IMG/VR virus record: IMGVR_UViG_2562617057_000005 | Source: a virus | Lineage: Duplodnaviria > Heunggongvirae > Uroviricota > Caudoviricetes | Direction: 5' to 3' (one strand) | Length of the DNA stretch: 39,213 nucleotides | Part shown: one piece after another, positions 1-39,213 of the stretch | How the letters are laid out: every line of letters starts with the position of its first letter | How positions within the stretch are numbered: the stretch's first letter is position 1 | Notes under the pieces: model-generated | Databases searched by the model: none | What the model was told of the DNA's origin: nothing | Seen by the model: only the letters and a program-made list of their open reading frames with translations | Program-made: the position numbers and the translations under genes

Positions 1-1440
<1,440 letters not shown>

Positions 1441-1565
1441 TCATACAAATAAGATGACGGCATTTTACTCGCACGTTCCATGAAAATCCTTTGCAAAGCG
1501 TAATGTTTCAAATGCACAAAACTTTTATACTCTAAGAAATCAGGATTGCACCAGTACAAGCAGCC

Positions 1566-1720
1566 TGATGTTTGACGAGTTGAAGGGACGTGAGATAAAT
1601 GAATGGTGATTCGTGAGATAATTTCGAACGGGAGTGGGTTAAAACGAATGCTACCGAATAATTTTATGAAATTGTTTTGCTGTATGTGAAACGGTAGCAG
1701 TTCACAAAAAACAGAGAATA
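1566..1720 (+). repeat. putative prophage end (att-like) with Mu-type transposase-binding-like motifs
   Basis: 5'-TG at about 1566-1570, then TTGAAGGGACGTGAGATAAA resembling the Mu L1 end site (TTGAAGTACGAAAAA). Nearby are CGTGAGATAA twice (about 1589 and 1612), TTTCGAACGG and TGAAACGG. Position is ±5 bp. Confidence 0.4.
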
Positions 1721-1920
1721 TGAGTGGTAAAATTTCTAATCCGTGTTCCGTGAATGGAGAAATATTGCCCATGCCCGATAAAAATAGCAACCCATCTGAC
1801 TTTTCCGAAGATATGAAAGGATGCGTTACCTTTGAGTCAGAACGTTATGGACCATCAGGCGATTCATCAGATAACTGTTCTTCTCAGTCTGATGACGATG
1901 CACCGCCACCACGGGACTAA
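1720..1920 (+). CDS. hypothetical small acidic protein (66 aa), doubtful
   Basis: ATG ORF with a weak ribosome-binding site; acidic Ser/Asp-rich C-terminus; converges on the 214-aa gene with a 3-4 nt overlap. May be non-coding end sequence. Confidence 0.2.
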   Translation: MSGKISNPCSVNGEILPMPDKNSNPSDFSEDMKGCVTFESERYGPSGDSSDNCSSQSDDDAPPPRD

Positions 1921-2561
1921 TCTTTCTGCCGTGCGCTAATAGCTTTATTTCTGGTTCGTCTGATCCTCACCATGGCAATCTGATCTGCAGGGATATAGGT
2001 TGCCATCGCTCCCCAGCTTTTACTTTCAACATCTTTTTCAATCCATTCATCGCGCCCCGGTTTTTTTTCATGAGTGACATACATCACTATGTCTTTTTCC
2101 ACTCCTAACACAAAAGAACCGCTGGCCTGGCCTTCAAATTTCCCCGGATTTTCAGAAAGCAGCACAGTACCATTCTTCAGATAGACATACGCCTCGCTGA
2201 TATAGTATCCATGTTGATCAAACATACGCATCCAGGCAGAGGGGGTATCATCAGACCATGATATATCCTTATTTCTGAGGAATCTGTACATCCATTTACG
2301 CCCATATTTTCTCCATAATGCAGCGTATGCAAAAGCGCAAAGAAGTGTTGGAGGTGTCGCCAGCCACGAATTCAGACCTGCCCACATAACAGCCTGGTAA
2401 ACCATCATTGACAGCAAACCAAAAATCAGCGTCGAAAACGTCACCTCAATGGGTTTGTGATGGTTCTTCAGCCCCACGTTCGCAATAAAATAGCCGATAT
2501 AACCACTGGTGAGCGTCACCAGCGTTGCCCATGGCAGATTCAGCAAGGATGCATCAAACAT
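1917..2561 (-). CDS. hypothetical membrane protein, three predicted N-terminal TM helices plus a ~120-aa soluble C-terminal domain; candidate prophage cargo (superinfection exclusion or abortive infection-like)
   Basis: 214-aa ORF with GGAGG about 5 nt upstream of the ATG. Hydrophobic stretches at roughly residues 11-31, 40-63 and 68-83. Separated from the upstream mor operon by a hairpin terminator, so probably its own transcription unit. Confidence 0.7.
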   Translation of the reverse strand: MFDASLLNLPWATLVTLTSGYIGYFIANVGLKNHHKPIEVTFSTLIFGLLSMMVYQAVMWAGLNSWLATPPTLLCAFAYAALWRKYGRKWMYRFLRNKDISWSDDTPSAWMRMFDQHGYYISEAYVYLKNGTVLLSENPGKFEGQASGSFVLGVEKDIVMYVTHEKKPGRDEWIEKDVESKSWGAMATYIPADQIAMVRIRRTRNKAISARQKD

Positions 2562-2588
2562 ATTTCCTCCGGTGATATGTTTTTCTGC

Positions 2589-2628
2589 CAGAATAAAAAA
2601 AGCGCAACAGGTTATCCATTGCGCTTTT
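2589..2628. terminator. putative bidirectional rho-independent terminator
   Basis: A7 run, stem AGCGCAA...TTGCGCT, then T run (T7 when read on the minus strand). Sits downstream of the leftward mor operon and upstream of the 214-aa gene. Confidence 0.5.
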
Positions 2629-2655
2629 CATAAACCGGGAATTTATTGACGTTCG

Positions 2656-2847
2656 TTAACACTTTGGTGGCGGTGGTGGTGGGTTACGTAAAACTTTCCC
2701 GTAATACAAAACACAATTTTCATCAGGCCCGATATGCAGGCGCGAGTTGTCAATCAGCCTGTCGCATTCCCGGAGAACATATCTCGCCTCAGCAGAAGTC
2801 AGACCGTCAAAAAAAATGCCGGATAATTTCCATCGCCATATCTGCAT
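2656..2847 (-). CDS. hypothetical 63-aa protein with C-terminal Pro6 run, doubtful
   Basis: ATG ORF with weak AAGG ribosome-binding site between mor and the terminator; low-complexity C-terminus. Confidence 0.25.
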   Translation of the reverse strand: MQIWRWKLSGIFFDGLTSAEARYVLRECDRLIDNSRLHIGPDENCVLYYGKVLRNPPPPPPKC

Positions 2848-2911
2848 GGTCTGCCTTCTTCAGGGGGGGCGCTGTTGGGGGTTTTATAGCGCATTATCAC
2901 CTCGCTTTTGA

Positions 2912-3298
2912 TTAATCCCGGCTGTCATCCGGTTCATCATCGTCTTCGAATAACTGCCCCTGCAACCGGCTGATTTCTTCCTTTCTTACGCGCTTCACCA
3001 GGTTGTAAATCCAGGGAACTGAAACCCTGAATCTGCGGGACAGTTCGTGGTGGTTACGTCCGTTAAACGCCTCATAGATTTCACGGTCACGCTGGCTTAT
3101 CTTCCATCTCATCCCCATAGGAAAATAAACGTTTTGCCCGCCCCAGACCTGCATCATGCGGTTCGCGACGGCCTGACCAATCTGGTCGGCAACTTCGGGC
3201 TCAATATCAATAATCTCGCGAACGGTCTCAGAGGTATGCTGTGCCAGCTCCACCAGGAGTTCCGGCCCTTTACTTCGAAACTGATTCAGGTCGCTCAT
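2912..3298 (-). CDS. mor: Mor/C-family transcriptional activator (middle operon regulator-like)
   Basis: 128 aa; the segment GGQNVYFP...EIYEAFNGRNHHELSRRFRVS...YNLVKRVRK parallels Mu Mor (GGGQVYIP...FNGRN...). GGGAG ribosome-binding site upstream. Confidence 0.8.
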   Translation of the reverse strand: MSDLNQFRSKGPELLVELAQHTSETVREIIDIEPEVADQIGQAVANRMMQVWGGQNVYFPMGMRWKISQRDREIYEAFNGRNHHELSRRFRVSVPWIYNLVKRVRKEEISRLQGQLFEDDDEPDDSRD

Positions 3299-3722
3299 GT
3301 TTTACTCCCGCAGCTCTGTGCTGCCACTTCTTCAGTTTCTCAATAACACTGCTTGCCTGTTCAGTATTGAGCCAGCGCAGGGCGCTGATGCCCGTTTCCC
3401 GCTTGATCCACCGCGCTAATGCATTTTCTGAACGGTCACGAACAATGCCGGCAGCAGCCATTTCAAGCCATAGCGCACGGATTTTCCTGGACTGCGGATG
3501 GTTATCCAGCGGTAAACCGGAGCTGGCTTTTCCGGCAGGCTTAACGCGAAAGCCTTTCCTTTTCATGGATTCCAGCACGCAGTTTAGTTGTGTGGTATCC
3601 ATTCCTTTGGTTGAGGCTTTACCGGTCAGCCCCTGTAACATCTGGCGGTAGGTGTCTTCATCCATACCCAGTTCATTACGGGCAATATGAATGAGCTGGA
3701 TAAGACGTTGTTTAGTCATCAT
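3270..3722 (-). CDS. gemA: GemA-like regulatory protein (DUF1018 family)
   Basis: N-terminal KQRLIQLIHIARNELGMDEDTYRQMLQGLTGK pattern typical of Mu GemA-like proteins. Start placed at the first ATG of an ATG-ATG pair with AAGGAG upstream; the track ORF extends to 3761. Confidence 0.7.
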   Translation of the reverse strand: MMTKQRLIQLIHIARNELGMDEDTYRQMLQGLTGKASTKGMDTTQLNCVLESMKRKGFRVKPAGKASSGLPLDNHPQSRKIRALWLEMAAAGIVRDRSENALARWIKRETGISALRWLNTEQASSVIEKLKKWQHRAAGVKHERPESVSK

Positions 3723-3927
3723 CGTTGCTCCTTTTACCTGCGCCACCGATATAATCGACATATAAAGGAAGCGCCACAGGCCAGCACAGGAACATCACCG
3801 ACCAGCTAATCCAGTAGCTGGCACCACTGTAACGTGAATAAAACCCTGAACGGCGGTGCAGTTCAGCAGTACACCAACCGACAAAACAATACCAGAACAG
3901 GGCACATACAACAGATTCAGCAGTCAT
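3712..3927 (-). CDS. hypothetical small membrane protein (about 71 aa)
   Basis: Internal ATG of the 3712..4083 track ORF, with a G-rich ribosome-binding site. Hydrophobic segments (VVCALFWYCFVGW, WSVMFLCWPVALPLYV). Overlaps neighbours by about 11 nt. Confidence 0.4.
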   Translation of the reverse strand: MTAESVVCALFWYCFVGWCTAELHRRSGFYSRYSGASYWISWSVMFLCWPVALPLYVDYIGGAGKRSNDDD

Positions 3928-4147
3928 TCTGAATATCCCCCCAACTGATATGAATATTACGGGCAGCAATGACAGGGTCGTTATTCCACCATGCACCTGA
4001 CATGTATTTTTCAACCTGTTCGCGTCCGGCAATAATACCAATTGTGATCCCCGGCCTGACGTTCTTAAAAAAGGCGCGGGCAAAAAGGTATCTGGCAGAT
4101 ATTCGGCAGGCTTTTAATTTCCGGCTGTTACCTGATAGCGTAATCAT
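3917..4147 (-). CDS. hypothetical 76-aa protein
   Basis: Start overlaps the stop of the upstream DUF2786-like gene (ATGA-type coupling) with GGAGG upstream. Confidence 0.45.
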   Translation of the reverse strand: MITLSGNSRKLKACRISARYLFARAFFKNVRPGITIGIIAGREQVEKYMSGAWWNNDPVIAARNIHISWGDIQNDC

Positions 4148-4827
4148 CTGGCCTCCAGTTTCTGTTGTTCCTGCCCACTGACCGGGCGGTGCAGTCTGAC
4201 GTTCTGCCCTTCACGAAACCCCGCATAGCGCGAGGCGTCGCCATTGCGACTTCTTCCCGGTTTACGCGCCCTGGTGGTTTGCGTTTGCGGGTATTTATGT
4301 TCCAGCCACTGCTGCATCAGTTCACGTTCGTCATCGGTCAGGGCGAAGGACTGTATTTCACTGATAACGGCCAGCACCCAGCCTTCAGCAAACTGGTCAC
4401 CACGGCTGGTACGGGTGGCAGTTTTTATTCTTTTGTTCTGTGCGCTGATATATTGCTGACGCGCCTTTTTCAACTGGCGGGCCAGCACCTCCCAGGTGTA
4501 CGCAGCCAGTGCGGCCCGTTCCCGGTTGCCGTAGAACCCCACACCCGGATATGTGCCGGGGTGAATGATGGAGTTAACACCAAATGCCTCGCGGATGATG
4601 TTCATCAGGCCTGGCATGTAGCGCGGTGGACGGAGGCTGCCTGTCGGCCAGTAGTGACTGATGGTTTCATCAATATCACTCATGGCTATGTCGGAATGTG
4701 TGATGCCGTGAACATCCATCAGTTTACGGGCACGGCGCAGTGCAAGAGCGGCCTCGTGCGGGTTGCCGGATGCAGCCAGCGCCAGCAACTTTTTCAGTTT
4801 CTCAATGTGTTTATTCTGATCTGTCAT
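4144..4827 (-). CDS. DUF2786-like prophage early protein
   Basis: 227 aa; N-terminal IEKLKKLLALAASGNPHEAALALRRARKLM motif as seen in DUF2786 proteins of Mu-like prophages (family assignment from memory). Confidence 0.7.
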   Translation of the reverse strand: MTDQNKHIEKLKKLLALAASGNPHEAALALRRARKLMDVHGITHSDIAMSDIDETISHYWPTGSLRPPRYMPGLMNIIREAFGVNSIIHPGTYPGVGFYGNRERAALAAYTWEVLARQLKKARQQYISAQNKRIKTATRTSRGDQFAEGWVLAVISEIQSFALTDDERELMQQWLEHKYPQTQTTRARKPGRSRNGDASRYAGFREGQNVRLHRPVSGQEQQKLEAR

Positions 4828-4905
4828 TGTTCAGTATCTCCGGTATTTTTCTGCCGTTTCCATGCCCGGACAGCGTCGGACAGCTCTTTCAGGCTGTATG
4901 CTGCT

Positions 4906-5040
4906 TTAAGCTTTTCCCATAACCACTGTGTTGTTATGTGCATCAGCAGGGCAGCCAGGGCTGCCCCCCGTACTGAGGCATGTCGCCAGGCCAGTAAGAA
5001 TCAGTGTCCATGCGGTGATTTCCCTGAGTATGTCAGCCAT
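4906..5040 (-). CDS. hypothetical 44-aa protein with signal/lipobox-like N-terminus
   Basis: Not in the ORF track (under 60 aa). ATG with GGGAGG 6 nt upstream, directly after the stop of the MazG-like gene. Translation MADILREITAWTLILTGLATC... Coordinates by eye. Confidence 0.3.
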   Translation of the reverse strand: MADILREITAWTLILTGLATCLSTGGSPGCPADAHNNTVVMGKA

Positions 5041-5054
5041 TGAATGCCTCCCGG

Positions 5055-5351
5055 TTACTCGTTCGTGTAAATCACGCCCAGTCGTGCAGCCAGACGTTCC
5101 AGTTTTTTCTGTTTGTGGAAGTCAATCAGCCGGTCCATCCCCTGAAGGCGCAGTTGCTCTGTCATGATTTCCACGTCTGCCAGCTCTGCCGCGAGGTCAC
5201 TTTCGCTGCCCTGTCCGTTCAGATTGCGGGCAGCACTGGCCGCCAGTTCAGCGGCCTCTTCTGTCAGTTTCAGGGCCTGTGCGTCCGGCCCGAAACGCTG
5301 CAGGGCCAGACGGTAGAGGGCGGTGCGGGTGAGTTCGGTGTTTCGTGTCAT
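5055..5351 (-). CDS. MazG-like nucleotide pyrophosphohydrolase-fold protein (putative)
   Basis: 98 aa with an EEAAEL ... ELADVEIMTEQL arrangement resembling the MazG/HisE EExxE...ExxD signature. Confidence 0.5.
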   Translation of the reverse strand: MTRNTELTRTALYRLALQRFGPDAQALKLTEEAAELAASAARNLNGQGSESDLAAELADVEIMTEQLRLQGMDRLIDFHKQKKLERLAARLGVIYTNE

Positions 5352-5360
5352 GCCGCGCCC

Positions 5361-5633
5361 TCAGTGCTTCCGGCTGACGGTGATGTGCAGGCCGCCTTCT
5401 GCAGTGGTTTCCATCCGGTACGGCACCTCATGCTCTGCCGTGTGGGTGAGTGTGTTCACCAGTACCTGCAGGGCAGCCGCCTTTCCGTTGGTCGCCACAA
5501 TGGCCTGAGCGGCCATGCTGATTAGCGCCGTCAGGACGTGCTTCACATCGGTGAGGTCGCGGTATTCACACTCGTTGACATAGTGTTCAACAAGGGTTCG
5601 GGTGCGCTGTCGTGCTTCCTGTGGGGTAATCAT
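5361..5633 (-). CDS. hypothetical early protein (90 aa)
   Basis: ORF in the tightly packed leftward early operon; no recognisable motif. Confidence 0.5.
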   Translation of the reverse strand: MITPQEARQRTRTLVEHYVNECEYRDLTDVKHVLTALISMAAQAIVATNGKAAALQVLVNTLTHTAEHEVPYRMETTAEGGLHITVSRKH

Positions 5634-5824
5634 TGCGAGTCCTCCCTGTCAGGGCGGGAGAATTCCATGACGGGCACGTCCGCCGAAAAATGCTGGCTGC
5701 AGTACGGACAGACCAGGGTGACGCGCACTGCAGGTACGTGGTACTTACCGGACATCACGGCGATGGCGCTGTGAAAACGCAGGGCTGTTATATCCCTCTC
5801 GCACTGAATACATTTAAATATCAT
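5630..5824 (-). CDS. putative zinc-ribbon protein (64 aa)
   Basis: Two CxxC pairs (CIQC and CPYC); overlaps neighbour by 4 nt. Confidence 0.5.
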   Translation of the reverse strand: MIFKCIQCERDITALRFHSAIAVMSGKYHVPAVRVTLVCPYCSQHFSADVPVMEFSRPDREDSQ

Positions 5825-5921
5825 GATTTAATTCTCCTCTGTTTCCGGCGTGCAGAAGCCCACGGCGCTGACGCCGGAATAAAAAAGAAAATGTTTTTAT
5901 TAAATAATTAACGTGGTGTGT

Positions 5922-6452
5922 TTACTGCACATCCTGCTCAAAAGGAATTATTGAAAAATCCTCAATGTCACTTTTTATGGTAATACCGGGAATATTTTTC
6001 ACGGCGTCCTTTTCATTCAGGATAGCGTCTTTATTTATTTCCTCTTTTACACGAATAAAGCGCTCAAGCCCCAGACGTCTCAGTAGTTCAATAACATTAT
6101 CCGCTCCGCGAATGCTGACTGACGGCGGGCGGTTTCGCCACTGCACCTCGCCGGTGGTGAGGTTAGCAAACTTCACCTTCCCGTTGCCGGTCAGTTCATC
6201 ACGGTGTGCCTCACACCATGTCTGGATACCGGACTGCAGTTCGGCCATGCGTTTTTTCAGGCTCTCGGTGAGCGGGGCATAACGTGCGGTGATGTCGCCA
6301 ATGGCGTCATTCATTTCTGTTTCAGCCCTGACCAGTTCACGTTGTGCGTCACCGAGCAGTCTGATTCCCTCAATGACCTCTTCACGAGTCCCCGGCACCC
6401 AGAGTGCTGCTGCGGCCTTGATACGTTTTGCCCCTTTTGTACTTTTTGCCAT
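5922..6452 (-). CDS. gam: Gam-like host-nuclease inhibitor / DNA-end-binding protein
   Basis: 176 aa; matches Mu Gam along its length as I remember it (AKRIK...AAA, ETEMNDAI, WCEA(N/H)RDELT, PPSVSIRG, GLxRFIR, GITxKSxIEDFSIIPFEQ). Confidence 0.9.
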   Translation of the reverse strand: MAKSTKGAKRIKAAAALWVPGTREEVIEGIRLLGDAQRELVRAETEMNDAIGDITARYAPLTESLKKRMAELQSGIQTWCEAHRDELTGNGKVKFANLTTGEVQWRNRPPSVSIRGADNVIELLRRLGLERFIRVKEEINKDAILNEKDAVKNIPGITIKSDIEDFSIIPFEQDVQ

Positions 6453-6479
6453 ATTTTATGATTTCTCCGGTTGTGCTGA

Positions 6480-6749
6480 TTACCACAAAGATTCCGGCCA
6501 CACGACGCGACAGCCGTGCAGTTCGAAAACGCCCTGACGGAAATATCCCCTGTGGTCATGTCCGGTATACAGATAACAGGCCTTTCCCTGCTCAAGCATG
6601 CGCATGCAATGCGCACTCCGGGAAACGCGGATGACAGGTTTGTTACCCCTGATGGTGATGCTTTGTACATCCGTGTTCGTCGCCTTAAGTGCCATAATGG
6701 CCGACTGCACTTTGTTAATCTGCTGGCTGATAACTGTGATGGATTTCAT
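6480..6749 (-). CDS. hypothetical protein (89 aa), directly downstream of the B-like gene
   Basis: ORF at the position occupied by kil-type genes in Mu; Cys/His-rich C-terminal half. Confidence 0.5.
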   Translation of the reverse strand: MKSITVISQQINKVQSAIMALKATNTDVQSITIRGNKPVIRVSRSAHCMRMLEQGKACYLYTGHDHRGYFRQGVFELHGCRVVWPESLW

Positions 6750-6751
6750 TA

Positions 6752-7918
6752 TTAAACCCCTTTGACAACGTCAGCGTTGACCTGTGGAACCCCGATTTCA
6801 GCAGCCAGATTCATGGCGGCTATTACCAGGTTACTGACGGCCAGCGGATACAGCAGGCTGACCCTGTTTTTACGGTGACTTCCCGGATTGCTCAGGCGGG
6901 CACGTATGGCATCCACTGCGCCGGCGTCCATAATGTCCGTCAGTTGTTTACCGGCCCGTTGCAGTTTGAACGTCAGAAACTCTTCAAGGTGATTGTCCAG
7001 AGGCAGAAGTTCGACCACCTCACAGCGCTGAACGACTTCACGGACTTCCATATTGCGTTCAGACAGTTTTGTCGCCAGTTCCGGCTGGCCAATCAGCACG
7101 ATGGACAGCAGTTTTTTGAAACCGGATTCCAGCTCAAAAAAGCGTTTGAGGTGTTTCAGTGTCGGAACGGGCAGACTGTGGGCCTCCTCAATCACCAGAA
7201 CGTGGCTGAACCCCGCCTGGCTGCTGTCTTTCAGGACGCGATGCAGCTGGCGAAAGCGGGCGTCCTGACTGCGTCTGATGCTTTCCAGTGGTGCGATGGT
7301 ACTGATAATGGCTTCGGCAATTGCTGCTGCCTTCAGGGTTTTCCCTTTCACATCGTTGTCTTCCATAGCGATGATGTATGGCTCGATAACAATCACCGGC
7401 GCATTCTCGCGGTTGATACGTTCAGTCAGGTCACGGCGCAGCGTGGATTTACCCGCACCGGACTCACCGATGACAGCCATAAACCCACCATGACGGGCTG
7501 TCTGGTACAGCGCCTCACGCACGTAGCGAATGTCCGGGGTGGTGAACACATCATCAGAACCCTGCATGGCTTCATCGGCGAACGGGTCACGGAAAAGACC
7601 AAACGCTTTTTTGGTTGCCGGGAATAACACCTGTTTTTTGAGTAACATGTTCTCTTCCTCACTGAGGTTCGTTTTATCTGTGGTACCCGCTGTACGGGGC
7701 GTGGCCGCGCCCTGTACAGCATCAAAACTCTTCGTTGTATCAATCCCCTGAGTTTCCAGCCAGGACGCAAGACGCCGGCGTACTTCTCCGGGACTGGTGC
7801 GGGGCCACGCGTTATGATTCACAATCTGGGCCAGCGTGGCCTCAGAAACATCGACGGCTCTCGCCACCACCGCCTGTGGAATACGGGCCTCTTTCAGTTG
7901 CTGCTTCAGTACCAGCAT
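6752..7918 (-). CDS. MuB-like transposition ATPase (AAA+), N-terminal HTH
   Basis: Walker A GESGAGKS and Walker B-like VLVIEEAH. The track ORF starts at a TTG at 7945; I place the start at the ATG at 7918, which has GAGGAGGG upstream and lies 10 nt after the transposase stop. Confidence 0.9.
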   Translation of the reverse strand: MLVLKQQLKEARIPQAVVARAVDVSEATLAQIVNHNAWPRTSPGEVRRRLASWLETQGIDTTKSFDAVQGAATPRTAGTTDKTNLSEEENMLLKKQVLFPATKKAFGLFRDPFADEAMQGSDDVFTTPDIRYVREALYQTARHGGFMAVIGESGAGKSTLRRDLTERINRENAPVIVIEPYIIAMEDNDVKGKTLKAAAIAEAIISTIAPLESIRRSQDARFRQLHRVLKDSSQAGFSHVLVIEEAHSLPVPTLKHLKRFFELESGFKKLLSIVLIGQPELATKLSERNMEVREVVQRCEVVELLPLDNHLEEFLTFKLQRAGKQLTDIMDAGAVDAIRARLSNPGSHRKNRVSLLYPLAVSNLVIAAMNLAAEIGVPQVNADVVKGV

Positions 7919-7928
7919 GTTTCCCTCC

Positions 7929-9698
7929 TCAGTTGCCGTTAACAATGCTGATAACGCTGCTGCGGGCCGGCGTGGTCAGCGTGGCCATGACTTCATCCAG
8001 TGCGGCTTCCGGTACGCCGTCCGGGTACTGTGCCGTTAACTGGCGGTAATGTTCCGGCGTCCAGGTAAGGCCGTCGGCGCTGAACTTATCGCGCAGGGCT
8101 TTCGCGGCCTCCACATGAGTCATGGGACGTTGTTCAGTGCGCGGCCCGCGTACGTCAGAGGCCTGACCGCGCTTCGGTATACAGGCCGGAAGCGTGGTGT
8201 CATCGATATGTTTATACGGGTCAAGCCGCCCGCCGAACGGCAGCGCCTTCGCCTTGCGTGCAGCAGCTGCATCTGCGGCGTTGTCTGTACCGGTGACCAG
8301 CGCTTCGGTTTCTTTTGCCGCCGCCTGCGCCGGTGTTTCCGGCAGGGTTTTGTAACTTTCGCCAAATACCGCCGCGCTTTCAGCAAAGCCAAACTCGTTC
8401 TTTCTGACCTCTTCGACCAGGAAGAACGTCTCGTGGCCGTCCTCACCGGTCAGAACCACCTGTGCCACATCGCTGCGCCACGGGTTACGGGTAATCATCA
8501 GTTTTTCACCGACCAGTACGCCCGGTACCGTTGATACGTCAAATTCAGTGCCCCGGAACGAGACACGAAGTTTTGGCGTGACTTTGCGGAGTTCTGGTGC
8601 CGCCACAGCCAGTTCACGGCATACCTCAACGGAAGGCGCTTTTTTCAACTGGTCAGCAGTAATCTTCAGCCAGATATCCGTGCGGGTTTTACCGTGGCGG
8701 CTGTGAACAGCCGTGGCGTTAAAGTGGCTGCGCCATTTTGCGGCCAGCGCGTTGAGTTCTTCCAGACTGTGAACCGGCCGGAACTTCAGACCCGGCTCCA
8801 GCCTGCGTTCGATAATGTCACGCGCCTTTTCCACCTGTCCGGTGGCGCGGGCGTTATGCGGCTTGTGCGCTATCAGGTCGATGCCCAGTGAGCGGCACAT
8901 GTTTTTCGTCATACCCGCGGTGTTTGCCGAGCCGGGGTCGAGATAGAGTATTTTCGGCACGCCGTGCAGCACGTCTGCGCCGCCACGCTCCTGCATGGCG
9001 TTGATAAGCACAGAACACAGGTTCTCACCGGATTCCGCACCCGTCACATACTCAACGTAAATCCAGCCGCTGGCATGGTCGGTAATCTCGTAACTCCACA
9101 CGCGGTCACTGGCGATACGGGCAAGATTAGCGGGTTTGTTCTTGTAGAACTTCGCGCTGTCCATCACCTGCAGCCCTTTGTGTCCATTGCTCAGGTAGTA
9201 AAGCGTGCAGAGAGAGGCATCAATCTGCCAGACATGATTGGGATGCAGGCTGGCCACTTCGGTATGCGGCGCAGGGGCATCCAGTTGTTCCGGGTGCAGG
9301 CCATAGTTACGCAGGGCACGACTGATGGCATCTTCGGACAACGGGAAAAACTCACCGGTGGTTTCATCTGTTCTGCCTGCGGAGATAAAGCCGTTAGCCC
9401 GCAGGGTTTCCACTGCATCCGCGATGGAATAGAGACGCTTACCGTTCTTGCGGGTGGCCTCACGCAGTGTGGCAGATATCAGCGCGGCTTCGTCGCGGGT
9501 CAGGGTGCTGCGTCCGGCATCGGCGCGTTTTTTGCGTTTATCAGTCACAGAGACCTCCTTCAGCCTGCGCAGCAGAGTGGCGCGGGACATGCCAAGTTCA
9601 GCACAGGCAGCGTCGTATACTGCACCGCGCTTACCATGCCCCGCGTCACGTGCCGCGCGGGCTGTTTCAACCAGTTTTTCAGTCAGTGCCGGGGTCAT
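7929..9698 (-). CDS. Mu-type DDE transposase (MuA-like)
   Basis: 589 aa; N-terminal HTH region and an integrase/rve-like core (WQIDAS ... YLDPGSANTAG), immediately upstream of the B-like ATPase as in Mu. Confidence 0.9.
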   Translation of the reverse strand: MTPALTEKLVETARAARDAGHGKRGAVYDAACAELGMSRATLLRRLKEVSVTDKRKKRADAGRSTLTRDEAALISATLREATRKNGKRLYSIADAVETLRANGFISAGRTDETTGEFFPLSEDAISRALRNYGLHPEQLDAPAPHTEVASLHPNHVWQIDASLCTLYYLSNGHKGLQVMDSAKFYKNKPANLARIASDRVWSYEITDHASGWIYVEYVTGAESGENLCSVLINAMQERGGADVLHGVPKILYLDPGSANTAGMTKNMCRSLGIDLIAHKPHNARATGQVEKARDIIERRLEPGLKFRPVHSLEELNALAAKWRSHFNATAVHSRHGKTRTDIWLKITADQLKKAPSVEVCRELAVAAPELRKVTPKLRVSFRGTEFDVSTVPGVLVGEKLMITRNPWRSDVAQVVLTGEDGHETFFLVEEVRKNEFGFAESAAVFGESYKTLPETPAQAAAKETEALVTGTDNAADAAAARKAKALPFGGRLDPYKHIDDTTLPACIPKRGQASDVRGPRTEQRPMTHVEAAKALRDKFSADGLTWTPEHYRQLTAQYPDGVPEAALDEVMATLTTPARSSVISIVNGN

Positions 9699-9713
9699 AG
9701 TTCGTTTTCCCTG

Positions 9714-10031
9714 TTATCCGATTCTGGCGGCAATTTTTCTGGCGAGGTCGCACAGTGTTTCGCCATCGCAGGTTTTCACCACGGTATTTACCGGTTGCGG
9801 TGCAACTACCGGGCGTAATGCTGACTGATTCTGCAGACGTCTTATCTGCTGCATCAGCATCACCTCCATCGTCAGTACAAACGGGTGCGTCTCCTGTGCG
9901 GGTACGCAGATTTCACCGGAAGGAGTCACCACGCGGAAACCCTGCACCATTTCCGGTACCAGATTACACAGTGCGTGCCCCAGCGCCTCCGGGCTGTCCA
10001 TCAGGATATTTTGTGTGTTATTCGTATTCAT
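9714..10031 (-). CDS. hypothetical early protein (105 aa)
   Basis: ATG overlaps the stop of the upstream gene (TAATG); GGAGG upstream. Confidence 0.55.
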   Translation of the reverse strand: MNTNNTQNILMDSPEALGHALCNLVPEMVQGFRVVTPSGEICVPAQETHPFVLTMEVMLMQQIRRLQNQSALRPVVAPQPVNTVVKTCDGETLCDLARKIAARIG

Positions 10032-10948
10032 TACTGCATGTCCTCCGGGCAGTTGATTTCAGGTTCCGGCTCGGTCAGCCAGGCAGGGATATCGTTACCT
10101 GATGGTGCGGCATCAAGGTCAAACGTCTCACGCAATGCATGAACACTGCGTTCAATCTGACAGACCAGACCGGCCATGAAATCTCTGGGGGTATCAATCA
10201 TGTGTTCAGCACAATATGCGCACAGTGTCTCAAACGCGCCGGACAGCCGGACGGCGACAGCAGATTCCGCCTCAACCGCTAATGCCGTCACTTCCGCCCG
10301 CAGCTTCTTCACCTCTTCATCAGGCTCAGGTGGCTGAATACGGGATTTCTTCTCCAGTCTGGTGGAGAGTGAGTCGATTTTTTCATTTTTGTCGGCGAGA
10401 ACACGCTGTTGTGCTGCGTTGGTTTCGCGCGCTTCACGCAGGGCCTGGCGAAGTTCGCGTACTGACATGCGATCAACGTCGTCAAGCGTCAGATCGGCAA
10501 CTGTGCCGCCGTCGGCCAGTTCGGCAAGGTCTTCATCATCCTCTAACATCAATTCGTACAGTTTTGATCTTCCCAAATGCGAAAACGTTTTCGCTTTTGA
10601 TGTCAGCTCTGGAGATAAAAACTTCAGAGCAGCTTGGGCCATTTTTTGGGCTATTCGTGGCTCAAGGTTCAGCTGTTCTTTGACGATTTGTACGTATTCT
10701 CCATGAGGTTCATTTTCCTTCAGGATAACCAAACGTTTACCTGCCTCCAGCATAGCCTCCGCACTCTGGTCCATATAAAACCGAGTTTCGTGAACGATAC
10801 GATCACGTTCATAGGGCAGGCCGTCGCCGAACTGCTGCATGATCTCCATACGATGCTGTGTCATGACATTCAGGCTGACGTTGAGATCATCAGACAGTGG
10901 CACCTCAGCATTCAGATCAGTGGTCATTGGTGATTTTGTGCGTCCCAT
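10031..10948 (-). CDS. hypothetical early protein (305 aa), acidic central region with predicted coiled coil
   Basis: ORF with AAGGAG ribosome-binding site; acidic stretch EDDEDLAELADGG and heptad-like charged region. No family recognised. Confidence 0.65.
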   Translation of the reverse strand: MGRTKSPMTTDLNAEVPLSDDLNVSLNVMTQHRMEIMQQFGDGLPYERDRIVHETRFYMDQSAEAMLEAGKRLVILKENEPHGEYVQIVKEQLNLEPRIAQKMAQAALKFLSPELTSKAKTFSHLGRSKLYELMLEDDEDLAELADGGTVADLTLDDVDRMSVRELRQALREARETNAAQQRVLADKNEKIDSLSTRLEKKSRIQPPEPDEEVKKLRAEVTALAVEAESAVAVRLSGAFETLCAYCAEHMIDTPRDFMAGLVCQIERSVHALRETFDLDAAPSGNDIPAWLTEPEPEINCPEDMQ

Positions 10949-10958
10949 TGATTACTCC

Positions 10959-11279
10959 TTACAAACGACTACCTGAAATAACACGTTGGTTGATTTCGTT
11001 AATACGATCCTGCGCTCGTGCCATCTCGTTACTGTGGGCCATGGCGATCTGTAGTAACTGGATGCCAGGAGCAAAACGTCCGTTCTCCAGTTTCAGGGCC
11101 AGTCCTTCTTCGATGAGGGTGTTGAGTGCTCGGTTGATGTTTGCCGGTGACTCGTGCAGTGCTGCCGCCAGTTCACCGTTAGAAATACCGTTCAGGGCAT
11201 GACCGCGCAGCGCTTTGAGTACCCGGAGGATGCGACTGCCGGAGCTTGAAACATTCGTCTTACTCATCTTCATCTGCAT
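10959..11279 (-). CDS. putative winged-HTH DNA-binding protein (106 aa)
   Basis: ILRVLKALRGHALNGISNGELAAALHESPANINRALNTLIEEGL resembles MarR/IclR-type wHTH N-termini. Confidence 0.55.
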   Translation of the reverse strand: MQMKMSKTNVSSSGSRILRVLKALRGHALNGISNGELAAALHESPANINRALNTLIEEGLALKLENGRFAPGIQLLQIAMAHSNEMARAQDRINEINQRVISGSRL

Positions 11280-11325
11280 ACCTCTTTTGCGATATGTGAT
11301 AACCTTTTACAAAGACTCAAAATCT

Positions 11326-11514
11326 TTAGGCTGCCTGAGCCGTTGATTTCAGTCCCAGTTTCACGGCGATTTCATGGGATTTACCGTAACGGGCTTTGGT
11401 CTGCCCGTTGAGAACGCGGTATACCTCATTGCGGTTGTAGCCGTTCTCTTCTGCCCAGCGGGTGAAAGTGATCCCGCGCTGGCGGAAGAGAGCTTTGACT
11501 TGTTCTGCAGTCAT
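11326..11514 (-). CDS. Ner-like small DNA-binding regulator (Cro analogue)
   Basis: 62 aa, first gene of the leftward operon, divergent from the repressor; AAGGAG ribosome-binding site; pattern resembles the Mu Ner/Nlp family. Confidence 0.65.
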   Translation of the reverse strand: MTAEQVKALFRQRGITFTRWAEENGYNRNEVYRVLNGQTKARYGKSHEIAVKLGLKSTAQAA

Positions 11515-11614
11515 CGTTGTCTCCTTTGTTGATGCAATGATGTTTGCCTTATGTGTGATAGATTATGGTGCAGATTACCTCACCAGTCAACTTAAAGAGT
11601 GCAGAAAAACTTAC
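11515..11614. promoter_or_regulatory. divergent early/repressor control region (putative operators and promoters)
   Basis: 100-bp gap between the divergent ner-like and repressor genes; contains GTGCAGA twice (about 11568 and 11600). Confidence 0.45.
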
Positions 11615-11953
11615 ATGATCGGGTTACGTATTAAAGAAGAAAGAGAGCGTCTATCTCTTACACAGCAAGGGTTGGCTGATGCTATAGGTGTGGCAAAGAG
11701 AACTTTCATTGATTGGGAAAAAGATCGCACTTCTCCTACTGCAGTGCAGTTATCTGCACTATCAGAAATCGGTGTAGATGTTTTGTATGTAGTTACTGGG
11801 GTGCGGAATCAGCCTGTTGTTGCACCTTATGTGTCACAAGAAAAAAAAGAGTTAATGGATGCATTCGACGAAATGAGCCCCGAACAACGGAGGGCAATTC
11901 TTGAAGTTGGCAAAGTCTTCATTCAACCCAAACCAAGCAAACTCGCAGGCTGA
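11615..11953 (+). CDS. XRE-family HTH repressor (immunity repressor candidate)
   Basis: Internal ATG of track ORF 11462..11953. LSLTQQGLADAIGVAKRTFIDWEKDRTSP is a classic XRE/Cro-C1 HTH. Divergent from the early operon. Confidence 0.75.
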   Translation: MIGLRIKEERERLSLTQQGLADAIGVAKRTFIDWEKDRTSPTAVQLSALSEIGVDVLYVVTGVRNQPVVAPYVSQEKKELMDAFDEMSPEQRRAILEVGKVFIQPKPSKLAG

Positions 11954-12039
11954 TTCTGACCTGGACACAAAGGACAGGTGGTTGATCTGGACGCTTTCAG
12001 AAAGCGCCGTCAGTAGCATGGCAGAAATAGGCTGGCTTA

Positions 12040-12070
12040 CCGGAAAGCATTGCGCTTTCCGGTTCTGTTT
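12040..12070 (+). terminator. putative rho-independent terminator at the repressor/dam convergent junction
   Basis: Stem CCGGAAAGC / GCTTTCCGG with a 5-nt loop, followed by TTCTGTTT; ends at the dam stop codon. Confidence 0.5.
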
Positions 12071-12834
12071 CAGAAGTTGCAGATTACCAGTTCACGGCGC
12101 GGCGTGGGTTTACCTGCCAGACTGTAGTTTATATTCACCGTCTGTATATTCAGTTCAGTGAACACCTCTCGCATCTGTGGGATATCGTTCACCGAAATTA
12201 TCATCTTTCCTTTGATACACCGGGCCAGCTCTGCCAGTCGCGAGTAGTTCCCTTCAGGAAAATCCACACCATAGCCTTCCGTACCCAGGTACGGTGGGTC
12301 GCAGTAGAACAGCGTGTGCGGATGGTCATAACGCTCAATGCACTGTTGCCAGTCCATGTGTTCTATCACCGTTCTGGAAAGTCGCAGGTGTGCCGCTGAG
12401 AGCTCTTCCTCAATACGCAGCAGGTTGAAGCGTGGCGGGGATGTGGTGGAGGTGCCGAAACTATGCTCTGCCACCTTGCCACCAAACGCCTGCTTCTGGA
12501 GGTAGTAGAACCGTGCTGCACGCTGGATATCCGTCAGGGTTTCCTCCGGGGTGATCTGCAGCCATTTGTAGATCTGCCGGCTAACCAGCGCCCATTTGAA
12601 CTGGCGGACAAATTCCTCCAGGTGATGTTTTACCACCCGATACAGATTCACCAGCTCACCGTTGATGTCGTTAATGACTTCGATCCTGCCGGGTGACTTA
12701 AGAAAATAGAGCGCTGCTGCCCCACAGAACGGCTCCACATAACATTCATGCGCCGGAAACAGCGGCAGAATGTGTTTTGCCAGGCGGCGTTTGCCCCCAA
12801 TCCATGGAACGATGGGTAATGTCTGCATTTTCAT
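12070..12834 (-). CDS. DNA adenine methyltransferase, Dam family (orphan, phage-encoded)
   Basis: 254 aa; N-terminus WIGGKRRL...ECYVEPFCGAAALYF parallels E. coli Dam (WAGGK...ECLVEPFVGAGSVF); catalytic DPPY present. Confidence 0.9.
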   Translation of the reverse strand: MKMQTLPIVPWIGGKRRLAKHILPLFPAHECYVEPFCGAAALYFLKSPGRIEVINDINGELVNLYRVVKHHLEEFVRQFKWALVSRQIYKWLQITPEETLTDIQRAARFYYLQKQAFGGKVAEHSFGTSTTSPPRFNLLRIEEELSAAHLRLSRTVIEHMDWQQCIERYDHPHTLFYCDPPYLGTEGYGVDFPEGNYSRLAELARCIKGKMIISVNDIPQMREVFTELNIQTVNINYSLAGKPTPRRELVICNF

Positions 12835-12881
12835 AATCTGTAAGCCTTTTACAATTATTAAAAATATGGCAGGCTAGTCTG

Positions 12882-12893
12882 GTCTCGCGAGAC
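12882..12893. promoter_or_regulatory. perfect 12-bp palindrome GTCTCGCGAGAC in the dam / 89-aa divergent intergenic region
   Basis: Read directly from the sequence; flanked by partial AGTC/GACT symmetry; lies in the 234-bp gap between two divergent genes. Confidence 0.4.
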
Positions 12894-13068
12894 TGACTGA
12901 ACCCTGGTCGGCTCACAGCGCATTCCTGTGGGACGATGGCCAGCCCGGTGGGTCCGAAGCACCGGGCTGGTCGTTCTTTCATGATGCGGCAGGGATAGTG
13001 GGATTTCTGTTGAAGTGGTTTAAGAGTTTGTTGCATGCGGGTAAAGCACCGGAATACCGGAGGTGACC

Positions 13069-13338
13069 ATGAAGGTAACATCTGTCGAAGAGTACATTGA
13101 AATCTGGAGAAAGATGAAAAAACGTGAGGGCAGCCTGTTAGCCAGAGCTGCGCCCTCTATGATACCAGCAGTACTGGGGAATGCAGTAGTCACTCTGATT
13201 AGCCAGAACCAGGCAGTGACAACAGAAAGTATTATCAACTATCTGGAAGAGACAGCTCAGAAATCTCAGGGTACTTTACCTGATAGCTGGTACCAAACGG
13301 CACTGGATTTCCTGAAGGATTCAGTTTCGCAGCAATAA
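13069..13338 (+). CDS. hypothetical 89-aa protein
   Basis: ATG at 13069 with GGAGGTG 5 nt upstream (the track ORF begins at a GTG at 13063). Its 3' end overlaps the convergent 84-aa ORF by about 100 bp. Confidence 0.5.
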   Translation: MKVTSVEEYIEIWRKMKKREGSLLARAAPSMIPAVLGNAVVTLISQNQAVTTESIINYLEETAQKSQGTLPDSWYQTALDFLKDSVSQQ

Positions 13339-13489
13339 TTTCTGTTGCGAAAACCAGCAGGCACAGCCAGTCTTCATCTGCTGCGGTGTATGCAGCATCA
13401 GACATGCACCGCTTCAGTGCTTCCTCGTAAGGTTCATCTACATGGCGGATAAACTGCCATTTTCCGTTTTCTGCCTGTTTCCAGCTCAT
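13235..13489 (-). CDS. hypothetical 84-aa protein
   Basis: ATG with GAGGA 7 nt upstream, downstream of the P-loop gene; C-terminal 30 aa are low-complexity and overlap the + strand ORF. Confidence 0.4.
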   Translation of the reverse strand: MSWKQAENGKWQFIRHVDEPYEEALKRCMSDAAYTAADEDWLCLLVFATEIIAAKLNPSGNPVPFGTSYQVKYPEISELSLPDS

Positions 13490-13564
13490 GGGTATATCCT
13501 CATTCTGCTACCGATGGTAATGACGGGAAAACTTTACTGTTTTCACCTGTTGATGTGGGTGTCT

Positions 13565-13990
13565 TCAGGTTTTGTCCTGGCCCACAATCTTGCGCAATTC
13601 CGCCATCAGGAGTTCCTGGTCGTAAATCGTCATCAGTGCCGCAATGGTGGCATGCAGTGCGTCGGGCAGTGTCCATGGGTTCTGGCCTGTGGGGCATATA
13701 ACATCCAGCAGTGCATTCGTCCGGAGAATGCATCCCTCGCTGTATGACATCGGAGTTTTTTCTGTGTATTCCTCCAGTCGGATAAGTGTACCTGCCCGTG
13801 GTTTCTGCCATGTGCTCAGATCATCCCCACTCATACAGCGCTCACCGTCCACGTCTGCGGCATCGACAATGACGCTGCCTCCGAATTCCTGTTTCACCAC
13901 TTCTTCTATCCGCGCCAGTACGTAACTTTTACCGCTGCCCACAGGACCGGACACGGTGACAGTGATGACCGGATTCGGTGTCTGCGTCAC
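13565..13990 (-). CDS. small P-loop NTPase / kinase-like protein (141 aa)
   Basis: GTG start with AGGAG 8 nt upstream. Walker A GPVGSGKS and Walker B-like VIVDAADVD. Divergent from the late operon. Confidence 0.65.
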   Translation of the reverse strand: MTQTPNPVITVTVSGPVGSGKSYVLARIEEVVKQEFGGSVIVDAADVDGERCMSGDDLSTWQKPRAGTLIRLEEYTEKTPMSYSEGCILRTNALLDVICPTGQNPWTLPDALHATIAALMTIYDQELLMAELRKIVGQDKT

Positions 13991-14120
13991 ATCGTATTCT
14001 CCTCTGTGAATAATTCATCGTTTATCCTGCACATCCCGTATCCCCGGCTCTCTTAACGCGCTTTAAAATCCTTTGCGCCCTGTATTTGTGATGCTGTCTC
14101 CACCAGACAAGGAGACATTC

Positions 14121-14471
14121 ATGAAAAACCTGAAAAAATTCATTCCCCCTGTTAAAAAACCTCGCCTCAGCGGCTGGCTGATGACCTCAGTGCTGTTGCT
14201 GGGCACCATCGCTCTGGTCTCGCCACAGCAGTTGCCTGTTGTGATCTACAAGCTGGCACTCATCACGCTGGCAGCAGTGCTGGGTTACTGGCTTGACCGT
14301 TCGCTCTTCCCCAAAGCCCGTCCCGGTCAGTACCTGAAACATGACGACAGGCTGATGGCTGATGGGCGTTTCCCTGTACAGACCGGCCTTCACCTGGTGT
14401 TTTCTGCTGCGTTAATCCGCCGTGCACTGATTGTTGCAGCGGTCTGTCTGGCTGTTGCGATGGGGCTTTAA
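14121..14471 (+). CDS. putative holin / lysis membrane protein
   Basis: Internal ATG with GGAGA upstream; about 116 aa with three hydrophobic segments; immediately upstream of the endolysin. Confidence 0.55.
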   Translation: MKNLKKFIPPVKKPRLSGWLMTSVLLLGTIALVSPQQLPVVIYKLALITLAAVLGYWLDRSLFPKARPGQYLKHDDRLMADGRFPVQTGLHLVFSAALIRRALIVAAVCLAVAMGL

Positions 14472-14473
14472 TC

Positions 14474-15214
14474 ATGAACTGGCCGCAGATCACCTGGATT
14501 GTATGCATGTCCCTGAAACTGGCTTTCGAAGCCTTTCGGGTCTTCATCAGAACCGAACGCCTGTCAGTCCGCGCAGTGACCTTTCTGGTTCATATGGCAT
14601 GGGTATTCTTTGTCGCAATGTTGCTCTGGTGTGGCGGCTTTTTCAGTCAGGCATCCGCAGCACAGCCTCCGCGAGCTGCCCTGCAGTATCGCGATGATGT
14701 GATCCGTAATGCCCGGCTTGAATGGGGACTGTCTGCGCCGGTGGCCGACTTTGCCGCGCAACTGCATCAGGAAAGCGGCTGGCGACCTGATGCGGTCTCG
14801 CCGGCTGGCGCTCAGGGACTGGCGCAGTTCATGCCTGCCACTGCCGACTGGATAAGCCAGATCGTGCCCGCCCTGCGTAGCCGTCAGCCGTTTAATCCGT
14901 CCTGGGCCATCCGGGCGCTGGTCAGCTATGACCGCTGGCTGTGGGAGCGTGTCAGCGCCGCCAGCGACTGCGAGCGTATGGCCATGACACTGTCAGGCTA
15001 TAACGGTGGCCCGGGCTGGGTGCGTCGTGACCAGCGGCTCGCCGCACATCTGGGGCTGGACAGTCAGCGCTGGTTCGGACATGTCGCCACGGTGAATGCC
15101 GGACGCAATGCGGCCAGCTGGCGGGAGAACCGTCATTATCCGCAGCGCATCCTGCGTGAGCTGGCACCGCGATATCTCACATGGGGGGGCAGCAGCTGTG
15201 TGGCATCTGGTTAA
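14474..15214 (+). CDS. endolysin, lytic transglycosylase (SLT domain) with N-terminal signal-anchor/SAR-like segment
   Basis: QESGWRPDAVSPAGAQGLAQFMP is an SLT catalytic-region motif; hydrophobic N-terminal stretch VTFLVHMAWVFFVAMLLWCGGFF. Exact start uncertain. Confidence 0.8.
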   Translation: MNWPQITWIVCMSLKLAFEAFRVFIRTERLSVRAVTFLVHMAWVFFVAMLLWCGGFFSQASAAQPPRAALQYRDDVIRNARLEWGLSAPVADFAAQLHQESGWRPDAVSPAGAQGLAQFMPATADWISQIVPALRSRQPFNPSWAIRALVSYDRWLWERVSAASDCERMAMTLSGYNGGPGWVRRDQRLAAHLGLDSQRWFGHVATVNAGRNAASWRENRHYPQRILRELAPRYLTWGGSSCVASG

Positions 15215-15848
15215 AAAGCTGCCGTGGCGCGGCATTCTGCTGGCCATTCTTATCAATGCCTTTCTGATCGGCCTGTATGCCATGGGATACAGCAGTGGTC
15301 ATGATGCGGCAAAGCGTGACGGTGATACCGCGCTCAGTCAGTTGCAGTCAGCATTTGACGCGTACAAAACGGAGCAGGTAACGCTTGAGAATGCTGCACT
15401 GCGGGCCTGGGCCAGACGGTATCAGGAGCAGGTAACTGCCGGGCAGCAGGCTGAGGCCGGTTATCTTGAGCAGATTGCTCAACTGGAGAGCCGGAACAAA
15501 CAACTACAGGGGCAAATTAACGATGTCACACAGCGCTGGATTGATGAAAAAGGTAAGAACCATCCCATTGAGTGCGTGTTTACTCGCGGTTTCGTGCGCC
15601 AGTACAACGCCGCGCTCGGATATGACAACGCATCCGTCGACACCGGTCATTCAGACTCAGCTGCCGCCGCTGGCACCGGCACTGGCGCAGCGTCCGGGCA
15701 ACCTGAAACCGCTGACGCCTGGCTACGCGACTCCGGCGTTTCCCAGCGTGACGTCCTCGCCAACATCATCGACAACGCAGGGCAATGTCGTCGCTGGCGA
15801 AACCAGATAAACGCACTGCTGGATGAACGGGAAGGATTACAGAAATGA
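15198..15848 (+). CDS. Rz-like i-spanin
   Basis: GTG start overlapping the endolysin end; N-terminal TM segment then Gln/Ala-rich coiled coil; contains the nested Rz1-like ORF. Confidence 0.7.
   Translation: MWHLVKKLPWRGILLAILINAFLIGLYAMGYSSGHDAAKRDGDTALSQLQSAFDAYKTEQVTLENAALRAWARRYQEQVTAGQQAEAGYLEQIAQLESRNKQLQGQINDVTQRWIDEKGKNHPIECVFTRGFVRQYNAALGYDNASVDTGHSDSAAAAGTGTGAASGQPETADAWLRDSGVSQRDVLANIIDNAGQCRRWRNQINALLDEREGLQK
15544..15810 (+). CDS. Rz1-like o-spanin (lipoprotein) nested in the +1 frame of Rz
   Basis: MKKVRTIPLSACLLAVSC lipoprotein signal with lipobox, then a Pro-rich mature region; wholly embedded in the Rz-like gene. Confidence 0.7.
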   Translation: MKKVRTIPLSACLLAVSCASTTPRSDMTTHPSTPVIQTQLPPLAPALAQRPGNLKPLTPGYATPAFPSVTSSPTSSTTQGNVVAGETR

Positions 15849-16171
15849 CACTGCAGGTTGAATTCTGGACGGTGGTGAGTTTTCTGCTCACCTTCATGGG
15901 GTTTGTGGGAGGGCTCGCCAAATGGTTGTTCAGTAAAACAGAAGAACGCCAGGCGGCACGATTCGCCTCCCTTGAACAGGCCCTGCAACAGTCCGCCTCC
16001 AACTGGGGCGAGCTGGAAAAAGAATTTATGCGATTTAAAGCGGATTTACCGCTGAATTATGTCCGTCGGGAGGATTATATCCGTGGCCAGACAGTTATTG
16101 AGGCCAAACTGGACGCGCTTTACAACAAACTGGAAGTGGTACAGCAGTACCGCAATACCGGAGGTCAATAA
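15845..16171 (+). CDS. hypothetical membrane-anchored protein (108 aa)
   Basis: N-terminal hydrophobic segment FWTVVSFLLTFMGFVGGLAKWLF; AAGGA ribosome-binding site. Confidence 0.55.
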   Translation: MTLQVEFWTVVSFLLTFMGFVGGLAKWLFSKTEERQAARFASLEQALQQSASNWGELEKEFMRFKADLPLNYVRREDYIRGQTVIEAKLDALYNKLEVVQQYRNTGGQ

Positions 16172-16482
16172 TGGTCGATATTACCCGTGTGCGTCGCGAA
16201 TCTCTGCGCTGGAGTTTGTTGGTTGCCCTGAACAAGACCCGCCCTTACACCGCCAGCGAGACGCTGCTGCTGGACGTATCCCGCGCCATCTACCCGGACA
16301 CCACGCAACTGGAGCTGCGCAGGGAGCTTGATTACCTGGCAGATCGCAAAATGGTGGAACTGGAGAGGAGACCTTCCGGTGACTGGTTTGCCGATCTGAG
16401 TCGCCTTGGTGTGGATATTGTGGAATACACCGTGGAATGCGGCCCCGGTATTGCCCGTCCGGAAAAATACTGGAGTGAGTGA
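16171..16482 (+). CDS. hypothetical protein (103 aa)
   Basis: GGAGG 6 nt upstream of the ATG; precedes the terminase genes. Confidence 0.6.
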   Translation: MVDITRVRRESLRWSLLVALNKTRPYTASETLLLDVSRAIYPDTTQLELRRELDYLADRKMVELERRPSGDWFADLSRLGVDIVEYTVECGPGIARPEKYWSE

Positions 16483-16484
16483 TT

Positions 16485-17033
16485 ATGGGACGTCGCAGCA
16501 GTATTGATACCCTCCCGACAGAAGTACGCCGCTGGCTGGAGCGGGCGCTGACAGAGAATAACTTCAGTGGATATGCCCGGCTGGAAGCCCTGCTGAAGGA
16601 AAAAGGGTACGTCATCACCCGCTCTTCCCTGCAGCGGTTCGGATACAAAATGGAGCGACAACTGGCCCGCATCCGCGCCGCCACCGAGGCCGCACGTCTG
16701 ATGGCGCAGGAAGCCGGTGACGAGGCGGACGATCGTTCTGCCGGGATGATGGCACTGATTCAGACCGAGATGCTGGATGTTCTGATGCGTCTGCAGGAAA
16801 TCGGGGAAAATGATGATCCTGCAAAACGCGCAAAACTGCTGGCCACTGCTTCGGAAAGTATAGCCACACTGGTACGGGCTTCGGTGACCCACAAGCGATT
16901 CCGGGCCGAGGTGCTGGCAAAAATTGAGGCGCGGATGAATGCTCTGGAAAAACAGGCGAAGTCCGGCGACACCCGCCTGAGCCTGGAAACCCTGAAGATG
17001 GTGCGGGAACAGATTTACGGGGTGATCTCATGA
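16485..17033 (+). CDS. putative terminase small subunit (Mu gp27-like)
   Basis: Position directly upstream of the large terminase; start set at the ATG two codons after the track's GTG. Confidence 0.6.
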   Translation: MGRRSSIDTLPTEVRRWLERALTENNFSGYARLEALLKEKGYVITRSSLQRFGYKMERQLARIRAATEAARLMAQEAGDEADDRSAGMMALIQTEMLDVLMRLQEIGENDDPAKRAKLLATASESIATLVRASVTHKRFRAEVLAKIEARMNALEKQAKSGDTRLSLETLKMVREQIYGVIS

Positions 17034-18346
17034 CAGCAGCCATTCAGCTGTATCCCTACCAGCAGGCGTGGTTTCTGGATCGTGCCCGTTTCAAGATTGG
17101 TATGTTTGCCCGCCAGACGGGCAAGACGTTCACCACCACGCTGGAACTGGTTGACGACTGTTTTGAAACAGAGGCATCAGGGGGACGCACTCGCTGGGTG
17201 ATCCTCTCGCGCGGGGAACGTCAGGCAAAAGAAGCCATGGTGGAGGGGGTGAAAAAACACTGCAGCGCCTACCGGATGGCGGCCCGTGAAATGGAGAGTT
17301 ATTACAGGGCCGAAAGTGGCGAACGCTACACCATGCTTGAGGTGGAGTTACCCGGTGGCTCCCGTATCACGGCCCTGCCGGCAAATCCCGACACGGCCCG
17401 TGGTTTTGCAGCTAACGTCTTTCTGGATGAGTTCGCCTTCCATGCTGACAGCCGCAAAATCTGGACCGCCCTGTTTCCGGTCATTTCCAACGGCTACAGA
17501 CTGCGTGTGACATCGACGCCGAACGGCAAGGGAAACAAGTTTTATGAACTGATGACCAGCAACGCCCTTGAAAATGTCTGGTCACGTCACATCGTGGATA
17601 TTTACCGTGCCGTGCGCGACGGCCTTCCGCGTGACATTGCACAGATGCGACAGGCGCTCAACGATGATGACGCCTGGGCACAGGAGTTTGAACTGAAGTG
17701 GCTGGATGAGGCATCGGCCTGGCTGACGTTTGAACTGATTGACGGCGTGGAGCACGATGCTGCCGGGTTGCCGGTGCACTATACGGGTGGCCCCTGCTTT
17801 GTGGGGGTGGATATTGCTGTCCGTAATGACCTGTTTGTGATCTGGGTGCTTGAACAGGTGGGGGATGTCTACTGGACCCGGGAAATCATCACCCGTAAAC
17901 GGGCCACCTTTGCTGAGCAGGATGCTTTGCTGGATGACGTATTTTTCCGTTATCGCGTGCTGCGCTGCTGTATGGATCAGACAGGAATGGGGGAAAAGCC
18001 TGTGGAAGATGCTCAGGAGCGCCACGGCAGGAGTCGTGTGGAGGGGGTGATATTTAACAGCCCGAACAAGCTCACCCTCGCGACCCGTGGCAGGGAGATG
18101 TTTGAGGACCGCCGCCTGCGTATTCCGGCGGGAGATGTGGTACTGCGCAGTGATCTGCATAAACTCCGTAAGATCACCGGACCTACCGGAGCGCCTCGCT
18201 TTGTGGCGGAAAGTGATGCAGCAGGTCACGCCGACCGTACATGGGCCTGTTTTCTGGCTATTAACGCCACTGACGGACCGTCAGGGCCGGTGGTGGCGCG
18301 TTCGCGGCGCCGCCGTGAAGCCGCCCACATGCTGGAGGGATTCTGA
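17030..18346 (+). CDS. terminase large subunit (Mu gp28-like)
   Basis: 438 aa with ATPase-like N-terminus (ARQTGKTF) and a C-terminal nuclease-like region; start overlaps the small-subunit stop. Confidence 0.8.
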   Translation: MTAAIQLYPYQQAWFLDRARFKIGMFARQTGKTFTTTLELVDDCFETEASGGRTRWVILSRGERQAKEAMVEGVKKHCSAYRMAAREMESYYRAESGERYTMLEVELPGGSRITALPANPDTARGFAANVFLDEFAFHADSRKIWTALFPVISNGYRLRVTSTPNGKGNKFYELMTSNALENVWSRHIVDIYRAVRDGLPRDIAQMRQALNDDDAWAQEFELKWLDEASAWLTFELIDGVEHDAAGLPVHYTGGPCFVGVDIAVRNDLFVIWVLEQVGDVYWTREIITRKRATFAEQDALLDDVFFRYRVLRCCMDQTGMGEKPVEDAQERHGRSRVEGVIFNSPNKLTLATRGREMFEDRRLRIPAGDVVLRSDLHKLRKITGPTGAPRFVAESDAAGHADRTWACFLAINATDGPSGPVVARSRRRREAAHMLEGF

Positions 18347-19842
18347 TGGCAAAAGGTATCTGGGTTTCACCCGATGAATTTGTTGCTTTTTCTGAGCCTC
18401 AGAAATCACTGACCGCGCAGATTGCCTCCCGCAGCCGCGCGATCGACTTTTACGGACTGGGCATGTATCTGCCCAATCCTGATCCCATTCTCAAGGCTCA
18501 GGGACGGGATATCCGTATCTACCGCGAACTGCGCACCGACCCGCTGGTCGGGGGCTGTATCCGCAGACGTAAAGCAGCGCTCAAATCACTGGAGCGTGGA
18601 CTGGAGCGCGGTCACGCTTCTGCCCGGGTCTTCCGTTTCATCCGCGACATGCTCGACGATCTGGATCTGTCCCGCATCATCGGTGAGATGAGCGATGCCG
18701 TGCTCTACGGGTATCAGCCCTGTGAAATCATGTGGGGGCGTTCGGTCAGGGCGTGGGCGGTGACGGATATTGTCGGCAAACCGCCTGAGTGGTTTCAGTT
18801 TGATACAGACAACTGCCTGCGCTTCCGGGCACGTGATGCGGGTGTGGAGGGTGAGCTGTTGTCACCGTCAAAATTCGTGGTGCCGGCACAGGATGCATCC
18901 TATGACAATCCTTACGGTTTTCCGGATCTGTCCATGTGCTTCTGGCCGGTCGCCTTCAAGAAAGGCGGGATGAAATTCTGGCTCCGCTTTGCCGAAAAGT
19001 TTGGCTCCCCGTGGGTGATCGGTAAGCACCCGAGGGGTGCAAATGATGCAGAGATTGAAAAACTGCTGGACTCCATGGAGCAGATGGTGGAGGACGCGGT
19101 GGCCGCCATCCCCGATGACAGCAGCATCGAACTCAAAGCCGCGGATGGCAAGGCGGACAGCAGCGAGGTATTCCGCGAGCTGATCACGCTGTCACGCAGT
19201 GAGATCTCCATTGCATTACTCGGTCAGAATCAGACCACGGAAGCGAACAGTAACAAGGCCTCTGCACAGGCCGGGCTGGAGGTAACGGCTGATATCCGCG
19301 ATGCGGATGCGGACATCATTCAGGCGGCAGTGAATCAGGTCATCAGAACGGTGGTCACCCTGAACTTCGGCGATGTGCCGTGTCCGGTCTGGGCCATGTG
19401 GGAACAGGAGGCCATTGATGACACCCGTGCCACCCGCGACGAAAAACTCACCCGGGCGGGTCTGCGTCTGACCCCGCAATACTTTAAGCGTGAGTACCAG
19501 CTGCAGGACGGCGATATTGACGAGACACCACCGTCAGAACGCGAGAAGAACATGTTGCCGCTGTCATTTGCCGAGGCGATTGATGCCGATATTCAGGCTC
19601 AGCAGCAGCTTGACGACGCGCTGGACATTCTGATGAACGGAGGCGCGTTAAATGGCACGCTGGAACCCGTCCTGGCACCTCTGTTTAAGCGGGTCGAAAA
19701 TGGGGTTAACCCGTCTGAGCTGCTGGGCGAACTGGCGGAGCTCTACCCTCAGATGAACACGGACGATCTGCAGGAACGGCTGGCCCGCATTCTCTTTGTG
19801 GCAAATATCTGGGGGCGTCTGCATGAGCGTGACAACGGCTGA
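18346..19842 (+). CDS. portal protein (Mu gp29-like, DUF935 family)
   Basis: 498 aa directly after the terminase, GGAGGG upstream; size and position typical of Mu-like portals. Confidence 0.8.
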   Translation: MAKGIWVSPDEFVAFSEPQKSLTAQIASRSRAIDFYGLGMYLPNPDPILKAQGRDIRIYRELRTDPLVGGCIRRRKAALKSLERGLERGHASARVFRFIRDMLDDLDLSRIIGEMSDAVLYGYQPCEIMWGRSVRAWAVTDIVGKPPEWFQFDTDNCLRFRARDAGVEGELLSPSKFVVPAQDASYDNPYGFPDLSMCFWPVAFKKGGMKFWLRFAEKFGSPWVIGKHPRGANDAEIEKLLDSMEQMVEDAVAAIPDDSSIELKAADGKADSSEVFRELITLSRSEISIALLGQNQTTEANSNKASAQAGLEVTADIRDADADIIQAAVNQVIRTVVTLNFGDVPCPVWAMWEQEAIDDTRATRDEKLTRAGLRLTPQYFKREYQLQDGDIDETPPSEREKNMLPLSFAEAIDADIQAQQQLDDALDILMNGGALNGTLEPVLAPLFKRVENGVNPSELLGELAELYPQMNTDDLQERLARILFVANIWGRLHERDNG

Positions 19843-20644
19843 ACTGGCGTACTGCATGACGCTTCCCCCGAAGCGGGCAATCAGCTACCTGAAGTCCAAA
19901 GGGTATCAGATTACCTGGGACTGGGAAGAAATGTGGCAGGAAGCCCATGCCCGCGCCTTTACCGTCGCTAAAGTGACCCGCCTGGATATCCTGGAAGATA
20001 TTCGTGGGACACTGCAGCAGGCTGTCGATGAAGGAAAAACCGATCGCTGGTTCCGGCAGGAGCTGGAGCCGGCGCTGAAGCGCAGGGGATGGTGGGGACC
20101 GAGTGACACGACTGACCCGGTAACGGGTGAGCCGGTCACCATTCAGCAGGGCAGTTCGTGGCGGCTCGATACCATCTTTCGCACCAATATGTCCGTACTC
20201 TACAGCGCCGGTCGTTGGGCGGAACAGATGGAAAACGTCGACGACAGGCCGTACTGGATGTATACCGGCATCAACGACAGCCATACCCGCAGGAGCCATC
20301 TGGCGCTGCATGGTCTGGTGCTGCGCTGGGATGACCCGTTCTGGCAGGCATTTTACCCGCCGAACGGCTGGCGCTGCCGCTGTAGTGTGATTGCCCTGAG
20401 TGCGGCGGATGTACGTGCCCGTGGCCTGAAGGTTATCAGCTCCGGCTCTGCCATGGGCCATGAACTGAAACTGGTCTCAGAGAAAACCGGCGAAATGCGG
20501 AACGTGGCCACCTTTAATACCGGCACCACGAAGGTGACCACCGACGTCGGCTGGTCTTATGCACCGGGGGCAGCATACCGTCCCGACCTTGCCCGCTATC
20601 AGGGTACGCTTCAGCCACTGGCACAACAGGAACTGAGAGGATAA
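19823..20644 (+). CDS. head morphogenesis protein (Mu F-like)
   Basis: Start at the ATG overlapping the portal end; WRCRC motif; position after portal. Confidence 0.8.
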   Translation: MSVTTAELAYCMTLPPKRAISYLKSKGYQITWDWEEMWQEAHARAFTVAKVTRLDILEDIRGTLQQAVDEGKTDRWFRQELEPALKRRGWWGPSDTTDPVTGEPVTIQQGSSWRLDTIFRTNMSVLYSAGRWAEQMENVDDRPYWMYTGINDSHTRRSHLALHGLVLRWDDPFWQAFYPPNGWRCRCSVIALSAADVRARGLKVISSGSAMGHELKLVSEKTGEMRNVATFNTGTTKVTTDVGWSYAPGAAYRPDLARYQGTLQPLAQQELRG

Positions 20645-20646
20645 CA

Positions 20647-21105
20647 ATGGCTTCCGACAATCTGGTCAGTATCTCCATTAACGATGACTCCCTGCGCCGG
20701 AGCCTCCGTGCGCTGGATCTTGCTGCCACAGACATGGAGCCCGCGATGCGCAAAATCGCCGGAACCCTGCTGGCGGAAACACAGTTTAACTTTCTTGATG
20801 AGGGGCGTCCGGGGTGGATGCCCTCGCTGGCAGCGGAAGAACGTGACGGACAGACACTGCAGGATACCGGGCGTCTGATGGGGTCAGTATCAACCGACCA
20901 TGACGACCGGCAGGCTGTTGTGGGGACCAACGTTGTTTACGGTGCCATTCACCAGTTCGGGGGTAAAACGGGGCGTAATGAGTCCGTTGAACTTCCGGCC
21001 CGCCCGTTCCTGCCGGTGACGGGGGATGGAGAACTACAGCCTGAAGTGGTAATCCCCATCCTCGATACCATTGTCCGCCATCTTGAATCAGCGGCCCGTC
21101 GCTGA
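20647..21105 (+). CDS. virion morphogenesis protein (Mu G-like)
   Basis: 152 aa at the Mu G position; GAGAGG ribosome-binding site. Confidence 0.75.
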   Translation: MASDNLVSISINDDSLRRSLRALDLAATDMEPAMRKIAGTLLAETQFNFLDEGRPGWMPSLAAEERDGQTLQDTGRLMGSVSTDHDDRQAVVGTNVVYGAIHQFGGKTGRNESVELPARPFLPVTGDGELQPEVVIPILDTIVRHLESAARR

Positions 21106-21319
21106 GGTTTCTCCCTTCAGGCGGGTGATTTATCATTGCCAGCAACTGAGGGGCTGTATTACCTTTATAAAGGCTTTACAGCCTCTGTTTTATAACCGCC
21201 TCCGGTTCACCGCATTGCTTTCCCTGTCCTTCTCCCCTGATGTTTTCTAAAGCAGATTAAAATCGCCGGGCCTGCATTTCTCACAAACTGTCTCCGACAA
21301 CATAACGCGGGACAGCAAA
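21106..21319. promoter_or_regulatory. G-I intergenic region: candidate late promoter and/or central gyrase-site-like element; contains a dyad
   Basis: 214-bp non-coding gap in an otherwise tightly packed operon. Dyad GCTGTA-TTA-CCTTTATAAAGG-CTT-TACAGC at about 21153-21182 with a perfect 12-bp core. Confidence 0.35.
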
Positions 21320-22435
21320 ATGTCAGCCATTCACATTTTTAAAGCCGGTACTCATACCGATATGCACGGCAAAAAACTGCCGTTCACGCCAGACGATCTT
21401 GCCGCCTGCGTGAAAGCCTATGACCCGTCCGTCCATGAAGCACCACTCGTGATTGGTCATCCCAGAACGGAAGACCCGGCGTGGGGCTGGGTGAAAACCC
21501 TGTCGCTCAGCGGCGTCGATCTGATGGCAGAGCCTGCCCAACTGGACCCGCAGTTTGCTGAGATGGTCACCGACGGACGATTCAAAAAAGTGTCCGCCTC
21601 TTTTTACCTCCCGGATTCACCGTCCAATCCGAAGCCCGGCGTACTCTACCTGCGCCATGTGGGCTTTCTCGGGGCACAGCCACCTTCCGTCAAAGGGCTG
21701 AAACAGGTGTCCTTCAGTGAGCAGGAAGAAGGTGTGGTGGAGTTCGCCGACTGGCAGGCCATCACGAATGCCTCACTGTGGGGAAAGCTGCGCGATTTTC
21801 TGATCGCCCGCTTCAGTCTGGACGAGGCAGAAAAAGTCCTGCCGGAATGGCAGCTCAACAGTCTGCGCGAAGAGGCGTACCGCGACACACCGTCGCAGGA
21901 TGCAGCAGGTGCGCAATTCAGTGAGACAGGCCAGGTGCCGTCTTCCGCAAGTAACGAGGAATCATCGATGACAAAAGAAGAGATTGAAGCCCTTCAGGAG
22001 GAGAACCGCCACCTGAAGCAGCAGGCTGCTGATCGCGATGCGCGTGATGCACAGGCCAGACAGGAGCAACTGCATAAGGACAATGTGGCCTTTGCAGAAA
22101 AACTGGTCGCAGAGGGTCGTCTGGCTCCCCGCGCCTCCTCCGTGGTGGTTGCCCTGCTGGATGCCGTCGCCGGTGGCGACAAGCCGGTGGAGTTTGCTGA
22201 GGGGGAAAGCCGCACACCGCTGGCCACCGCCTTCCGTTCATTGCTCTCCGACGGGGAGCCGGTGATGAACTTCGCCGAACAGGCCACAAAGGATCGTGTC
22301 GGCGACGCGGTGAAGGTGGATGTGGCGGAGTTTGCGGAAGCCGATCCTGAGCGTCTGGCCCTGCATCAGAAAGCAGTGGCCCTGTCGAAAAAAGAAGGCA
22401 TCAGCTATGAGGCTGCTGTCGCACGCTGCCTGTAA
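21320..22435 (+). CDS. head protease/scaffold protein (Mu I-like)
   Basis: 371 aa; Glu/Ala-rich C-terminal half consistent with a scaffold domain; located between G-like and major capsid genes as in Mu. Confidence 0.8.
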   Translation: MSAIHIFKAGTHTDMHGKKLPFTPDDLAACVKAYDPSVHEAPLVIGHPRTEDPAWGWVKTLSLSGVDLMAEPAQLDPQFAEMVTDGRFKKVSASFYLPDSPSNPKPGVLYLRHVGFLGAQPPSVKGLKQVSFSEQEEGVVEFADWQAITNASLWGKLRDFLIARFSLDEAEKVLPEWQLNSLREEAYRDTPSQDAAGAQFSETGQVPSSASNEESSMTKEEIEALQEENRHLKQQAADRDARDAQARQEQLHKDNVAFAEKLVAEGRLAPRASSVVVALLDAVAGGDKPVEFAEGESRTPLATAFRSLLSDGEPVMNFAEQATKDRVGDAVKVDVAEFAEADPERLALHQKAVALSKKEGISYEAAVARCL

Positions 22436-22449
22436 TTTAAGGAGAGAGC

Positions 22450-23403
22450 ATGTCTGATTACTTAAAAGGTAAACGTGTCGTTGATCCGGTACTGACCAGT
22501 ATCGCCCGTGGCTATAAAAATGCTGCATTCATCGGCGAACGTATTTTCCCCGTCGTGCTGACGGACAAGGAAGGCGTGCGTGTACCGACCTTCGGAAAAA
22601 CCGCCTTTGTGGAATATGACACCGAGCGTGCCGTCGGGGCGGACAGCAACGTTCTGGTCCGTGAGAAAACCGGCACACTGGACCTGGTACTGGGTGAGCA
22701 CGATCTGGCTGCACCGGTGGACTATCGCGAGCAGGCGGAGTCCATGTTTAACGAGGAGAGCAAGGCCATCCGTCGCGCCACGAATGGCGTGAACCTGCGC
22801 CGTGAACTTATCGCTGCCCGTCTGGCTCAGGATGAAAAGGTCTACCGTACCGGCCATGTAAAAAAACTGACAGCCAGTGAGCGCTGGGCCGGTGGTAAGG
22901 GTAACCCCATCGGGGTGATTGAAGCCGGTATGGAAGCGGTCCGTACGGCCACGGGGCTGCGTCCTAACCTGATGACCATGGGTGCCGGCGTGATGGCGCT
23001 GCTGAAATTCCACCCGGCACTTCAGGCGGCTATAGGGGCCAACGAACGCAAGCGCATCACCACGGAGATCCTGCAGGACCTCTTTCAGATCGAAGAGATC
23101 GTCATCGGTGCCCCTGTCTCCCTGCCATCCATGAAAGCGGCGATGGATAAGGACAGCGTGCCGGCGGATATCTGGGGAGACAACCTGATGCTGCACTACG
23201 TCGGCAAGCCGCAGCCGGGGGCGGACAGCGCGGACGAGAACGAGCCGTCCTTCGGCTACACCCTGCGTCGTAAGGGGATGCCTGTTGCAGACAAATACGA
23301 CGGGGCCGGCGGCAAGGTGAAGTACTGCCGTTATACCGATATCTACAAAGTCGCCGTGGTGGGTGGCGATGCCGGGTATCTCATCACCGGTATCAGTAAA
23401 TAA
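22450..23403 (+). CDS. major capsid protein (Mu T-like)
   Basis: 317 aa after the protease/scaffold gene; AAGGAG ribosome-binding site; size typical of Mu major head subunit. Confidence 0.85.
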   Translation: MSDYLKGKRVVDPVLTSIARGYKNAAFIGERIFPVVLTDKEGVRVPTFGKTAFVEYDTERAVGADSNVLVREKTGTLDLVLGEHDLAAPVDYREQAESMFNEESKAIRRATNGVNLRRELIAARLAQDEKVYRTGHVKKLTASERWAGGKGNPIGVIEAGMEAVRTATGLRPNLMTMGAGVMALLKFHPALQAAIGANERKRITTEILQDLFQIEEIVIGAPVSLPSMKAAMDKDSVPADIWGDNLMLHYVGKPQPGADSADENEPSFGYTLRRKGMPVADKYDGAGGKVKYCRYTDIYKVAVVGGDAGYLITGISK

Positions 23404-23412
23404 GGAGGCGTT

Positions 23413-23751
23413 ATGGGAACCACTCAGCAGGTCATTCTGATCACAACCGTAACGGCAGGGGCAGAACTGGCACAGCAGCGTTTTGTCGGGGCAGATAATA
23501 CCCCCTGTAAAGCCGGTGCCGCAGCGCTCGGGGTTGCCGAAGTGGATGCTGTTACCGGCGACAGTACGCCGGTTAGCGTTCTGGGCATTATTGCTGTTGA
23601 GGCCGGTGCTGCGGTCAGCAGTGGTGTGGCTGTTCAGTCAGATGCTCAGGCCAGAGCCGTGCCGCAGTCCGGCGACGGTAAATCCTGTGGTATTGCACTT
23701 GATGAAGCCGGGGGTGAAGGCGACGTCATTCGTATCCTGCGCGGGGTGTGA
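23413..23751 (+). CDS. hypothetical head protein (112 aa, Gly/Ala/Val-rich; DUF2190-like?)
   Basis: AAGGAGG ribosome-binding site; follows the capsid gene. Confidence 0.6.
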   Translation: MGTTQQVILITTVTAGAELAQQRFVGADNTPCKAGAAALGVAEVDAVTGDSTPVSVLGIIAVEAGAAVSSGVAVQSDAQARAVPQSGDGKSCGIALDEAGGEGDVIRILRGV

Positions 23752-23752
23752 C

Positions 23753-24199
23753 ATGTACTGCACCCTGGAGGATTTGCTTGAGCAGGTGCCGGAACGAACG
23801 CTGATCGAGCTCACCAGTGAAGAGATGGACTTCGACTCGCCTGCGACAGTGAATACCCGTGTGGTGGAGAGCTGTATCCGCTATGCCGACGAGCTGATTG
23901 ATGCCCATCTGCGCGGACGCTATATCCTGCCGCTGGCGGAGATACCGACCGTTCTGCGGGACATTGCCATCACGCTGGTCCGTTACCGGCTCTACGCCCG
24001 CCGCCCGGAAGGTGACCTCCCGGATACGGTGAAGGATGACCACAAAGAAGCGCTGCGGCAACTGAAGGAGTTACGTGATAACAGGCTTACGCTGGGGCTG
24101 CCGTCCACTCAGAAAGATGTGCCTGAGCCAGGAGAGTTTCGTGTACGCAGCCGCCCGGCCACTTTCGGCGGTCGTGACGGCTTACTGGAGAAATACTGA
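23753..24199 (+). CDS. head-completion/connector-like protein (Mu gp36-like)
   Basis: Internal ATG of track ORF 23483..24199, beginning right after the upstream stop. Confidence 0.6.
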   Translation: MYCTLEDLLEQVPERTLIELTSEEMDFDSPATVNTRVVESCIRYADELIDAHLRGRYILPLAEIPTVLRDIAITLVRYRLYARRPEGDLPDTVKDDHKEALRQLKELRDNRLTLGLPSTQKDVPEPGEFRVRSRPATFGGRDGLLEKY

Positions 24200-24663
24200 T
24201 GAATGTTCTGCCCGTCCTTGATGCGGTACTGGCCCGGTTACGCGAGAAGCTGCCTCAGCTGCAGGTTGAGTACTTCCCGGAAAAGCCGTCCGAATATCGC
24301 CTCAATCATTCTGTCGGGGCGTTGCTGCTGAGCTATGCAGGATCGCGTTTCGACAGGCCGGATGATACCGGTGCGGTGATCCAGCCTCAGACTATCCAGC
24401 TCTGCGTCACGGTGGTCTTCCGCCAGCTCAACGGTAAAAAAGGGGCGATTAATGTCCTGGATGCTGTCCGCCGCATTCTCGGTGGCCACACTCCGCCCGG
24501 CTGCCGCCGCCGTATCTGGCTGACCCGCGAGGTGTTTATCGGTGAAGTCAGGGGGCTTTGGCAATACGCCCTCGACTTCGCGACTGAAAGCGTCTTTATC
24601 GAAGACAGCGATTTACCGTCCGGCCCGCTGTTAACCGAAGTGAACTATGAGGAAAGCGAGTGA
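24199..24663 (+). CDS. hypothetical virion protein (Mu gp37-like)
   Basis: 154 aa; start overlaps the upstream stop. Confidence 0.6.
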   Translation: MNVLPVLDAVLARLREKLPQLQVEYFPEKPSEYRLNHSVGALLLSYAGSRFDRPDDTGAVIQPQTIQLCVTVVFRQLNGKKGAINVLDAVRRILGGHTPPGCRRRIWLTREVFIGEVRGLWQYALDFATESVFIEDSDLPSGPLLTEVNYEESE

Positions 24664-24914
24664 TGAAAGAATACCGCTATTCCGGCCCGGCCAGCGGCGT
24701 CACGCTGTCGGACGGAACCGAAATCCTGCTCTGGCCGGGGAAGACTGTTTCCCTGCCGGAGGAGCATGACTACGTGAAGGTACTGGTGGCGCTGAAGCAT
24801 CTGACGCCGGTATCTGAAGAAACTAAACCCGCCGGCACACCGGCTGTGCAGTCACCAAAGCGCAGGAACGGCGGTGACAGCGAGGTGAAAACGGAGGATG
24901 CCCATGTCAGCTAA
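24660..24914 (+). CDS. hypothetical virion protein (84 aa)
   Basis: Small ORF between head-completion genes and the sheath gene. Confidence 0.55.
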   Translation: MMKEYRYSGPASGVTLSDGTEILLWPGKTVSLPEEHDYVKVLVALKHLTPVSEETKPAGTPAVQSPKRRNGGDSEVKTEDAHVS

Positions 24915-26331
24915 CTATCTGCATGGTCCCGAAACCATTGAAGTGGAAAACGGTGCCCGCCCGGTTAAAACGGTGAAATCTGCCGTTATTGGCCTGATTG
25001 GTACCGCACCAATGGGGGATGTCAATACGCTGGTACAGTGCCTGTCTGAGAAAGACGCTGCAGCATTTGGCAGCCAGTTCAACGGCTTTACCATTCCGCA
25101 GGCGCTGGATGCGATTTATGACCATGGTGCAGGCACCGTTCTGGTCATTAACGTACTCGATCCGTCTGTGCATAAAACCGCTGTGGTCAGTGAGAATGTG
25201 TCGTTCGACAAGGCGACAGGCAGAGCCCGGCTGGCTAATCCGGTGGTCGCGCAGCTGGTACTGAAACCGGACAGCGACGGTCAGCCTTATGTTGAAGGTC
25301 AGGACTACTCGCTTGATGCACAGACCGGGGTGATTACTAACCTGGGTAAAAGCATTGCTGCAGATGCAACGGTGAAGGCCAGCTATAACTATGCTGATCC
25401 GACCAGAGTCACCCCGGCTGATATCATCGGTGCCGTTAACGCGGCGGGCAACCGTACCGGCATGAAGCTGCTTAACGACAGTTTTAACCTGTTTGGCTAC
25501 TTCGCCAAAATCCTGATTGCGCCGGTATTCTGCACCCAGAACAGCGTCTCGGTTGAGCTTATCGCCATGGCTGAGAAACTGGGAGCAGTAACCTATATTG
25601 ATGCGCCGGTTGGTACCACTTTTGCGCAGGCTCTGGCGGGACGTGGCCCGGAAGGCACCATTAATTTCAATACCAGCTCTGACCGTGTCCGCCTGTGCTA
25701 CCCGCATGTGAAGGTATATGACCCGGTGACAAACACGGAGCGTCTGGAGCCACTGAGCCAGCGTGCGGCGGGCCTGCGTGCCAGAGTCGACCTGGACAAA
25801 GGGTACTGGTGGTCATCCTCCAATCAGGAAATTCTGGGGATCACCGGCGTGGAGCGCCAGCTGTCGGCAATGATTGACGATCCGCAGAGCGAGGTGAACC
25901 TGCTTAACGAACAGGGGATCACCACGGTATTCAGCAGTTACGGCAGCGGCCTTCGTCTGTGGGGTAACCGGACGGCAGCATGGCCAACGGTCACCCATAT
26001 GCGTAACTTTGAGAACGTTCGCCGCACCGGTGATGTGATCAACGAGTCCATTCGTTACTTCAGCCAGCAGTACATCGACATGCCGATTACTCAGGCGCTG
26101 ATTGATGCACTGACGGAGTCGGTCAACGCCTACGGTCGCAAAATGACTGGTGATGGTGCGGTACTGGGCTTCCGTTGCTGGTTTGATCCGGCCCGCAATC
26201 CGGAGACGGAGCTGGCCGCCGGTCACCTGTTGCTGAGCTACAAATACACGCCGCCGCCACCGCTGGAGCGGCTGACGTATGAGACGGAGATCACCTCGGA
26301 ATACCTGTTAACCCTGAAAGGGGGCAACTGA
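24904..26331 (+). CDS. contractile tail sheath protein (P2 FI / Mu L-like)
   Basis: Start at the ATG 8 nt after GGAGG; N-terminal MSANYLHGPETIEV...SAVIGLIGTAP and C-terminal YKYTPPPPLE parallel P2 FI (YDYTPVPPLE). Confidence 0.9.
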   Translation: MSANYLHGPETIEVENGARPVKTVKSAVIGLIGTAPMGDVNTLVQCLSEKDAAAFGSQFNGFTIPQALDAIYDHGAGTVLVINVLDPSVHKTAVVSENVSFDKATGRARLANPVVAQLVLKPDSDGQPYVEGQDYSLDAQTGVITNLGKSIAADATVKASYNYADPTRVTPADIIGAVNAAGNRTGMKLLNDSFNLFGYFAKILIAPVFCTQNSVSVELIAMAEKLGAVTYIDAPVGTTFAQALAGRGPEGTINFNTSSDRVRLCYPHVKVYDPVTNTERLEPLSQRAAGLRARVDLDKGYWWSSSNQEILGITGVERQLSAMIDDPQSEVNLLNEQGITTVFSSYGSGLRLWGNRTAAWPTVTHMRNFENVRRTGDVINESIRYFSQQYIDMPITQALIDALTESVNAYGRKMTGDGAVLGFRCWFDPARNPETELAAGHLLLSYKYTPPPPLERLTYETEITSEYLLTLKGGN

Positions 26332-26852
26332 TGTCAAAGATTGAGATAAACCGAATCACGAATGCCAACATCTATCTGGATGGTACTAACCTGCTGGGAC
26401 GGGCTGAGGAAGTTAAACTCCCCGATGTCTCCATGATTATGCAGGAACACAAGGCACTGGGGATGGTGGGTAAGGTGGAACTCCCGGCTGGTTTTGACAA
26501 ACTGGAAGGCGAAATCAAATGGAACAGCTTTTACCGCGATGCGATGCTGTCTGCCGCGAACCCGTACAGGTCGCTGGCGCTGCAGTGTCGCTCAAGCGTC
26601 CAGCGCTACAGTTCGCAGGGGCTGATCGACGAAATCCCGCTGGTCACCTTCCTGACGATTATGTTCAAGAAGAACCCGCTGGGGACGTTCAAACAGCACG
26701 AGAACGCCGAGTTCTCCAGTAGCTTCACCTGCACGTATATCAGACAGGTACTGGATGGTGAAGAGCTGCTGCAACTGGACTATCTGGCCAACATCTTCCG
26801 GGTCGGTGGCGTTGACCAGCTGACTGACTACCGTATCAATATCGGGGGCTGA
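26331..26852 (+). CDS. tail tube protein (P2 FII / Mu M-like)
   Basis: 173 aa directly after the sheath gene with overlapping stop/start. Confidence 0.85.
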   Translation: MSKIEINRITNANIYLDGTNLLGRAEEVKLPDVSMIMQEHKALGMVGKVELPAGFDKLEGEIKWNSFYRDAMLSAANPYRSLALQCRSSVQRYSSQGLIDEIPLVTFLTIMFKKNPLGTFKQHENAEFSSSFTCTYIRQVLDGEELLQLDYLANIFRVGGVDQLTDYRINIGG

Positions 26853-27131
26853 CGGTGAGCGTTGAACTGACTGACAAAGGGGGGGCGCTGTGCGTCACCG
26901 GGCATGTCAAATGGTACGTGGTTTACCCTCCTTGATATTCCGGGGGGTAACCCCCGTAAAACCAATGACCCGATTGACTGCACACGTTCAAAGGCCCGCA
27001 AACTGGCCGATTTGATTGAAGCATGGGAGCCGCCCGACCACTGGTTCTCCGGCACAGGCAAAGCGGAGGGAAAGACGCTTCTCATCGCTTTCCTGCGTAA
27101 CTGCAAGGGTTTTCGCACTTGCTGACATCAC

Positions 27132-27160
27132 AGGGGCTCCGGCCCCTTCTTCTTAATCTC
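27132..27160 (+). terminator. possible hairpin terminator/attenuator between tube and chaperone genes
   Basis: Stem AGGGGC / GCCCCT with a 4-nt loop, followed by TCTTCTT. Confidence 0.3.
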
Positions 27161-27221
27161 CTTTAATATCCGTCACGCGCTTCTCCCGACATACTGCCCT
27201 GAACTTACACAGGAGCACATC

Positions 27222-27557
27222 ATGTCACAGACCTCATCCGATATTTTTACGCTGTCTTATCCCTTCACCACTGCTGCAGGCACCAGAATTGAGCTGGTTG
27301 AACTGAAACGTCTGACGGTCAAAGACCTGAAGCAAGTACGTAAAATCAGCAAAAACCCGGCTGACTGGGACGAACCGCTGATTGCCCGCAGTACTGGTCT
27401 TCTCCCGGAAGATCTCGACAATATGGACCTGGCTGATTACCTGCAGTTGCAGAAACGATTTCAGCTCGTCACGGGGATGGGTGAGAGCAACGAAGGCGCT
27501 GACGCAGGCGCAGGGGCTGCTGGCAAGGTGGTTCAGGTTTCAGCCGGGGGAGATTGA
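27222..27557 (+). CDS. tail assembly chaperone (P2 E-like), frame-0 product
   Basis: 111 aa between tube and tape-measure genes; AGGAG ribosome-binding site; ends GKVVQVSAGGD. Confidence 0.75.
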   Translation: MSQTSSDIFTLSYPFTTAAGTRIELVELKRLTVKDLKQVRKISKNPADWDEPLIARSTGLLPEDLDNMDLADYLQLQKRFQLVTGMGESNEGADAGAGAAGKVVQVSAGGD

Positions 27558-27639
27558 TGCCCTCGATACTGACGATCTGGAGATGTGGCTGGAGCAGGCT
27601 GAAGAGCAAATCAGAAGCGAGTACGGCGACAAATCATAG
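27222..27639 (+). CDS. predicted frameshift-extended tail assembly chaperone (E+E'-like); shift near the G run at about 27546-27550
   Basis: An overlapping ORF in the +1 frame has a protein-like C-terminal part (GEIDALDTDDLEMWLEQAEEQIRSEYGDKS) while its upstream part is junk-like. Exact shift site not determined. Confidence 0.5.
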
Positions 27640-27714
27640 TACAGACAGCCGCCAGCAGCGGCTGTTCTGCGTTATCCCCCCACGTCTTTTCACCTTCCCC
27701 GGAGGTTAACCACT

Positions 27715-30192
27715 ATGTCGGGACAGTTTTCAGTCGGCGTTGTTATCGGCGGGATGATTGGCAGCACATTCCGTTCTGCAATGAGCGGTACCCGCCGTGC
27801 GCTTGATTCCCTGAGCGATACCTCACGCCGCCTGCAGGAACGTCAGAACGCTTTAACCCGTGCAACAGAACGTTATGGTCAACTGGGTTCTTCCCGGATG
27901 CAGCGTCTCAACAGCGAGCTGCTGCGGGTAAGCCGCACCATGGAGCAAATTGAGCGCCAGCAGCGCCGCCTGTCAGCGGCATCAGCGACCAGTGATGCGC
28001 TGAAAGCTAACCGCATGGCGCTGTATGGTCAGGGACTTGAAGCGTATGGCATGACACAGACTGTTTATCATACGGTTTCCCCGGCCGTTCAGCAGTCCAT
28101 GTCTTTTCAGGACAAAATGATTGATATGTCGATCACCGCAAAATATGACAATAAAACGCGGGATGCACTTGCCGGACAGATAAAAGGCTGGGCACTTAAA
28201 TACAATCAGTATCAGGATGAGCTGCAGGAGGCGGTGGGTTCGCTCATCAGCGACAATATTGATAACTTGTCAGATATCGGTTTTCTGATGCCGGATATTG
28301 CCCGCGCGGCAACGGCAACACGCACGTCATCTCAGGACTGGGCAAAAGTGGCCGCTGTCTGGCAAAACTCCCTGAAAGGTGCCGCCAGAGATTTTGGTGC
28401 CGTCCAGAATATTATGGCTTATGCCGGTGATCAGGGGTCATTTGAAATTCCGGATCAGGTCAAATGGATGCAGTCCCTGGCCCCAATGATGGCGGGCGTT
28501 GCCAGTGGAAAAGAGGCTGTTGCTGAAATCGGGGCCAGTCTCCAGATAGCAAAAATCGGTGCGGGCTCCACCGACGAAGCGGCCAATAACTTTAAAAACT
28601 TTCTTACCAAAATTTTTGCCCGCGATACTCAGAAACAGTTTGCTGACCTGGGTATTGATTTGCAGGGATCTATTGCGAGTTATAAGGCTGCGGGGATCTC
28701 TCCGATTGAAGGGATGTTGAGTGTTATAGAGCGTTACCTCAATACAAAAAGCCCCGAAGCTCTGGCCGGGTTCAAATCCGCCATGAAAATAAAAAATGAT
28801 ACGGCAAGAGATGAGGCACTTCAGGCTCTGGCAAAAAACTTTGGTCTGGGCGATATGTTCGCGGATATGCAGGTCATGGCGTTTATCCGCCCGATGCTGG
28901 CCAACATGGACAGGTACCGCGAGATTCGTGCCGGTGCCCTCAGGGCTGCGGATAACGATTTGCTTGCCAGTGCTTACGATCAGCGGCTGAAATCTCCCTC
29001 TGAAGCCACTAAAGCGCTTATGGTCAGCAGTCGCGATCTGGCTATTACGCTGGGCGATCAGCTCGCCCCCTCTTTTATTTCTCTGGCACAGGAGTTGATC
29101 CCACTCATTCAGGGGGCAAAACACTGGGTGGCGACTCACCCGCAATTTGTCAGTGGGGCTTTTAAGCTCATCAGTGCGCTCCTTGCGATTAAGATAGCGA
29201 CTATTGGCCTCAAACTGGGGCTGAATCTTCTTATTTCCCCCTTTGTGAACGTCTGGAAAACTGCTGTTTTACTCCGGACCAACTGGCGTCGACTGACTAC
29301 CGCACTCGGAGAAGGTGGCAAATTACGCTGGCTTGTCACTGGATTCAGCCGACTGACCCGCGGAGGACTGAAACTCAGCAAAGTTCTGACGGGCAGCCTC
29401 GTTCGCGGTTTTATGATTGCTGCACGCGCCGTTCTCTGGATTGGCCGGGCGCTGATGATGAATCCCATCGGTCTCGTTATCACCGCCGTTGCGGCAGCAG
29501 CTTACCTTATCTACCACAACTGGGGCGCAGTCAGTAGCTGGTTTAAACAGCGCTGGGCTGACATTCAGGAAGCCTTTAACGGCGGCATCGCGGGAACTGG
29601 TAAACTGCTGGTTAACTGGTCTCCGGCGGGGCTGCTTTATAAAGCCTTTGCGGCTGCGCTGAAATATCTCGGCGTTGATCTGCCGGCGAAGTTCACCGAC
29701 TTCGGTGGTCATCTTATCGACGGGCTGATAAATGGCATCAGAAACAAATGGGAGTCGCTCAAAACCAGCGTAACCGGAATGGGTGACAGCATCAGTGACT
29801 GGTTCAGCGAAAAGCTGGGCATCCATTCGCCGAGTCGCGTGTTTATGGGCTTTGGTGACAATATCGCGCAGGGTGCCGCCATTGGCCTGCAGCGAACCAC
29901 TCCGCTTGCTGCACTGGCCGGGCAGCGCCTGGCCGCTGAAATGACACCGGATGTTCCCCGTATCCCGTCGCCGGAAATCATGGCTGCCGGATATTCAGGC
30001 CGTGGCGCAACTGCAACTGGCGGTGGAGCGTCTGGCGGTATCCAGGTCAGCTTTAATCCTCAGTTTTTCCTCAATGGTAAGGAAACCGCAGCGCCTGCCG
30101 GGCTGACTGGAGCCCTGAATATGAGCCTGCATGAGCTGGAAAAAATGCTGGAGCGTCTGCTGGCTCAGAAACAACGTAAGGAGTACCGCTGA
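27715..30192 (+). CDS. tail tape measure protein
   Basis: 825 aa, helical/repetitive, with hydrophobic segments; GGAGG upstream; position after the chaperone. Confidence 0.9.
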   Translation: MSGQFSVGVVIGGMIGSTFRSAMSGTRRALDSLSDTSRRLQERQNALTRATERYGQLGSSRMQRLNSELLRVSRTMEQIERQQRRLSAASATSDALKANRMALYGQGLEAYGMTQTVYHTVSPAVQQSMSFQDKMIDMSITAKYDNKTRDALAGQIKGWALKYNQYQDELQEAVGSLISDNIDNLSDIGFLMPDIARAATATRTSSQDWAKVAAVWQNSLKGAARDFGAVQNIMAYAGDQGSFEIPDQVKWMQSLAPMMAGVASGKEAVAEIGASLQIAKIGAGSTDEAANNFKNFLTKIFARDTQKQFADLGIDLQGSIASYKAAGISPIEGMLSVIERYLNTKSPEALAGFKSAMKIKNDTARDEALQALAKNFGLGDMFADMQVMAFIRPMLANMDRYREIRAGALRAADNDLLASAYDQRLKSPSEATKALMVSSRDLAITLGDQLAPSFISLAQELIPLIQGAKHWVATHPQFVSGAFKLISALLAIKIATIGLKLGLNLLISPFVNVWKTAVLLRTNWRRLTTALGEGGKLRWLVTGFSRLTRGGLKLSKVLTGSLVRGFMIAARAVLWIGRALMMNPIGLVITAVAAAAYLIYHNWGAVSSWFKQRWADIQEAFNGGIAGTGKLLVNWSPAGLLYKAFAAALKYLGVDLPAKFTDFGGHLIDGLINGIRNKWESLKTSVTGMGDSISDWFSEKLGIHSPSRVFMGFGDNIAQGAAIGLQRTTPLAALAGQRLAAEMTPDVPRIPSPEIMAAGYSGRGATATGGGASGGIQVSFNPQFFLNGKETAAPAGLTGALNMSLHELEKMLERLLAQKQRKEYR

Positions 30193-31076
30193 TGTTTGCC
30201 GTACTGGGTGATATTGAGTTTGAGCTGATTACCTACTGGGACGGCTTCGAGGCCACGTCCGGCGTCGATTATGCGGAGCATGCCCGCATCGGGGGTAAAC
30301 CCGGCCTGCAGTTCGTCGGCGACAGGCTGGACGAAATCCAGATAAGCCTGGTCTTCCATCAGCATTATTGTGTGCCCGACGTGGAGCTGGCGAGAGTGCG
30401 AACAGCCATGAAGGCCCATCAGGCACTGGCACTGGTCTTCGGCAACGGTGACTATCGCGGCTGGTTCGTGATTACCGATGTGACCGCAACCAGTGAGCAG
30501 ACAGACAGCACCGGTAACGTGCTGGCTGTCAGTGCCACCGTGTCTCTCCGGGAATACACCGGTGACCCGAAAAATCCTCTGCAACCGCCGGCAATACGCA
30601 GGCAGGTTCCCGGTGCCGGGGCCGTATCTGGTGCTGTTCCATCGCCTTCCGGGGTGGCGCAGTTCGTCCGTAACGGCGTCAACTGTGCGAAACAGGCGCA
30701 GTCTGTACTCCAGACCACTATCAGTGCTGTTCGGGTGGCGCAGAAAATGAAGGGTAACCCCGTTGTCGCACTGACCCGTGTGCCGGGACTGATGAGCGGA
30801 CTGGGTAATATATCCGGAGCTCTGGGGAAAAGTGTTCCGGCATTTAATGCACTCTCTGAATCCATGCCCGAAGCCATCAGTCTGGCCAGAACAGCCAGTG
30901 AGGCAGCCACGTATGTACAGCAGGCGCAGTCTGCGCTGAGTGGTGTGGACAAAAGAAATATTGCAGGTGCTCTGGATACCGTTTCCGGGCAGCTTAACGC
31001 CGCTGGCACAGCATTCAACCGCATGTCTCCGGGATTAAGTGCAATGGCCGCCAGAATACTGACGAGGAGTGTGTGA
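30192..31076 (+). CDS. tail protein, P2 gpU-like N-terminal domain with C-terminal extension
   Basis: MFAVLGDIEFELI ... GGKPGLQFVGDRLDEIQISLVF parallels the P2 gpU N-terminus. Confidence 0.7.
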   Translation: MFAVLGDIEFELITYWDGFEATSGVDYAEHARIGGKPGLQFVGDRLDEIQISLVFHQHYCVPDVELARVRTAMKAHQALALVFGNGDYRGWFVITDVTATSEQTDSTGNVLAVSATVSLREYTGDPKNPLQPPAIRRQVPGAGAVSGAVPSPSGVAQFVRNGVNCAKQAQSVLQTTISAVRVAQKMKGNPVVALTRVPGLMSGLGNISGALGKSVPAFNALSESMPEAISLARTASEAATYVQQAQSALSGVDKRNIAGALDTVSGQLNAAGTAFNRMSPGLSAMAARILTRSV

Positions 31077-31288
31077 TGTTTCTTGAACATATTACCCGTG
31101 ACGGAGAGCGCTGGGATTCGCTGGCATGGCAGTACTACGGTGACCCGCTGGGCTATCCCCGGATTATTGCCGCCAATCCGCACGTGGCCATTACGCCGGT
31201 GCTGCCCTCCGGGGTGTTGTTACTGATCCCGGTTATTGAGGCTGAAGATGCCCGCACAGAAGAGGATATTGCCCCATGGCTGAGATAA
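31076..31288 (+). CDS. tail protein X-like (LysM-like)
   Basis: About 70 aa; RDGERWDSLAWQYYGDP...IIAANPHV resembles P2 gpX. ATG at 31076 after a GTG at 31073. Confidence 0.7.
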   Translation: MFLEHITRDGERWDSLAWQYYGDPLGYPRIIAANPHVAITPVLPSGVLLLIPVIEAEDARTEEDIAPWLR

Positions 31289-32430
31289 ACAGCACTGCGC
31301 AAGCCACATCAGCGTTAACCGGCGTCAGCGAGGTGCTGACGCCGGTGTTCACGCTGTGGTATCTGCAGAAAAATATCACCTCTGATATCGCGCCTTATGT
31401 CACCCGTGTGGTCTGGAGCGATAACATCAAAAATGAGTCCGATACCATTGAGGTGGAGCTGGACGACACCGATGGCCGCTGGCTGGATAAGTGGTATCCG
31501 GGCAAGGGTGACACGCTGACGCTGAAAATGGGTTATCAGGGCGAGAAACTGCTGTCCTGCGGTACATTCTCAATAGACGAGATCGAAGTGAGTTCGCCCG
31601 CGTCCGTTGTCGCTATCCGTGGGGTGGCCACCTCGGTTAACAGTGCTCTGCGGACTAAATCCAGCCGTGGTTTTGAGAACACCACGCTGGCAGCTGTTGC
31701 GGGGCGGATTGCCAGAAAGCACCGACTGAAACTGGTGGGCAGCATTGAGTCCATCAGAATCGACCGGGTGACCCAGTATGCTGAAACCGACGTGGGTTTT
31801 CTGCGCCGGCTGGCCAGCGGGTATGGTTATGCAGTGAAAGTGGTCAGTGACCAGTTGATTTTTTCTCATCTGGCCACATTGCGCAGTCAGGAGCCGGTCA
31901 GGCAGTTAAAACCGCAGGATGTGGCCCGCTTTTCCCTGCGTGACACCATCAACCGGGTCTATAAATCTGCAAAGGTAAAACACCAGAAAAGCAGCAGTAA
32001 AAAACTGATCGTCTACGAAGCTGATGGTGGTACCCGTGAAAGCGACAAAAAGCTCAAAGGCGGTAAGGTTACCAGCGCTGACTCACTTAAAGTTAACAGC
32101 CGCGTCAGCGACCCGGACAGTGCCCGGATTAAAGCGGATTCAGCACTGGCCAGACATAACGAATATCAGCAGAACGGCTCCCTGACGCTGACGGGAACGC
32201 CTCAACTGACAGCAGGCAACAAAATTGAACTGGTGGGCTTTGGACAGTTATCCGGGCCATGGCTCATAACCACTGCCCGCCATGCGTTTGAGCGTAACAG
32301 CGGCTACACCACCGAGCTGGAAGTGGCACGGGGGCCAGTCACAAGAGGGAAAAAACAAAAAACTCAGAAACTCACGGTTTATCACCCGGATGGCAGTACA
32401 TCGACGGTGATTAAGGAGAAGAAAAAATGA
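31276..32430 (+). CDS. tail late-control/hub protein, P2 gpD-like
   Basis: 384 aa after the X-like gene; size and position match P2 D. Confidence 0.8.
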   Translation: MAEINSTAQATSALTGVSEVLTPVFTLWYLQKNITSDIAPYVTRVVWSDNIKNESDTIEVELDDTDGRWLDKWYPGKGDTLTLKMGYQGEKLLSCGTFSIDEIEVSSPASVVAIRGVATSVNSALRTKSSRGFENTTLAAVAGRIARKHRLKLVGSIESIRIDRVTQYAETDVGFLRRLASGYGYAVKVVSDQLIFSHLATLRSQEPVRQLKPQDVARFSLRDTINRVYKSAKVKHQKSSSKKLIVYEADGGTRESDKKLKGGKVTSADSLKVNSRVSDPDSARIKADSALARHNEYQQNGSLTLTGTPQLTAGNKIELVGFGQLSGPWLITTARHAFERNSGYTTELEVARGPVTRGKKQKTQKLTVYHPDGSTSTVIKEKKK

Positions 32431-32939
32431 CAGGTGTCACCCGTCAGGTCGGTACGGTCAGTGCCGTTGATGCCGACAGGGTTCAGGCCCGCGTTCGTCT
32501 GCCTGAATGCGATAACCTGCGCACAAACTGGCTTAACGTGCTGCAGCGCAATACCCAGGATAACAAGGATTACTGGCTCCCTGACGTGGGGGAGCAGGTT
32601 GAGGTGCTGCTCGATGCCAACGGCGAGGATGGTGTCATTCTGGGCGCGGTGTACTCAGACGTCGATAAACCGCCGTTCAGTGATAAAAACGTCCGGGGCA
32701 CGAAATACGCGGATGGCGCGGAGTTCAGTTATAACCGCGCGACCCATACGCTGACGGTCAAAGGAGGTATTGAGCATGTGGTGATCGAGGTTGCAGTGGG
32801 TATCAGCCTGAAGGGGAAAACCATTGATTTGACTGCTGACACCACCACGGTGAATGGCGACCTTGAAATTAACGGTAATGCCCACTCGACAGGTAGTATG
32901 CTGTCTGATGGTCAGAACTCTAATCATCACTCGCACTGA
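32427..32939 (+). CDS. baseplate spike protein, P2 gpV-like
   Basis: 170 aa with an OB-fold-like N-terminus and a His-rich C-terminal tip (NSNHHSH); AGGAG upstream. Confidence 0.8.
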   Translation: MTGVTRQVGTVSAVDADRVQARVRLPECDNLRTNWLNVLQRNTQDNKDYWLPDVGEQVEVLLDANGEDGVILGAVYSDVDKPPFSDKNVRGTKYADGAEFSYNRATHTLTVKGGIEHVVIEVAVGISLKGKTIDLTADTTTVNGDLEINGNAHSTGSMLSDGQNSNHHSH

Positions 32940-32995
32940 GATTTCTTAAACGCCTTTAATATCGGCGTTCCCTTCCGGGGGCAATACTGCCCCCC

Positions 32996-33343
32996 ATGAA
33001 AACGACCTCAGTATTCTGGCAACCGGCTCTGCAGGCTCCCGGCGAAATCGTCCGGGGGCTGGATGATATCCGGCAGTCCATTCAGATCATCCTGCGGACT
33101 CCCCGCGGCAGCGACCCGCATCGCCCGGAGTTCGGCAGTAATCTGCACCTTTATATCGACTGGCCTGTCGACCGGGCCATTCCGCATGTGGTTCGCGAAT
33201 CCGTCGATGCCATCAGGCGCTGGGAACCCCGCTGCCAGCTTATGTCGGTTAAACCCGCCGTCGACGGCGAACATCTTACGCTCCGGGTGAGCTGGAAAGG
33301 CTCAGACGGACAACCCCGTACTCAGGAACTGCTATGGCGCTGA
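32996..33343 (+). CDS. baseplate protein, P2 gpW-like
   Basis: 115 aa; IRQSIQIILRTPRGSDPHRPEFGSNL is characteristic of the gpW/gp25 family. Confidence 0.85.
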   Translation: MKTTSVFWQPALQAPGEIVRGLDDIRQSIQIILRTPRGSDPHRPEFGSNLHLYIDWPVDRAIPHVVRESVDAIRRWEPRCQLMSVKPAVDGEHLTLRVSWKGSDGQPRTQELLWR

Positions 33344-34437
33344 CAGAACCCGATTTTATTGAACGCGATGCCGATAAAATCACGGCAGAAATGATTGCGA
33401 AGTATGAAGCGGATACCGGCAAAACGTTGTATCCGGCACAGGCAGAACGTCTGCTGATAGACCTGTGGGCCTATCGCGAAATGCTGGTCAGGGTGGCGGT
33501 ACAGGAGGCGGCGAAGCTGAATCTGGTCGCCTTTTCCCGGGAGCCGATGATTGATTACCTCGGAGAACTGGTTGGTGTATACCGCCTTGCCGCGCAGCCT
33601 GCCACCACCACACTTCAGTTCTCTGTGGATGAGGCACTGGCCATTGATGTGCTGATCCCGGCAGGCACCCGCGTCAGCGCTTCCGACAGTATTATTTTTG
33701 CCACCGATACAGATGTGGTGCTGAAGGCCGGATTGCTGCTGGTCAATGCCCCGGCCACCTGTACCGAACCGGGTACCTCTGGCAACGGCTGGCAACCTGC
33801 GCAGGTCAGTCAGTTGCTTGATGAGATTGATAACGTTGACCTGCTGGTGACCAATCTGACGGCCAGCTCTGGCGGTTCAGAGCAGGAAGACAATGACCGG
33901 CTCCGGGAGCGTATCAGGCTGGCCCCGGAGTCATTCACCAATGCCGGAAGCCGTGGTGCATACCGTTTTCATGCTATGGGGGCGCATCCCAGCATTGTTG
34001 ACGTCGCTGTTCTTTCTCCCGCTCCCGGCACTGTCGAGCTGTATCCGCTGCTCAGCACTGGTCTGCCGGACAGCGGTATCCTCACTCTGGTAGAGAGTTT
34101 CTGTTCTGACGAAAAAGTCAGACCACTCACTGATACCGTGCGGGCTAAAACACCTGTTCAGGTGGATTACACCATTGAAGCCAGGATTACGATCTATCGT
34201 GATCAGGATGCAAGGTCGGTAAAGGACAACGCTAACAGCGCCATACAGAACTGGGTGGCATCACGTGCCGCCACGCTGGGGCGCGATATTGTCCCCAGCC
34301 AGATTATCAGTGCATTGTCCGTTTCCGGGGTGTACCAGGTTGAACTGGTGACACCGGCACTGCGGGTGGTTGCAGAAAACGAATGGGCAAACTGTACGGC
34401 GATCACTCTTAACATGACAGGGGTGTCCGATGGCTGA
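33334..34437 (+). CDS. baseplate protein J-like
   Basis: 367 aa following the W-like gene, with overlapping start. Confidence 0.85.
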   Translation: MALTEPDFIERDADKITAEMIAKYEADTGKTLYPAQAERLLIDLWAYREMLVRVAVQEAAKLNLVAFSREPMIDYLGELVGVYRLAAQPATTTLQFSVDEALAIDVLIPAGTRVSASDSIIFATDTDVVLKAGLLLVNAPATCTEPGTSGNGWQPAQVSQLLDEIDNVDLLVTNLTASSGGSEQEDNDRLRERIRLAPESFTNAGSRGAYRFHAMGAHPSIVDVAVLSPAPGTVELYPLLSTGLPDSGILTLVESFCSDEKVRPLTDTVRAKTPVQVDYTIEARITIYRDQDARSVKDNANSAIQNWVASRAATLGRDIVPSQIISALSVSGVYQVELVTPALRVVAENEWANCTAITLNMTGVSDG

Positions 34438-35008
34438 GGCGCTACAACTCCCGCCACCGCTTGAGGGTGATATCAGTCTCAGAACGCTGGGAAGACTGGC
34501 CGGACGGCTGGATAACATCGACCTGAGCGTACTGATGGTCTGTCTCGTCGATATCGTCGACAGTTCCGCGCTGCCATGGCTGGGCGAGCAGTTCTCGCTG
34601 TTCGGCGATGGCTGGGAACTGGCGGAATCTGACGATGTACGCCGCATGCTTATCAAATCCGCTATCGAGCTACACCGCTATAAAGGAACACCGTGGTCAA
34701 TCCGGGAAATTATCCGCCGTTTTGGCTTCGGCGAAGTGGAGCTGATTGAAGGGACAGGGCAGATCGGCTACGACGGTAAACACAGTTACAACGGACTTTT
34801 CGTCCACGGCGATGCACAAGCCTGGGCTGTCTATCGGGTCATCCTTCAACAGCCCATCACTAATGATCAGGCGGCGCTGTTACGTCAGACGCTTGCTGCC
34901 TTTGCTCCGGCTCGCTGTCATCTGGCAAGTCTGGAATATCAGTCTGTCGCCATTCGCTACAACAGTACTACCCGTTATAACGGTAGTTACAACCACGGGA
35001 GCAGTTAA
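34430..35008 (+). CDS. tail protein I-like (baseplate wedge)
   Basis: 192 aa between the J-like and tail-fibre genes. Confidence 0.8.
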   Translation: MAEALQLPPPLEGDISLRTLGRLAGRLDNIDLSVLMVCLVDIVDSSALPWLGEQFSLFGDGWELAESDDVRRMLIKSAIELHRYKGTPWSIREIIRRFGFGEVELIEGTGQIGYDGKHSYNGLFVHGDAQAWAVYRVILQQPITNDQAALLRQTLAAFAPARCHLASLEYQSVAIRYNSTTRYNGSYNHGSS

Positions 35009-35010
35009 TT

Positions 35011-36456
35011 ATGGCAAATCTACCCGAAACCCCGCAGTGGGAAAACGGCATCTACCAGATTGAGGTCTCTGACCCCGTTCTGGGCGGACCTGACGGAATT
35101 TCTAACCGTCAGGGTAAACAACTGGCCAGCCGCACGCTGTACCTGAAGCAACAGGTTGAAAAAGGCGGGGCTGACCTTGCGAAACACATCGCGGCAGCAG
35201 ACCCGCATACCCGGTACGCACAGAAAGCCAGTCCGGCATTCACCGGCACACCAACAGCACCTACACCTGCAAATGGCGATAACAGCAAAAAGCTGGCGAC
35301 AACGGAGTTTGTGGCCAAAGCACTTGCGGCACTTGCAGGCAGCGCCCCTGAGACACTGGATACGCTTAAAGAGCTGGCTGACGCTCTCGGTAATGATCCA
35401 AACTTTGCGACTACGGTACTGAACAAGCTGGCGGAAAAGCTGGCTAAAGACCAGAACGGCGCAGATATTCCTGATCCTGCGCTGTTTGTCAAAAACCTTG
35501 GTTTACAGGAAGCGATAAATCAGGCTTCTGGCGCATTACAGAAAAACCAGAACGGCGCAGATATTCCGGGGAAAGATACCTTCACCAAAAATATTGGTGC
35601 CTGCCGCGCATATAGCGCATGGCTGAATATTGGTGGCGATAGTCAGGTCTGGACAACCGCGCAATTTATTTCGTGGCTGGAGAGTCAGGGAGCATTTAAC
35701 CATCCTTACTGGATGTGCAAAGGCTCATGGGCTTATGCAAATAATAAGGTCATTACAGATACAGGTTGCGGAAATATTTGTCTTGCAGGTGCTGTGGTGG
35801 AAGTTATTGGCACTCGCGGCGCAATGACCATACGCGTTACCACGCCGGGCACGTCCAGCGGTGGCGGAATTACTAACGCTCAATTCACTTATATTAATCA
35901 TGGTGATGCTTACGCTCCTGGCTGGCGACGAGACTACAACACGAAAAATCAACAACCTGCATTTGCTTTAGGGCAAACAGGAAGCACTGTCGGAAATGAT
36001 AAAGCTGTTGGCTGGAACTGGAATAGCGGGGTCTATAACGCAAACATTGGTGGCGCATCGACATTAATCCTCCACTTCAATATGAATACGGGGAGCTGCC
36101 CTGCTGTACAGTTCCGCGTGAATTACAGGAACGGCGGTATTTTTTATCGTTCAGCGCGTGATGGTTATGGCTTTGAAGCTGACTGGTCAGAGTTTTACAC
36201 CACAACCCGCAAACCCTCTGCGGGAGATGTTGGTGCATATACGCAGGCAGAATGTAACTCAAGGTTTATTACAGGTATTCGCCTTGGTGGTCTGTTATCT
36301 GTTCAGACATGGAATGGTCCCGGATGGTATGACAGGTCAGGTTATGTCGTTACGGGTTCAGTTAACGGAAACCGTGATGAATTAATTGATACAACTCAGG
36401 CAAGGCCAGTTCAGTATTGCATTAATGGGACGTGGTATAACGCGGGGAGTATTTAA
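35011..36456 (+). CDS. tail fibre protein (Mu S-like): constant N-terminal part plus variable C-terminal part inside the invertible segment
   Basis: 481 aa; crosses the gix-like site at about 35490-35511; C-terminal motif INGTWYNAGSI is shared with the inverted alternative copy ([12 protein letters not shown]). Confidence 0.9.
   Translation: MANLPETPQWENGIYQIEVSDPVLGGPDGISNRQGKQLASRTLYLKQQVEKGGADLAKHIAAADPHTRYAQKASPAFTGTPTAPTPANGDNSKKLATTEFVAKALAALAGSAPETLDTLKELADALGNDPNFATTVLNKLAEKLAKDQNGADIPDPALFVKNLGLQEAINQASGALQKNQNGADIPGKDTFTKNIGACRAYSAWLNIGGDSQVWTTAQFISWLESQGAFNHPYWMCKGSWAYANNKVITDTGCGNICLAGAVVEVIGTRGAMTIRVTTPGTSSGGGITNAQFTYINHGDAYAPGWRRDYNTKNQQPAFALGQTGSTVGNDKAVGWNWNSGVYNANIGGASTLILHFNMNTGSCPAVQFRVNYRNGGIFYRSARDGYGFEADWSEFYTTTRKPSAGDVGAYTQAECNSRFITGIRLGGLLSVQTWNGPGWYDRSGYVVTGSVNGNRDELIDTTQARPVQYCINGTWYNAGSI
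35451..35471 (+). repeat. 21-bp perfect direct repeat, copy 1 (CCAGAACGGCGCAGATATTCC)
   Basis: Identical to 35547..35567; encodes QNGADIP in the fibre gene. Confidence 0.6.
35490..35511. repeat. gix-like recombination site, left (CAAAAACCTTGGTTTACAGGAA)
   Basis: Inverted repeat of the site at about 38561-38582 (20 of 22 positions); resembles the Mu gix core (TTCCTGTAAACCGAGGTTTTGGATAA) as I remember it. Confidence 0.7.
35547..35567 (+). repeat. 21-bp perfect direct repeat, copy 2
   Basis: Identical to 35451..35471; lies inside the invertible segment, copy 1 outside. Confidence 0.6.
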
Positions 36457-36458
36457 CG

Positions 36459-36992
36459 ATGATGCACTTAAAAAACATTTCTGCTGGTAATCCTGAAACA
36501 AAAGAGCAATACCAGCTAACAAAGCAATTTAACATCAAATGGCTTTATACAGAGGATGGGAAAAACTGGTATGAGGAGCAAAAGAACTTTCAGCCTGATA
36601 CGTTGAAAATGGTCTATGACCACAACGGCGTTATTATTTGTATTGAAAAGGATGTTTCAGCAATTAATCCGGAAGGCGCAAGCGTCGTTGAGGTTCCTGA
36701 TATTACAGCAAATCGCCGGGCTGATATTTCAGGTAAATGGATGTTCAAAGATGGCGTAGTGATAAAGCGAACTTATACCGGGGAAGAGCAGAGGCAACAG
36801 GCGGAAAATGAAAAGCAAAGCCTGCTACAGCTCGTCAGGGATAAAACCCAGCTGTGGGACTCACAGCTACAGCTGGGCATCATTTCCGCCGGGAATAAGC
36901 AGAAATTAACCGAGTGGATGCTCTACGCGCAGAAGGTCGAATCCACAGACACCTCCAGTCTGCCAGTAACGTTTCCCGAACAACCAGAATGA
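36459..36992 (+). CDS. tail fibre assembly protein (Mu U-like)
   Basis: 177 aa; homologous to the inverted 37021..37548 gene (both begin MMHLKNI.AGN). Confidence 0.85.
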   Translation: MMHLKNISAGNPETKEQYQLTKQFNIKWLYTEDGKNWYEEQKNFQPDTLKMVYDHNGVIICIEKDVSAINPEGASVVEVPDITANRRADISGKWMFKDGVVIKRTYTGEEQRQQAENEKQSLLQLVRDKTQLWDSQLQLGIISAGNKQKLTEWMLYAQKVESTDTSSLPVTFPEQPE

Positions 36993-36996
36993 AACA

Positions 36997-37016
36997 AGGC
37001 CCGATATCGGGCCTTA
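36997..37016. terminator. bidirectional rho-independent terminator between convergent fibre-assembly genes
   Basis: Perfect 20-bp palindrome AAGGCCCGATATCGGGCCTT followed by AATTTTT; A-rich on the other side. Confidence 0.6.
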
Positions 37017-37020
37017 ATTT

Positions 37021-37548
37021 TTACTCAGGCTTTTGTGGCCATTCTGGCTTTGCCGTATCCACACGGCTGACCAGAACACTGTAGCGTTCCCATGCTTCCA
37101 GTCGTGTGCGTTCCTCGTCCGTCGCCATATTCAGCCTGACAGCGCGTTCCAGCGGCTGGATGACTGATTCAGCTTCGGAAAGCAATGCGGCCTTTTGTGA
37201 TTCGGCCTGTTGTTGCTGTTCGTCAGCCGTATAAATCCGTTTAACCACAGCTCCGTCCTTAAACATCCACTTACCGGAATCATCAGCACGACGATTAGCT
37301 GTAATATCAGGAACCTCAACGACGCTATAACCTTCAGGGTTAAGCGTGGAGGCATCTTTGGTGATGGCGACAATAATATTATTTGCATCGTAAACAATCT
37401 TTATTGTGTCTGGCTGAAAGTTCTTCACTTCCTCATACCAGTTTTTTCCGTCCTCAGAGTAAAGCCAGATGACTCCGTGCTTCTTTGTTAACTCATACTG
37501 CTCCACTGTTTTAGCATTACCTGCTTTTATGTTCTTTAAGTGCATCAT
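37021..37548 (-). CDS. alternative tail fibre assembly protein (Mu U'-like)
   Basis: Start at the [10 protein letters not shown] Met pair of track ORF 37021..37581; paralogue of 36459..36992. Confidence 0.8.
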
Positions 37549-37549
37549 A

Positions 37550-38560
37550 TTAAATACTCGCCACATTATACCAGGTGCCATTTATATACTTTTGCACTGG
37601 CCTGTAATGAACGCCTGCAATATTATCGGCAGAGTTTTTTCCGGTATCCTGTACGTTAATCCCCGTCAGTACATAGCCTGACGGGCACTGAAAATTCCAT
37701 GTTTGCCAGTTGTTCACTCCATAATATTGCTGTGAACCAAGCCGGACATCTTTCACATATCTGGAATCAAAATTGCCATAGTTGCCGGGAATAACTTGCG
37801 AGCCGCAAAGCCAGTTCCCGTTATTATCCATGTACGCCTGACCATCGGTGCCATTGGCTGTCCTTGAGTTATTAATCATGTAGATGCCAAATTGCTTATT
37901 TCCCAGACCGCCAATCATAAATTTGCGGTCGGCATGGTCCTGACGGAGCAAAGCCTGAGCACCATCAGTGGATACCGCATTACGGCCCAGAATAACATTC
38001 TGGTCACGCATATGAATCCACATGCCGGTACTACTGTTAATTGCAAAACGGTTTGCAAATATATCCCCTGTAACATCAAGACCATGCCCCATGCTTATCC
38101 GGCCAGTTCTGAGATTAAGCGTAAAGGGGCGTAGTGGCCCTATATTACCATTTTCCCCTTCATTCTCTCGTGTAGGGATGATATGCAGGCATTCTTCAGA
38201 ACGACGAAAAATGGCACCAAAAGATGAATTAAATATCCTCAGTGCATTGACTGTCGATATTTTCACTTCACTGCTGAAAAGGGCTTCAACAAGAACAGAC
38301 AAAGCATTCCATTTAAGATTCATCAGGTCTTTAGGCCGGGTGCCAATGATGCGGTGTCTCCATTTGAAATATTCATTGCCGTTGTTGCCTGTTTCAAACC
38401 ACATGTAGGAATCGGTGTCTGCATCCGAATTATTTTTAAACCCAATCTTTGCCCAGTCAGTATTTCGAATCCAGGCAAGGATTGAGTCGTTTTCAAAAGT
38501 AAGTCCACCGGACAAGGTATCGCCTGTCTTTTGGACAGCGTTATCAGCCTTGTTTACCGT
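37550..38560 (-). CDS. alternative tail-fibre variable C-terminal segment (Mu S'v-like); no own start, expressed after inversion
   Basis: Open frame runs through the right gix-like site in the same phase as the fibre gene through the left site (both read GLQE across the core); ends [12 protein letters not shown]. Confidence 0.8.
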
Positions 38561-38582
38561 TTCCTGTAAACCAACGTTTTCG
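38561..38582. repeat. gix-like recombination site, right (TTCCTGTAAACCAACGTTTTCG)
   Basis: Inverted copy of the left site. Confidence 0.7.
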
Positions 38583-38631
38583 TCTTTATCCCTACCTATA
38601 CCAACTATGTATTTTTCACGAAACAAAGAGG

Positions 38632-39213
38632 ATGTTTTTTATGCAAATTGGCTATATTCGTGTGTCAACAAATGACCAGAACACGGATTTACAACGCAAT
38701 GCACTGAACTGCGCAGGATGTGAACTGATTTTTGAAGATAAAATCAGCGGAACGAAATCAGCCAGACCGGGATTGAAAAAACTGCTCAGAACGCTATCAG
38801 AAGGAGATACGCTGGTTGTCTGGAAGCTGGACAGACTGGGCAGAAGTATGAAACACCTGATCACGCTTATTGAGGAATTGCGGGAAAAAGGTGTTAATTT
38901 CCGTAGTCTGACGGACAGCATTGACACATCAACACCCATGGGGCGTTTCTTTTTTCACGTCATGGGGGCTTTAGCCGAAATGGAACGTGAATTAATTGTA
39001 GAGCGTACACTGGCCGGACTGGCAGCAGCACGTGCACAGGGGCGTATTGGTGGACGTCGTCCGAAACTGACAAAAGAGCAACATGAACAAATAGCAAGGC
39101 TGATCAAAAATGGCTATAGCAGGAAACAGTTGGCAATTATTTACGATATCGGTATATCGACGATTTATCGTTATCACCCTGTAGAGGAACTTCAAACTCA
39201 AGCTGAGTTGTAA
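38632..39213 (+). CDS. gin: serine recombinase DNA invertase, Gin/Pin/Cin/Hin family
   Basis: 193 aa, complete (stop at 39211-39213). MQIGYIRVSTNDQNTDLQRNAL...VVWKLDRLGRSMKHLI...GRFFFHVMGALAEMERELI..GRIGGRRPKLT matches Mu Gin closely as I remember it; catalytic Ser in YIRVST. Confidence 0.95.
   Translation: MFFMQIGYIRVSTNDQNTDLQRNALNCAGCELIFEDKISGTKSARPGLKKLLRTLSEGDTLVVWKLDRLGRSMKHLITLIEELREKGVNFRSLTDSIDTSTPMGRFFFHVMGALAEMERELIVERTLAGLAAARAQGRIGGRRPKLTKEQHEQIARLIKNGYSRKQLAIIYDIGISTIYRYHPVEELQTQAEL

Follow-up and report, generated by a model that had tools for sequence, protein, structure and literature searches.

A BcepMu-like transposable prophage of Escherichia coli with a Mu-derived invertible fibre cassette and four predicted late promoters

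BcepMu and the BcepMu-like viruses, reportedly described by Summer et al. in 2004, are a well-known group of transposing phages that is common in E. coli, so that a further member is in itself ordinary. In the published layout of the group (Lavigne et al. 2009; PMC2771037), genes 1–13 occupy the bottom strand, lysogeny control lies at the interface, the lysis cassette contains Rz/Rz1, the tail is P2-related and the transposase is of the Tn552 family, unrelated to MuA. The layout of the DNA analyzed here (the window, 39,213 nucleotides) agrees with the published one, and from 1581 to 39213 the window is one BcepMu-like transposable prophage of E. coli. It is collinear with BcepMu (NC_005882) for 36 of its ~55 genes (tblastn), with the same gene order and strand layout throughout, and a profile search matched Pfam families along the whole element. 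Both phages have a lone left-end Mor/C gene, a cI-type repressor at the strand switch, a holin-SLT-Rz/Rz1 lysis cassette and a P2-type tail, although their overall DNA similarity is only ~17%. The backbone DNA is ~95% identical to that of Escherichia phage PhiKM (PQ738613), the nearest GenBank phage, labelled Bcepmuvirus, and to that of 32 complete E. coli genomes. The collinear genes, the BcepMu-type left terminus, PhiKM as nearest relative and the published layout all uphold the placement among the BcepMu-like phages, and not with Mu or D108, that a preliminary description of this DNA had proposed. We consider it very probable that the element is a single, apparently intact, temperate transposable myovirus of ~37.7 kb that works through the circuit proposed below; only two extras stand out, namely, a putative Mu-derived host-range switch and a clear predicted late-gene circuit with four promoters.

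The left terminus (1581..1640) starts 5'-TGAAGGGACGTGAGATAA, contains a second copy of CGTGAGATAA at 1612-1621 and is homologous to the left end of BcepMu, TGAAGAGAGGTGAGATA; its repeats are presumed to bind the transposase. The left end had been put at 1566; comparison with 5,425 E. coli genomes, however, shows host identity up to 1580 and no farther, which moves the true end to 1581, where the similarity of the relatives begins. The window's last position is the stop codon of the invertase, with the right end ~80 bp farther on and the right terminus and target duplication outside the window; in the R9 relative, the ends are TG...CA, flanked by a 6-bp duplication, TCTGGC. Insertion, most likely by transposition, took place between yadX/clcA and hemL, 66 bp upstream of hemL, a site at which none of 5,426 complete genomes carries a prophage, and close relatives sit beside other genes (dpiA, ygfM, ycbJ/elyC and yicL). 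PhiKM and related E. coli prophages, among them those of strains A20, ST69, R9 and A33, are ~95% identical in DNA to the element over the early region, the lysis genes, the portal-to-baseplate genes and the four late-promoter boxes. They differ from it in where they are inserted, in left-end cargo and fibre cassettes, in the TerS-TerL module (16479-18283) and in a portion of the accessory region (13022-13590). The cargo gene (1917..2561, minus strand) encodes 214 amino acids with a hydrophobic N-terminal part and matches phrog_12870 (E=7e-92); PADLOC gave no match for it.

The early operon lies on the minus strand and reads toward clcA, as first described from its transposase, B, Gam, GemA and Mor genes (tblastn, Pfam), and it runs opposite to the late genes, unlike in Mu (NC_000929). 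Its first gene encodes a small Ner/Cro-like HTH protein (11326..11514; 46% BcepMu gp16, weak HTH_31/HTH_35). The DDE transposase (7929..9698; rve E=1e-8), of BcepMu/Tn552 type, is 67% identical to BcepMu gp09 across 581 amino acids (tblastn) and has no BLAST similarity to MuA, and the adjoining ExeA-like AAA ATPase (6752..7945; AAA_22 E=5e-20), 59% identical to BcepMu gp08, has none to MuB, of which it may, by analogy, be the functional counterpart. What had been called Mu-type replication therefore holds for the analogous lifestyle and not for descent of these two proteins from a common source with MuA and MuB. Gam, a Mu-type DNA-end-binding nuclease inhibitor (5922..6452; Phage_Mu_Gam E=4e-41), is 62% identical to its Mu namesake and has no counterpart in BcepMu (tblastn). 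GemA (3270..3761; Pfam GemA E=1.6e-40) is closer to BcepMu gp02 (44%) than to Mu GemA (36%). The operon's last gene, 2912..3298, encodes the Mor/C-family late activator (Pfam Mor E=5e-41; 49% identical to BcepMu gp01 and 42% to Mu C by tblastn), with matches in the PDB to Mu C (9l0x, E=1.6e-10) and Mor (1rr7, E=2e-7). As noted earlier, this is the element's only such locus and is far from the late operon; Mu, in comparison, has both Mor and C. The element thus resembles Mu in its replicative-transposition lifestyle and in its GemA, Mor/C, Gam, gp27, portal, F and G families, but has no detectable homologues of MuA, MuB, c or Ner and no com/mom.

Opposite the early operon, across a divergent control region (11515..11614), lies a plus-strand gene for a cI/Cro-type HTH repressor of 112 amino acids (11615..11953, with 11615 as the true start; HTH_3 E=1.6e-7; 36% BcepMu gp17). 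The control region contains a leftward early-promoter-like site, TTGACT-17-CATAAT, at 11590-11562. No peptidase (autocleavage) domain was found in the repressor, and induction through the SOS response can therefore not be taken for granted. Ahead of the lysis genes, the stretch 12070-13990 that follows the repressor is occupied on the minus strand by a P-loop ORF and an accessory Dam-type N6-adenine DNA methyltransferase (12070..12834; MethyltransfD12 E=2e-28, PADLOC MTase_II E=1e-110). Reading activities and regulatory order from the homologies, layout, termini and conserved motifs and frames, we propose that in the lysogen the rightward repressor silences the leftward early promoter, and that derepression would yield one ~9-kb leftward transcript running from the Ner/Cro-like gene through transposase and ATPase, Gam and GemA to Mor/C. 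The transposase would then act on the TG...CA termini, and the genome would be replicated by transposition.

The late genes begin with a holin of the Holin_2-3 family (14121..14471, plus strand, as are all genes up to the fibre; E=9e-42; 53% BcepMu gp21) and a lytic transglycosylase endolysin (14474..15214; SLT E=1.3e-14; 65% BcepMu gp22). The endolysin had been called signal-anchored: its N-terminal hydrophobic segment is real (hydropathy, residues ~30-58, followed by ASA|AQ), and it is a candidate for either a SAR domain or a cleaved signal peptide, both being compatible with it. The i-spanin Rz (15210..15848; N-terminal transmembrane segment, 34% BcepMu gp23) contains the 88-amino-acid, proline-rich o-spanin Rz1 (15544..15810; lipobox LLAVSC) entirely within it in the +1 frame, and the nested arrangement reported earlier is evident in translation. 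Lysis would accordingly involve the holin, the membrane-targeted SLT endolysin and the embedded spanin pair. TerS (Mu gp27 family) and TerL (438 amino acids, Terminase_6N/6C) follow at 16479..18346 (Pfam), and TerL is 66% identical to that of Pasteurella phage AFS-2018a, 32% to that of B3 and 24% to BcepMu gp28. PhiKM has no matching DNA from 16479 to 18283, and on sequence comparison TerS-TerL is a swapped module, an allele other than that of PhiKM and BcepMu. Head genes of Mu type had been recognized before, and a Mu-type portal, an F-like minor head protein and a G-like virion morphogenesis protein (18346..21105) do match Portal_Mu (E=3e-90), Phage_Mu_F and Phage_tail_S (Pfam), at identities of 59%, 59% and 44% to BcepMu and 27%, 48% and 29% to Mu (tblastn). 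The protease/scaffold, major capsid, cement-like, gp36, gp37 and gp38 homologues (21320..24914) are 45-53% identical to BcepMu gp32-gp38, with Pfam matches to Phage_Mu_Gp36, Gp37 and Phage_cement_2.

The tail is of P2 type, as had been stated, with Pfam matches for sheath, tube, TAC_7, GpU, X, GPD, V, W/gp25, J and I, and not of the L/M/N/P type of Mu. Sheath and tube (24898..26852) are 77% and 67% identical to their BcepMu counterparts and 32% and 29% to P2 FI and FII, and they are followed by the tape measure with homologues of P2 U, X, D and V (27715..32939) and by those of W, J and I with a constant N-terminal tail-fibre part (32996..35491; Pfam, tblastn). Counterparts of P2 (NC_001895) FI, FII, E, T, U, X, D, V, W, J, I, H and G are thus present at 24-38% identity, in largely the same relative order, but the element has no P2 capsid/terminase genes, integrase, cos, Ogr or A/B replication genes. 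Virions would combine Mu-type heads with P2-type contractile tails and, by analogy, be filled by headful packaging from the integrated state. Between tube and tape measure, the tail assembly chaperone E and its extension E' (27222..27639) comprise E at 27222-27557 (Phage_TAC_7) and an E' frame open at 27382-27639. The extension claimed in the preliminary description is therefore present; its frame is +1/-2, as in Mu and also in BcepMu, and not the -1 frame of P2. Nearly all of the relatives examined keep the E' peptide in the +1 frame, and a change in substitution pattern places the frame change between ~27444 and 27480. The chaperone gene has no classical slippery heptamer; a second product may nevertheless be made by a shift to the +1/-2 frame, as the conserved frame suggests.

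The small ORF that follows the tube gene has one inserted G (+1) and has lost 12 bp, so that one minor gene may be damaged. This would be in keeping with a defective or cryptic remnant that retains BcepMu-like order but has lost phage production, as would the position of the right end beyond the window, the putative inducibility and, in principle, a mismatch between the TerS-TerL lineage and its neighbors. However, every recognizable essential gene is a full-length ORF with a full-length Pfam match, the left terminus is intact, and the damaged ORF retains an in-frame ATG and lacks a BcepMu counterpart. Moreover, 20 other E. coli prophages of the family have kept the same TerS-TerL allele (95.5-97.4% identity), which argues that it works. 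We therefore think a remnant quite improbable and prefer an apparently intact prophage.

In Mu, C binds a 16-bp dyad centered at -43.5 at four late promoters that have a -10 but no -35 element (PMC2582627), and Mor binds likewise at Pm (PMC4390567). The element has four sites that share TTAA-N6-TTAA and a -10-like hexamer, all on the plus strand: predicted promoter 1 (14054..14098, TAACGCGCTTTAAAATC-N-GATGCTG) for lysis and packaging, promoter 2 (21248..21292) for the head operon, promoter 3 (27154..27198) for tail chaperone, tape measure, U, X, D and V, and promoter 4 (32947..32991) for baseplate and fibre. The pattern TAA-N6-TTAAWAK-N24-CTG occurs exactly four times in the window, always on the plus strand and in these four intergenic gaps, against a chance expectation of 0.08, a figure that is optimistic because the pattern was refined after the sites had been seen. 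The stronger test comes from other genomes (Photorhabdus, Xenorhabdus, Pectobacterium, Brenneria, Burkholderia, Gallibacterium and others): the core lies 5' of the holin gene in 23 of the 23 sequences having one (the window included), of head-operon gene I in 27 of 41 homologues, of chaperone E in 22 of 32 and of W in 14 of 15, counts that are not independent events because many of the genomes are related. In these upstream regions the core is 44 times as dense as on the remainder of the late strand, and its spacers vary. No box was found 5' of E in Burkholderia, or in the most distant relatives; BcepMu has the same box-containing 19-mer at its head-operon site and 5' of its holin gene.

The boxes, here predicted to bind the activator, could instead be host-factor or repressor sites, the AT-rich TTAA repeats being possible targets of IHF or a Fis-like protein, or RNA-level signals, with late transcription reading through from one promoter; indeed, the box of promoter 4 overlaps a conserved hairpin directly 5' of the W start codon, where it could act in RNA. 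Yet the dyad-to-hexamer spacing is constant at all four sites and equal to that of Mu C/Mor promoters, the box and a Mor/C gene co-occur in both BcepMu and the element, the pattern search found no box in the early and immunity region, and a terminator-like hairpin precedes promoter 2, making read-through alone unlikely there. We hold this alternative to be unlikely and, from position, conservation and analogy with Mu, predict that the four boxes are Mor/C-dependent late promoters. The match in spacing between the box and Mu C/Mor sites would explain how a single, remote activator serves every late operon. Acting in trans, it would turn on rightward transcription of the lysis/packaging, head, chaperone/tape-measure and baseplate/fibre operons, each from a TTAA-N6-TTAA dyad centered ~43 bp 5' of the presumed start and a (C/G/A)ATACT-type hexamer, with no -35 element. 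Because Mor/C is encoded last on the early transcript, its position may provide the delay that Mu obtains from two serial activators. This promoter set is new here, as is the finding that many related prophages keep the box 5' of these four genes.

The preliminary description missed the real mosaic joints, which are the terminase swap and a Mu-derived invertible fibre cassette. The latter (35486..38580) is Mu G-like, in the G(-) orientation, and 89% identical in DNA to Mu 32442-35037, inverted, with gix-like inverted repeats at 35492-35543 and 38529-38580 that align with the Mu gix sites. It contains an Sv'-type fibre end and U' (36459-36992) on the plus strand and U (37021-37581) and an alternative Sv (37550-38580) on the minus strand; identities to Mu S', U', U and S are 97%, 96%, 90% and 66% (tblastn). 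The repressor and all late genes had been assigned to the plus strand, which holds for the repressor and for lysis, head and tail from 14121 to 36992, but not for these two alternative fibre genes. A Gin-like serine invertase follows (38632..39213, plus strand; Resolvase E=2e-51 and HTH_7; 76% Mu Gin), its gene being 73% identical to Mu gin in DNA, and would invert the segment so that two fibre tips and their chaperones alternate. GC content falls to 0.43-0.46 from 35486 to the window's end. BcepMu is stated to have no inversion system (PMC2771037); the cassette and invertase, like Gam, the Dam methylase and the other TerL lineage, belong to the element and not to BcepMu, which has at its right end an acyltransferase gene that the element lacks.

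With 73-89% DNA identity to Mu from 35486 onward, almost none elsewhere and a drop in GC in the Mu-like end, one might suppose two adjacent elements, a BcepMu-like prophage ending before the fibre genes and a Mu remnant with the G segment and gin. We regard this as extremely unlikely, since the fibre gene is one unbroken ORF whose N-terminal 143 amino acids are BcepMu gp52-like and whose C-terminal 323 are Mu S'-like, with the join exactly at the gix-like site, and there are no Mu genes beyond the cassette. One element rather than two remnants, as first proposed, is also what the relatives indicate: in A33, R9 and KP12, fibre cassettes and invertase are followed by a BcepMu-type right terminus and then by host DNA.

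On sequence grounds, we place the element in the broad BcepMu-like group, not in a strict genus with BcepMu itself (Burkholderia phage, NC_005882). When 58 candidate ORFs were translated, scanned against Pfam and compared by tblastn with the genomes of BcepMu, Mu (NC_000929) and P2 (NC_001895), 36 of them matched BcepMu, whose gene order and strand assignment they keep; 36 of the 53 annotated BcepMu proteins had a tblastn match at E≤1e-3, so that the element reaches the share of at least 40% of proteins in common with the type phage that defines the group (Lavigne 2009, PMC2771037). Transposase, portal and sheath, the comparison suggested in the preliminary description, gave 67% (gp09), 59% and 77% identity in this search. 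The remaining early-region proteins are Mor/C (49%), GemA (44%), the AAA ATPase (59% to gp08), the homologues of gp10 (41%), gp12 (33%) and gp16 (46%), and the repressor (36%); lysis and head are represented by holin (53%), SLT endolysin (65%), Rz (34%), TerS (47%), F (59%), the virion morphogenesis protein G (44%), protease/scaffold (50%) and capsid (45%); and the tail by the tube (67%). Homologues of gp35 to gp38, of the tape measure, and of U, X, D, V, W, J and I matched as well.

The matches to Mu and P2 are more restricted. Those to Mu comprise GemA, Mor/C, Gam (62%), TerL, portal, F, G and the fiber cassette, which bears out the Mu-type head proposed earlier, together with Gam and GemA from the replication region, but not a Mu-type transposition machinery: transposase and ATPase had no BLAST match to MuA or MuB even at E=1, and tblastn of Mu A, c, ner, L and T against the window found nothing at E≤1, with B and M at chance level only. 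Pfam assigns the transposase an rve core only and its partner an AAA_22 domain, that is, the Tn552/rve-type transposase and ExeA-like AAA protein of BcepMu-like phages; for neither was a solved structure detectable by sequence search. The MuA, MuB, c/Ner, rightward early operon and L/M tail of Muvirus (Mu, D108) are thus absent, the early operon having the opposite orientation, whereas the Muvirus G-type invertible fiber segment with Gin and gix sites is present. P2 is matched by tail genes only (FI, FII, U, D, V, W, J, I, H and G, with 24 to 38% identity), a weak TerL match aside, in line with the P2-like tail already recognized; the Q, P, O, N and M genes, tyrosine integrase and cos ends of P2-like Peduoviridae were not found. 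The two divergent clusters of BcepMu-like phages are both present: early genes occupy the bottom strand, and the top strand carries repressor, lysis, head and P2-like tail genes. This layout is the published definition of BcepMu-like viruses (PMC2771037), and the 36 collinear matches, with MuA/MuB, Mu c/ner and L lacking, uphold the earlier assignment to this group rather than to Mu or D108. At the DNA level, blastn against BcepMu covers 25% of the element at 68% identity, or ∼17% overall. Current ICTV genus practice asks for ∼70% genome-wide DNA identity, a value that the element does not reach with BcepMu, yet Escherichia phage PhiKM (PQ738613.1), ∼95% identical to the element over the shared backbone, is still labeled Bcepmuvirus in GenBank.

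The boundaries of the element follow from comparison with complete E. coli genomes. Bases 1 to 1580 are ordinary E. coli chromosome, including clcA (1-1422, minus strand, Voltage_CLC) and the yadX/clcA upstream region; the match to the window stops at base 1580 in 5,425 of 5,426 complete genomes, and related prophages of other strains match from base 1581 on, which moves the left end from the 1566 proposed earlier to 1581. From this base the left terminus reads TGAAGGGACGTGAGATAA, a TG end homologous to the BcepMu left terminus TGAAGAGAGGTGAGATA, with a second copy of CGTGAGATAA ∼20 bp further in. In the uninterrupted genome, the break point falls within the divergent yadX/clcA-hemL control region, at a distance of 99 bp from yadX and with the hemL start codon 66 bp downstream, and none of the 5,426 genomes carries a prophage at this hemL-upstream site. 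At the other side, the window ends exactly at the stop codon of the invertase gene (38632-39213). The related prophages of E. coli strains A33 and R9 show a BcepMu-type right terminus, ...GCGCATCA, ∼80 bp past the invertase gene and followed by host DNA; the element should therefore be ∼37.7 kb long, with only its last ∼80 bp outside the window. For the present copy, we predict a right end of ...CGCGCGGCGCATCA ∼80 bp past the invertase stop, followed by ACGAGT ATTTAACTTG, so that the junction would read ...GCATCA and then ACGAGTATTTAAC; ACGAGT would be the 6-bp duplication of the hemL-upstream target. Such a duplication is seen in the R9 copy (NZ_CP107164.1, ∼76163 and ∼114314; 95% identical), where TG...CA ends are flanked by TCTGGC on both sides. 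The target duplication of Mu is 5 bp; the 6 bp of R9 are one base longer, in line with Tn552-family transposases. Relatives of ∼95% identity adjoin dpiA, ygfM, ycbJ/elyC and yicL in four strains, and the relatives occupy five different loci in all, the scattered insertion expected of an element that transposes. BcepMu-like phages are characterized by TG...CA termini, integration at many sites with a short duplication of the target, and virion ends that carry host DNA. Between the left terminus and Mor lies a cargo stretch (1720-2915) that is missing from BcepMu and differs among the E. coli relatives, the match to some of them beginning only at 2214 or 2244; it holds small ORFs and a 214-aa protein whose N-terminal part is hydrophobic (1917-2561, minus strand; phrog_12870, weak DUF6338). 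A further ORF at 1434-1790 was rejected as a gene, having no family match, an implausible composition and overlaps with better ORFs.

The late genes appear to be served by four promoters of a common type. Ahead of the holin and the head protease (I) genes lie the two longest intergenic gaps of the plus strand, which share exactly TTAAAATC-N23-CTGTCTCC, and the shorter gaps before the tail chaperone gene E and the baseplate gene W hold variants of this box. The pattern TAA-N6-TTAAWAK-N24-CTG, with at most one mismatch, occurs exactly four times in the window, always on the plus strand and at these four gaps, with a chance figure of 0.08 that is optimistic because the pattern was refined after the sites had been seen. 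As an independent test, we fetched 40 loci of other species with the capsid protein as query and inspected the 30 to 100 nt upstream of the homologues of the four genes. The core TTAA[AT]A[TG] was present before the holin gene in all 23 sequences (window included), before I in 27 of 41, before E in 22 of 32 and before W in 14 of 15, and it was 44 times as dense in these stretches as elsewhere on the late strand. The consensus of the 56 distinct sites is tTAA-N6-TTAAwAt-N19-AtaCTG, with variable spacers. In BcepMu itself, one 19-mer, TAAAGCCGATTAAAAGACC, stands before both the holin and the head genes, and the W homologue is preceded by CTTTAATATC.

With (C/G/A)ATACT as the presumed −10 element, the dyad is centered near −43. 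The four hexamers end at 14095, 21289, 27195 and 32988, and transcription would be expected to start 6 to 8 nt downstream of them. The C protein of Mu binds an imperfect dyad of 16 bp, centered at −43.5, in four late promoters that have a −10 but no −35 element (PMC2582627), and Mor binds likewise at Pm (PMC4390567). The features of a Mor/C-dependent promoter—a dyad near −43.5, a −10 without a −35 element and a Mor/C gene on the phage—are all found here, and binding and activation are putative. As stated in the preliminary description, the window has a single Mor/C locus (2912-3298, minus strand), whose product matches the solved structures of Mu C (E=1.6e-10) and Mor (E=2e-7). Given that the boxes resemble the Mu C and Mor sites in geometry and are conserved, we propose that this one homologue would activate all four late promoters in trans. 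Being the last gene of the leftward early transcript, Mor/C would also be made last. Such a circuit offers a simple and testable model, in which a single Mor/C activator replaces the two-step cascade of Mu.

The promoter before W has a further peculiarity. W has no Shine-Dalgarno sequence, and 6 to 7 nt separate its −10-like hexamer from the ATG; both features point to an mRNA with no leader or almost none. A hairpin, GGGGGCA-ATAC-TGCCCCC, is found directly before the W start codon (32956-32998), with compensatory changes in Photorhabdus, Xenorhabdus and Burkholderia relatives. Another, terminator-like hairpin (AGGCT-TTAC-AGCCT plus a T run) follows the G-like gene at 21106-21200, near the physical center of the prophage, the position of the strong gyrase site in Mu.

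Programmed frameshifting in tail chaperone genes is known from lambda G/GT, P2 E/E+E' and Mu gp41. Here, the chaperone gene E (27222-27557, plus strand, Phage_TAC_7) is followed by a conserved peptide, ...LLARWFRFQPGEIDALDTDDLEMWLEQAEEQI..., which resembles the P2 E' extension and lies in the +1 (equivalently −2) frame in the element and BcepMu alike, and also in almost all of the relatives examined, which range from Photorhabdus to Burkholderia, Gallibacterium and Accumulibacter. The P2-type frameshifted chaperone noted earlier is therefore right as to a conserved extension in a shifted frame but not as to the frame, which is −1 in P2. In a comparison with three relatives, substitutions up to ∼27460 affect third positions of the E frame and, beyond it, those of the +1 frame, and stop codons of relatives bracket the frame change to roughly 27444 to 27480. 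We looked for a slip site in the overlap and settled on none; A GGG GCT, ACG GGG ATG and CGA TTT C are possible candidates. CC GGG GGA G (∼27543-27551) was rejected as a general slip site, as KP12-type relatives have an upstream E-frame stop and +1-frame selection is already evident upstream, and an independent GTG start for the extension was discarded because the GTG is not kept in KP12. In Erwinia tracheiphila and Apirhabdus apintestini, E and E' are fused in frame into 138 aa, with a different junction in each genome; these may be natural fusions or homopolymer assembly errors. A −2 shift is given for Mu in a passage of PMC2628397 that cites Xu et al. 2004.

Taken across the lineage from Burkholderia to Enterobacterales, we lean, by a modest margin, toward a common BcepMu-like scheme that would combine four TTAA-N6-TTAA late promoters under a single Mor/C protein (a one-step version of the Mor-then-C order of Mu), a +1/−2 chaperone shift without a classical slippery heptamer, and a leaderless or near-leaderless baseplate mRNA. 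Summer et al. 2004 (J Mol Biol) aside, none of the late-promoter, chaperone-shift and leaderless points is stated in the literature searched.

Several modules depart from this shared backbone. TerS-TerL (16479-18283) has no DNA similarity to PhiKM, whereas its flanks are ∼93 to 95% identical. TerL (438 aa, Terminase_6N/6C) shares 24% identity with BcepMu gp28 but 66% with Pasteurella phage AFS-2018a (Mu-like), 54 to 64% with several marine phages and 32% with the transposable Pseudomonas phage B3, and the module appears to be a swap from a lineage other than that of its flanks. The 2.1-kb packaging region 16400-18500 is matched by 625 of 5,426 complete E. coli genomes, 20 of which carry the TerS-TerL allele of the window. 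This swap is absent from the preliminary description, as is a minus-strand accessory block between repressor and lysis genes (11954-14050), made up of a Dam-type methylase (12070-12834), an 84-aa ORF (13235-13489) and a 141-aa P-loop ORF with the Walker A motif GPVGSGKS (13565-13990), all on the minus strand; the segment 13022-13590 is unlike PhiKM. Except for the methylase, the block gave no family or defense-system match, and PADLOC reported no defense system beyond it. ORFs 12746-13081 and 13500-13811 were dismissed for want of a family match, implausible composition and overlap with better ORFs. A small ORF after the tube gene (26855-27136; 93 aa in PhiKM, A33 and KP12) has gained a G in a G7 run (26879-26885, a +1 shift) and lost 12 bp in frame, leaving only 26904-27125 (73 aa) open; the run may be phase-variable, the gene a damaged accessory one, or the sequence in error.

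In the lysis region, the holin (14121-14471, plus strand, Holin_2-3) precedes the SLT endolysin (14474-15214, plus strand), in which about residues 30 to 58 form a strongly hydrophobic segment with many Phe, Trp and Leu residues; ASA|AQ comes next, and the N terminus of BcepMu gp22 aligns from residue 41. In SAR (signal-arrest-release) endolysins, a weakly hydrophobic N-terminal transmembrane domain is exported through Sec and leaves the membrane later on. The signal-anchored endolysin described before is thus an SLT protein with a hydrophobic N terminus as claimed, but, given the composition of the segment and the ASA|AQ motif, a cleaved signal peptide would fit equally well. Rz (15210-15848, plus strand) has an N-terminal membrane segment, and the 88-aa, proline-rich Rz1 with its lipobox (15544-15810, plus strand) lies wholly inside it in the +1 frame, nested as first reported.

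The fiber region (35486-39213), a Mu-like cassette that the preliminary description does not mention, is of different origin. Its segment 35486-38580 has 89% DNA identity to the Mu G segment in inverted, G(−) orientation, and is bounded by inverted repeats (35492-35543 and 38529-38580) that align with the gix sites of Mu; the invertase gene is 73% identical to gin in DNA and 76% in protein. The cassette is joined in frame to a BcepMu-type fiber N terminus, so that the expressed fiber is a chimera whose first ∼143 aa resemble BcepMu gp52 and whose last 323 aa share 97% identity with Mu S'; U' (96% to Mu U') follows. The minus strand of the segment encodes U (90% to Mu) and an alternative S end (66%), exceptions to the earlier statement that all late genes are on the plus strand, which otherwise holds, along with the minus-strand early genes, as in BcepMu. 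BcepMu was described without a fiber inversion system (PMC2771037); invertase-linked fiber cassettes are present in the enterobacterial relatives A33, R9 and KP12. The Mu-derived cassette shows that two transposable phage lineages, unrelated but sharing a host, have recently exchanged host-range modules.

Reports of BcepMu-type prophages in Salmonella and E. coli are routine; to this known group, the present element adds, in a modest way, the promoter boxes, the Mu-derived fiber switch and the reading frame in which the chaperone extension lies. The practical value lies chiefly in annotation, the family being frequent in E. coli and often tagged only "Mu-like" or left as hypothetical proteins. 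The labels of two database entries look wrong: the PhiKM CDS "Fe2+ ABC transporter permease," between the fiber gene and Mor, is likely host or junction DNA, and OM835952.1, "Klebsiella phage KP12 clone KP12_2," a BcepMu-like element, has been placed under Vequintavirinae.

What the first reader, a model, noticed from the sequence alone, without database searches (positions are those of the whole stretch)
1917..2561. Independently transcribed 214-aa membrane protein at the prophage end: candidate exclusion or abortive-infection cargo
The gene sits between the last recognisable phage gene (mor) and the prophage end, separated from the mor operon by a hairpin terminator, and has its own strong ribosome-binding site (GGAGG). 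That placement is typical of morons expressed from the lysogen. The protein has three predicted N-terminal TM helices and a ~120-aa soluble C-terminal domain with no motif I recognise. Single-gene membrane proteins at prophage termini are often superinfection-exclusion or abortive-infection factors. I could not assign it to any known family, so it may be new.
Basis: partly seen in the sequence, partly recalled or inferred. Interest (0 to 1): 0.7.

Follow-up and report, generated by a model that had tools for sequence, protein, structure and literature searches.

The report
Prophage membrane protein with tiny partner
The flagged gene is real, mobile prophage cargo encoding a three-helix membrane protein with an Sm-like cytoplasmic domain, and it almost always travels with a tiny, disordered, proline-rich gene facing it tail-to-tail; the pair looks like an undescribed phage-conflict cassette, but its function is untested.

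Summary
The ORF at 1917-2561 (-) is a genuine gene in an E. coli Mu-like transposable prophage whose end lies at about 1581. The upstream terminator, the GGAGG site, three N-terminal helices and a 117-aa C-terminal domain are all confirmed. The protein belongs to PHROG 12870 (unknown function) and is a distant relative of Pfam DUF6338. No defence-system model, solved structure or paper describes it.

New findings:
- The C-terminal domain has an Sm/LSm fold and is predicted to be cytoplasmic.
- The gene is not single. A 49-aa disordered, proline-rich gene (1771-1920, +) abuts it tail-to-tail, and this pairing holds in about 29 of 35 lineages across Alpha- and Gammaproteobacteria.
- The pair is accessory cargo. 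It occurs in 132 of 640 E. coli genomes carrying the related gemA-mor region, has 45% GC against 54-56% for the prophage, and sits in different slots of several phage types and small islands. Some of those islands also carry ThsB-, LmuB- or RmrA-like genes.

Independent transcription of the membrane gene is not shown. The small gene is the one with a recognisable sigma-70 promoter.

Best reading (inference): a two-gene conflict cassette with a membrane effector restrained by a labile partner.

The parts
1581..1719 (.). Terminal segment of the Mu-like prophage (att end). It carries two direct repeats GTGAGATAA(A/T)T at 1590-1600 and 1613-1623, which look like transposase-binding sites.
   Evidence: Matches in other E. 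coli genomes begin at window 1581 with different host flanks. Repeats found. Similar ends in L001 and L060.
1725..1733 (+). Extended -10-like element TGGTAAAAT, the candidate promoter of the small partner gene (inferred).
   Evidence: Read from the sequence. Orthologous loci L001, L032, L034, L051 and L052 have a near-consensus TTGAAA-N18-TAGAAT at the equivalent place.
1771..1920 (+). Small partner gene: 49 aa, hydrophilic and intrinsically disordered, with a DFSEDMKG motif and a C-terminal APPPRD. RBS GGAG at 1756-1759. An upstream in-frame ATG at 1720 would give 66 aa.
   Evidence: The ORF is listed. The 49-aa form matches the NCBI-annotated E. coli hypothetical protein P0240 at 98% identity (one residue differs). 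Homologous partners occur in about 29 of 35 lineages. dN/dS is 0.15-0.32. AF2 gives no secondary structure and pTM 0.14.
1917..2561 (-). Target gene: 214-aa inner-membrane protein (PHROG 12870; distant DUF6338). Its stop codon overlaps the partner gene's stop by 4 nt.
2271..2561 (-). Codons 1-97: three helices (11-28, 37-60, 65-97) with predicted N-out/C-in topology. TM1 plus loop 1 (LPWATLVTLxSGYxGYFIANVG..HHK) is the most conserved part of the protein.
   Evidence: AF2 model. Charge distribution: N-terminus -1.2, loop 1 +0.9, loop 2 -0.2, post-TM3 +4.6. Region-wise identity.
1920..2270 (-). Codons 98-214: conserved ISWSDDTPSAW motif followed by an Sm/LSm-like beta-barrel, predicted to be cytoplasmic.
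2566..2570 (-). Shine-Dalgarno sequence GGAGG, 4 nt upstream of the ATG.
   Evidence: Read from the sequence.
2590..2629 (-). Intrinsic terminator (14-bp stem, 5-nt loop, T7 run) between the early operon and the target gene. On the + strand the same hairpin is followed by TTTT, so it may also stop the convergent transcript from the small gene.
   Evidence: The hairpin is conserved, with compensatory changes, in L011, L001, L032, L029 and L028.
2656..2847 (-). 63-aa ORF between mor and the terminator. GC is 47% and the C-terminus is NPPPPPPKC. It is possibly part of the same acquired segment; function unknown.
2912..3298 (-). mor, the last backbone gene of the early operon.
   Evidence: Pfam Mor, E 5.2e-41. 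In relatives that lack the cargo it is the last gene, about 145 nt from host DNA.

Best explanation
The target is one half of a small, horizontally mobile two-gene cassette carried as cargo by prophages and recombinase-bounded islets.

**Component A** (214 aa) is an inner-membrane protein. Its N-terminus is outside, it has three helices, and it ends in a cytoplasmic Sm-like beta-barrel.

**Component B** (49 aa here) is an intrinsically disordered protein. It carries N(Y/H/F)xP-type motifs and a polyproline-lysine tail, and it is encoded tail-to-tail with A from its own sigma-70 promoter.

**Most likely function (inferred): a conflict module of the abortive-infection or exclusion/toxin-antitoxin type.**
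- A oligomerises through its Sm-like domain, as Sm-fold proteins usually do, into a membrane assembly that can perturb the membrane in a holin-like or MscS-like way.
- B holds A in check, both by binding the barrel through its proline-rich motifs and by convergent (antisense) transcription.
- Loss of the labile B, or a surge of A expression, during phage infection or induction releases A.

**Shown:** gene structures, fold, predicted topology, co-occurrence and purifying selection of B, cargo status, and genomic contexts.

**Inferred:** oligomerisation, A-B binding, toxicity, the trigger and the phenotype.
For: - **A is real and widespread.** There are 529 50%-identity clusters, and of the best 150 shown most are about 200-215 aa (range 131-328) and match over nearly their whole length.
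- **B is a real gene tied to A.** 24 of 30 lineages have a convergent 45-90-aa ORF ending within -5 to +50 nt of A's stop, against 40 of 249 other genes (Fisher p 2e-12). More partners, uncalled by gene finders, turned up in L065-L068.
- **B forms a family.** A profile of the partners finds 19 hypothetical proteins of 49-64 aa. All three loci anchored on a partner have an A homologue facing it.
- **B is under selection and disordered.** dN/dS is 0.15-0.32. It is disordered by AF2 and by composition.
- **B has its own promoter.** A conserved TTGAAA-N18-TAGAAT lies upstream in five enterobacterial loci.
- **Cargo status.** gemA-mor occurs in 640 E. coli genomes but the module in only 132. mor is the terminal gene in strains 81009 and FDAARGOS_1249. 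GC is 45% against 54-56%.
- **Different slots.** It sits beside the repressor in the Mu-like phage L050, in a lambdoid-like Bartonella prophage, beside terminase or head genes, and on a plasmid.
- **Conflict neighbourhoods.** Neighbours include ThsB-TIR/SLATT, an LmuB-like ATPase and an RmrA/CapP-like peptidase, and HigB, HicB, SocA and an HD protein with Pfam HD + HD_assoc domains (possibly dGTPase-like).
- **Mosaic exchange.** The TM part and the barrel part have been swapped between lineages.
Against: - No PADLOC, Pfam-named or NCBIfam match links A or B to any tested defence or toxin-antitoxin family.
- No paper was found.
- Co-location with defence genes is anecdotal; no enrichment statistic was computed.
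- A has no recognisable promoter of its own. In the enterobacterial Mu-like prophages sampled it sits at the end of the lytic early operon; in another Mu-like phage (L050) it lies beside the repressor instead. In L030 it directly abuts an early-operon ORF. That placement fits a phage-benefit early gene equally well.
- Convergent gene order is atypical for protein toxin-antitoxin pairs.
- TM1 and TM3 are only marginally hydrophobic.
Confidence: 0.45

Rival explanations
1. A is a phage-benefit early gene. It is made during the prophage's own lytic cycle by read-through from the early operon. There it acts on the membrane, for example to exclude secondary infection during lytic growth, to tune lysis timing, or to take over host functions. 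B, together with antisense transcription, only silences leaky A in the lysogen.
For: - In the enterobacterial Mu-like loci sampled the gene is co-oriented with mor and lies immediately downstream of it.
- In L030 it abuts the upstream ORF with no terminator.
- No promoter specific to A was found.
- B has a sigma-70 promoter, and in L050 it lies co-oriented downstream of the CI-like repressor gene.
- The helical part gives weak structural matches to three-helix holins, E 0.03-0.7.
Against: - About 500 of 640 E. coli genomes with the related gemA-mor region lack it, so it is dispensable.
- It also occurs outside phages, in recombinase-bounded islets, on a plasmid and in chromosomal spots.
- A strong terminator precedes it in most Mu-like loci.
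Confidence: 0.2
2. A is a classical superinfection-exclusion protein that blocks DNA entry at the inner membrane without killing the cell, in the manner of T4 Imm or HK97 gp15. B would be incidental or purely regulatory.
Against: - The conserved soluble domain is predicted to be cytoplasmic, not periplasmic.
- The tight, selected pairing with B is not explained.
- Occurrence in non-phage islets next to abortive-type systems fits less well.
Confidence: 0.1
3. The pair is an addiction (post-segregational killing) module that stabilises the mobile element, with no role against other phages.
For: - The pair is tightly linked, with one membrane protein and one small labile-looking protein.
- The convergent overlapping arrangement recalls type I toxin-antitoxin loci.
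- It often lies among other toxin-antitoxin genes.
Against: - A Mu-like prophage integrated in the chromosome gains little from addiction.
- A is far larger than type I toxins.
- B is a conserved protein and not merely an RNA.
Confidence: 0.1
4. It is a lysogenic-conversion function unrelated to conflict, for example a small ion channel or stress-response membrane protein. This reading draws on the MscS-like layout of three helices followed by an Sm-like domain.
For: The architecture and topology parallel the MscS core: three TM helices, N-out/C-in, followed by an Sm-like beta domain (the MscS comparison is from my own knowledge).
Against: - There is no sequence or profile similarity to MscS (hhalign probability 0.3%).
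- No MscS chain appears among the top structural matches.
- Distribution is restricted to mobile elements.
- The partner gene is unexplained.
Confidence: 0.07

Closest known systems
PHROG 12870 / Pfam DUF6338 (PF19865)
   Same: The protein matches PHROG 12870 over its full length (E 6.9e-92). It has the same length and layout as DUF6338, and 25 of 49 homologues touch that model (best E 1.4e-6).
   Different: Both are catalogue entries with no function, no structure and no described partner gene. The window protein itself scores below Pfam's threshold (16.3 bits against 26.5).
P22/lambda SieB with Esc and the sas antisense RNA (own knowledge)
   Same: This is a prophage-encoded membrane protein that aborts other phages. 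It is kept harmless to its own phage by a small product of the same locus and by an antisense transcript. That is the same logic as the one proposed here.
   Different: There is no sequence relationship (no Pfam SieB hit at E <= 1). Esc is an in-frame fragment of SieB, not a separate convergent gene. SieB has no Sm-like domain.
MscS mechanosensitive channel core (own knowledge)
   Same: Three TM helices with N-out/C-in topology are followed directly by an Sm-like beta domain. Sm-fold domains assemble into rings.
   Different: There is no detectable sequence or profile similarity. The MscS alpha-beta domain is missing. No MscS chain is among the top structural hits. The oligomeric state is unknown.
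Type I toxin-antitoxin loci with convergent 3' overlap, e.g. B. subtilis txpA/RatA and bsrG/SR4 (own knowledge)
   Same: The arrangement is tail-to-tail, with the two transcripts forced to overlap at their 3' ends. The loci are carried by prophages, and the toxin is a membrane protein.
   Different: Here the membrane protein has 214 aa with a folded domain, against fewer than 60 aa for those toxins. The opposing gene encodes a conserved protein under purifying selection.
Class I holins (own knowledge)
   Same: Three TM helices with N-out/C-in topology and a basic cytoplasmic segment after TM3. There are weak Foldseek matches to LydA-type holins (E 0.03-0.7).
   Different: The gene is not in the lysis cassette (the window's SLT endolysin is at 14474-15214). 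The protein is twice the size of a holin and carries a folded C-terminal domain. It has no holin Pfam hit.
Morons of temperate phages (concept from HK97/lambdoid phage work; own knowledge)
   Same: It is an extra segment present in some relatives and absent from others. It has atypical GC and is bounded by transcription signals.
   Different: It is a two-gene convergent unit. Only the small gene has a recognisable promoter.

Membership tests
PHROG 12870 | Significant full-length match to the family HMM | tested here: met
   E 6.9e-92; residues 1-205 align to profile positions 1-206 of 210.
Pfam DUF6338 (PF19865) | Score at or above the Pfam gathering threshold (26.5 bits) | tested here: not met
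   The window protein scores 16.3 bits, E 0.0075.
Pfam DUF6338 (PF19865) | Family-level relatedness: homologues of the query match the model over the same region | tested here: inconclusive
   25 of 49 homologues match at E <= 0.01, best 1.4e-6. Several database homologues carry a precomputed PF19865 hit. This indicates a sister or divergent subfamily rather than a core member.
Known anti-phage defence systems (PADLOC-DB 2.0) | Match to any defence-protein HMM | tested here: not met
   No hit at E <= 1 for the 214-aa protein, the small partner or the 63-aa ORF.
SieB superinfection exclusion family (Pfam SieB) | Match to the Pfam SieB model | tested here: not met
   The Pfam scan at E <= 1 lists only DUF6338 and a chance FTR1 hit.
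MscS channel family | Sequence or profile similarity to MscS | tested here: not met
No MS_channel Pfam hit. No PDB sequence hit.
MscS channel family | Three TM helices (N-out/C-in) followed directly by an Sm-like beta domain | tested here: met
MscS channel family | Heptameric pore lined by TM3 | not testable with these tools
   No multimer prediction is available.
Moron (accessory phage cargo) | Present in some and absent from other closely related phages | tested here: met
   gemA-mor is found in 640 E. coli genomes and the module in 132. mor is the terminal gene in L060 and L061.
Moron (accessory phage cargo) | Base composition different from the phage backbone | tested here: met
   GC is 0.45 for both genes, against 0.54 for the early region and 0.56 for the late region.
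Moron (accessory phage cargo) | Own promoter and terminator | tested here: inconclusive
   The terminator upstream of A is real. B has a sigma-70-like promoter. No promoter was found for A.
Type II toxin-antitoxin | Co-directional bicistronic operon with a folded, usually DNA-binding, antitoxin | tested here: not met
   The genes are convergent with overlapping stops. The partner has no predicted fold and no Pfam hit.
Type I toxin-antitoxin (convergent class) | Convergent transcripts overlapping at their 3' ends | tested here: met
   The stops overlap by 4 nt in the window. The offset is -3 to +8 nt in most lineages, which leaves no room for terminators.
Type I toxin-antitoxin (convergent class) | Toxin is a small hydrophobic peptide of fewer than 60 aa, and the antitoxin is a non-coding RNA | tested here: not met
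   A has 214 aa with a folded domain. The opposing gene encodes a protein under purifying selection.
Holins | Holin family HMM match and location in the lysis cassette | tested here: not met
   No holin Pfam or PHROG hit. The lysis genes lie about 12 kb away. Only weak structural matches to three-helix holins, E >= 0.03.

The most novel reading that the evidence does not exclude
A previously unrecognised class of two-gene conflict system. A ring-forming, Sm-domain-anchored membrane pore (three helices per subunit) is gated by a convergently encoded, intrinsically disordered peptide. That peptide carries N(Y/H)xP repeats and a polyproline tail and binds the Sm-like/SH3-like barrel multivalently. 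Loss of the labile peptide, or of its antisense transcription, on phage attack opens the pore and aborts infection. Neither component resembles any described defence or toxin-antitoxin protein.
Probability: 0.2. Interest if true: 0.75.

Novelty: new variant of a known kind. Interest (0 to 1): 0.55.

Why it matters
If the cassette is a defence or toxin-antitoxin-like module, it would add a compact system of about 0.85 kb, widely spread across at least Alpha- and Gammaproteobacteria (529 50%-identity clusters). Its parts are not seen in any described system: a membrane-anchored Sm-like domain and a disordered proline-rich partner encoded tail-to-tail.

It would also give a function to PHROG 12870 and a lead for DUF6338.

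The E. coli population offers natural controls. About 500 genomes carry near-isogenic prophages without the cassette, and two barrel-and-partner types share one TM domain. This makes the hypothesis cheap to test.

If instead it is a phage-benefit early gene, it still shows how a lysogen can silence a lytic membrane protein with a convergent small gene.

Tried and rejected
- **A:B complex model.** I built 22 paired A + linker + B sequences (A2).
- **afdb50 fold search.** Not available on the machine.
- **Sequence links to solved structures and MscS.** None found.
- **PADLOC and NCBIfam.** No meaningful hit.
- **Isolated phage genomes.** Only one distant hit, Synechococcus phage Ssp-JY41, at a record end.
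- **Plasmids.** One distant hit.
- **Mor-dependent promoter.** I looked for an 11-mer shared between the region upstream of the target and the late-operon intergenic regions. Nothing was shared, so Mor control is neither supported nor excluded.
- **Is the hairpin a protein-binding dyad rather than a terminator?** Rejected, because the stem sequence differs between loci while pairing is kept by compensatory changes.
- **Literature.** Searches for DUF6338, for Sm-like with anti-phage, for Mu-like prophage morons, and for accession numbers found nothing relevant.
- **Genome-contig scan.** It returned only 9 loci because the peptide pattern was narrow.
- **The 66-aa reading of the small ORF.** Rejected in favour of 49 aa. 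The RBS lies before the ATG at 1771, the promoter-like element lies inside the longer ORF, orthologue L011 starts at the corresponding Met, and NCBI annotates the 49-aa form.
Full report
**Setting.** The window starts with E. coli clcA (1-1422, -) and then enters a Mu-like transposable prophage. In other E. coli genomes the matching DNA begins at window position 1581 and is flanked by different host genes (ycbJ, yeiE, nlpA and others). This is what a transposable phage gives, and it fixes the prophage end at about 1581.

The early operon runs on the minus strand toward this end. In order it carries an IclR-type HTH gene, a DUF3102 gene, an rve transposase, an AAA_22 MuB-like ATPase, Gam, DUF2786/DUF7168, GemA and Mor. 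An HTH_3 repressor-like gene (11462-11953, +) and a D12 Dam-like methylase (12070-12834, -) follow. The late genes start near 13.4 kb on the plus strand. The layout is therefore Mu-like with the early region inverted, so the last early genes lie next to the prophage end.

**Checking the observation.** The 214-codon ORF at 1917-2561 (-) is present. GGAGG lies 4 nt upstream of its ATG. Upstream, at 2629-2597 (-), there is a 14-bp hairpin followed by a T7 run. Its MFE is -18.9 kcal/mol with z = -4.7 against shuffles. In six orthologous loci the stem is kept while its sequence changes, with 5 of 13 pairs showing changes on both sides. This argues for an RNA terminator rather than a protein-binding dyad.

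An AlphaFold2 model built on 49 homologues is confident (mean pLDDT 85.7). It shows helices at residues 11-28, 37-60 and 65-97, then a beta-rich domain. Only TM2 passes a strict hydropathy cut; TM1 and TM3 average about 1.2 on the Kyte-Doolittle scale. Net charge over 49 homologues is N-terminus -1.2, loop 1 +0.9, loop 2 -0.2 and the segment after TM3 +4.6. This places the N-terminus outside and the C-terminal domain in the cytoplasm. The sequence-level observation is correct.

One is a 63-aa ORF (2656-2847, -). The other is a small plus-strand ORF whose stop overlaps the target's stop.

**Family.** The protein matches PHROG 12870 end to end (E 6.9e-92, function unknown). It matches Pfam DUF6338 weakly (16.3 bits, below the 26.5 cut-off), and 25 of 49 homologues touch that model (best E 1.4e-6).
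- There is no PADLOC or meaningful NCBIfam hit.
- No sequence relative has a solved structure.
- Every database name is 'hypothetical protein'. The exact sequence occurs on 662 contigs.
- A profile search of 1.84 billion representatives finds 529 clusters. Of the best 150 shown, most are about 200-215 aa (range 131-328) and match over nearly their whole length.
- Hosts with named homologues include E. coli, Salmonella, Klebsiella, Proteus, Serratia, Citrobacter, Arsenophonus and Symbiopectobacterium. Outside the Enterobacterales they include Bartonella, Bradyrhizobium, Afipia, Mesorhizobium, Devosia, a sphingomonad and Rhodobacteraceae.
- No paper in the searchable library deals with it.

No full-length structural analogue exists in the PDB. 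Among viral predicted structures one uncharacterised 197-aa protein matches (E 8e-6), and three-helix holins match weakly (E >= 0.03). The layout recalls the MscS core, which also has three helices with the N-terminus outside followed by an Sm-like domain (my own knowledge). However, a profile comparison with MscS is negative.

**The gene is not alone.** In Bradyrhizobium, Bartonella and E. coli M-17 a small ORF of about 55 aa on the opposite strand abuts the 3' end of the homologue. A scan of all fetched loci shows the same thing in almost every lineage that has enough downstream sequence.
- 24 of 30 lineages have a convergent 45-90-aa ORF ending within -5 to +50 nt of the stop, against 40 of 249 other genes in the same loci (Fisher p 2e-12).
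- Counting shorter partners and partners missed by gene callers, about 29 of 35 assessable lineages have one.
- The small proteins are homologous to one another. The consensus is MTEKK..(D/E)N(H/Y)xPxT..KKN(F/Y)VPQTG..VQGNHxPTTSE..PSTPPPSPKKK in Alphaproteobacteria. In Enterobacterales it reduces to ..D(Y/F)SE(N/D)xKG..VTFE..PPxP(K/R)...
- A profile of them retrieves 19 hypothetical proteins of 49-64 aa. One is a 49-aa E. coli entry that differs from window 1771-1920 at one residue (98% identity).
- Starting from three such small proteins, the neighbouring convergent gene was a homologue of the target every time (E 1e-41 to 5e-48).
- Where synonymous sites are not saturated, dN/dS of the small ORF is 0.15-0.32, so the reading frame is under purifying selection.
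- The protein is about 80-88% disorder-type residues, has no hydrophobic segment, and AF2 gives no secondary structure (pTM 0.14).
- Two sphingomonad-type loci carry two tandem short copies.
- One subfamily (L047, L039) instead has a 129-134-aa multi-TM protein downstream.

**Transcription signals.** In five enterobacterial loci the small gene is preceded by TTGAAA-N18-TAGAAT. In the window the equivalent is TGGTAAAAT at 1725-1733, with GGAG at 1756-1759 ahead of the ATG at 1771. The small gene is therefore the one with a recognisable sigma-70 promoter.

In the related Mu-like phage L050 the small gene also lies co-oriented downstream of the CI-like repressor gene.

For the 214-aa gene no promoter-like site was found in the 35 nt between terminator and start codon. 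Nothing in that stretch is shared with the late intergenic regions. In L030 and L026 there is no terminator upstream of the gene, and in L030 it directly abuts an 85-aa early-operon ORF. 'Independently transcribed' is therefore unproven.

Because the two stops are 0-8 nt apart in most lineages, the two transcripts must overlap antisense. On the plus strand the upstream hairpin is followed by TTTT and could end the small gene's transcript (inference).

**Cargo status.**
- The gemA-mor segment is found in 640 of 5,426 complete E. coli genomes, and the module in only 132.
- In strains 81009 and FDAARGOS_1249 mor is the last gene, about 145 nt from host DNA.
- GC is 45% for both module genes, against 54% for the early region and 56% for the late region.
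- The module occupies other slots elsewhere: between the repressor and the lysis genes of a related Mu-like phage (L050), after SSB in a Bartonella prophage beside SocA, Rha and HicB, next to terminase or head genes, and on a 16.6-kb plasmid.
- It also sits in small islets bounded by serine recombinases.
- Some neighbours are known conflict genes: ThsB-type TIR (E 1.7e-46) with SLATT, an LmuB-like ATPase (E 1.4e-19) and an RmrA/CapP-like peptidase (E 4e-21). Others are HigB-like toxin and an HD protein with Pfam HD + HD_assoc domains (possibly dGTPase-like).
- The protein is mosaic. E. coli variants share 89-97% identity with the window protein over the helices but about 50% over the barrel, while other lineages show the reverse.

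**Interpretation.** Firmly supported: this is a mobile two-gene accessory cassette, made of an inner-membrane protein with a cytoplasmic Sm-like barrel and a disordered proline-rich partner encoded tail-to-tail.

What it does is inference. I favour a conflict function at about 0.45, with this reasoning:
- Sm-fold domains normally form rings, which would bundle 15-21 helices into a membrane assembly.
- SH3-like barrels bind proline-rich peptides, and the partner offers a PPPxPKKK tail plus 1-3 N(Y/H/F)xP motifs, or two gene copies. That suggests multivalent binding.
- A constitutively made, labile inhibitor plus antisense transcription is a familiar way to hold a membrane effector until infection perturbs host expression. 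P22 SieB with Esc and sas, and type I toxin-antitoxin loci, work this way (my own knowledge).

The main rival (0.2) is that A is a lytic early product that serves the phage, and that B merely silences it in the lysogen. The position after mor, the missing promoter and L030 all favour this. Dispensability and the non-phage contexts argue against it. Pure DNA-entry exclusion, addiction only, and a channel-type conversion function are less likely.

**Verdict.** The finding is real and better than ordinary, but its headline needs three corrections. It is not a single gene. Independent transcription has not been shown. It is not outside every catalogue.

Its value lies in the conserved pairing and the unusual parts. 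It is a concrete, cheaply testable candidate for a new compact conflict system, not yet a demonstrated one.

Noticed in passing
window 2656-2847 (-): A 63-aa ORF lies between mor and the terminator. Its GC is 47% and it ends in NPPPPPPKC, a polyproline-lysine tail reminiscent of the small partner's tail. It has no hit in any family library. It is present only in window-type loci and L013.
   Followed up: partly
window 12070-12834 (-): A D12-class Dam-like methyltransferase sits in the gap between the repressor and the late genes. In the related Mu-like phage L050 that same slot holds the 3TM-plus-small-gene module, so this phage family has at least two cargo slots.
   Followed up: partly
window 1581-1720: The prophage end carries two direct repeats GTGAGATAA(A/T)T (1590-1600 and 1613-1623) and a CTGTATGTGAAA element at 1679-1690. 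Similar ends occur in L001 and L060, and most related loci have CAGTATGTGAAA in place of that element. These are probably transposase-binding sites. No copy of the repeat was found elsewhere in the window, so the other prophage end is either different or lies outside the window.
   Followed up: partly
window 1690..1661 (-): An outward-facing promoter-like site (TTCACA-N18-TAAAAT, 10 of 12 matches) inside the prophage end points toward clcA, whose start codon is at 1422. The prophage sits only 159 nt upstream of clcA and could alter its expression.
   Followed up: no
L042 6600-6850; L068 2750-3000: Sphingomonad-type loci carry two tandem short partner genes (34-44 aa in L042, 35 aa in L068) instead of one. 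One copy in each locus contains RPVYIPDSxQPKxPPPPPP. The hexapeptide RPVYIP also occurs in the insect peptide apidaecin (my own knowledge), which is probably coincidence.
   Followed up: no
L047 8724-9113; L039 about 6735-7140: In one subfamily of the membrane protein the convergent downstream gene encodes a 129-134-aa multi-TM protein instead of the small disordered partner.
   Followed up: no
L003 7658-7927; L056 5122-5835; L063 40-1845 and 9874-10165; L065 3219-3758: In Alphaproteobacteria a serine recombinase or resolvase gene often lies right beside the module. This suggests the module can travel as a mini-cassette with its own recombinase.
   Followed up: no
alignment A1 (homologues P0005, P0008 versus P0011, P0014, P0016): Domain-wise mosaicism. 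The helical part and the barrel part of the protein have different phylogenetic affinities, which implies recombination at the domain junction. The barrel and the adjacent partner gene tend to change together.
   Followed up: partly
L002 (Synechococcus phage Ssp-JY41, record 1-744): The only isolated phage in the GenBank collection with a homologue (30% identity) is a 20-kb cyanophage record. The gene lies at the very end of that record, so whether a partner gene is present could not be assessed.
   Followed up: no

Follow-up and report, generated by a model that had tools for sequence, protein, structure and literature searches.

An apparently mosaic block of small early genes between gam and gemA in a probable BcepMu-like prophage of Escherichia coli

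A viral sequence of 39,213 nucleotides (IMGVR_UViG_2562617057_000005), referred to here at its full length as the window, carries a series of small genes between gam and gemA. The question raised by this locus is whether these genes correspond to phage Mu's SEE (semi-essential early) region (kil, gam, sot, arm, and cim, with gemA/mor, as defined in PMC4553209) and whether they counteract host defenses, as a sequence-only reading had proposed. The genes of the block are real and previously catalogued, and their functions are uncharacterized.

The prophage is inserted upstream of E. coli clcA. The junction between host and prophage is located exactly at 1580/1581, which places the left end of the prophage at 1581. 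The minus strand carries, in order, A, B, p89, gam, the small-gene block, gemA, and mor, and the remainder of the window is filled by long plus-strand open reading frames (ORFs). The early operon is complete, with intact transposase A and B genes in addition to gam, gemA, and mor. The stretch considered here probably belongs to a transposable prophage of E. coli of the Bcepmuvirus type (BcepMu-like) and forms the accessory, promoter-distal half of its early operon. The genes that flank the block are as follows.

5922-6452, minus strand: gam, Mu Gam-like DNA-end-binding host-nuclease inhibitor (Pfam Phage_Mu_Gam PF07352, E=4e-41; phrog_491), the upstream flank
3270-3722, minus strand: gemA (Pfam GemA PF06252, E=1.6e-40; RefSeq annotation of relatives), the downstream flank
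2912-3298, minus strand: mor, middle-operon regulator (a Mor family protein in the annotation of relatives), overlapping the end of gemA

The probable start of gemA is the ATGATG at 3722/3719, preceded by an AAGGAG site. The identity of mor across related loci is 79 to 100%. Between the Pfam-identified flanks, the cluster of small genes previously proposed at 3712-5824 was found to be a run of short ORFs comprising seven genes, all on one (minus) strand and arranged head to tail.

5825-5921, minus strand: 97-nt spacer between gam and Zn64, carrying the Zn64 ribosome-binding site GAGGAG, as read from the sequence
5630-5824, minus strand: Zn64, 64-aa zinc-ribbon protein, C5xxC8 ... C39xxC42 (phrog_3401, E=2.3e-40)
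5361-5633, minus strand: p90, 90 aa (phrog_3691, E=8.8e-54); start overlaps the Zn64 stop (ATGA)
5055-5351, minus strand: MazG98, 98-aa MazG-like all-alpha candidate NTP pyrophosphohydrolase (phrog_2245 'NTP pyrophosphohydrolase', E=4.8e-34)
4824-5040, minus strand: TM71a, gene for a 71-aa single-pass membrane protein, a pseudogene in this copy (phrog_3958)
4144-4827, minus strand: DUF2786/DUF7168 protein, 227 aa (Pfam, above gathering thresholds); start overlaps the TM71a stop (ATGA)
3917-4147, minus strand: p76, 76-aa basic protein, pI 10.0 (phrog_3681, E=7.2e-54); start overlaps the DUF2786 stop (ATGA)
3712-3927, minus strand: TM71b, 71-aa aromatic-rich probable two-helix membrane protein (phrog_6436, E=3.7e-15)

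All seven proteins matched PHROG families, with E values from 1e-15 to 1e-76. The earlier gene list was correct in that ORFs are present at the places claimed, including the 76-aa ORF and the hydrophobic ORF of about 71 aa, but it overlooked the 90-aa gene and included a 44-aa ORF that is not a gene.

The signs of translational coupling that had been reported were only partly confirmed. Three of the stop/start junctions are ATGA overlaps, two are longer overlaps, the other joints are closely spaced, and a Shine-Dalgarno motif precedes every start in the block, but the interval showed no TAATG overlap. No promoter- or terminator-like sites above chance were detected within the block, and the first strong minus-strand terminator-like hairpin was found downstream of mor and p63, at 2629-2597. 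The spacer between gam and Zn64, the sole sizeable noncoding gap of the block, had no Rfam match and no promoter or terminator above chance. This layout is consistent with a model in which the block would be transcribed only after release of the repressor, on one message with the transposase genes, and would be translated by coupling.

The two CxxC pairs previously noted in the 64-aa protein are conserved among its homologues. C5 is invariant, C8 is nearly so, and the second pair reads CP[HYC]C in all homologues that have an intact C-terminal half. These two conserved knuckles place Zn64 among the zinc ribbons, with metal binding predicted, and matches to Pfam zinc fingers were all below threshold. 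Even in distant enterobacterial relatives, gam is followed, either immediately or one small gene later, by a zinc-ribbon gene of this kind, with positional homologues in loci L041, L045, and L050. Only 10 representative clusters were found among 1.8 billion proteins. Zn64 (pN/pS, 0.09 to 0.10) may be a small zinc-ribbon partner that works alongside Gam. The adjacent p90 evolves comparatively fast (pN/pS, 0.41), and its named homologues, which are 68 to 96% identical, are essentially all from E. coli. The AF2 model of p90 was poor (pLDDT, 66), and a fold search with this low-confidence model gave no matches.

The 98-aa MazG-like ORF that had been proposed was confirmed. In addition to the strong match to phrog_2245, MazG98 gave weaker matches to phrog_4856 (5e-4) and phrog_1992 'MazG-like' (4e-3), and it has the acidic motif ExxE ... 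ExxD (E31/E32/E35 and E56/D59), which in the MazG-like/all-alpha NTP pyrophosphohydrolase superfamily lies on two helices and binds metal. E31, E32, E56, and D59 are invariant and E35 is nearly so in sets of 23 and 15 MazG98 homologues. MazG98 did not reach the curated Pfam thresholds for MazG (PF03819) or PRA-PH (PF01503; 15.1 bits versus a cutoff of 21.3), and at E<=0.1 PRA-PH was matched by 18 of the 23 family members (best, 4e-4) and MazG by 5 of the 23 (best, 0.019). None of the block proteins has sequence relatives in the PDB; a PDB profile search with MazG98 yielded a motif-aligned but nonsignificant match (E=0.47) to the nucleotide pyrophosphohydrolase 5ie9. The family, which is confined to enterobacterial BcepMu-like phages, is under constraint (pN/pS for MazG98, 0.18 to 0.20). 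MazG98 may hydrolyze a nucleotide, either noncanonical (d)NTPs or the alarmone (p)ppGpp, in a manner that would keep the host permissive.

The DUF2786-like protein that had been proposed has 227 aa and contains both DUF2786 (PF10979; 43.0 bits, cutoff of 23.9) and DUF7168 (PF23771; 90.5 bits, cutoff of 25.5), as do all of its homologues. Its model is confident and shows a helical hairpin at the N terminus, a small alpha/beta domain whose topology is KH-like, long helices, and a tail of basic character. The structural matches of the model were KH-like domains and a dimerization hairpin. The likeness to type I KH domains and to the N-terminal dimerization hairpin of Sgt2/SGTA is one of fold only, at 12 to 25% sequence identity. 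Assignment of the DUF7168 core to the KH domains proper (beta-alpha-alpha-beta-beta-alpha with a GXXG loop) was rejected because the core, when its sequence is read against the model, has no GXXG loop and one helix of the type I KH core is replaced by a loop. The protein (pN/pS, 0.07) might function as a dimeric nucleic-acid-binding protein.

p76 is swapped for another cassette in loci L004 and L017 and is split by an insertion of about 1.3 kb in L018, and its pN/pS of 0.67 comes from 35 changes, which are too few substitutions for a test of selection. TM71b overlaps the p76 stop by 11 nt and also overlaps the start of gemA. Its hydropathy of 1.51 is borderline relative to the threshold, its pN/pS is 0.30, and its alleles fall into two classes (about 41% and at least 93% identical) that are distributed 16:19 among 35 close relatives. 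A 123-aa TTG-initiated ORF in a mechanical ORF list was rejected as a spurious extension of TM71b.

Is the block the counterpart of the Mu SEE region? In position it is an analogue of that region: it lies downstream of A/B in a segment that includes gam and ends in gemA-mor. It also consists of many small, tightly packed genes, some of which may be individually dispensable, since TM71a and, in a few relatives, p76 are lost in natural variants. However, the content of the block is nonhomologous. None of the seven proteins was detected by tblastn in 32 loci (L051 to L082; Gam about 61 to 64% identical) that we take to be Mu-proper-like, and there were no Pfam matches to Mu-specific families beyond Gam and GemA. 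Therefore, the correspondence to the Mu SEE region is positional, not homologous: position, strand, and accessory character agree with what had been proposed, but gene homology does not.

The same block, with its genes in the same order and at 96.6 to 97.9% nucleotide identity, is carried by Bcepmuvirus prophages of E. coli and by the Escherichia phage PhiKM (GenBank PQ738613), which is classified in Bcepmuvirus; the genes are annotated there as hypothetical or DUF2786. What sets the copy in the window apart is a private extra G in TM71a, another mor allele, a different left end, and additional cargo genes of 63 and 214 aa that lie downstream of mor. The PhiKM annotation omits Zn64 and calls an antisense ORF at that site. 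In the Burkholderia phage BcepMu (NC_005882), after which the genus is typed, the bottom strand likewise carries the early operon, with gemA-mor terminal at the left end, and gp03 to gp07 provide the comparison. BcepMu gp06, annotated as 'pyrophosphatase', has an ExxE...ELAD motif and occupies a region equivalent to that of MazG98, but the two proteins have no significant similarity (hhalign E=0.3). BcepMu has DUF3164, HU-like, and SSB-like genes, but lacks gam, Zn64, DUF2786, and the small membrane proteins.

A survey of 5,426 complete E. coli genomes found the block in about 640 of them (about 12%). Among 35 near-identical phages there are seven gene architectures, and in more distant relatives the block is smaller or replaced, with only MazG98 and/or DUF2786 plus a zinc-ribbon gene retained after gam. 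Zn64, MazG98, and DUF2786 are present in all 35 close relatives. TM71a is absent from 8 of these and a variant in 3, and p76 is replaced in 2. These patterns suggest that the interval is a mosaic, with a stable core of Zn64, MazG98, and DUF2786 and a fluid periphery of p90, TM71a, p76, and TM71b that are lost, swapped, or allelic, a division that is based on about 35 IMG/VR loci that are non-independent samples. By the same comparison the block behaves as an accessory module. Most block genes are under purifying selection, which is strong for Zn64, MazG98, and DUF2786 (pN/pS, 0.07 to 0.20), and pN/pS was below 1 for every block gene with enough substitutions.

All functions given here for the block genes are inferred. 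The core genes may serve phage DNA and nucleotide transactions in replicative transposition, and the peripheral genes may be dispensable factors for interaction with the host, with the envelope or host proteins as their targets. In Pseudomonas Mu-like phages, small early-operon proteins such as Aqs1 (DMS3) and Tip (D3112) have host targets that include PilB and LasR; they are a precedent only for host-directed functions at this position of the early operon, and homology with the block is not expected.

An alternative is that the block is an anti-defense island, in which at least one protein directly neutralizes a bacterial immune system. MazG98, for example, might destroy a nucleotide immune signal or alarmone, and Zn64 or p90 might mask the Gam- and GemA-dependent trigger of nuclease-helicase systems such as Gabija. 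The location of the block between gam and gemA is suggestive because each of these genes independently sensitizes the Mu-like phage JBD30 to Gabija (bioRxiv 10.1101/2025.08.30.673261). The mosaic gene content among near-identical phages and the faster evolution and near confinement to E. coli of p90 would also fit, as would an alternative cassette (152 aa) that occupies the same slot in relative L045 and matches phrog_1518 'host nuclease inhibitor'. Atd1 supplies a further precedent: this MazG-like pyrophosphatase of phage origin counters the toxicity of TIR-STING and depletes (p)ppGpp (Ho et al., bioRxiv 10.1101/2022.06.09.495361). By description, Atd1 and MazG98 are both small MazG-like proteins that phages encode among accessory genes, and Atd1 offers a concrete example of a mechanism open to a phage MazG. 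However, searches of Pfam, PHROGs, NCBIfam, PADLOC, and PDB sequences revealed no similarity to a characterized anti-defense protein and no anti-defense annotation; there were no matches at all in NCBIfam or in PADLOC, which covers defense systems rather than anti-defense. The three genes that are conserved best are invariant and under strong constraint, in contrast to genes typical of an arms race, and the pN/pS values below 1 also run counter to this alternative. Furthermore, the DUF2786 fold is found in phages of Bacteroidota, Actinomycetota, Bacillota, and Pseudomonadota, virulent phages among them, and its presence in phages of so many unrelated hosts points to a function general to phages and away from a counter-defense directed at one host.

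Anti-defense roles for the block proteins are thus a plausible conjecture, and direct neutralization of an immune system by one of them seems rather unlikely. The broader suggestion that at least one member is a new anti-defense or host-takeover factor is similarly tentative. The best candidates might be Zn64, with relatives that come after gam in distant phages too, in combination with the translationally coupled and faster-evolving p90, and also MazG98. Such a factor might shield the phage from Gabija-like systems that sense Gam- or GemA-bound DNA ends or might destroy a nucleotide signal or alarmone.

It is very unlikely that the block is decaying cargo, the nonfunctional baggage of a cryptic prophage with ORFs that persist only because they are young. 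There are signs of damage: TM71a is frameshifted in this copy, the p76 gene of L018 is interrupted, and IS3 transposase genes are annotated inside the matching region of strains CE10 and N32. However, the prophage has a defined left end, its early operon is complete and its transposase genes are intact, most block genes are under purifying selection, the same genes are kept at 58 to 77% amino acid identity in the diverged relatives L040, L043, and L044, and a phage with the same block has been deposited as PhiKM. The TM71a frameshift is also private to this copy, as detailed below.

4964-4969, no strand assigned: frameshift site, a plus-strand run of six C (six G on the coding strand) versus five in all other copies
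4906-5040, minus strand: 44-aa ORF, front part of TM71a, matching phrog_3958 positions 1-25
4824-4943, minus strand: 39-aa ORF, rear part of TM71a, matching phrog_3958 positions 33-71

Alignment with the intact copies of two relatives revealed one extra G in the G run of TM71a. Of the 551 copies present in 528 complete E. coli genomes, not one had the exact frameshifted sequence, nor did any of 27 matching copies of the site in related loci carry the frameshift. Judged from these alignments, TM71a (pN/pS, 0.43) is inactivated in this copy by a private +1 G frameshift, and it is this frameshift that created the 44-aa 'lipobox' ORF. What had been described as an unannotated 44-aa ORF is therefore not a gene of its own but the front part of a 71-aa phrog_3958 gene that is annotated in RefSeq relatives as WP_000763554.1. 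The hydropathy maximum is 1.98 in the intact protein and 1.39 in the truncated one.

That the 44-aa ORF is instead a genuine small lipoprotein gene, with the extra G as a functional variant or a programmed-frameshift site, is scarcely credible: the strong GGGAGG ribosome-binding site 7 nt upstream and the N terminus, which combines a basic residue with a hydrophobic stretch and a Cys, would suit such a gene, but they belong to the 71-aa gene, which is intact in every other copy; the LATC has Thr at position -1, where the lipobox consensus ([LVI][ASTVI][GAS]C) needs G, A, or S; in intact TM71a the hydrophobic segment extends at least 13 residues beyond the Cys (predicted transmembrane segment, 12-36), as in a membrane anchor and not a cleavable signal peptide; a run of six G is too short for efficient slippage, and restoration of the frame would require a +1 shift; and the true small lipoprotein (LLVSAC/LLVGTC) that relatives have in the same interval is the product of an unrelated gene absent from the window. 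Thus, the ORF does not qualify as a bacterial lipoprotein gene, the lipoprotein-like peptide is an artifact of the frameshift, and the lipoprotein reading is already largely refuted.

The net result is mainly a clean-up of annotation: there are seven genes, unlike in the earlier list, and one of them is a pseudogene in this copy. The block is an ordinary, already-catalogued prophage feature. The DUF2786/DUF7168 family gains a confident model with a KH-like core that could be used to guide experiments. If an anti-defense role were to prove true, small inhibitors could readily be drawn from a very common prophage, present in about 12% of complete E. coli genomes, and this prophage would provide a natural system for studying how transposable phages tolerate defenses set off by the Gam and GemA proteins that they themselves encode.

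The early genes form an unbroken minus-strand series in the ORF list and in the sequence, in which the block of seven small genes lies between gam and gemA.

Early genes of the prophage (window coordinates)
7929-9698, minus strand: transposase A (ORF list)
6752-7945, minus strand: B-type ATPase (ORF list)
6480-6749, minus strand: 89-aa ORF between the B ATPase gene and gam; phrog_2041
5922-6452, minus strand: gam; Pfam Phage_Mu_Gam, E=4e-41
5630-5824, minus strand: Zn64, 64 aa; block gene 1
5361-5633, minus strand: p90, 90 aa; block gene 2
5055-5351, minus strand: MazG98, 98 aa; block gene 3
4824-5040, minus strand: TM71a, 71 aa when intact; two ORFs here, 4906-5040 and 4824-4943
4144-4827, minus strand: DUF2786/DUF7168 protein, 227 aa; block gene 5
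3917-4147, minus strand: p76, 76 aa; block gene 6
3712-3927, minus strand: TM71b, 71 aa; block gene 7
3270-3722, minus strand: gemA; Pfam GemA, E=1.6e-40
2912-3298, minus strand: mor (ORF list)

A Shine-Dalgarno-like motif precedes all seven block starts. ATGA overlaps at three junctions (Zn64/p90, TM71a/DUF2786, and DUF2786/p76) and longer overlaps at p76/TM71b (11 nt) and TM71b/gemA bear out the overlaps proposed in the sequence-only reading as far as the ATGA type is concerned; no TAATG overlap occurs in the interval. The sole real spacer of the block is the 97-nt gap between gam and Zn64. No promoter- or terminator-like site inside the block rose above shuffled expectation, Rfam gave no match at E<=1 on either strand of 1400-7000, and on the coding strand no strong terminator-like hairpin occurs until 2629-2597, past mor. 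A 123-aa TTG-initiated ORF was rejected as a spurious upstream extension of TM71b. An antisense ORF of 292 aa with a TTG start (4165-5043, plus strand), opposite the DUF2786 gene and the frameshifted TM71a, was interpreted as a side effect of the high G+C content of the DUF2786 coding strand; it is unannotated in relatives.

All seven block genes match PHROG families (E=3.7e-15 to 4.5e-76). The sequence-only reading of a small-gene cluster between gam and gemA was largely correct, with one gene omitted and one artefactual ORF of 44 aa. Ratios of pN/pS, from Nei-Gojobori counts on alleles from 80 IMG/VR loci, were 0.07 for DUF2786, 0.09-0.10 for Zn64, 0.18-0.20 for MazG98, 0.30 for TM71b, 0.41 for p90, and 0.43 for TM71a. 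The value for p76 was 0.67 from 35 changes, too few substitutions to judge; its frame is intact in 33 of the 35 loci whose Gam is at least 97% identical (the close relatives). Positive selection on p90 was ruled out, as pN/pS is about 0.4 in each half and never exceeds 1; p90 is under relaxed constraint. In one related locus (L018) the p76 gene is broken by a ~1.3-kb insertion (locus 8305-9786), and an IS3-family transposase gene is annotated within the matching early block of strains CE10 (NC_017646) and N32 (NZ_CM165895). Thus, the block is disrupted in some lysogens.

The 44-aa ORF had been taken for a lipoprotein-like peptide with an LATC lipobox, a claim that does not hold. It is the front part of a frameshifted TM71a: within the 71-residue phrog_3958 (PHROGs) it covers positions 1-25, and the adjacent ORF of 39 aa covers positions 33-71. 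Alignment with two relatives revealed one additional G in the G-run of the window (GTACGGGGGG versus GTGCGGGGG), which on the plus strand is the C-run 4964-4969. The intact product, MADILREITAWTLILTGLATCLSAGAALAALLMHITTQWLWEKLKAAYSLKELSDAVRAWKRQKNTGDTEQ, has a single strongly hydrophobic segment at residues 12-36 (19-residue Kyte-Doolittle mean up to 1.98), whereas the frameshifted product reaches a maximum of only 1.39 on the same scale. Because of this segment, LATC, which has Thr at position -1, sits within a membrane anchor and is no lipobox. The 6-G variant was present in none of 27 matching copies among the fetched related loci and in none of the 551 copies carried by 528 complete E. coli genomes; over 81 nt, each of these 551 copies has exactly one gap and a single mismatch relative to the window. 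Either a mutation private to the window copy or a sequencing error in the homopolymer accounts for the variant. Programmed frameshifting or slippage was ruled out because the 6-G run is unique to the window copy and is short. TM71a is naturally dispensable: it is missing in 8 of the 35 close relatives, and in 3 a ~70% allele and an additional gene of 127 aa take its place. A small lipoprotein candidate of the type believed to be present here, unrelated to any window gene, occurs in the gam-gemA interval of distant relatives (phrog_16556, LLVSAC/LLVGTC lipobox; L041 6622-6804, L050 6654-6872, L051 7057-7335, and L053 7060-7353).

Profile and structure searches, which the sequence-only reading had proposed, placed all seven proteins in PHROG families and the DUF2786 protein in Pfam families as well, and gave no fold for p90, no NCBIfam or PADLOC match for any block protein, and no significant PDB match, the last in sequence searches with MazG98 and DUF2786 as single sequences and then as profiles (A3, A4). 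MazG98 matches phrog_2245, 'nucleoside triphosphate pyrophosphohydrolase' (E=4.8e-34), and weakly two more NTP-PPase/MazG PHROGs. Across its homologues, which are exclusively from Enterobacterales, E31, E32, E56, and D59 are invariant and E35 nearly so, giving the ExxE...ExxD metal-binding signature. The predicted MazG-like identity, as first proposed, has good but not complete support: the PHROG match and conserved acidic residues favor it, tempered by sub-threshold matches to Pfam PRA-PH and MazG and by a profile alignment of the motifs with nucleotide pyrophosphohydrolase 5ie9 at a non-significant E=0.47.

The DUF2786 protein was rightly named, exceeding both Pfam thresholds (DUF2786 and DUF7168), and its D144xFxEGW150 motif is invariant. 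Its AlphaFold model, from a 35-sequence alignment, has a pLDDT of 86.8. No GXXG loop was found when the sequence was read against the model, and therefore the likeness to KH domains is limited to the fold. A Foldseek search of viral models recovered the fold in phages of Tenacibaculum, Sinorhizobium, Delftia, Gordonia, Mycobacterium, and Bacillus, among others; all these relatives are uncharacterised, with many unrelated hosts. This wide host range, seen among predicted structures, argues for a general phage function. Literature searches on DUF2786 and DUF7168 turned up incidental mentions at most.

Both CxxC knuckles noted earlier in the 64-aa protein, Zn64, are conserved. The family is tiny (a search of 1.8 billion proteins gave 10 representative clusters), and a recognisably related zinc-ribbon gene sits immediately after gam, or after one intervening small gene, in three distant relatives (L041, L045, and L050) in which nearly all else in the region differs. 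Named homologues of p90 are essentially all from E. coli and form recombining allele classes. Its low-confidence AlphaFold model (pLDDT 66, pTM 0.35) has three helices and a hairpin, and Foldseek against the PDB gave no match below E=1. An E. coli database protein of 70 aa (P0152) joins the N-terminal 52 residues of Zn64 to p90's conserved C-terminal hairpin, probably as the result of a deletion between these coupled genes.

Seven architectures were found among the 35 close relatives. Zn64, MazG98, and DUF2786 are in all 35, and TM71a is present, variant, or absent. A 135-aa zinc-finger/coiled-coil cassette stands in p76's place in 2 of 35, TM71b is either ~41% (16 loci) or at least 93% (19 loci) identical to the window's, and p90 has two classes. 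Relatives with Gam 73-80% identical retain only MazG98 and/or DUF2786 in the interval, along with unrelated cassettes; one of them (L050) has neither. In another, L045, the interval holds a Cys-rich cassette of 152 aa (6992-7450) with a match to phrog_1518, 'host nuclease inhibitor' (E=3.3e-19); no other alternative cassette found there bears a functional label. Loci with Gam ~63% identical, which we take to be Mu-proper-like, have none of the seven proteins. The block is a positional analogue of the semi-essential early region of Mu, as described in PMC4553209, with a core that stays constant and a periphery that varies; the proposed correspondence to that region stands for position and fails for protein content.

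Distant relatives, too, retain the 89-aa gene (6480-6749), at 35-60% identity, and it is thus more conserved by position than most block genes; it sits in the slot of Mu kil/cim. The corresponding BcepMu region contains gp07, the 'pyrophosphatase' gp06 with an ExxE...ELAD motif, and DUF3164, HU-like, and SSB-like proteins, but BcepMu lacks gam, unlike the window prophage. Homology of MazG98 with gp06 was not demonstrated, as hhalign aligned the ELAD motif alone (E=0.3).

Window bases 1-1,580 are E. coli clcA-yadX, with matches of up to 100% identity in 5,425 complete genomes of the species. The host match ends exactly at 1580, and therefore the prophage begins at 1581 with TGAAGGGACGTGAGATAAATGA, which is similar to the end of related prophages, TGATTAGACTTGAGATAAATGA, and unlike that of PhiKM and MS21-1 (TGATTAGACTTGAG...). 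Repeated GTGAGATAA(A/T)T motifs, probably transposase-binding sites, follow the junction. The element is absent from this site in every complete E. coli genome, which is what one expects of a phage that transposes. Over the early region, identity is 96.6% to Escherichia phage PhiKM, classified in Bcepmuvirus, and up to 97.9% to prophages in 640 of the 5,426 complete E. coli genomes, in which RefSeq lists the block as seven hypothetical or DUF2786 proteins. The PhiKM GenBank annotation leaves out Zn64 and calls an opposite-strand ORF instead (3990-4211, plus strand), probably a mis-annotation.

Between mor and the prophage end lie a 63-aa ORF (2656-2847, minus strand), the strong terminator-like hairpin named above, with a 14-bp stem and T-run (2597-2629, minus strand), and then a gene (1917-2561, minus strand) for a protein of 214 aa whose N-terminal part has hydrophobic segments and which matches phrog_12870 (function unannotated) and nothing above threshold in Pfam, NCBIfam, or PADLOC. 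This cargo is missing from MS21-1 and PhiKM, identical in two relatives (L019 and L032), and 68-82% identical in others. It resembles a moron with expression of its own and may have a role in lysogenic conversion or exclusion. The last feature of the window is a Gin/Hin-type serine invertase (38632-39213, plus strand) whose stop codon is the exact window end, which points to the presence, as in Mu, of an invertible tail-fibre segment close to the right end of the prophage.

The suggestion that the small proteins are anti-defence or host-modulating factors appears reasonable by position. That the block encodes a counter-measure to bacterial immune systems is plausible because a Mu-like Pseudomonas phage is sensitised to Gabija by its Gam and, separately, by its GemA (bioRxiv 10.1101/2025.08.30.673261), and the block lies between the genes for these two proteins. 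The present evidence singles out no specific block gene, and we consider this explanation a live but less likely alternative. A role in phage replication, with dispensable accessories, is the most likely mechanism. Upon repressor release the entire early operon would be transcribed as a single message and the small block genes translated by coupling, as we infer from the operon anatomy. The core would then support replicative transposition. MazG98 may hydrolyse nucleotides, whether non-canonical (d)NTPs or (p)ppGpp or another alarmone; Atd1, a MazG-like enzyme encoded by a phage, is a precedent (bioRxiv 10.1101/2022.06.09.495361). The DUF2786/DUF7168 protein would be a dimeric nucleic-acid binder, Zn64 would work alongside Gam, and the peripheral proteins would be dispensable host-interaction factors. 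The block is an already-catalogued, very common prophage module.

Follow-up and report, generated by a model that had tools for sequence, protein, structure and literature searches.

In lambdoid phages, the late region contains a moron site, in which PR' and tR' are followed by cargo and then by the lysis genes, stx being one example of such cargo. The locus described here is like that site in that its cargo is immediately preceded by a putative short transcript ending at a terminator and immediately followed by the lysis cassette. It differs in that the RNA goes with dam and not with the late operon, in that late control is probably exerted by an activator of the Mor family, and in that a large part of the cargo is encoded on the other strand. 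Small genes coupled by antisense are known from the immI region of P22 (arc/ant/mnt, with sar RNA) and from type I toxin-antitoxin loci. The present locus has a comparable pair, encoding proteins of 84 and 89 amino acids (the 84/89 pair), in that transcripts of small genes near an immunity region would overlap in antisense. Here, however, both partners are conserved proteins, the overlap is 3' to 3', and there is no sequence relation to the known cases. Orphan Dam methyltransferases are encoded by P1 (Dmt), T4 (Dam), and Stx phages (Dam). The enzyme of the present locus is, like them, of the D12 class with a DPPY motif and lacks a partner nuclease. It is also tightly linked to a structured RNA, and I know of no report of such a linkage for the other three.

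In Mu-like phages of Pseudomonas, variable short ORFs are confined to fixed loci (PMC4378225). The D3112/B3-like phages (PMC4378225) share with the present case short unassigned ORFs at fixed sites between core genes, differing from phage to phage. The present lineage differs from them in being enterobacterial and BcepMu-like, and its variable locus is another one, running from the dam-RNA unit to the lysis cassette. Moreover, unlike in the D3112/B3-like phages, the site is empty in about half of the relatives, fixing its boundaries to tens of bases.

The window (the whole stretch of DNA analysed, 39,213 nucleotides of IMG/VR record IMGVR_UViG_2562617057_000005) had been set against Mu in the preliminary description. 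That comparison is off target, for BcepMu itself (AY539836) has three genes, gp18-gp19-gp20, in the corresponding place, flanked by its cI-like repressor (gp17) and its holin (gp21). These are unrelated to the cargo of the window, all three lie on the plus strand, and the BcepMu record gave no match in a tblastn search with the window's P-loop protein. BcepMu has no annotated Dam between gp17 and gp21 and is without the RNA motif. The 89-aa protein has relatives nearer to hand in E. coli K-12, YnaE (Rac prophage) and YdfK (Qin prophage), all of them small prophage cargo proteins. It differs from YnaE by an extra N-terminus of about 28 residues and by a conserved convergent partner gene. Membership in this family gives no function, K-12 YnaE being annotated as 'uncharacterized protein', and searches of the literature on YnaE/YdfK, the accessory genes of BcepMu, and Bcepmuvirus found no account of what these genes, or the site they occupy, do.

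Layout of the interval

I propose that the interval between the repressor and the holin is probably a composite of dam with a structured RNA and an adjoining slot for cargo, and not a four-gene system. Its features are as follows.

12039-12063, GC-rich hairpin between the stop codons of the convergent repressor and dam genes (10-bp stem, 6 GC pairs)
12070-12834, minus strand, Dam-family (D12 class) N6-adenine DNA methyltransferase, 254 aa (PF02086, TIGR00571, phrog_56)
12864-12979, plus strand, structured RNA of about 115 nt, with covariation and a conserved fold (start approximate)
about 12875-12899, plus strand, hairpin H1 of the RNA
about 12906-12936, plus strand, hairpin H2 of the RNA, with a CTCACAG...CTGTGGG core
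12938-12972, plus strand, terminator hairpin H3 of the RNA, then GTTCTTT
12899-12902 (GAAC) with 12973-12976 (GTTC), plus strand, closing helix P0 of the RNA, enclosing H2 and H3
about 13000-14045 (approximate boundaries), slot for cargo (morons), from the terminator of the RNA to the conserved block ahead of the holin
13069-13338, plus strand, gene of the 89-aa YnaE/YdfK-like protein (phrog_2718), with GGAGGT 6 nt upstream of its ATG
13235-13489, minus strand, gene of the 84-aa protein, a very small family, with an SD-like GAGGAT
13235-13338, convergent 3' overlap of the 84/89 pair, 104 nt
13565-13990, minus strand, gene of a 141-aa small P-loop protein, GTG start with SD GAGGAG, divergent from the holin
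14053-14071, plus strand, conserved block TTAACGCGCTTTAAAATCC upstream of the holin, with a -10-like TAAAAT and no -35
14121, ATG of the holin (PF13272, E=1.4e-41)

All four ORFs of the preliminary description (those of Dam and of the 89-, 84-, and 141-aa proteins) are present, and dam is convergent with the repressor, as it held, the HTH_3 repressor ending at 11953. The hairpin at 12039-12063 is a candidate bidirectional terminator for the two. Three of the genes had been said to belong to no nameable family. This stands for the 84-aa protein, while the 89-aa protein is YnaE/YdfK-like and the 141-aa protein belongs to phrog_3787. The suggestion that the block is variable and its flanks conserved agrees with comparison to about 120 related BcepMu-like loci, amongst which there are at least seven gene arrangements between repressor and holin. 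The extent given for the variable block was too great: the part that truly varies is about 1.05 kb, not 2.2 kb.

A cargo slot upstream of the holin

Of 65 relatives from IMG/VR, 32 have no cargo in the slot, and in these 91-137 nt separate the T-run of the RNA from the holin ATG. The other 33 carry 0.56-2.15 kb of diverse, mostly unannotated genes, falling into 44 ORF clusters. The TTAACGCGCTTTAAAATCC block on the holin side is conserved between the window and relatives with an empty slot. E. coli prophages and phage PhiKM illustrate the replacement. Positions 11300-13022 and 13604-14500 of the window are 93-95% identical to these, and 13023-13603 is swapped for 955 bp of different genes. With the segment 13000-13620 as query, blastn gave no match in either 5,426 complete E. 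coli genomes or 50,697 phage records. There are, as in other prophage morons and hot spots, conserved flanks, content that is present, absent, or replaced, and a differing composition, with a GC content of 0.45-0.50 in the cargo (0.50 in the slot) against 0.57 in the late arm. These comparisons show the slot to be a hot spot at which related prophages exchange small genes that are unrelated to one another, and they show the cargo of the window to be two independent morons, one the P-loop gene and the other the antisense-coupled 84/89 pair. By analogy with other morons, the pay-off is most likely lysogen fitness or phage-phage competition.

Of the 5,426 complete E. coli genomes, 638 (about 12%) contain prophages of this group. 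The site of cargo insertion is defined to base level and holds dozens of unannotated families of small genes. Such sites are practical places to look for new exclusion, defence, or host-modulating genes, in units small enough to clone.

The convergent 84/89 pair

The 89-aa protein matches phrog_2718 with E=3.8e-7 and K-12 YnaE, by BLASTP, with 32% identity over 60 residues (pairwise E=3e-9); the precomputed match to PF27475 (YnaE) is only faint. Its homologues are found in five lineages, with pN/pS of 0.34-0.64 in the part that does not overlap its partner. The family of the 84-aa protein is far smaller. An exhaustive phmmer search found three credible clusters among 1.84 billion representatives; three weaker matches were treated as spurious, two of them being tail-fibre and Ig-like repeat proteins. 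The exact protein occurs on 18 contigs, in the same context as in the window at all eight places shown, and pN/pS over codons 1-49 is 0.31-0.50. Its AF2 model (pLDDT 59.7) consists of a beta-hairpin and two helices, with a tail that is disordered. A ribbon-helix-helix fold was considered and rejected, the model having a beta-hairpin rather than a single strand, with no support from Pfam.

The pair is found in five lineages, with 37-100% amino acid identity to the 84-aa protein of the window and with an overlap of 101-107 nt in all five. The overlap has a higher nucleotide identity than the rest, with a reduced level of synonymous change. Both small ORFs are more than chance and are under purifying selection, the pair recurring in five lineages with a constant overlap and with pN/pS of 0.31-0.64 outside of it. 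Two proteins encoded on opposite strands over about 100 nt make a compact case for the study of antisense coupling.

One may ask whether the pair is a self-contained module of two states, similar to a toxin-antitoxin or an abortive-infection switch, in which the antisense overlap would make expression of the two genes mutually exclusive. The pair does move as a unit, retaining its overlap of 101-107 nt across five lineages, down to 37-38% amino acid identity to both proteins of the window, and there is selection on both frames. In L006, three substitutions in the overlap alter the 89-aa protein and are silent in the 84-aa frame. Against this, comparison with toxin and antitoxin domains gave no match for either protein, and classical toxin-antitoxin pairs are co-directional rather than convergent. 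The search of types I-VIII gave no match to a toxin-antitoxin family past threshold. The K-12 relatives YnaE and YdfK have no homologous partner, and the antisense ORF found there is unrelated. Finally, the overlap could have arisen simply because the 84-aa ORF continues until it meets a stop codon, the last 14 or so residues of that protein not being conserved. On balance I consider such a module unlikely.

Two other candidate elements near the overlap did not hold up. A 14-nt inverted repeat around it (13220-13233 and 13334-13347), taken as an RNA stem, reflects a shared peptide motif, T-T-E-x-I-I / A-T-E-I-I, and is not kept in L039 or L006. A terminator-like hairpin on the plus strand (13442-13460) is not conserved in L013.

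Dam and its linked RNA

The methylase of the window matches PF02086 (E=1.7e-28, 100.4 bits, cutoff 22), TIGR00571 (116.4 bits, cutoff 114.85), phrog_56 (E=1e-99), and the PADLOC model MTase_II (E=1e-110). The translation contains FYCDPPYLG, with the catalytic DPPY, and EPFCGAAALYF, which is similar to the FxGxG motif that binds AdoMet. As judged by its score against the E. coli Dam equivalog model, 66 bits and far under the cutoff of 441, it is not an orthologue of the host Dam. No cognate restriction endonuclease lies beside dam, whose neighbors are the repressor, the RNA, and small ORFs. The methylase is an orphan, because no neighbor in the window carries a nuclease domain. It is also widely shared and semi-core in this group of phages. 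It would methylate phage DNA, probably at GATC (the predicted specificity), for protection from restriction or as an epigenetic mark.

The same three hairpins of the adjacent RNA are found in each homologue that was folded, at first 13 and later 64 unique sequences. The plus strand folds more stably than the minus strand by 3-26 kcal/mol in the 12 sequences folded both ways. In an alignment of 23 sequences, 97.1% of cells pair, against 36-55% in slid controls, and there is compensatory change at 11 pairs, the observed values being reached in none of 500 shuffles. Covarying pairs make up 8 of 12 in H3 and 3 of 4 in P0. The G-U pairs and the T-run are consistent with the plus strand only. The comparisons show an RNA conserved in structure, read on the plus strand, and ending in a predicted intrinsic terminator whose stem is extended by P0, which covaries. 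A search of Rfam with positions 11000-14500 gave no match at E<=1, and the RNA is a previously undescribed family of structured RNA. It is tightly tied to a phage Dam, and covariation supports a terminator with a possible switch.

In 67 of the 72 loci measured, 75-78 nt separate the RNA from the ATG of dam, and none of the Dam-less relatives examined has the RNA. These figures are to be read with the understanding that the IMG/VR sample was gathered with the RNA's own H2 motif, so that conservation of H2 and linkage of Dam to RNA are there partly a matter of ascertainment. The conserved segment of H2 finds in the window no complementary site other than itself. A minus-strand ORF of 111 codons (12746-13081) covers the region of the RNA, but its start is not conserved, and changes in the stems keep pairing, not codons; it was set aside. 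The RNA had escaped notice in the preliminary description.

What might the RNA do? It would be a short transcript, ended by its own terminator, with a role in insulating or attenuating transcription to the right. The terminator might act as a switch, because P0 and the base of H1 compete to pair with a single GAGC/GAAC segment. One might alternatively view the RNA as the leader of the late operon, similar to lambda PR'-6S RNA-tR' and subject to control by antitermination, with the slot corresponding to the place of stx in lambdoid phages. The terminator is on the strand of the holin and, in half of the relatives, only 91-137 nt upstream of it, the competition between the base of H1 and P0, which covaries, is like that in an attenuator, and plus-strand cargo genes come directly after the terminator. 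However, the RNA follows dam and not the late operon, Dam-less relatives having the holin cassette without the RNA. The window encodes an activator of the Mor family (2912-3298, minus strand) and has a conserved promoter-like block beside the holin, and two of its genes, both on the minus strand, intervene between RNA and holin. I think it quite unlikely that the RNA is a late leader.

A bolder, joint proposal is that the dam-linked RNA represents a riboregulator of a kind new in phages, a branched terminator able to switch (H1 versus P0) and gating transcription from the dam control region downstream, and at the same time that the 84/89 pair is a new antisense-locked switch of two proteins in exclusion or lysogeny control. 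The gated targets of such a riboregulator would be plus-strand cargo, for example the YnaE-like gene, and perhaps the lysis operon in phages with an empty slot. That both parts should hold together is doubtful.

Transcription through the interval

From the sequence alone I infer promoters for the RNA, dam, the P-loop gene, and the late operon, and likewise the number of transcription units in the interval. A sigma-70 scan found three sites, where 2.8 are expected by chance, and there are only weak -10-like elements upstream of the RNA. The TTAACGCGCTTTAAAATCC block, of which there are no further copies in the window, is a candidate for an activator-dependent late promoter. Back to back with it may lie a promoter from which the P-loop gene and the 84-aa gene would be co-transcribed leftward; there is no terminator between the two genes.

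The 89-aa gene would be reached by read-through of the RNA terminator. In L039 and L040, the start codon of the YnaE-like gene is about 20-35 nt past the T-run, and read-through is proposed because that spacing leaves no room for a promoter. The model rests on the spacing in these two relatives; in the window, the 89 nt from the T-run to the start of the 89-aa gene could hold a weak promoter. The convergent transcripts of the 84/89 pair would overlap by at least 104 nt, so that each might dampen the other.

Independent occurrence of the genes

The interval had been taken for a single module of four genes, but Dam and the RNA are widespread and the remaining units are distributed independently. 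The P-loop gene is found alone in L063 and L100, the pair is found without the P-loop protein in L039, L040/41, and L048, and the pair is found without Dam in L012-14. The interval is judged not to be one module because Dam and the RNA are semi-core and because the units occur independently among relatives.

It had further been suggested that the four genes form one undescribed system of defence, anti-defence, or lysogeny control. They are adjacent, and the exact four-gene combination of the window recurs on at least 18 contigs, so a functional interaction between neighboring genes is possible; the 84-aa protein is identical on 18 contigs. The region adjoins the immunity repressor, a common site of prophage exclusion genes. 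In one relative, L041, a gene similar to HSDR_N nucleases lies beside dam, and elsewhere there is a cargo protein with weak similarity to a 2TM effector. Set against this are the independent distribution of the components and the presence of Dam and the RNA also in phages whose slot is empty. The sole match in PADLOC-DB 2.0 is the methylase itself, to the generic models MTase_II/oMTase, the best matches of the other three proteins having E>=0.0016 and covering the Walker A region or a short stretch. The small cargo proteins match no known family of defence, anti-defence, or toxin-antitoxin proteins. Scans of all module proteins against Pfam, PHROGs, NCBIfam, and PADLOC assigned a function to Dam only, and sequence searches of the PDB gave matches at the level of Walker A or of noise, the best being a de novo designed ATPase (E=0.01). 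Foldseek comparison of the P-loop and 84-aa models with the PDB gave nothing at E<=0.001. A single system is very unlikely, and the composite of dam with its RNA and an adjoining cargo slot is the reading I retain.

The P-loop gene

The 141-aa protein matches phrog_3787 with E=2.9e-78 over profile positions 1-139 of 242. The family of this type has a core of 138 aa and forms of 141, 158, and 247 aa, with divergent homologues in L117, L063, and L036. It is most improbable that part of the block is decay, in which case the 141-aa protein would be what is left of the 247-aa form after truncation, and the two small overlapping ORFs annotation noise. In favor of decay, the protein covers just that part of the profile, its homology to the 247-aa form ends at about residue 138, at a recombination junction, and the structure models (P-loop and 84 aa) are of low confidence. 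Against it, the forms of 141 and 158 aa recur in other lineages at 75-88% identity with their ends intact, divergent short homologues of 136-151 aa exist, the 84/89 ORFs are constant in length and reading frame in all five lineages (pN/pS <1), and SD sequences precede all three genes.

Against Pfam and the PDB, the P-loop protein gave matches only at the level of Walker A, and it fell into no Pfam NTPase family at cutoff. The AF2 model has three strands only (pLDDT 50.1). Walker A, GPVGSGKS at residues 15-22, is invariant in the P-loop family, and the protein has a C-terminal helical segment. Acidic residues that come after hydrophobic strands (SVIVDAAD and IRLEEY) are candidates for Walker B.

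The region between repressor and holin

The DNA of the window belongs to a transposable prophage of the BcepMu-like kind, and a chloride-channel gene of the host occupies 1-1422. The early arm runs leftward, with genes for the transposase (7929-9698), for Gam and GemA and, at its far end, for a Mor-family activator (2912-3298(-); PF08765, E=5e-41); the late arm runs rightward, beginning with the holin at 14121. The nearest records are those of PhiKM, a phage assigned to Bcepmuvirus, and of prophages present in 638 of the 5,426 complete genomes of E. coli; one source attaches the name Shigella sonnei to the exact 84-aa protein. Mu-like phages are already known for variable accessory loci (PMC4378225). 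The kind of feature considered here is thus known; its gene families and RNA are uncharacterised. The four ORFs of the preliminary description were found as it gave them, each with a Shine-Dalgarno sequence. Together with a hairpin and an RNA element, they lie in this order:

12039-12063, hairpin between the convergent repressor and dam genes
12070-12834 (-), Dam
12864-12979 (+), dam-linked RNA element of about 115 nt, three hairpins (H1-H3) with an intrinsic terminator at the end
13069-13338 (+), 89-aa gene
13235-13489 (-), 84-aa gene, overlapping the 89-aa gene by 104 nt
13565-13990 (-), gene for the 141-aa P-loop protein

That description set the region against Mu, a comparison that understates what the family normally has, since BcepMu carries the unrelated gp18-gp20 at the same position. 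It also took the four genes as one inserted module and a strong candidate for a single new system of defence, anti-defence or lysogeny control. This idea is unsupported: the P-loop gene and the 84/89 pair occur separately, and the pair also occurs where there is no Dam. The P-loop gene stands by itself in two related loci (L063, L100); in L039, L040/41 and L048 the pair has no P-loop protein with it, and it lacks Dam in L012-14, where it adjoins a 149-aa protein that shares only a C-terminal helix with the P-loop family. Among loci found with the P-loop, 84-aa and 89-aa proteins, the repressor-to-holin interval takes at least seven arrangements. The region is established as a semi-core unit, dam with its RNA, followed by a hot spot for cargo, occupied here by two separate and independent morons. 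Individual units could nonetheless have roles in defence or control.

The variability is plain in an E. coli prophage (L002) that aligns to window 11300-13022 (95%) and 13604-14500 (93%), flanks similar to those covered by PhiKM. In L002, 955 bp stand in place of window 13023-13603; they encode two ORFs, of 71 and 134 aa, and lengthen the P-loop protein at its C terminus by 109 residues. Searched by blastn against the E. coli and phage collections, the central segment of the window gave no match.

The dam-linked RNA

About 190 bp upstream of dam are kept in every Dam-bearing arrangement. Here lies the RNA element, unmentioned in the preliminary description, with homologues in L001-L011, L015-L028, L035, L039-L041 and L042-L121. 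The three-hairpin fold is found in each of 13, later 64, unique sequences, the + strand is more stable than its complement by 3-26 kcal/mol (12 sequences folded both ways), and on that strand GC-rich H3 is followed by a T-run. Across 23 representatives, 97.1% of cells are paired, versus 36-55% in slid controls, 11 pairs have compensatory changes, and none of 500 shuffles attains any of the observed structure measures. In a closing helix, P0, the 3' foot of H1 (GAGC/GAAC) is paired with GCTC/GTTC directly past H3, with covariation at three of the four pairs. P0 puts the T-run immediately 3' of a helix, and P0 and the base of H1 are in competition. Attenuators have this layout, and the element may act as one.

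Rfam had no match for the element. A scan of IMG/VR gave 79 true loci, although it was keyed on the H2 motif, so that H2 conservation and, in part, the linkage to Dam are ascertained; in 67 of the 72 loci measured, the distance from motif to dam ATG is 75-78 nt. It is missing from BcepMu and from all Dam-less relatives.

In nearly all lineages the tip of H1 (window 12883-12892 and homologues) is a perfect DNA palindrome: TCTCGCGAGA, TTCTCGAGAA, GCGTCGACGC, CATCGCGATG. As the loop, too, is self-complementary, H1 could serve both as an RNA hairpin and, within the control region of dam, as a double-stranded operator. A 30-nt direct repeat with 73% identity (11294-11323 and 12836-12865; ...CCTTTTACAA...) closely precedes the start codon both of an IclR-like early gene and of dam. 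It may reflect a translation-initiation or operator context common to the two genes, or may be due to chance.

The cargo slot

In 32 of the 65 loci having both RNA and holin, the T-run lies 91-137 nt from the holin ATG; in the remaining 33 the gap is filled with 0.56-2.15 kb. The final ~75 nt before the holin are common to the window and relatives with an empty slot, which puts the cargo of the window at about 13000-14045. These shared nucleotides include TTAACGC..TTTAAAATCC (14053-14071(+), single copy in the window), with a -10-like TAAAAT and no -35. Since the window encodes a Mor-family activator, this block is a plausible candidate for an activator-dependent late promoter, and the two together suggest late transcription in the style of Mu. 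Next among them comes a hairpin, GTCTCC-N9-GGAGAC (14096-14116(+)), that sequesters the holin Shine-Dalgarno AGGAG (14110-14114) and may control holin translation; most relatives with an empty slot can form this pairing as well.

ORFs in occupied slots group into 44 clusters, and ten cluster representatives had no Pfam or PADLOC match beyond DUF2441 and a weak 2TM-effector hit. The promoters of the region are putative. In the window, the P-loop and 84-aa genes would be co-transcribed, the 89-aa gene would be expressed through read-through, the pair would be coupled in antisense, and the lysogen may benefit.

The 84/89 pair

Five lineages retain both ORFs and a convergent overlap of 101-107 nt, three of them diverged to 37-57% amino-acid identity with the window's 84-aa protein. 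Synonymous sites approach saturation in the halves outside the overlap (pS 0.57-0.85; pN 0.20-0.45); in the overlap pS goes down to 0.14-0.26 in some lineage pairs and is 0.5-0.65 against the most diverged lineages. Three substitutions in the overlap of variant L006 alter the 89-aa protein and none alters the 84-aa protein. Among 1.84 billion representatives, three clusters are credible for the 84-aa family; the low-confidence model of the protein has a disordered tail besides a beta-hairpin and two helices.

The 89-aa protein resembles the uncharacterised YnaE/YdfK family. In L039 and L040 the YnaE-like gene starts ~20-35 nt past the RNA T-run, and on this spacing must be reached by read-through. 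E. coli K-12 ynaE (NC_000913.3; L038 4992-5225(-)) also has an opposite-strand ORF, of 83 codons (4849-5100(+)), overlapping its 3' end by 109 nt. This ORF is probably chance, because it lies in AT-rich DNA and is unrelated in sequence to the 84-aa family.

The P-loop protein

An invariant Walker A lies in the 138-aa core of the P-loop protein, which comes in 141-, 158- and 247-aa forms; divergent homologues span 136-250 aa. Pfam, PDB and PADLOC matches were confined to the Walker A region, the structure model was poor, and the fold search was uninformative. Homology with the 247-aa form breaks within the gene, which is therefore mosaic (13565-13990(-) versus L002 4821-5564(-), L013 5438-5887(-), L117 and L063). 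An N-terminal P-loop domain and a C-terminal helix (W.LPDA.HA..AAL..YDQ.L..EL.K) are joined to varied middles and tails; one relative retains the helix but has a non-P-loop N-terminus.

Other genes near the repressor and dam

Dam-less relatives encode, directly after the repressor and in the same direction, a 329-aa protein in which a membrane-spanning segment is predicted; this is the classic site for a lysogen-expressed exclusion gene:

L012-L014, 3970-4959 (+), 329-aa protein gene
L029-L034, 5190-6173 (-), 329-aa protein gene
KP12 L003, 2861-3394 (+), 177-aa relative, 25% identity

In L041, where other relatives have the repressor region, a 388-aa HSDR_N protein (restriction-enzyme N-terminal, nuclease-like) is encoded at 6426-7592(-), convergent with dam, and the two could be a genuine restriction-modification pairing.

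Follow-up and report, generated by a model that had tools for sequence, protein, structure and literature searches.

The locus at 12070-12834 on the minus strand of the 39,213-nt phage window (the whole stretch of DNA that was analysed) raises the question of whether its predicted methyltransferase is a Dam enzyme, what it does for the phage and how its expression is controlled. The open reading frame encodes 254 amino acids from an ATG start codon, 5' of which no in-frame extension is possible. Both signatures on which the original prediction relied are present in the translation: motif I reads E34-P-F-C-G-A-A-A41 (FxGxA: F36-C-G38-A-A40), and motif IV, D179-P-P-Y182, lies C-terminal to it with the target-recognition region in between. 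The protein matches PF02086 MethyltransfD12 (E=1.7e-28, 100.4 bits, cut-off 22), PHROG 56 (E=1e-99) and PADLOC MTase_II (E=1e-110), and marginally passes the TIGR00571 'dam' subfamily with 116.4 bits against a cut-off of 114.85. Sequence matches in the PDB were DpnM (1.9e-16) and E. coli Dam (8.7e-14), with alignments starting at residue 8, so that the proposed N-terminal likeness to E. coli Dam is real. The AlphaFold2 model (pLDDT 94.2, pTM 0.91) gave Foldseek TM-scores of 0.80 with E. coli Dam chains (E about 1e-17), 0.78 with DpnM and about 0.7 with T4 Dam. Among 75 subfamily members of 36-62% identity, residues G13, K15, G38, D56, E158, D170 and D179-P-P-Y182 are invariant or nearly so, with no exception for G38 and the DPPY residues. 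The retention of the motif I and IV positions argues, on the level of sequence, for a working methylase under selection. Profiles, motifs and the Dam-like fold agree on an N6-adenine methyltransferase of the Dam/D12 superfamily, and by sequence and model the ORF is confirmed as an intact D12/alpha-class N6-adenine DNA methyltransferase.

The gene had been described as an orphan of a temperate phage, convergent to the repressor and sharing a hairpin terminator with it. The neighbouring ORFs at 13063-13338 (+), 13235-13489 (-), 13565-13990 (-) and 11627-11953 (+) gave no nuclease match in Pfam, NCBIfam, PHROGs or PADLOC. Among syntenic relatives the flanking genes vary while the methylase stays constant, and no nuclease family was seen among the neighbours examined; the orphan status is thereby upheld, as is the carriage by a temperate phage. 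The ORF at 11627-11953 (+), with alternative upstream starts back to 11462, resembles an XRE/HTH_3 immunity repressor gene (Pfam HTH_3 1.5e-07, weak NCBIfam matches to DicA/RstR, PHROG matches to repressor families), and a BcepMu gp16-family gene lies divergent from it at 11326-11514 (-). The repressor-like gene ends at 11953 on the plus strand and the methylase stop codon occupies 12070-12072 on the minus strand, which places the two in convergent orientation as stated. Between them a hairpin with a perfect 10-bp stem and a 5-nt loop is found at 12039-12063 (+). The hairpin itself is real, but the claim of a shared terminator is only half right, as the T-rich tail TCTGTTTCAG is present on the plus (repressor) strand only, whereas the methylase strand reads AAGCCAGCCUAUUUC after the stem. 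This tail, at 12064-12073, overlaps the methylase stop codon. No A-run was found 5' of the stem and the T-tract is confined to the plus strand, unlike in a bidirectional terminator; judged by its sequence, the hairpin is a canonical intrinsic terminator only for the repressor transcript. In relatives, a strong but non-homologous hairpin nearly always follows just past the methylase stop codon.

Calling the enzyme 'Dam-family' is correct for its superfamily and fold, but not for the GATC specificity that the name implies. GATC is the default target of the family, yet the known GATC-reading residues appear to be missing from the methylase, so that 'Dam' overstates the case. With 66.2 bits, the protein stays far below the cut-off of 441 of the E. 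coli Dam equivalog NF008152, and its identity is 23-25% to E. coli Dam and 16-26% to the solved GATC methylases (Dam, T4 Dam, DpnM). EcoDam reads GATC through K9 and Y138 (first base pair), L122 and P134 (third) and R124 (fourth), the latter being the key fourth-base-pair contact whose loss abolishes GATC discrimination (PMC4417163). By both HMMER and hhalign, R124 aligns to A122, a variable column of the subfamily (V/D/K/A), L122 to K/R120 and K9 to P10, while P134 aligns to S129 by hhalign and to S132 by HMMER (subfamily column S/A/T), the alignment being uncertain in the recognition loop, where the model has a pLDDT of 84-87. The recognition hairpin is also 5 residues shorter than that of EcoDam. 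Apart from these differences, the enzyme shares with E. coli Dam, T4 Dam and DpnM the fold (TM 0.7-0.8), the motif order, DPPY, FxGxG and a beta-hairpin recognition element with an aromatic intercalator, F117 taking the position of EcoDam Y119; a basic K/R120 is conserved in the hairpin, which is well conserved inside the subfamily (F117-G-G-[KR], F126-G). In the phage, GATC is scarce (observed/expected 0.58), and a 5.65-kb GATC-free early operon adjoins a GATC cluster. For a GATC-protecting enzyme a relaxed avoidance of the site might be expected, while for any other specificity the scarcity would be uninformative. Given the failed equivalog and the missing residues, digestion with DpnI/MboI could read negative despite an active enzyme. 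As of 2015, homologues more than 65% identical had no known recognition site (PMC4659465), and for the Dam of VP882 secondary sources name only a 'DNA methylase' function. The GATC assumption is not backed by the recognition loop, and knowledge of the target would improve the methylome annotation of major pathogens. DNA of phage phiE125 may contain m6A, which we did not count as evidence. M.EcoGIX, at first considered as a prophage enzyme, is plasmid-borne and specific for single strands according to the literature, and was dismissed as irrelevant.

Among the BcepMu-like transposable prophages of enterobacteria the methylase counts as a core gene; it is already catalogued, not new. It is present in 638 of 5426 complete E. 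coli genomes (about one in eight) and in many strains of Salmonella, Klebsiella, Citrobacter, Enterobacter and Pectobacterium. In PhiKM, KP12, ST131 prophages and loci of the Klebsiella, Citrobacter and Pectobacterium type it has the lysis cassette on one side and the immunity region on the other. As a gene it is of minor interest, since orphan adenine methylases are common in prophages and REBASE-based work on ST131 had already given this one a name. A 254-aa copy with 98% identity is encoded in the BcepMu-like prophage of E. coli EC958 (ST131) and almost certainly corresponds to M.EcoMIV (EC958_1101), an assignment based on the published description of a D12 domain, location in prophage Phi2 and orphan status. 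This copy occupies the same slot between repressor and lysis genes and has the same leader (described below); the window differs in carrying another allele at another insertion site, beside a ClC channel gene, and other cargo between methylase and holin. M.EcoMIV is transcribed significantly less than dam in EC958, and SMRT sequencing detected no extra methylation motif (PMC4659465). The match of the EC958 copy to this description suggests that the window gene is likewise silent in the lysogen.

More distant relatives connect the gene to the com-mom module of Mu-like phages. ORF48 of phage B3 is 63% identical and belongs to the same subfamily, the FGG[KR]...[FY]G recognition hairpin included; its activity 'has yet to be demonstrated' (PMC3299994). 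The start of ORF48 is overlapped by a Com zinc-finger homologue, ORF47 (noted in PMC3299994), and the pair lies among the tail genes, whereas the window has no com; directly 5' of the B3 com a weak match to the same leader model was obtained (E=0.029). A Com-like CxxC...CPRC ORF is located just upstream of the methylase in 14 of 80 IMG/VR relatives, and at roughly a dozen of the 80 loci, in relatives of 64-73% identity, no more than about 20 nt separate the end of the methylase from that of the contig. By analogy, com in front of the methylase, often at a contig end, suggests a Mom-like anti-restriction role in the lytic phase. As in com-mom of Mu, the gene would modify the DNA of a transposable phage late in development and be controlled at translation, with the start region sequestered in an RNA structure (PMC3299994), and relatives of the window methylase keep Com. 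Mom, on the other hand, is no methyltransferase and not homologous. Mor and GemA are present in the window phage; mom and com were not found in the window, and no Com-like ORF exists upstream of the methylase or elsewhere; the only CxxC...CxxC ORF of the window, at 5630-5824, was rejected as Com because its spacing differs and no Com match was obtained. Two observations count against a Mom-like proposal: the clade of the window lacks com, and the gene lies centrally, between immunity region and lysis cassette, rather than at the right end.

Upstream of the gene, a structured 5' leader of about 145 nt was detected at 12833-12980 (-), ending at the ATG (12834-12832). The leader, the main regulatory feature of the locus, was absent from the earlier reading. 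It scores 159 bits with covariance model R1, and its single-sequence minimum free energy has a z of -3.2. More than 50 phage loci have the same motif in front of a methylase of this family, and the motif invariably stops right at the start codon of the first gene, be it the methylase or com. In an alignment of 54 leader sequences, which was fitted to the model and hence favours the structure, 91.9% of the cells are paired and 17 of 25 pairs show double changes; the covariation score of 0.442 compares with 0.157 for shuffles, none of 500 of which reached it, and with at most 0.067 for slid controls. An independent MAFFT/RNAalifold analysis of 20 sequences concurs on P1 and on the Shine-Dalgarno (SD) pairing. 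P1 (12940-12970) forms a perfect 11-bp stem (12940-12950 with 12960-12970) with a 9-nt loop, and all 11 pairs show compensatory double changes among the 54 sequences. P2, CACAG-N7-CUGUG at 12914-12930 (-), has a variable loop and a stem that covaries to CGCAG/CUGCG, CACUG/CAGUG and CACGG/CCGUG, with 97.4% of cells paired and with double changes at two pairs (23 and 6 sequences, respectively). The SD region AGGCUUACAG at 12838-12847 (-), with the SD AAGG about 10 nt 5' of the ATG, is predicted to pair, through AGGCU at 12843-12847, with an anti-SD segment, AGCCU at 12871-12875 (-). This helix 4 is 98.8% paired, with double changes in four of five pairs. The alternative predicted partner is the long-range segment CUGUGAGCC (12910-12918); enterobacterial sequences support the helix CUGUGAGCC:GGCUUACAG well, but across the family it is only 80% paired, and it is regarded as an alternative conformation of the leader that is not established. 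By covariation and the fixed position at the start codon, the leader has the properties of a cis-regulatory, SD-sequestering structure, and it makes a clean test case for how a phage gene for DNA modification may be controlled after transcription.

Two other elements had been considered within this region. A helix AGCC:GGUU (H3) of the first model was discarded, as it is only 75% paired family-wide and contains as many A.C as G:U cells. The palindrome GGTCTCGCGAGACT was tried as a repeated operator and dropped, with five matches in the window at up to three mismatches against 2.7 expected and no other good copy; it constitutes stem P3 of the leader and covaries to GUCAUCGAUGAC and GUUCUCGAGAAC.

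Part of the leader can also be read on the opposite strand, as an antisense sRNA gene that ends at a P1 terminator rather than as an mRNA leader. P1 folds equally well on either strand, with 27 sense and 30 antisense G:U wobbles, and both P1 and P2 pair equally well or slightly better in the antisense RNA, while a terminator-like T-rich tail, TCGTTCTTTC, follows P1 on the plus strand only. A weak sigma-70-like site is present at 12828-12855 (+), but a conserved -10 element of an antisense promoter was not found. In one Burkholderia-type relative (L076), antisense P2+P1 matches RF00236 (ctRNA_pGA1) over its full length, two stem-loops and a U-tail, with 45.1 bits (gathering score 45); this threshold was reached at that locus only and neither in the window nor at 20 others, and as RF00236 was defined on a replication control RNA of a Corynebacterium plasmid, the match may reflect shape alone. 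For the leader itself, Rfam 15 gave nothing at the gathering score in the window and nothing at E<=5 in 11900-13200, and for a 'D12-methyl' RNA motif neither a paper nor an Rfam match was found. The anti-SD:SD helix, with 25 G:U and no A.C cells, exists only in the sense RNA, the enterobacterial helices 2, 3 and 5 contain many sense-only wobbles and one invariant G:U, and the end of the motif coincides in every case with the first start codon of methylase or com. We therefore consider it rather doubtful that the element is primarily an antisense gene; an mRNA leader and a countertranscript that targets it are, however, mutually compatible.

Taken together, we propose, with a probability of roughly 60% for the whole, that the gene encodes an active, stand-alone methylase with an anti-restriction function in the lytic phase, the translation of which is gated by the leader. 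The alpha-class (D12) N6-adenine DNA methyltransferase would be essentially off in the lysogen and produced in lytic development, where it would modify the replicating phage DNA ahead of packaging. Progeny would then reach the next host already protected against restriction enzymes that are sensitive to adenine methylation, and the methylase would do the job of Mom in Mu, as unrelated or distant methylases do in other Mu-like phages. Expression would be gated post-transcriptionally by pairing of the anti-SD segment with the ribosome-binding site; P1 and P2, which can fold on either strand, may be the target of a countertranscript or encode one, and the strong hairpins bracketing the gene may isolate it from the convergent repressor transcript. 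We infer the methylase activity, the lytic timing, the anti-restriction role and the factor that opens the leader; the timing is suggested by low transcription in the lysogen and by the divergence of the gene from the lysis operon. Protection from restriction, as had been assumed for orphan phage methyltransferases in general, is the best-supported role, although the argument comes from the relatives, i.e. the com-mom arrangement, B3 and the 14 of 80 loci, and not from the original reasoning. A methylase of narrow specificity would, in addition, protect only narrowly.

The role of the enzyme could be explained differently. A true GATC-specific Dam paralogue would keep the rapidly replicating, transposing phage DNA fully GATC-methylated without any broad anti-restriction effect; it would spare this DNA from MutH nicking and from sequestration by SeqA, serve Dam-dependent steps and block MboI/DpnII-type enzymes in dam-negative hosts. 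EcoDam, DpnM and T4 Dam, solved D12-fold adenine methylases recovered in our searches, are all GATC enzymes, although a further D12-fold structure was recovered, Mcbe1 (7m6b), which need not be one. While TIGR00571 was barely passed, the EcoDam equivalog failed badly (66 vs 441 bits); similarly, the F117 intercalator position and the basic K/R120 are retained, but the equivalents of R124, L122, P134 and K9 are changed in a shortened hairpin. The lack of an extra motif in EC958 would also be expected if the sites were masked by the host Dam (PMC4659465), and the GATC-free operon beside the GATC cluster suggests that GATC methylation matters to the phage. An elaborate translational gating, by the leader or by Com in relatives, is hard to square with a harmless duplicate of a host activity, and phages of Dam-less hosts such as Burkholderia, Pseudomonas, Ralstonia and Acinetobacter carry the family just as commonly. 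We regard a Dam paralogue as a serious possibility, albeit one we do not favour.

A methylase of relaxed or non-GATC specificity that substitutes for Mom appears unlikely in comparison. Such an enzyme would protect broadly, and its toxicity on mis-expression would account for the tight control of translation. Precedent exists in Hia5, Hin1523 and Nma1821, Dam-fold m6A enzymes of other Mu-like prophages that take the position of Mom, modify almost every adenine and stay silent in lysogens (PMC3299994; Drozdz et al. 2012), and the family of the window enzyme fills the com-linked, end-of-genome slot in many Mu-like phages. The loss of GATC-reading residues with the shortening of the hairpin, and the conservation of an SD-sequestering leader over more than 50 loci, point in the same direction, and giant proteins with 2-4 tandem copies of the methylase domain exist and are compatible with diversified specificities. 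The case is, however, purely one of analogy: relaxed specificity was demonstrated for the Hia5-type enzymes, unlike for the window methylase, and B3 ORF48 is not among the closest 1000 Hia5 homologues, which makes the two sequence families distinct (PMC3299994). In addition, the conserved recognition hairpin would fit a defined specificity better than the lack of one. Regulation, the other function that had been suggested, would require a moron expressed in the lysogen, which alters host or prophage expression or immunises the chromosome against incoming restriction-modification systems. The self-contained, hairpin-bracketed unit adjoins the immunity region, and a role as 'molecular vaccines' has been proposed for orphan methylases (PMC4659465). 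Against this, transcription in the EC958 lysogen is significantly below that of dam and no additional motif is methylated (PMC4659465), the repressor and, in relatives, the variable lysogeny cargo behind it are encoded on the other strand, and the SD is sequestered, which makes a moron very improbable.

Returning to the proposed leader-gated, anti-restriction methylase, a wider generalisation can be put forward tentatively, though it is somewhat unlikely to hold in full. The window enzyme would then represent, in enterobacteria, a widespread 'B3 ORF48-type' family of non-GATC or relaxed specificity, whose members take the place of Mom in temperate phages, Mu-like ones and others. It would be gated by a riboregulatory leader of about 145 nt that lacks a family-level Rfam match, comprises P1, P2 and the anti-SD:SD helix, is conserved in phages from Burkholderia to Escherichia and in every case directly adjoins the start codon with which the (com-)methylase operon begins, perhaps together with a countertranscript. 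Through the leader, the com-dependent form of the methylase module is connected with the com-less one. In compact relatives, a dyad TGTCTCC-N9-GGAGACA 5' of the methylase had been considered as a Mor site; it is in fact the holin gene's own SD hairpin.

The open reading frame at 12070-12834 on the minus strand is intact, encodes 254 amino acids and, in agreement with the original prediction, is an N6-adenine DNA methyltransferase, assigned to the D12/alpha class by four profile libraries (Pfam, 1.7e-28; TIGR00571, 116.4 bits vs 114.85; PHROG 56, 1e-99; PADLOC MTase_II, 1e-110). Its PDB sequence matches are DpnM (1.9e-16) and E. coli Dam (8.7e-14), and its AF2 model (pLDDT 94.2) matches the E. 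coli Dam fold at a TM of 0.80. The FxGxA and DPPY motifs that had been noted are found at F36-A40 and 179-182; G38 and the D-P-P-Y residues are invariant among 75 subfamily members with 36-62% identity. The enzyme was also described as lacking a cognate nuclease, and the neighbouring ORFs indeed carry no nuclease signature in the four libraries searched. The methylase domain also occurs in two to four tandem copies in giant proteins of 1000-2500 aa (P0123, P0137, P0141, P0146, P0168, P0175, P0216, P0226, P0264), which are similar to the polyvalent anti-restriction proteins found in phages and conjugative elements.

The copies in Escherichia phage PhiKM, the nearest deposited phage, classed as Bcepmuvirus, and in ST131-type prophages are 97-98% identical to the window methylase, and annotated homologues with 84-94% identity occur in Salmonella, Enterobacter, Citrobacter, Klebsiella, Serratia, Pectobacterium, Erwinia, Yersinia and Kluyvera. 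A 254-aa DNA adenine methylase of the BcepMu-like prophage of EC958 is 98% identical and agrees with what has been published on M.EcoMIV (EC958_1101), an orphan enzyme with a PF02086 domain from prophage Phi2, with identical copies in >80 E. coli genomes (PMC4659465). In mid-log LB its transcription was significantly lower than that of dam, no methylation motif was assignable to it, and its homologues above 65% identity had no known recognition site (PMC4659465). The methylase gene as such is already catalogued, and the original finding is correct and ordinary: this is a known, widespread orphan prophage enzyme. The added value lies in a conserved leader RNA and in the link to com-mom-type modules.

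The label Dam is justified at the superfamily level only; the predicted family assignment does not extend to E. coli Dam proper, for which the equivalog score is 66 bits vs 441. In EcoDam, the key contact to the fourth-pair guanine comes from R124, and R124A loses discrimination there; the third pair is contacted by L122 and P134 and the first by K9 and Y138, with Y119 as the intercalating residue (PMC4417163). Alignment with HMMER and hhalign places F117 at Y119, K/R120 at L122, A122, in a variable column, at R124, S129 or S132 at P134, and P10 at K9, and the recognition hairpin is 5 residues shorter than that of EcoDam. The subfamily has a conserved signature of its own (R105, R108, F117-G-G-[KR]120 and F126-G127). 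This sequence comparison of the recognition loops weakens a GATC specificity without excluding it, because the AF2 model has its lowest confidence in this loop (pLDDT 84-87). Correcting the original prediction, we regard GATC specificity as presumed only and estimate its probability at ~35-40%; another defined motif appears about equally plausible, and relaxed specificity somewhat less so.

GATC is under-represented in the phage, with 107 sites observed vs 183 expected (ratio 0.58). A GATC-free stretch of 5.65 kb (4818-10471) extends over the early operon with its transposase A and B genes, where 17.4 sites are expected (Poisson P ~3e-8), and directly adjoins, at the promoter-proximal end, a cluster of 9 sites in 575 bp (10471-11046). 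The ST131 prophage keeps the same gap (5.87 kb; 8204-14071 of its locus, L004). CTAG is almost absent as well, with 1 site vs 11.7 expected.

Among enterobacterial relatives, conservation over the ~190 bp upstream of the methylase ATG exceeds that of the coding sequence. For the sense strand of 20 distinct enterobacterial sequences, RNAalifold yields 35 pairs with 97% of the cells paired and compensatory changes at 7 pairs; the observed covariation score was reached by 0 of 500 shuffles. The pairing of the Shine-Dalgarno sequence (SD) is recovered in the single-sequence MFE structure of the window leader (z=-3.2). A covariance model of this ~145-nt leader, R1, detects the full-length motif in >50 phage and prophage loci; every match is on the sense strand and stops at the start codon. 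The motif occupies 12833-12980 (minus strand) in the window and, in related loci from L006 to L093, directly precedes the start codon of the methylase or of com; the matches include leaders of 64-73%-identical methylases from other Mu-like phages. In a 54-sequence alignment, hairpin P1 (12940-12970, minus strand) shows double changes at 11 of 11 pairs, and P2 (CACAG-N7-CUGUG; 12914-12930, minus strand) covaries and is 97% paired. The anti-SD AGCCU (12871-12875) and the SD AGGCU (12843-12847, both minus strand) are 98.8% paired, and four of their five pairs show double changes. The enterobacterial clade also strongly preserves a long-range alternative, CUGUGAGCC:GGCUUACAG, which the family as a whole retains in part. 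Among the changes in this pairing are U-A to C-G replacements with counterparts in P2, a hint at mutually exclusive conformations.

The conserved element might be read on either strand. Pairing in P1 and P2 is as good on one strand as on the other, the T-tail of P1 is on the plus strand, and the antisense of one Burkholderia-type locus (L076) matches Rfam RF00236, ctRNA_pGA1, over its full length. This match, at threshold, is the lone exception to the lack of a family-level Rfam match, as the window and 20 other loci gave none. In the anti-SD:SD helix there are 25 G:U cells against zero A.C cells; this helix is therefore confined to the sense RNA. Most economically, the element is read as an mRNA leader that sequesters the SD and that a countertranscript may target.

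The methylase subfamily was also found by tblastn, at 58-66% identity, in Burkholderia phages phiE125, phi1026b and KS9, in the telomere phages VP882 and phiHAP-1, and in many Mu-like phages (B3, Shewanella MuM16-1, Curvibacter TJ1, Acidovorax Aval, Ralstonia YO374_1, Pseudomonas Bise/UMP151). In B3, ORF48 is the methylase, with 63% identity to the window protein, and its start is overlapped by the Com homologue ORF47 (CxxC...CPRC); Drozdz et al. noted this com-mom-like arrangement and call the activity of ORF48 not demonstrated (PMC3299994). In 14 of 80 IMG/VR relatives the methylase directly follows a Com-like zinc-finger ORF (IRCGxCxxKLAE...IKCPRCG), which lies ~175-250 nt 5' of it in L040, L044-L052, L060, L062 and L073; in about a dozen of the 80 loci the methylase ends within ~20 nt of the contig end. 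These operons have the arrangement of Mu com-mom, with a methyltransferase in the place of Mom, and their R1 motif ends at the com start codon instead of that of the methylase. The B3 match, immediately 5' of com, is weak (E=0.029). The window phage has Mor (2912-3298) and GemA (3270-3761) in its minus-strand early operon; neither mom nor com was found in it. In the mom slot elsewhere, a different Dam-fold family (Hia5, Hin1523, Nma1821) consists of adenine methylases with almost no specificity, and these stay silent in lysogens (PMC3299994). By analogy with this precedent and the com-mom arrangement in relatives, lytic-phase self-methylation for restriction evasion would be the best-supported role.

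The convergent plus-strand gene ending at 11953 encodes, as predicted, an XRE/HTH_3 repressor-like protein. The hairpin terminator that both genes were thought to share is real as a hairpin (12039-12063, a perfect 10-bp stem), but its T-tail is on the plus strand only, so it serves one direction only: for the repressor transcript it forms a canonical terminator, for that of the methylase at most a structural barrier. In relatives the region past the methylase stop codon is non-homologous, yet a strong hairpin is nearly always present, in some with a sense-strand T-tract; the unit thus conserves a terminator or insulator at this place.

The window represents a transposable prophage of the BcepMu-like (Bcepmuvirus-type) kind; its left edge is host DNA, with a ClC chloride channel gene (1-1422, minus strand; Pfam Voltage_CLC, 4e-101). 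The minus-strand early operon further contains a gam-like gene, an ExeA-type ATPase (6752-7945), an rve-domain transposase (7929-9698) and a BcepMu gp16-family DNA-binding gene (11326-11514); the plus-strand late operon begins with holin and SLT lysin, followed by head and tail genes. Directly downstream of gam, a 64-aa zinc-ribbon ORF (5630-5824, minus strand; CxxC-x30-CxxC), hypothetical in relatives, has a cysteine spacing unlike Com and matches no Pfam family above threshold. Related DNA occurs in 638 of 5426 complete E. coli genomes, none covering >=80% of the 2.8-kb query. The tail-fibre region (35108-38568) is without counterpart in the ST131 prophage, and the recombinase at the right edge (38632-39213, plus strand) has 73% DNA identity to that prophage's invertase-type gene adjoining the tail-fibre region.

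In all loci inspected the methylase occupies the interval bounded by the lysis cassette and the immunity region and is encoded on the other strand from the late genes, with variable cargo at one or both flanks and no nuclease families seen among the listed neighbours. Cargo on the repressor's strand between methylase and repressor in L007-L013 (e.g. a 177-aa ORF, a DUF6731 protein and a Flk_N protein) looks like lysogeny-expressed morons or defence candidates; this interval of the window contains no cargo genes. In compact relatives, the divergent holin and methylase genes are only ~249 bp apart and a single TTTAAAC-N-GCGTTAA-AG motif lies between them. The window has two copies, one intact beside the holin (14046-14071) and one degenerate beside the methylase leader (12990-13015), and an originally back-to-back promoter region appears to have been split by cargo insertion. 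Between leader and holin, the segment 13022-13604 is replaced relative to the ST131 prophage, cutting a PHROG 3787 P-loop protein gene (13565-13990, minus strand) to 141 of ~242 aa and bringing two small ORFs of unknown function (13063-13338, plus strand, with a PHROG 2718 match; 13235-13489, minus strand). The holin SD (GGAGA) sits inside a hairpin, UGUCUCC-N9-GGAGACA (14095-14117, plus strand), directly 5' of the ATG (14121), and the dyad is also found in compact relatives (3757-3782 in L012); the lysis gene may therefore be translationally gated as well.

Follow-up and report, generated by a model that had tools for sequence, protein, structure and literature searches.

The question raised by this locus is what a short palindrome is doing between two divergent phage genes. 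The window, by which we mean the whole stretch of 39,213 nucleotides analysed here, is a BcepMu-like (Mu-like, transposable) prophage that carries on its minus strand dam, a gene for a D12-class N6-adenine DNA methyltransferase (12070–12834; Pfam PF02086, MethyltransfD12, 1.7e-28), and on its plus strand an 89-aa open reading frame with its ATG at 13069. A sequence-only reading of this DNA had singled out a 12-bp perfect palindrome in the 234-bp gap between the two genes and proposed it as an operator for a dimeric regulator. The gap (12835–13068), the palindrome (GTCTCGCGAGAC, 12882–12893) and the partial symmetry of its flanks (AGTC at 12876–12879, GACT at 12895–12898) are all as described, and the gap contains no GATC site, in line with the view that it is not a Dam-methylation switch. 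The same reading had suggested looking for further copies; GTCTCGCGAGAC occurs only once in the window, even when up to two mismatches are allowed.

Taken by itself, a perfect palindrome of 12 bp is not beyond chance: the window holds 12 of them, against 11.5 ± 2.9 expected from dinucleotide shuffles, and about 0.07 are expected per 234-bp gap. What sets this one apart as non-random is its conservation rather than palindromy per se. An anchor placed beyond the palindrome retrieved 57 unique homologous copies, of which 53 carry it unchanged. It belongs to a block (about 12859–12982) that is nearly invariant in relatives differing at most third codon positions of dam; roughly 60 nt of this block, palindrome included (12859–12918), are 97–100% conserved, whereas the adjoining dam wobble positions are only 20–30% identical to the window. 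The positions of the block that do vary are the loops of two hairpins, HP2 and HP3, described below. The block is also retained in the Escherichia coli A24 and B7A prophages, where only a decayed 5′ remnant of dam is left, and the cargo downstream of it changes from prophage to prophage. Judged by its sequence context, the 89-aa frame is part of that variable cargo: it has no Pfam match and is not conserved, since homology with related prophages ends near 13022 and other genes take its place.

We consider it likely that the palindrome is the DNA template of the first hairpin, HP1, of a small structured RNA, and not a protein operator. The transcription unit would lie on the plus strand, divergent from dam, with its promoter back-to-back with the translation start of dam (ATG and putative ribosome-binding site), and its RNA would consist, in order, of HP1, the 5′ strand of a helix P1, HP2, HP3, the 3′ strand of P1 and a U-rich tail, ending near 12980 after roughly 100 nt. 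In the fold, HP1 is a 5′-terminal stem-loop, GGUCU-CGCG-AGACU (12881–12894), that holds the palindrome. The 5′ strand of P1 follows (GACUGAAC, 12895–12902), for which 12875–12879 is an alternative partner that would form the lower stem of HP1, and then a CCU junction (12903–12905) whose family consensus in alignments is GCC-UU-GG. HP2 (12907–12937) comprises a basal GUCG/CGAU helix, the 7-bp helix CUCACAG/CUGUGGG and a variable 7-nt loop, while HP3 (12938–12972) is a GC-rich, terminator-like hairpin of 13 bp with a perfect 11-nt inverted repeat. The 3′ strand of P1 and the U-rich tail (GUUCUUUCAU, 12973–12982) are 97–100% conserved and mark the predicted 3′ end. A terminator scan picks out part of HP3 (12951–12968) together with GGTCGTTCTT; the tail of HP3, GUUCUUUC, has no clean U-run, and in another member of the family (L195) a run of U7 follows the 3′ strand of P1. 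In the window, the two P1 strands, GACUGAAC and GUUCUUUC, pair at six of eight positions, with two central mismatches. The plus strand folds into three hairpins at -56.2 kcal/mol (z = -3.2, against -2.1 for the minus strand); when the 102-nt RNA is folded alone, the minimum-free-energy structure misses HP1 and HP2.

Comparison across relatives supports this structure at several depths. In the enteric set, 97.6% of cells are paired and double changes occur in 8 of 13 HP3 pairs; among 28 diverse members, compensatory changes are found in 14 of 17 RNAalifold pairs. When 70 distinct members were aligned with a covariance model (CM), 92.3% of cells were paired, compared with 71% in shuffles and at most 47% in slid controls, the double-change cells numbered 225 against 59, and every one of the seven modelled HP3 pairs showed double changes. 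HP2 likewise carries compensatory changes across the family (e.g., A-U to U-A and C-G to U-A). MAFFT alignments failed to register HP1 and P1, and anchored scripts were used for both. In the family-wide anchored test of P1, cognate strands formed 7.04 of 8 pairs, a level that none of 5000 permutations reached, and non-cognate strands 5.77. On the plus strand, HP2, HP3 and P1 are rich in G.U pairs. HP1 itself takes 27 different sequences across lineages (for example GCCTCGCGAGGC in Vibrio phage VP882, GCCTACGTAGGC in Burkholderia phage phi1026b and GTCATCGATGAC in locus L181), each of which forms a hairpin and each of which follows the -10 element. The first non-Watson-Crick pair of its arms, read on the plus strand, is of the G.U type in 23 lineages, of the A.C type in 4 and of another kind in 2; the 23:4 bias is the signature of an RNA helix rather than of a symmetric DNA site. 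In enteric copies, HP1 is nearly invariant, and of its few variants 7 are compatible with pairing and 6 are not.

A promoter-like element stands at a fixed place before this hairpin. The predicted promoter combines a -35-like hexamer, TTTACA (12848–12853, plus strand; 5/6 matches to TTGACA), a 16-nt spacer and an extended -10, TGgCAGGCT (12867–12875, plus strand), which is 95–98% conserved in enteric copies; in VP882 the equivalent place is taken by TTGCAA, with a spacer of 17 nt. A (T/C)A...T hexamer (TAGGCT-like) occupies the -10 position in all 32 lineages and is preceded by TGn in 17 of them. Its variation is sigma-70-like, with positions 1, 2 and 6 kept and positions 3–5 varying, and it shows no covariation with the junction. 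From the end of the -10 to the perfect core there are 5–10 nt (6–9 nt in 29/32 lineages), and the inverted repeat or helix starts between -3 and +2 relative to the predicted +1 in 30/32. In the window, TGgCAGGCT is followed by 6 nt and then by the palindrome from 12882, which places the predicted start at about 12881/12882, the first palindrome base; an RNA that started there would open with a blunt 5′ hairpin. The -10 of this clade, CAGGCT, is a weak hexamer, and a consensus scan preferred another plus-strand candidate, TTTTCA-16-TACAAT (12828–12855), which would start the transcript near 12862 and give a longer HP1. The second hexamer of that candidate is TGCAAT in most relatives, which argues against its serving as the main -10. 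A separate terminator-like hairpin (12039–12063) sits between the repressor gene and dam, so that a rightward transcript reaching HP3 would need a promoter of its own. The 5′ end suggested by an apparent homology boundary in Pantoea stewartii was discarded, as this boundary is an IS630-type insertion and is thus uninformative about the RNA.

To the right, the unit is bounded by a degenerate plus-strand copy of a motif, TTAACGCG(C/G)TTTA(A/C) (13007–13022, defined from conserved columns), that also precedes the holin gene in six prophages. As the window encodes a Mor homologue (2912–3298), this motif is probably where a Mor-type activator acts on the next rightward promoter. It was also considered as a leftward dam promoter and rejected: it has the orientation seen upstream of holin, and in L178-type prophages it actually is the holin promoter. 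A mirrored leftward -10 to the right of the palindrome fared no better, being loose in this clade only (CAGGGT, one base out of register) and absent from VP882 and loci L204 and L210 when these sequences were read by eye. On the dam side, the RNA promoter has its -35 overlapping a putative Shine-Dalgarno region, AAAAGG (12845–12850, minus strand), and AAGCCTTTT is conserved beside the dam start in many lineages. The 47 bp that separate dam from the palindrome contain no open reading frame, the window has no com gene, and ARAGORN found no tRNA- or tmRNA-like gene in it.

The element is widely distributed. Of 80 IMG/VR dam loci, 66 have a CM match opposite dam, and the CM likewise detects the element in VP882, phi1026b, locus L171 and two Geobacter-type prophages; in the window it spans 12875–12991 on the plus strand, immediately upstream of and opposite to dam. 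The predicted RNA would extend from about 20957 to 20855 on the minus strand of the VP882 record (EF057797) and from about 22141 to 22036 in phi1026b (AY453853). An nhmmer profile built from 20 non-enteric members has a single match in the window, at 12902–12979 on the plus strand (E = 2.6e-6). The same architecture, upstream of and opposite to dam or com-dam, is found in VP882 and phi1026b, and dam homologues 54–66% identical to that of the window adjoin the same RNA in VP882, phi1026b, L171 and IMG/VR loci; one dam subclade is preceded by a Com homologue (PF10122, 5e-14). The conserved module consists of dam, with or without com, plus the RNA, and its backbones are Mu-like, N15-like and lambda-like. 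Of 5426 complete E. coli genomes, 556 have the RNA element, O25b:H4-ST131 strains included, and it also occurs in Klebsiella, Pantoea and Mixta prophages and Burkholderia pseudomallei-group phages; in none of the 25 E. coli records listed is anything annotated beneath the match. A Geobacter-type DNA pattern yielded one real new member, L171, plus noise, and looser patterns that left the HP2 stem free gave chance matches in GC-rich coding DNA only. Rfam returned nothing relevant at the gathering threshold for the whole window or at E ≤ 10 for 12700–13200, and a literature search returned nothing on the palindrome, on a BcepMu small RNA or on ctRNA_pGA1 in phages. Taken together, the dam-linked RNA most likely represents a new family, below the Rfam threshold, that lies head-to-head with phage dam in many unrelated phages. 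As a side observation, some dam homologues that lack the RNA have GATC-dense upstream regions.

From its position, we infer that the RNA probably takes part in the control of dam, and its gene may be a control device for the adjoining methylase. The palindrome lies only about 47 bp from the dam ATG, so that any dam promoter or leader must overlap the RNA unit; a strong RNA promoter in this room would compete or interfere with dam transcription, much as momP2 does at Mu mom. Where late genes upstream read into dam, the RNA would in addition be antisense to the dam leader, and its 5′ hairpin could shield it from 5′-end-dependent decay. The persistence of the RNA in some prophages that have lost dam weakens a role directed purely at dam. 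Elsewhere in the prophage, no convincing target emerged: complementary 9–11-mers occur at chance level (about 2 expected for 11-mers), and full-length RNA duplex energies were uninformative.

A stricter antisense account, which we hold possible and rate well below the main reading, makes the RNA a cis-acting countertranscript, fully complementary to a long dam leader whose promoter would lie upstream of the RNA gene, and gives HP1 a part in pairing or stability; the RNA would work like plasmid ctRNAs or IS10 RNA-OUT. In phi1026b, VP882 and L171, dam does lie downstream of co-directional late genes, with the RNA gene opposite and filling the gap, the short distance from the dam ATG to the palindrome fits, and the phi1026b copy scores 44.4 bits against the Rfam ctRNA_pGA1 model (gathering score 45). 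In KP12-type and L178-type enteric prophages, however, the genes to the right (holin, DUF2441) are on the RNA strand, which leaves no upstream leftward operon, and a crude orientation test gave 22 co-directional, 15 opposite and 15 unclear loci, a count that is ambiguous in GC-rich loci. No leftward promoter was scored by the promoter scan across 12500–13500, the G.U pairs point to selection on the plus strand only, and the retention of the RNA without dam also counts against this account.

The operator proposed in the sequence-only reading would have a dimeric protein bind the duplex palindrome over the RNA +1 and the -35 or upstream part of a leftward dam promoter, balancing both. One part of that proposal stands, as the palindrome does belong to a selected element in the upstream control region of dam; the operator itself we regard as unlikely. 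Its best argument is symmetry in a promoter region, at a site that overlaps the predicted +1. The dyad is perfect through its central 4 nt in 31/32 lineages and through its central 6 nt in 29/32, in contrast to the HP3 loops, which are self-complementary in 1 of 21, and in several lineages the DNA symmetry extends 4–6 bp upstream of the predicted +1, as with AGTC/GACT in the window. A self-complementary centre is not needed for a monomer or a simple 5′ hairpin and leaves a role in RNA dimerisation or at the DNA level open; symmetry upstream of +1 is equally unneeded and counts against the plain-hairpin reading. Furthermore, a candidate dam -10, CATATT (12868 to 12863), would put the palindrome over the dam -35. 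Against these points, the site is single in the prophage even with up to two mismatches, and no regulator gene accompanies the 27 different palindromes, whose neighbors other than dam (and sometimes com) vary and do not include a conserved 89-aa frame. The arm mismatches are of the G.U type by 23 to 4, the palindrome starts where the extended -10 predicts +1, the other helices of the RNA around it covary, and it is unlike the Mor-type motif of the late promoter.

The same symmetry could be accommodated at the RNA level if the RNA acted as a homodimer through its self-complementary, lineage-specific 5′ hairpin, the dimer controlling the adjoining methylase. An HP1 duplex is predicted to be far more stable than two separate hairpins (-25.5 versus 2 × -2.9 kcal/mol). 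A 12–16-bp duplex would then link two Y-shaped bodies, with HP1 as an element of dimerisation or of self/non-self specificity, and the dimer might bind Dam or form a concentration-dependent switch at the back-to-back promoters, rather than act by simple antisense pairing. We consider this elaboration improbable, and we know of no precedent for a phage regulatory RNA of the homodimer type.

It is very improbable that there is no RNA gene at all and that the hairpins are terminators or insulators against read-through from the repressor operon into the lysis genes, the palindrome being an accessory hairpin: HP3 with its T-rich run is terminator-like on the plus strand, the repressor gene of BcepMu-like prophages points at the lysis genes, and in L178-type prophages the element is directly next to the late promoter, but the repressor gene is already followed by a terminator-like hairpin with dam on the minus strand intervening, other phage types have the element converging on late genes, and this reading would not account for the 60 invariant nt ahead of HP3, for the covariation of HP2 and P1 or for the promoter-like element at fixed spacing.

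If it is expressed, the structured RNA favored here is widespread among phages and goes unannotated in current pipelines; it occurs in VP882, a model quorum-sensing phage. Phage Dam methylases have effects on mismatch repair, on host gene expression and on the evasion of restriction, and can do harm when deregulated; with a defined RNA partner, the way in which phage dam is controlled would become directly testable. That the 5′ hairpin stays a perfect palindrome while its sequence changes is, moreover, a clean structural puzzle that is open to simple mutants.

Among known RNAs, one of the closest in layout is Rfam RF00236 (ctRNA_pGA1), the counter-transcribed RNA of the Corynebacterium plasmid pGA1. 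Its two-hairpin skeleton (3 bp and an internal loop, a 7-bp helix capped by a loop of 7 nt, one linker nucleotide, a GC hairpin of 14 bp and a U-rich tail) matches HP2, HP3 and the tail, and it too is a small RNA opposite the 5′ region of an adjoining gene. When 24 family loci were scanned with this model, only phi1026b (44.4 bits, E about 1e-5) and L188 (27 bits) were hit, both below the gathering score of 45, and the window element gave no match even at E ≤ 10. The model lacks HP1 and P1, and its context is a plasmid rep mRNA leader, whereas here it is a transposable prophage with dam as the partner gene. Within phages, VP882 encodes VpdS, an Hfq-binding small RNA of about 50 nt that promotes phage replication (PMC12197685, PMC13250501). 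VP882 also carries a copy of the dam-linked element, predicted at roughly 100 nt, which may or may not be the same RNA; the genomic position of VpdS was not found in the literature searched.

The compact arrangement also recalls the RNA-OUT/RNA-IN pair of IS10, in which a gene that may be harmful has opposed promoters at its 5′ end, one of which yields a small, stable stem-loop RNA. The opposed promoter pair and the stem-loop RNA, both predicted in our case, are shared; the three-way-junction body, the palindromic 5′ hairpin and the persistence of the RNA in loci without the partner gene are not. For HP1, an analogy, and only that, is offered by the HIV-1 dimerisation initiation site, where the apex of a hairpin is self-complementary and varies between lineages yet stays palindromic. 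The center of HP1 is likewise self-complementary and lineage-specific in sequence, although its loops would be of 4–6 nt and it would form the very 5′ terminus of a bacterial RNA.

A parallel in genetic logic is the com-mom control region of Mu, where tight, layered control of a DNA-modification gene involves the divergent, overlapping promoters momP1 and momP2 and the translational activator Com. Here, too, a divergent promoter is predicted to overlap the promoter of a phage modification gene, in a Mu-like phage with a Mor homologue, and one dam subclade has a Com homologue. In contrast to Mu, the window has no com, the gap contains no GATC/OxyR module and the stretch from dam to the RNA is free of Mor/C-type sites, while the divergent transcript is predicted to be a conserved structured RNA. 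Control of dam by such an RNA would represent a second solution beside the Mu com-mom paradigm.

The 12-bp perfect palindrome GTCTCGCGAGAC occupies 12882-12893, with AGTC to its left (12876-12879) and GACT to its right (12895-12898), within the 234-bp gap between the dam gene (12070-12834, − strand; Pfam MethyltransfD12, 1.7e-28) and an 89-aa ORF starting at 13069, just as the sequence-only reading had described. Its remark that the palindrome lacks GATC was also borne out, with 0 GATC sites across the entire gap. By itself, the palindrome is unremarkable, because the window holds 12 perfect 12-bp palindromes compared to 11.5 ± 2.9 in dinucleotide shuffles, and a search for further copies in the prophage returned this single site in the window, even allowing two mismatches. 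The 89-aa ORF, put forward earlier as a partner of the palindrome, does not qualify: the region is variable cargo, as homology between the window and E. coli prophages spans dam, runs on to ~13022, and ends there, with none past that point across the ORF region (13069-13489) and with cargo that differs between prophages. The 89-aa ORF (13069-13338, + strand) overlaps an 84-aa ORF (13235-13489) on the − strand; both are putative, and neither has a Pfam match.

The window is a transposable prophage of the BcepMu-like type (Bcepmuvirus); across the dam region, Escherichia phage PhiKM is 92% identical to it. Leftward early genes (Ner-like, wHTH, DUF3102, transposase, GemA, and Mor) are accompanied by a rightward HTH repressor gene (11462-11953), and a terminator-like hairpin (12039-12063; 10-bp GC stem, T-rich flanks), probably a bidirectional terminator, separates the repressor gene from dam at their 3′ ends. 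There follow dam (− strand), the palindrome gap, variable cargo, and the holin and late genes. The motif TTAACGCGCTTTAA occurs at 14053-14066, where ~45 bp separate it from a downstream −10-like hexamer (GATGCT) preceding the holin gene, and is conserved in six related prophages; a weaker, degenerate copy lies at 13007-13022, after the putative RNA terminator. Given the Mor homologue at 2912-3298, both resemble late or middle promoter sites of the Mor type. The right end of the window (37650-39213) is still phage, ~85% identical to E. coli prophages, and its tail-fibre gene and invertase-type recombinase suggest an invertible tail-fibre segment.

A search pattern whose anchor lay outside the palindrome was used to gather homologous copies from IMG/VR, GTDB genomes, and metagenomes. 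The exact palindrome is present in 53 of the 57 unique copies, with GTCTCGCGgGAC and GTCTCaCGAGAC as variants. Per-position conservation revealed 97-100% identity across 12859-12918, versus third-codon wobble in dam, and variable positions restricted to two short stretches that coincide with hairpin loops. In the E. coli A24 and B7A prophage types, all that is left of dam is a decayed 5′ remnant, yet a block corresponding to ~12789-12985 has been retained. At these loci (L002 in A24, 3930-4050; L003 in B7A, 3950-4080), the remnant comprises the first 15-30 codons, and the RNA block is almost unchanged. The element was found in 556 of 5426 complete E. coli genomes, and none of the 25 records among the matches listed carried an annotated feature beneath it. 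In Pantoea stewartii (L058, ~5690-6100), an IS630-type insertion at a TA between the −10 and the first hairpin parts the RNA from its promoter.

The + strand is predicted to fold into three hairpins (HP1, containing the palindrome; HP2; and the GC-rich HP3) at −56.2 kcal/mol, with z = −3.2 versus −2.1 for the − strand. Among enteric copies, 97.6% of cells are paired and eight HP3 pairs are changed on both sides; many pairs are G.U, and therefore the pairing fits the + strand only. When 70 distinct sequences were aligned by fitting to a covariance model trained on 28 diverse members, a fit that the pairing figures carry, 92.3% of cells were paired (71% in shuffles, ≤47% when slid) and double-side changes numbered 225 cells versus 59. 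An independent MAFFT alignment showed compensatory changes at 14 of 17 pairs. In P1, the helix closing HP2 and HP3 (e.g., GGGGCAGC/GCUGCCUC, AGGGAGGC/GCCUUCUU, and AAGCAGGGC/GCCCUGUUU), cognate strands pair at 7.04 of 8 positions versus 5.77 for non-cognate ones, a value reached in 0 of 5000 permutations; P1 is weak in the window's clade (6 of 8 positions). The HP3 apex is often GUGUU-N3-GCAC (e.g., L178, L179, L219, and L210), a conserved motif within an otherwise covarying hairpin, from which the window copy departs (GGUGGGUCCGAAGCACC). Rfam and ARAGORN searches gave no match at the element in the window.

Every lineage carries a promoter-like (T/C)A...T hexamer, most often TAGGCT and preceded by TGn in 17 of 32. 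It varies in the sigma-70 manner and shows no covariation with any RNA segment. The perfect core of HP1 begins 5-10 nt past this hexamer (6-9 nt in 29 of 32), and the helix starts at −3 to +2 relative to the expected +1. The body then runs through a purine-rich strand, the junction GCC-UU-GG, HP2, HP3, and a pyrimidine-rich strand whose pairing with the purine-rich strand forms P1. Mapped from this family architecture onto the + strand of the window, the predicted −35 (TTTACA) falls at 12848-12853, the extended −10 (TGgCAGGCT) at 12867-12875, and +1 at ~12881/2, followed by HP1 (12881-12894), the P1 5′ strand (12895-12902), HP2 (12907-12937), HP3 (12938-12972), and the P1 3′ strand plus tail (12973-12982).

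HP1 takes 27 different sequences in 32 unique lineages (e.g., GCCTCGCGAGGC in Vibrio phage VP882, GCCTACGTAGGC in Burkholderia phage phi1026b, and GTCATCGATGAC, GTTCTCGAGAAC, and ACTGATGGCCATCAGT elsewhere), yet in each case it forms a hairpin right at the 5′ terminus of the predicted RNA. When HP1 is read from the centre towards its ends, the first departure from Watson-Crick pairing is of G.U type on the + strand in 23 lineages, A.C type in 4, and other in 2, and several helices extend past internal G.U pairs. Whereas a symmetric protein-binding site would treat G.U-type and A.C-type mismatches alike, this bias is the signature of a + strand RNA helix, so that the best-supported reading is that the palindrome encodes the 5′-terminal stem-loop of a small RNA of ~100 nt. 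We consider it probable that the element is an RNA feature, best described from these comparisons as a 5′ hairpin belonging to a dam-linked family of structured RNAs that is new and widespread. A blunt 5′ hairpin shields bacterial RNAs from 5′-end-dependent decay.

A simple hairpin leaves two properties unexplained. Self-complementarity extends through the four central nucleotides of HP1, its would-be loop, in 31 of 32 lineages and through the central six in 29 of 32, versus only 1 of 21 HP3 loops, and in several lineages, including the window with its AGTC/GACT flanks, the DNA dyad reaches a few bp upstream of the predicted +1 with a 1-2-nt offset. RNA dimerisation through the palindrome is one possible explanation; the predicted energy of the duplex is −25.5 kcal/mol compared to 2 × −2.9 for two hairpins. 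An additional DNA-level role at overlapping promoters is another possibility; the earlier proposal of an operator for a dimeric regulator finds no support in the form given, the site being unrepeated and without a linked regulator, but the perfect central symmetry leaves room for a DNA-level or dimer-type role. Template switching could also homogenise the two arms of HP1.

The predicted RNA family is tied to dam. In VP882 and phi1026b, the element sits in the gap preceding dam and is encoded on the other strand, and in another locus (L171) it is divergent from a dam homologue, as in the window; HP2 of L171 shows a compensatory change from A-U to U-A. The 28-member covariance model located it opposite dam in 66 of the 80 IMG/VR loci retrieved with a Dam alignment, and a profile from 20 non-enteric members only gave a single site in the window (12902-12979, + strand, E = 2.6e-6). 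Two Geobacter-type prophages have the HP2 core in common with the window but differ in HP1, HP3, and flanks; these copies (L018/L068 and L061) are found where tail-gene clusters end, without an adjacent dam, and the HP1 apex of L018 is GAUC. Where dam homologues lack the element, their upstream regions tend to be GATC-dense, as in L201, L202, and L244, where GATC sites crowd ~1280-1500; this suggests an alternative mode of control of that gene, based on methylation.

The 5′ end of dam is the sole constant partner of the element. Its ATG lies ~47 bp from the palindrome, and the predicted −35 of the RNA overlaps its ribosome-binding region; thus, the dam promoter and leader must overlap the RNA unit. 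We favour the interpretation that this unit would serve as a control device for the adjacent methylase, with two ways of acting. The RNA promoter could compete or interfere transcriptionally with the dam promoter, as occurs at Mu momP1/momP2, and the RNA could pair as antisense with the dam leader where upstream late genes read into dam, which the gene order of VP882, phi1026b, and L171 permits. An exclusively dam-directed role is argued against by retention of the RNA in dam-less prophages; a search for RNA targets inside the prophage gave nothing above chance.

A literature search found no mention of the palindrome, a BcepMu-type sRNA, or a dam-linked RNA; VP882 is known to encode an Hfq-binding sRNA, VpdS (PMC12197685, PMC13250501), a possible counterpart of its copy of the element. 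Among catalogued families, Rfam RF00236 (ctRNA_pGA1) comes nearest; its model shares the HP2-HP3-tail skeleton but lacks the HP1 and P1 of the dam-linked family. The phi1026b copy (L173, 2125-2203) reached 44.4 bits, just short of the gathering score of 45, and L188 reached 27 bits, with no match in the other 22 loci scanned; the window gave none at E ≤ 10, and its element is not an RF00236 member by Rfam's own test. Because L173 lies near the threshold while its close relatives L219 and L224 give no match at E ≤ 5, automated annotation of the dam-linked family will be erratic. One subclade has a Com zinc-ribbon gene (PF10122, 5e-14) between the element and dam, with com directly upstream of dam and the RNA upstream of com (L195, 1343-1504; similarly L189, L191-L200, L212, L217, L232-L235, L241, and L246). 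These com-dam operons are analogous to Mu com-mom, in which the Com gene likewise directly precedes the modification gene.
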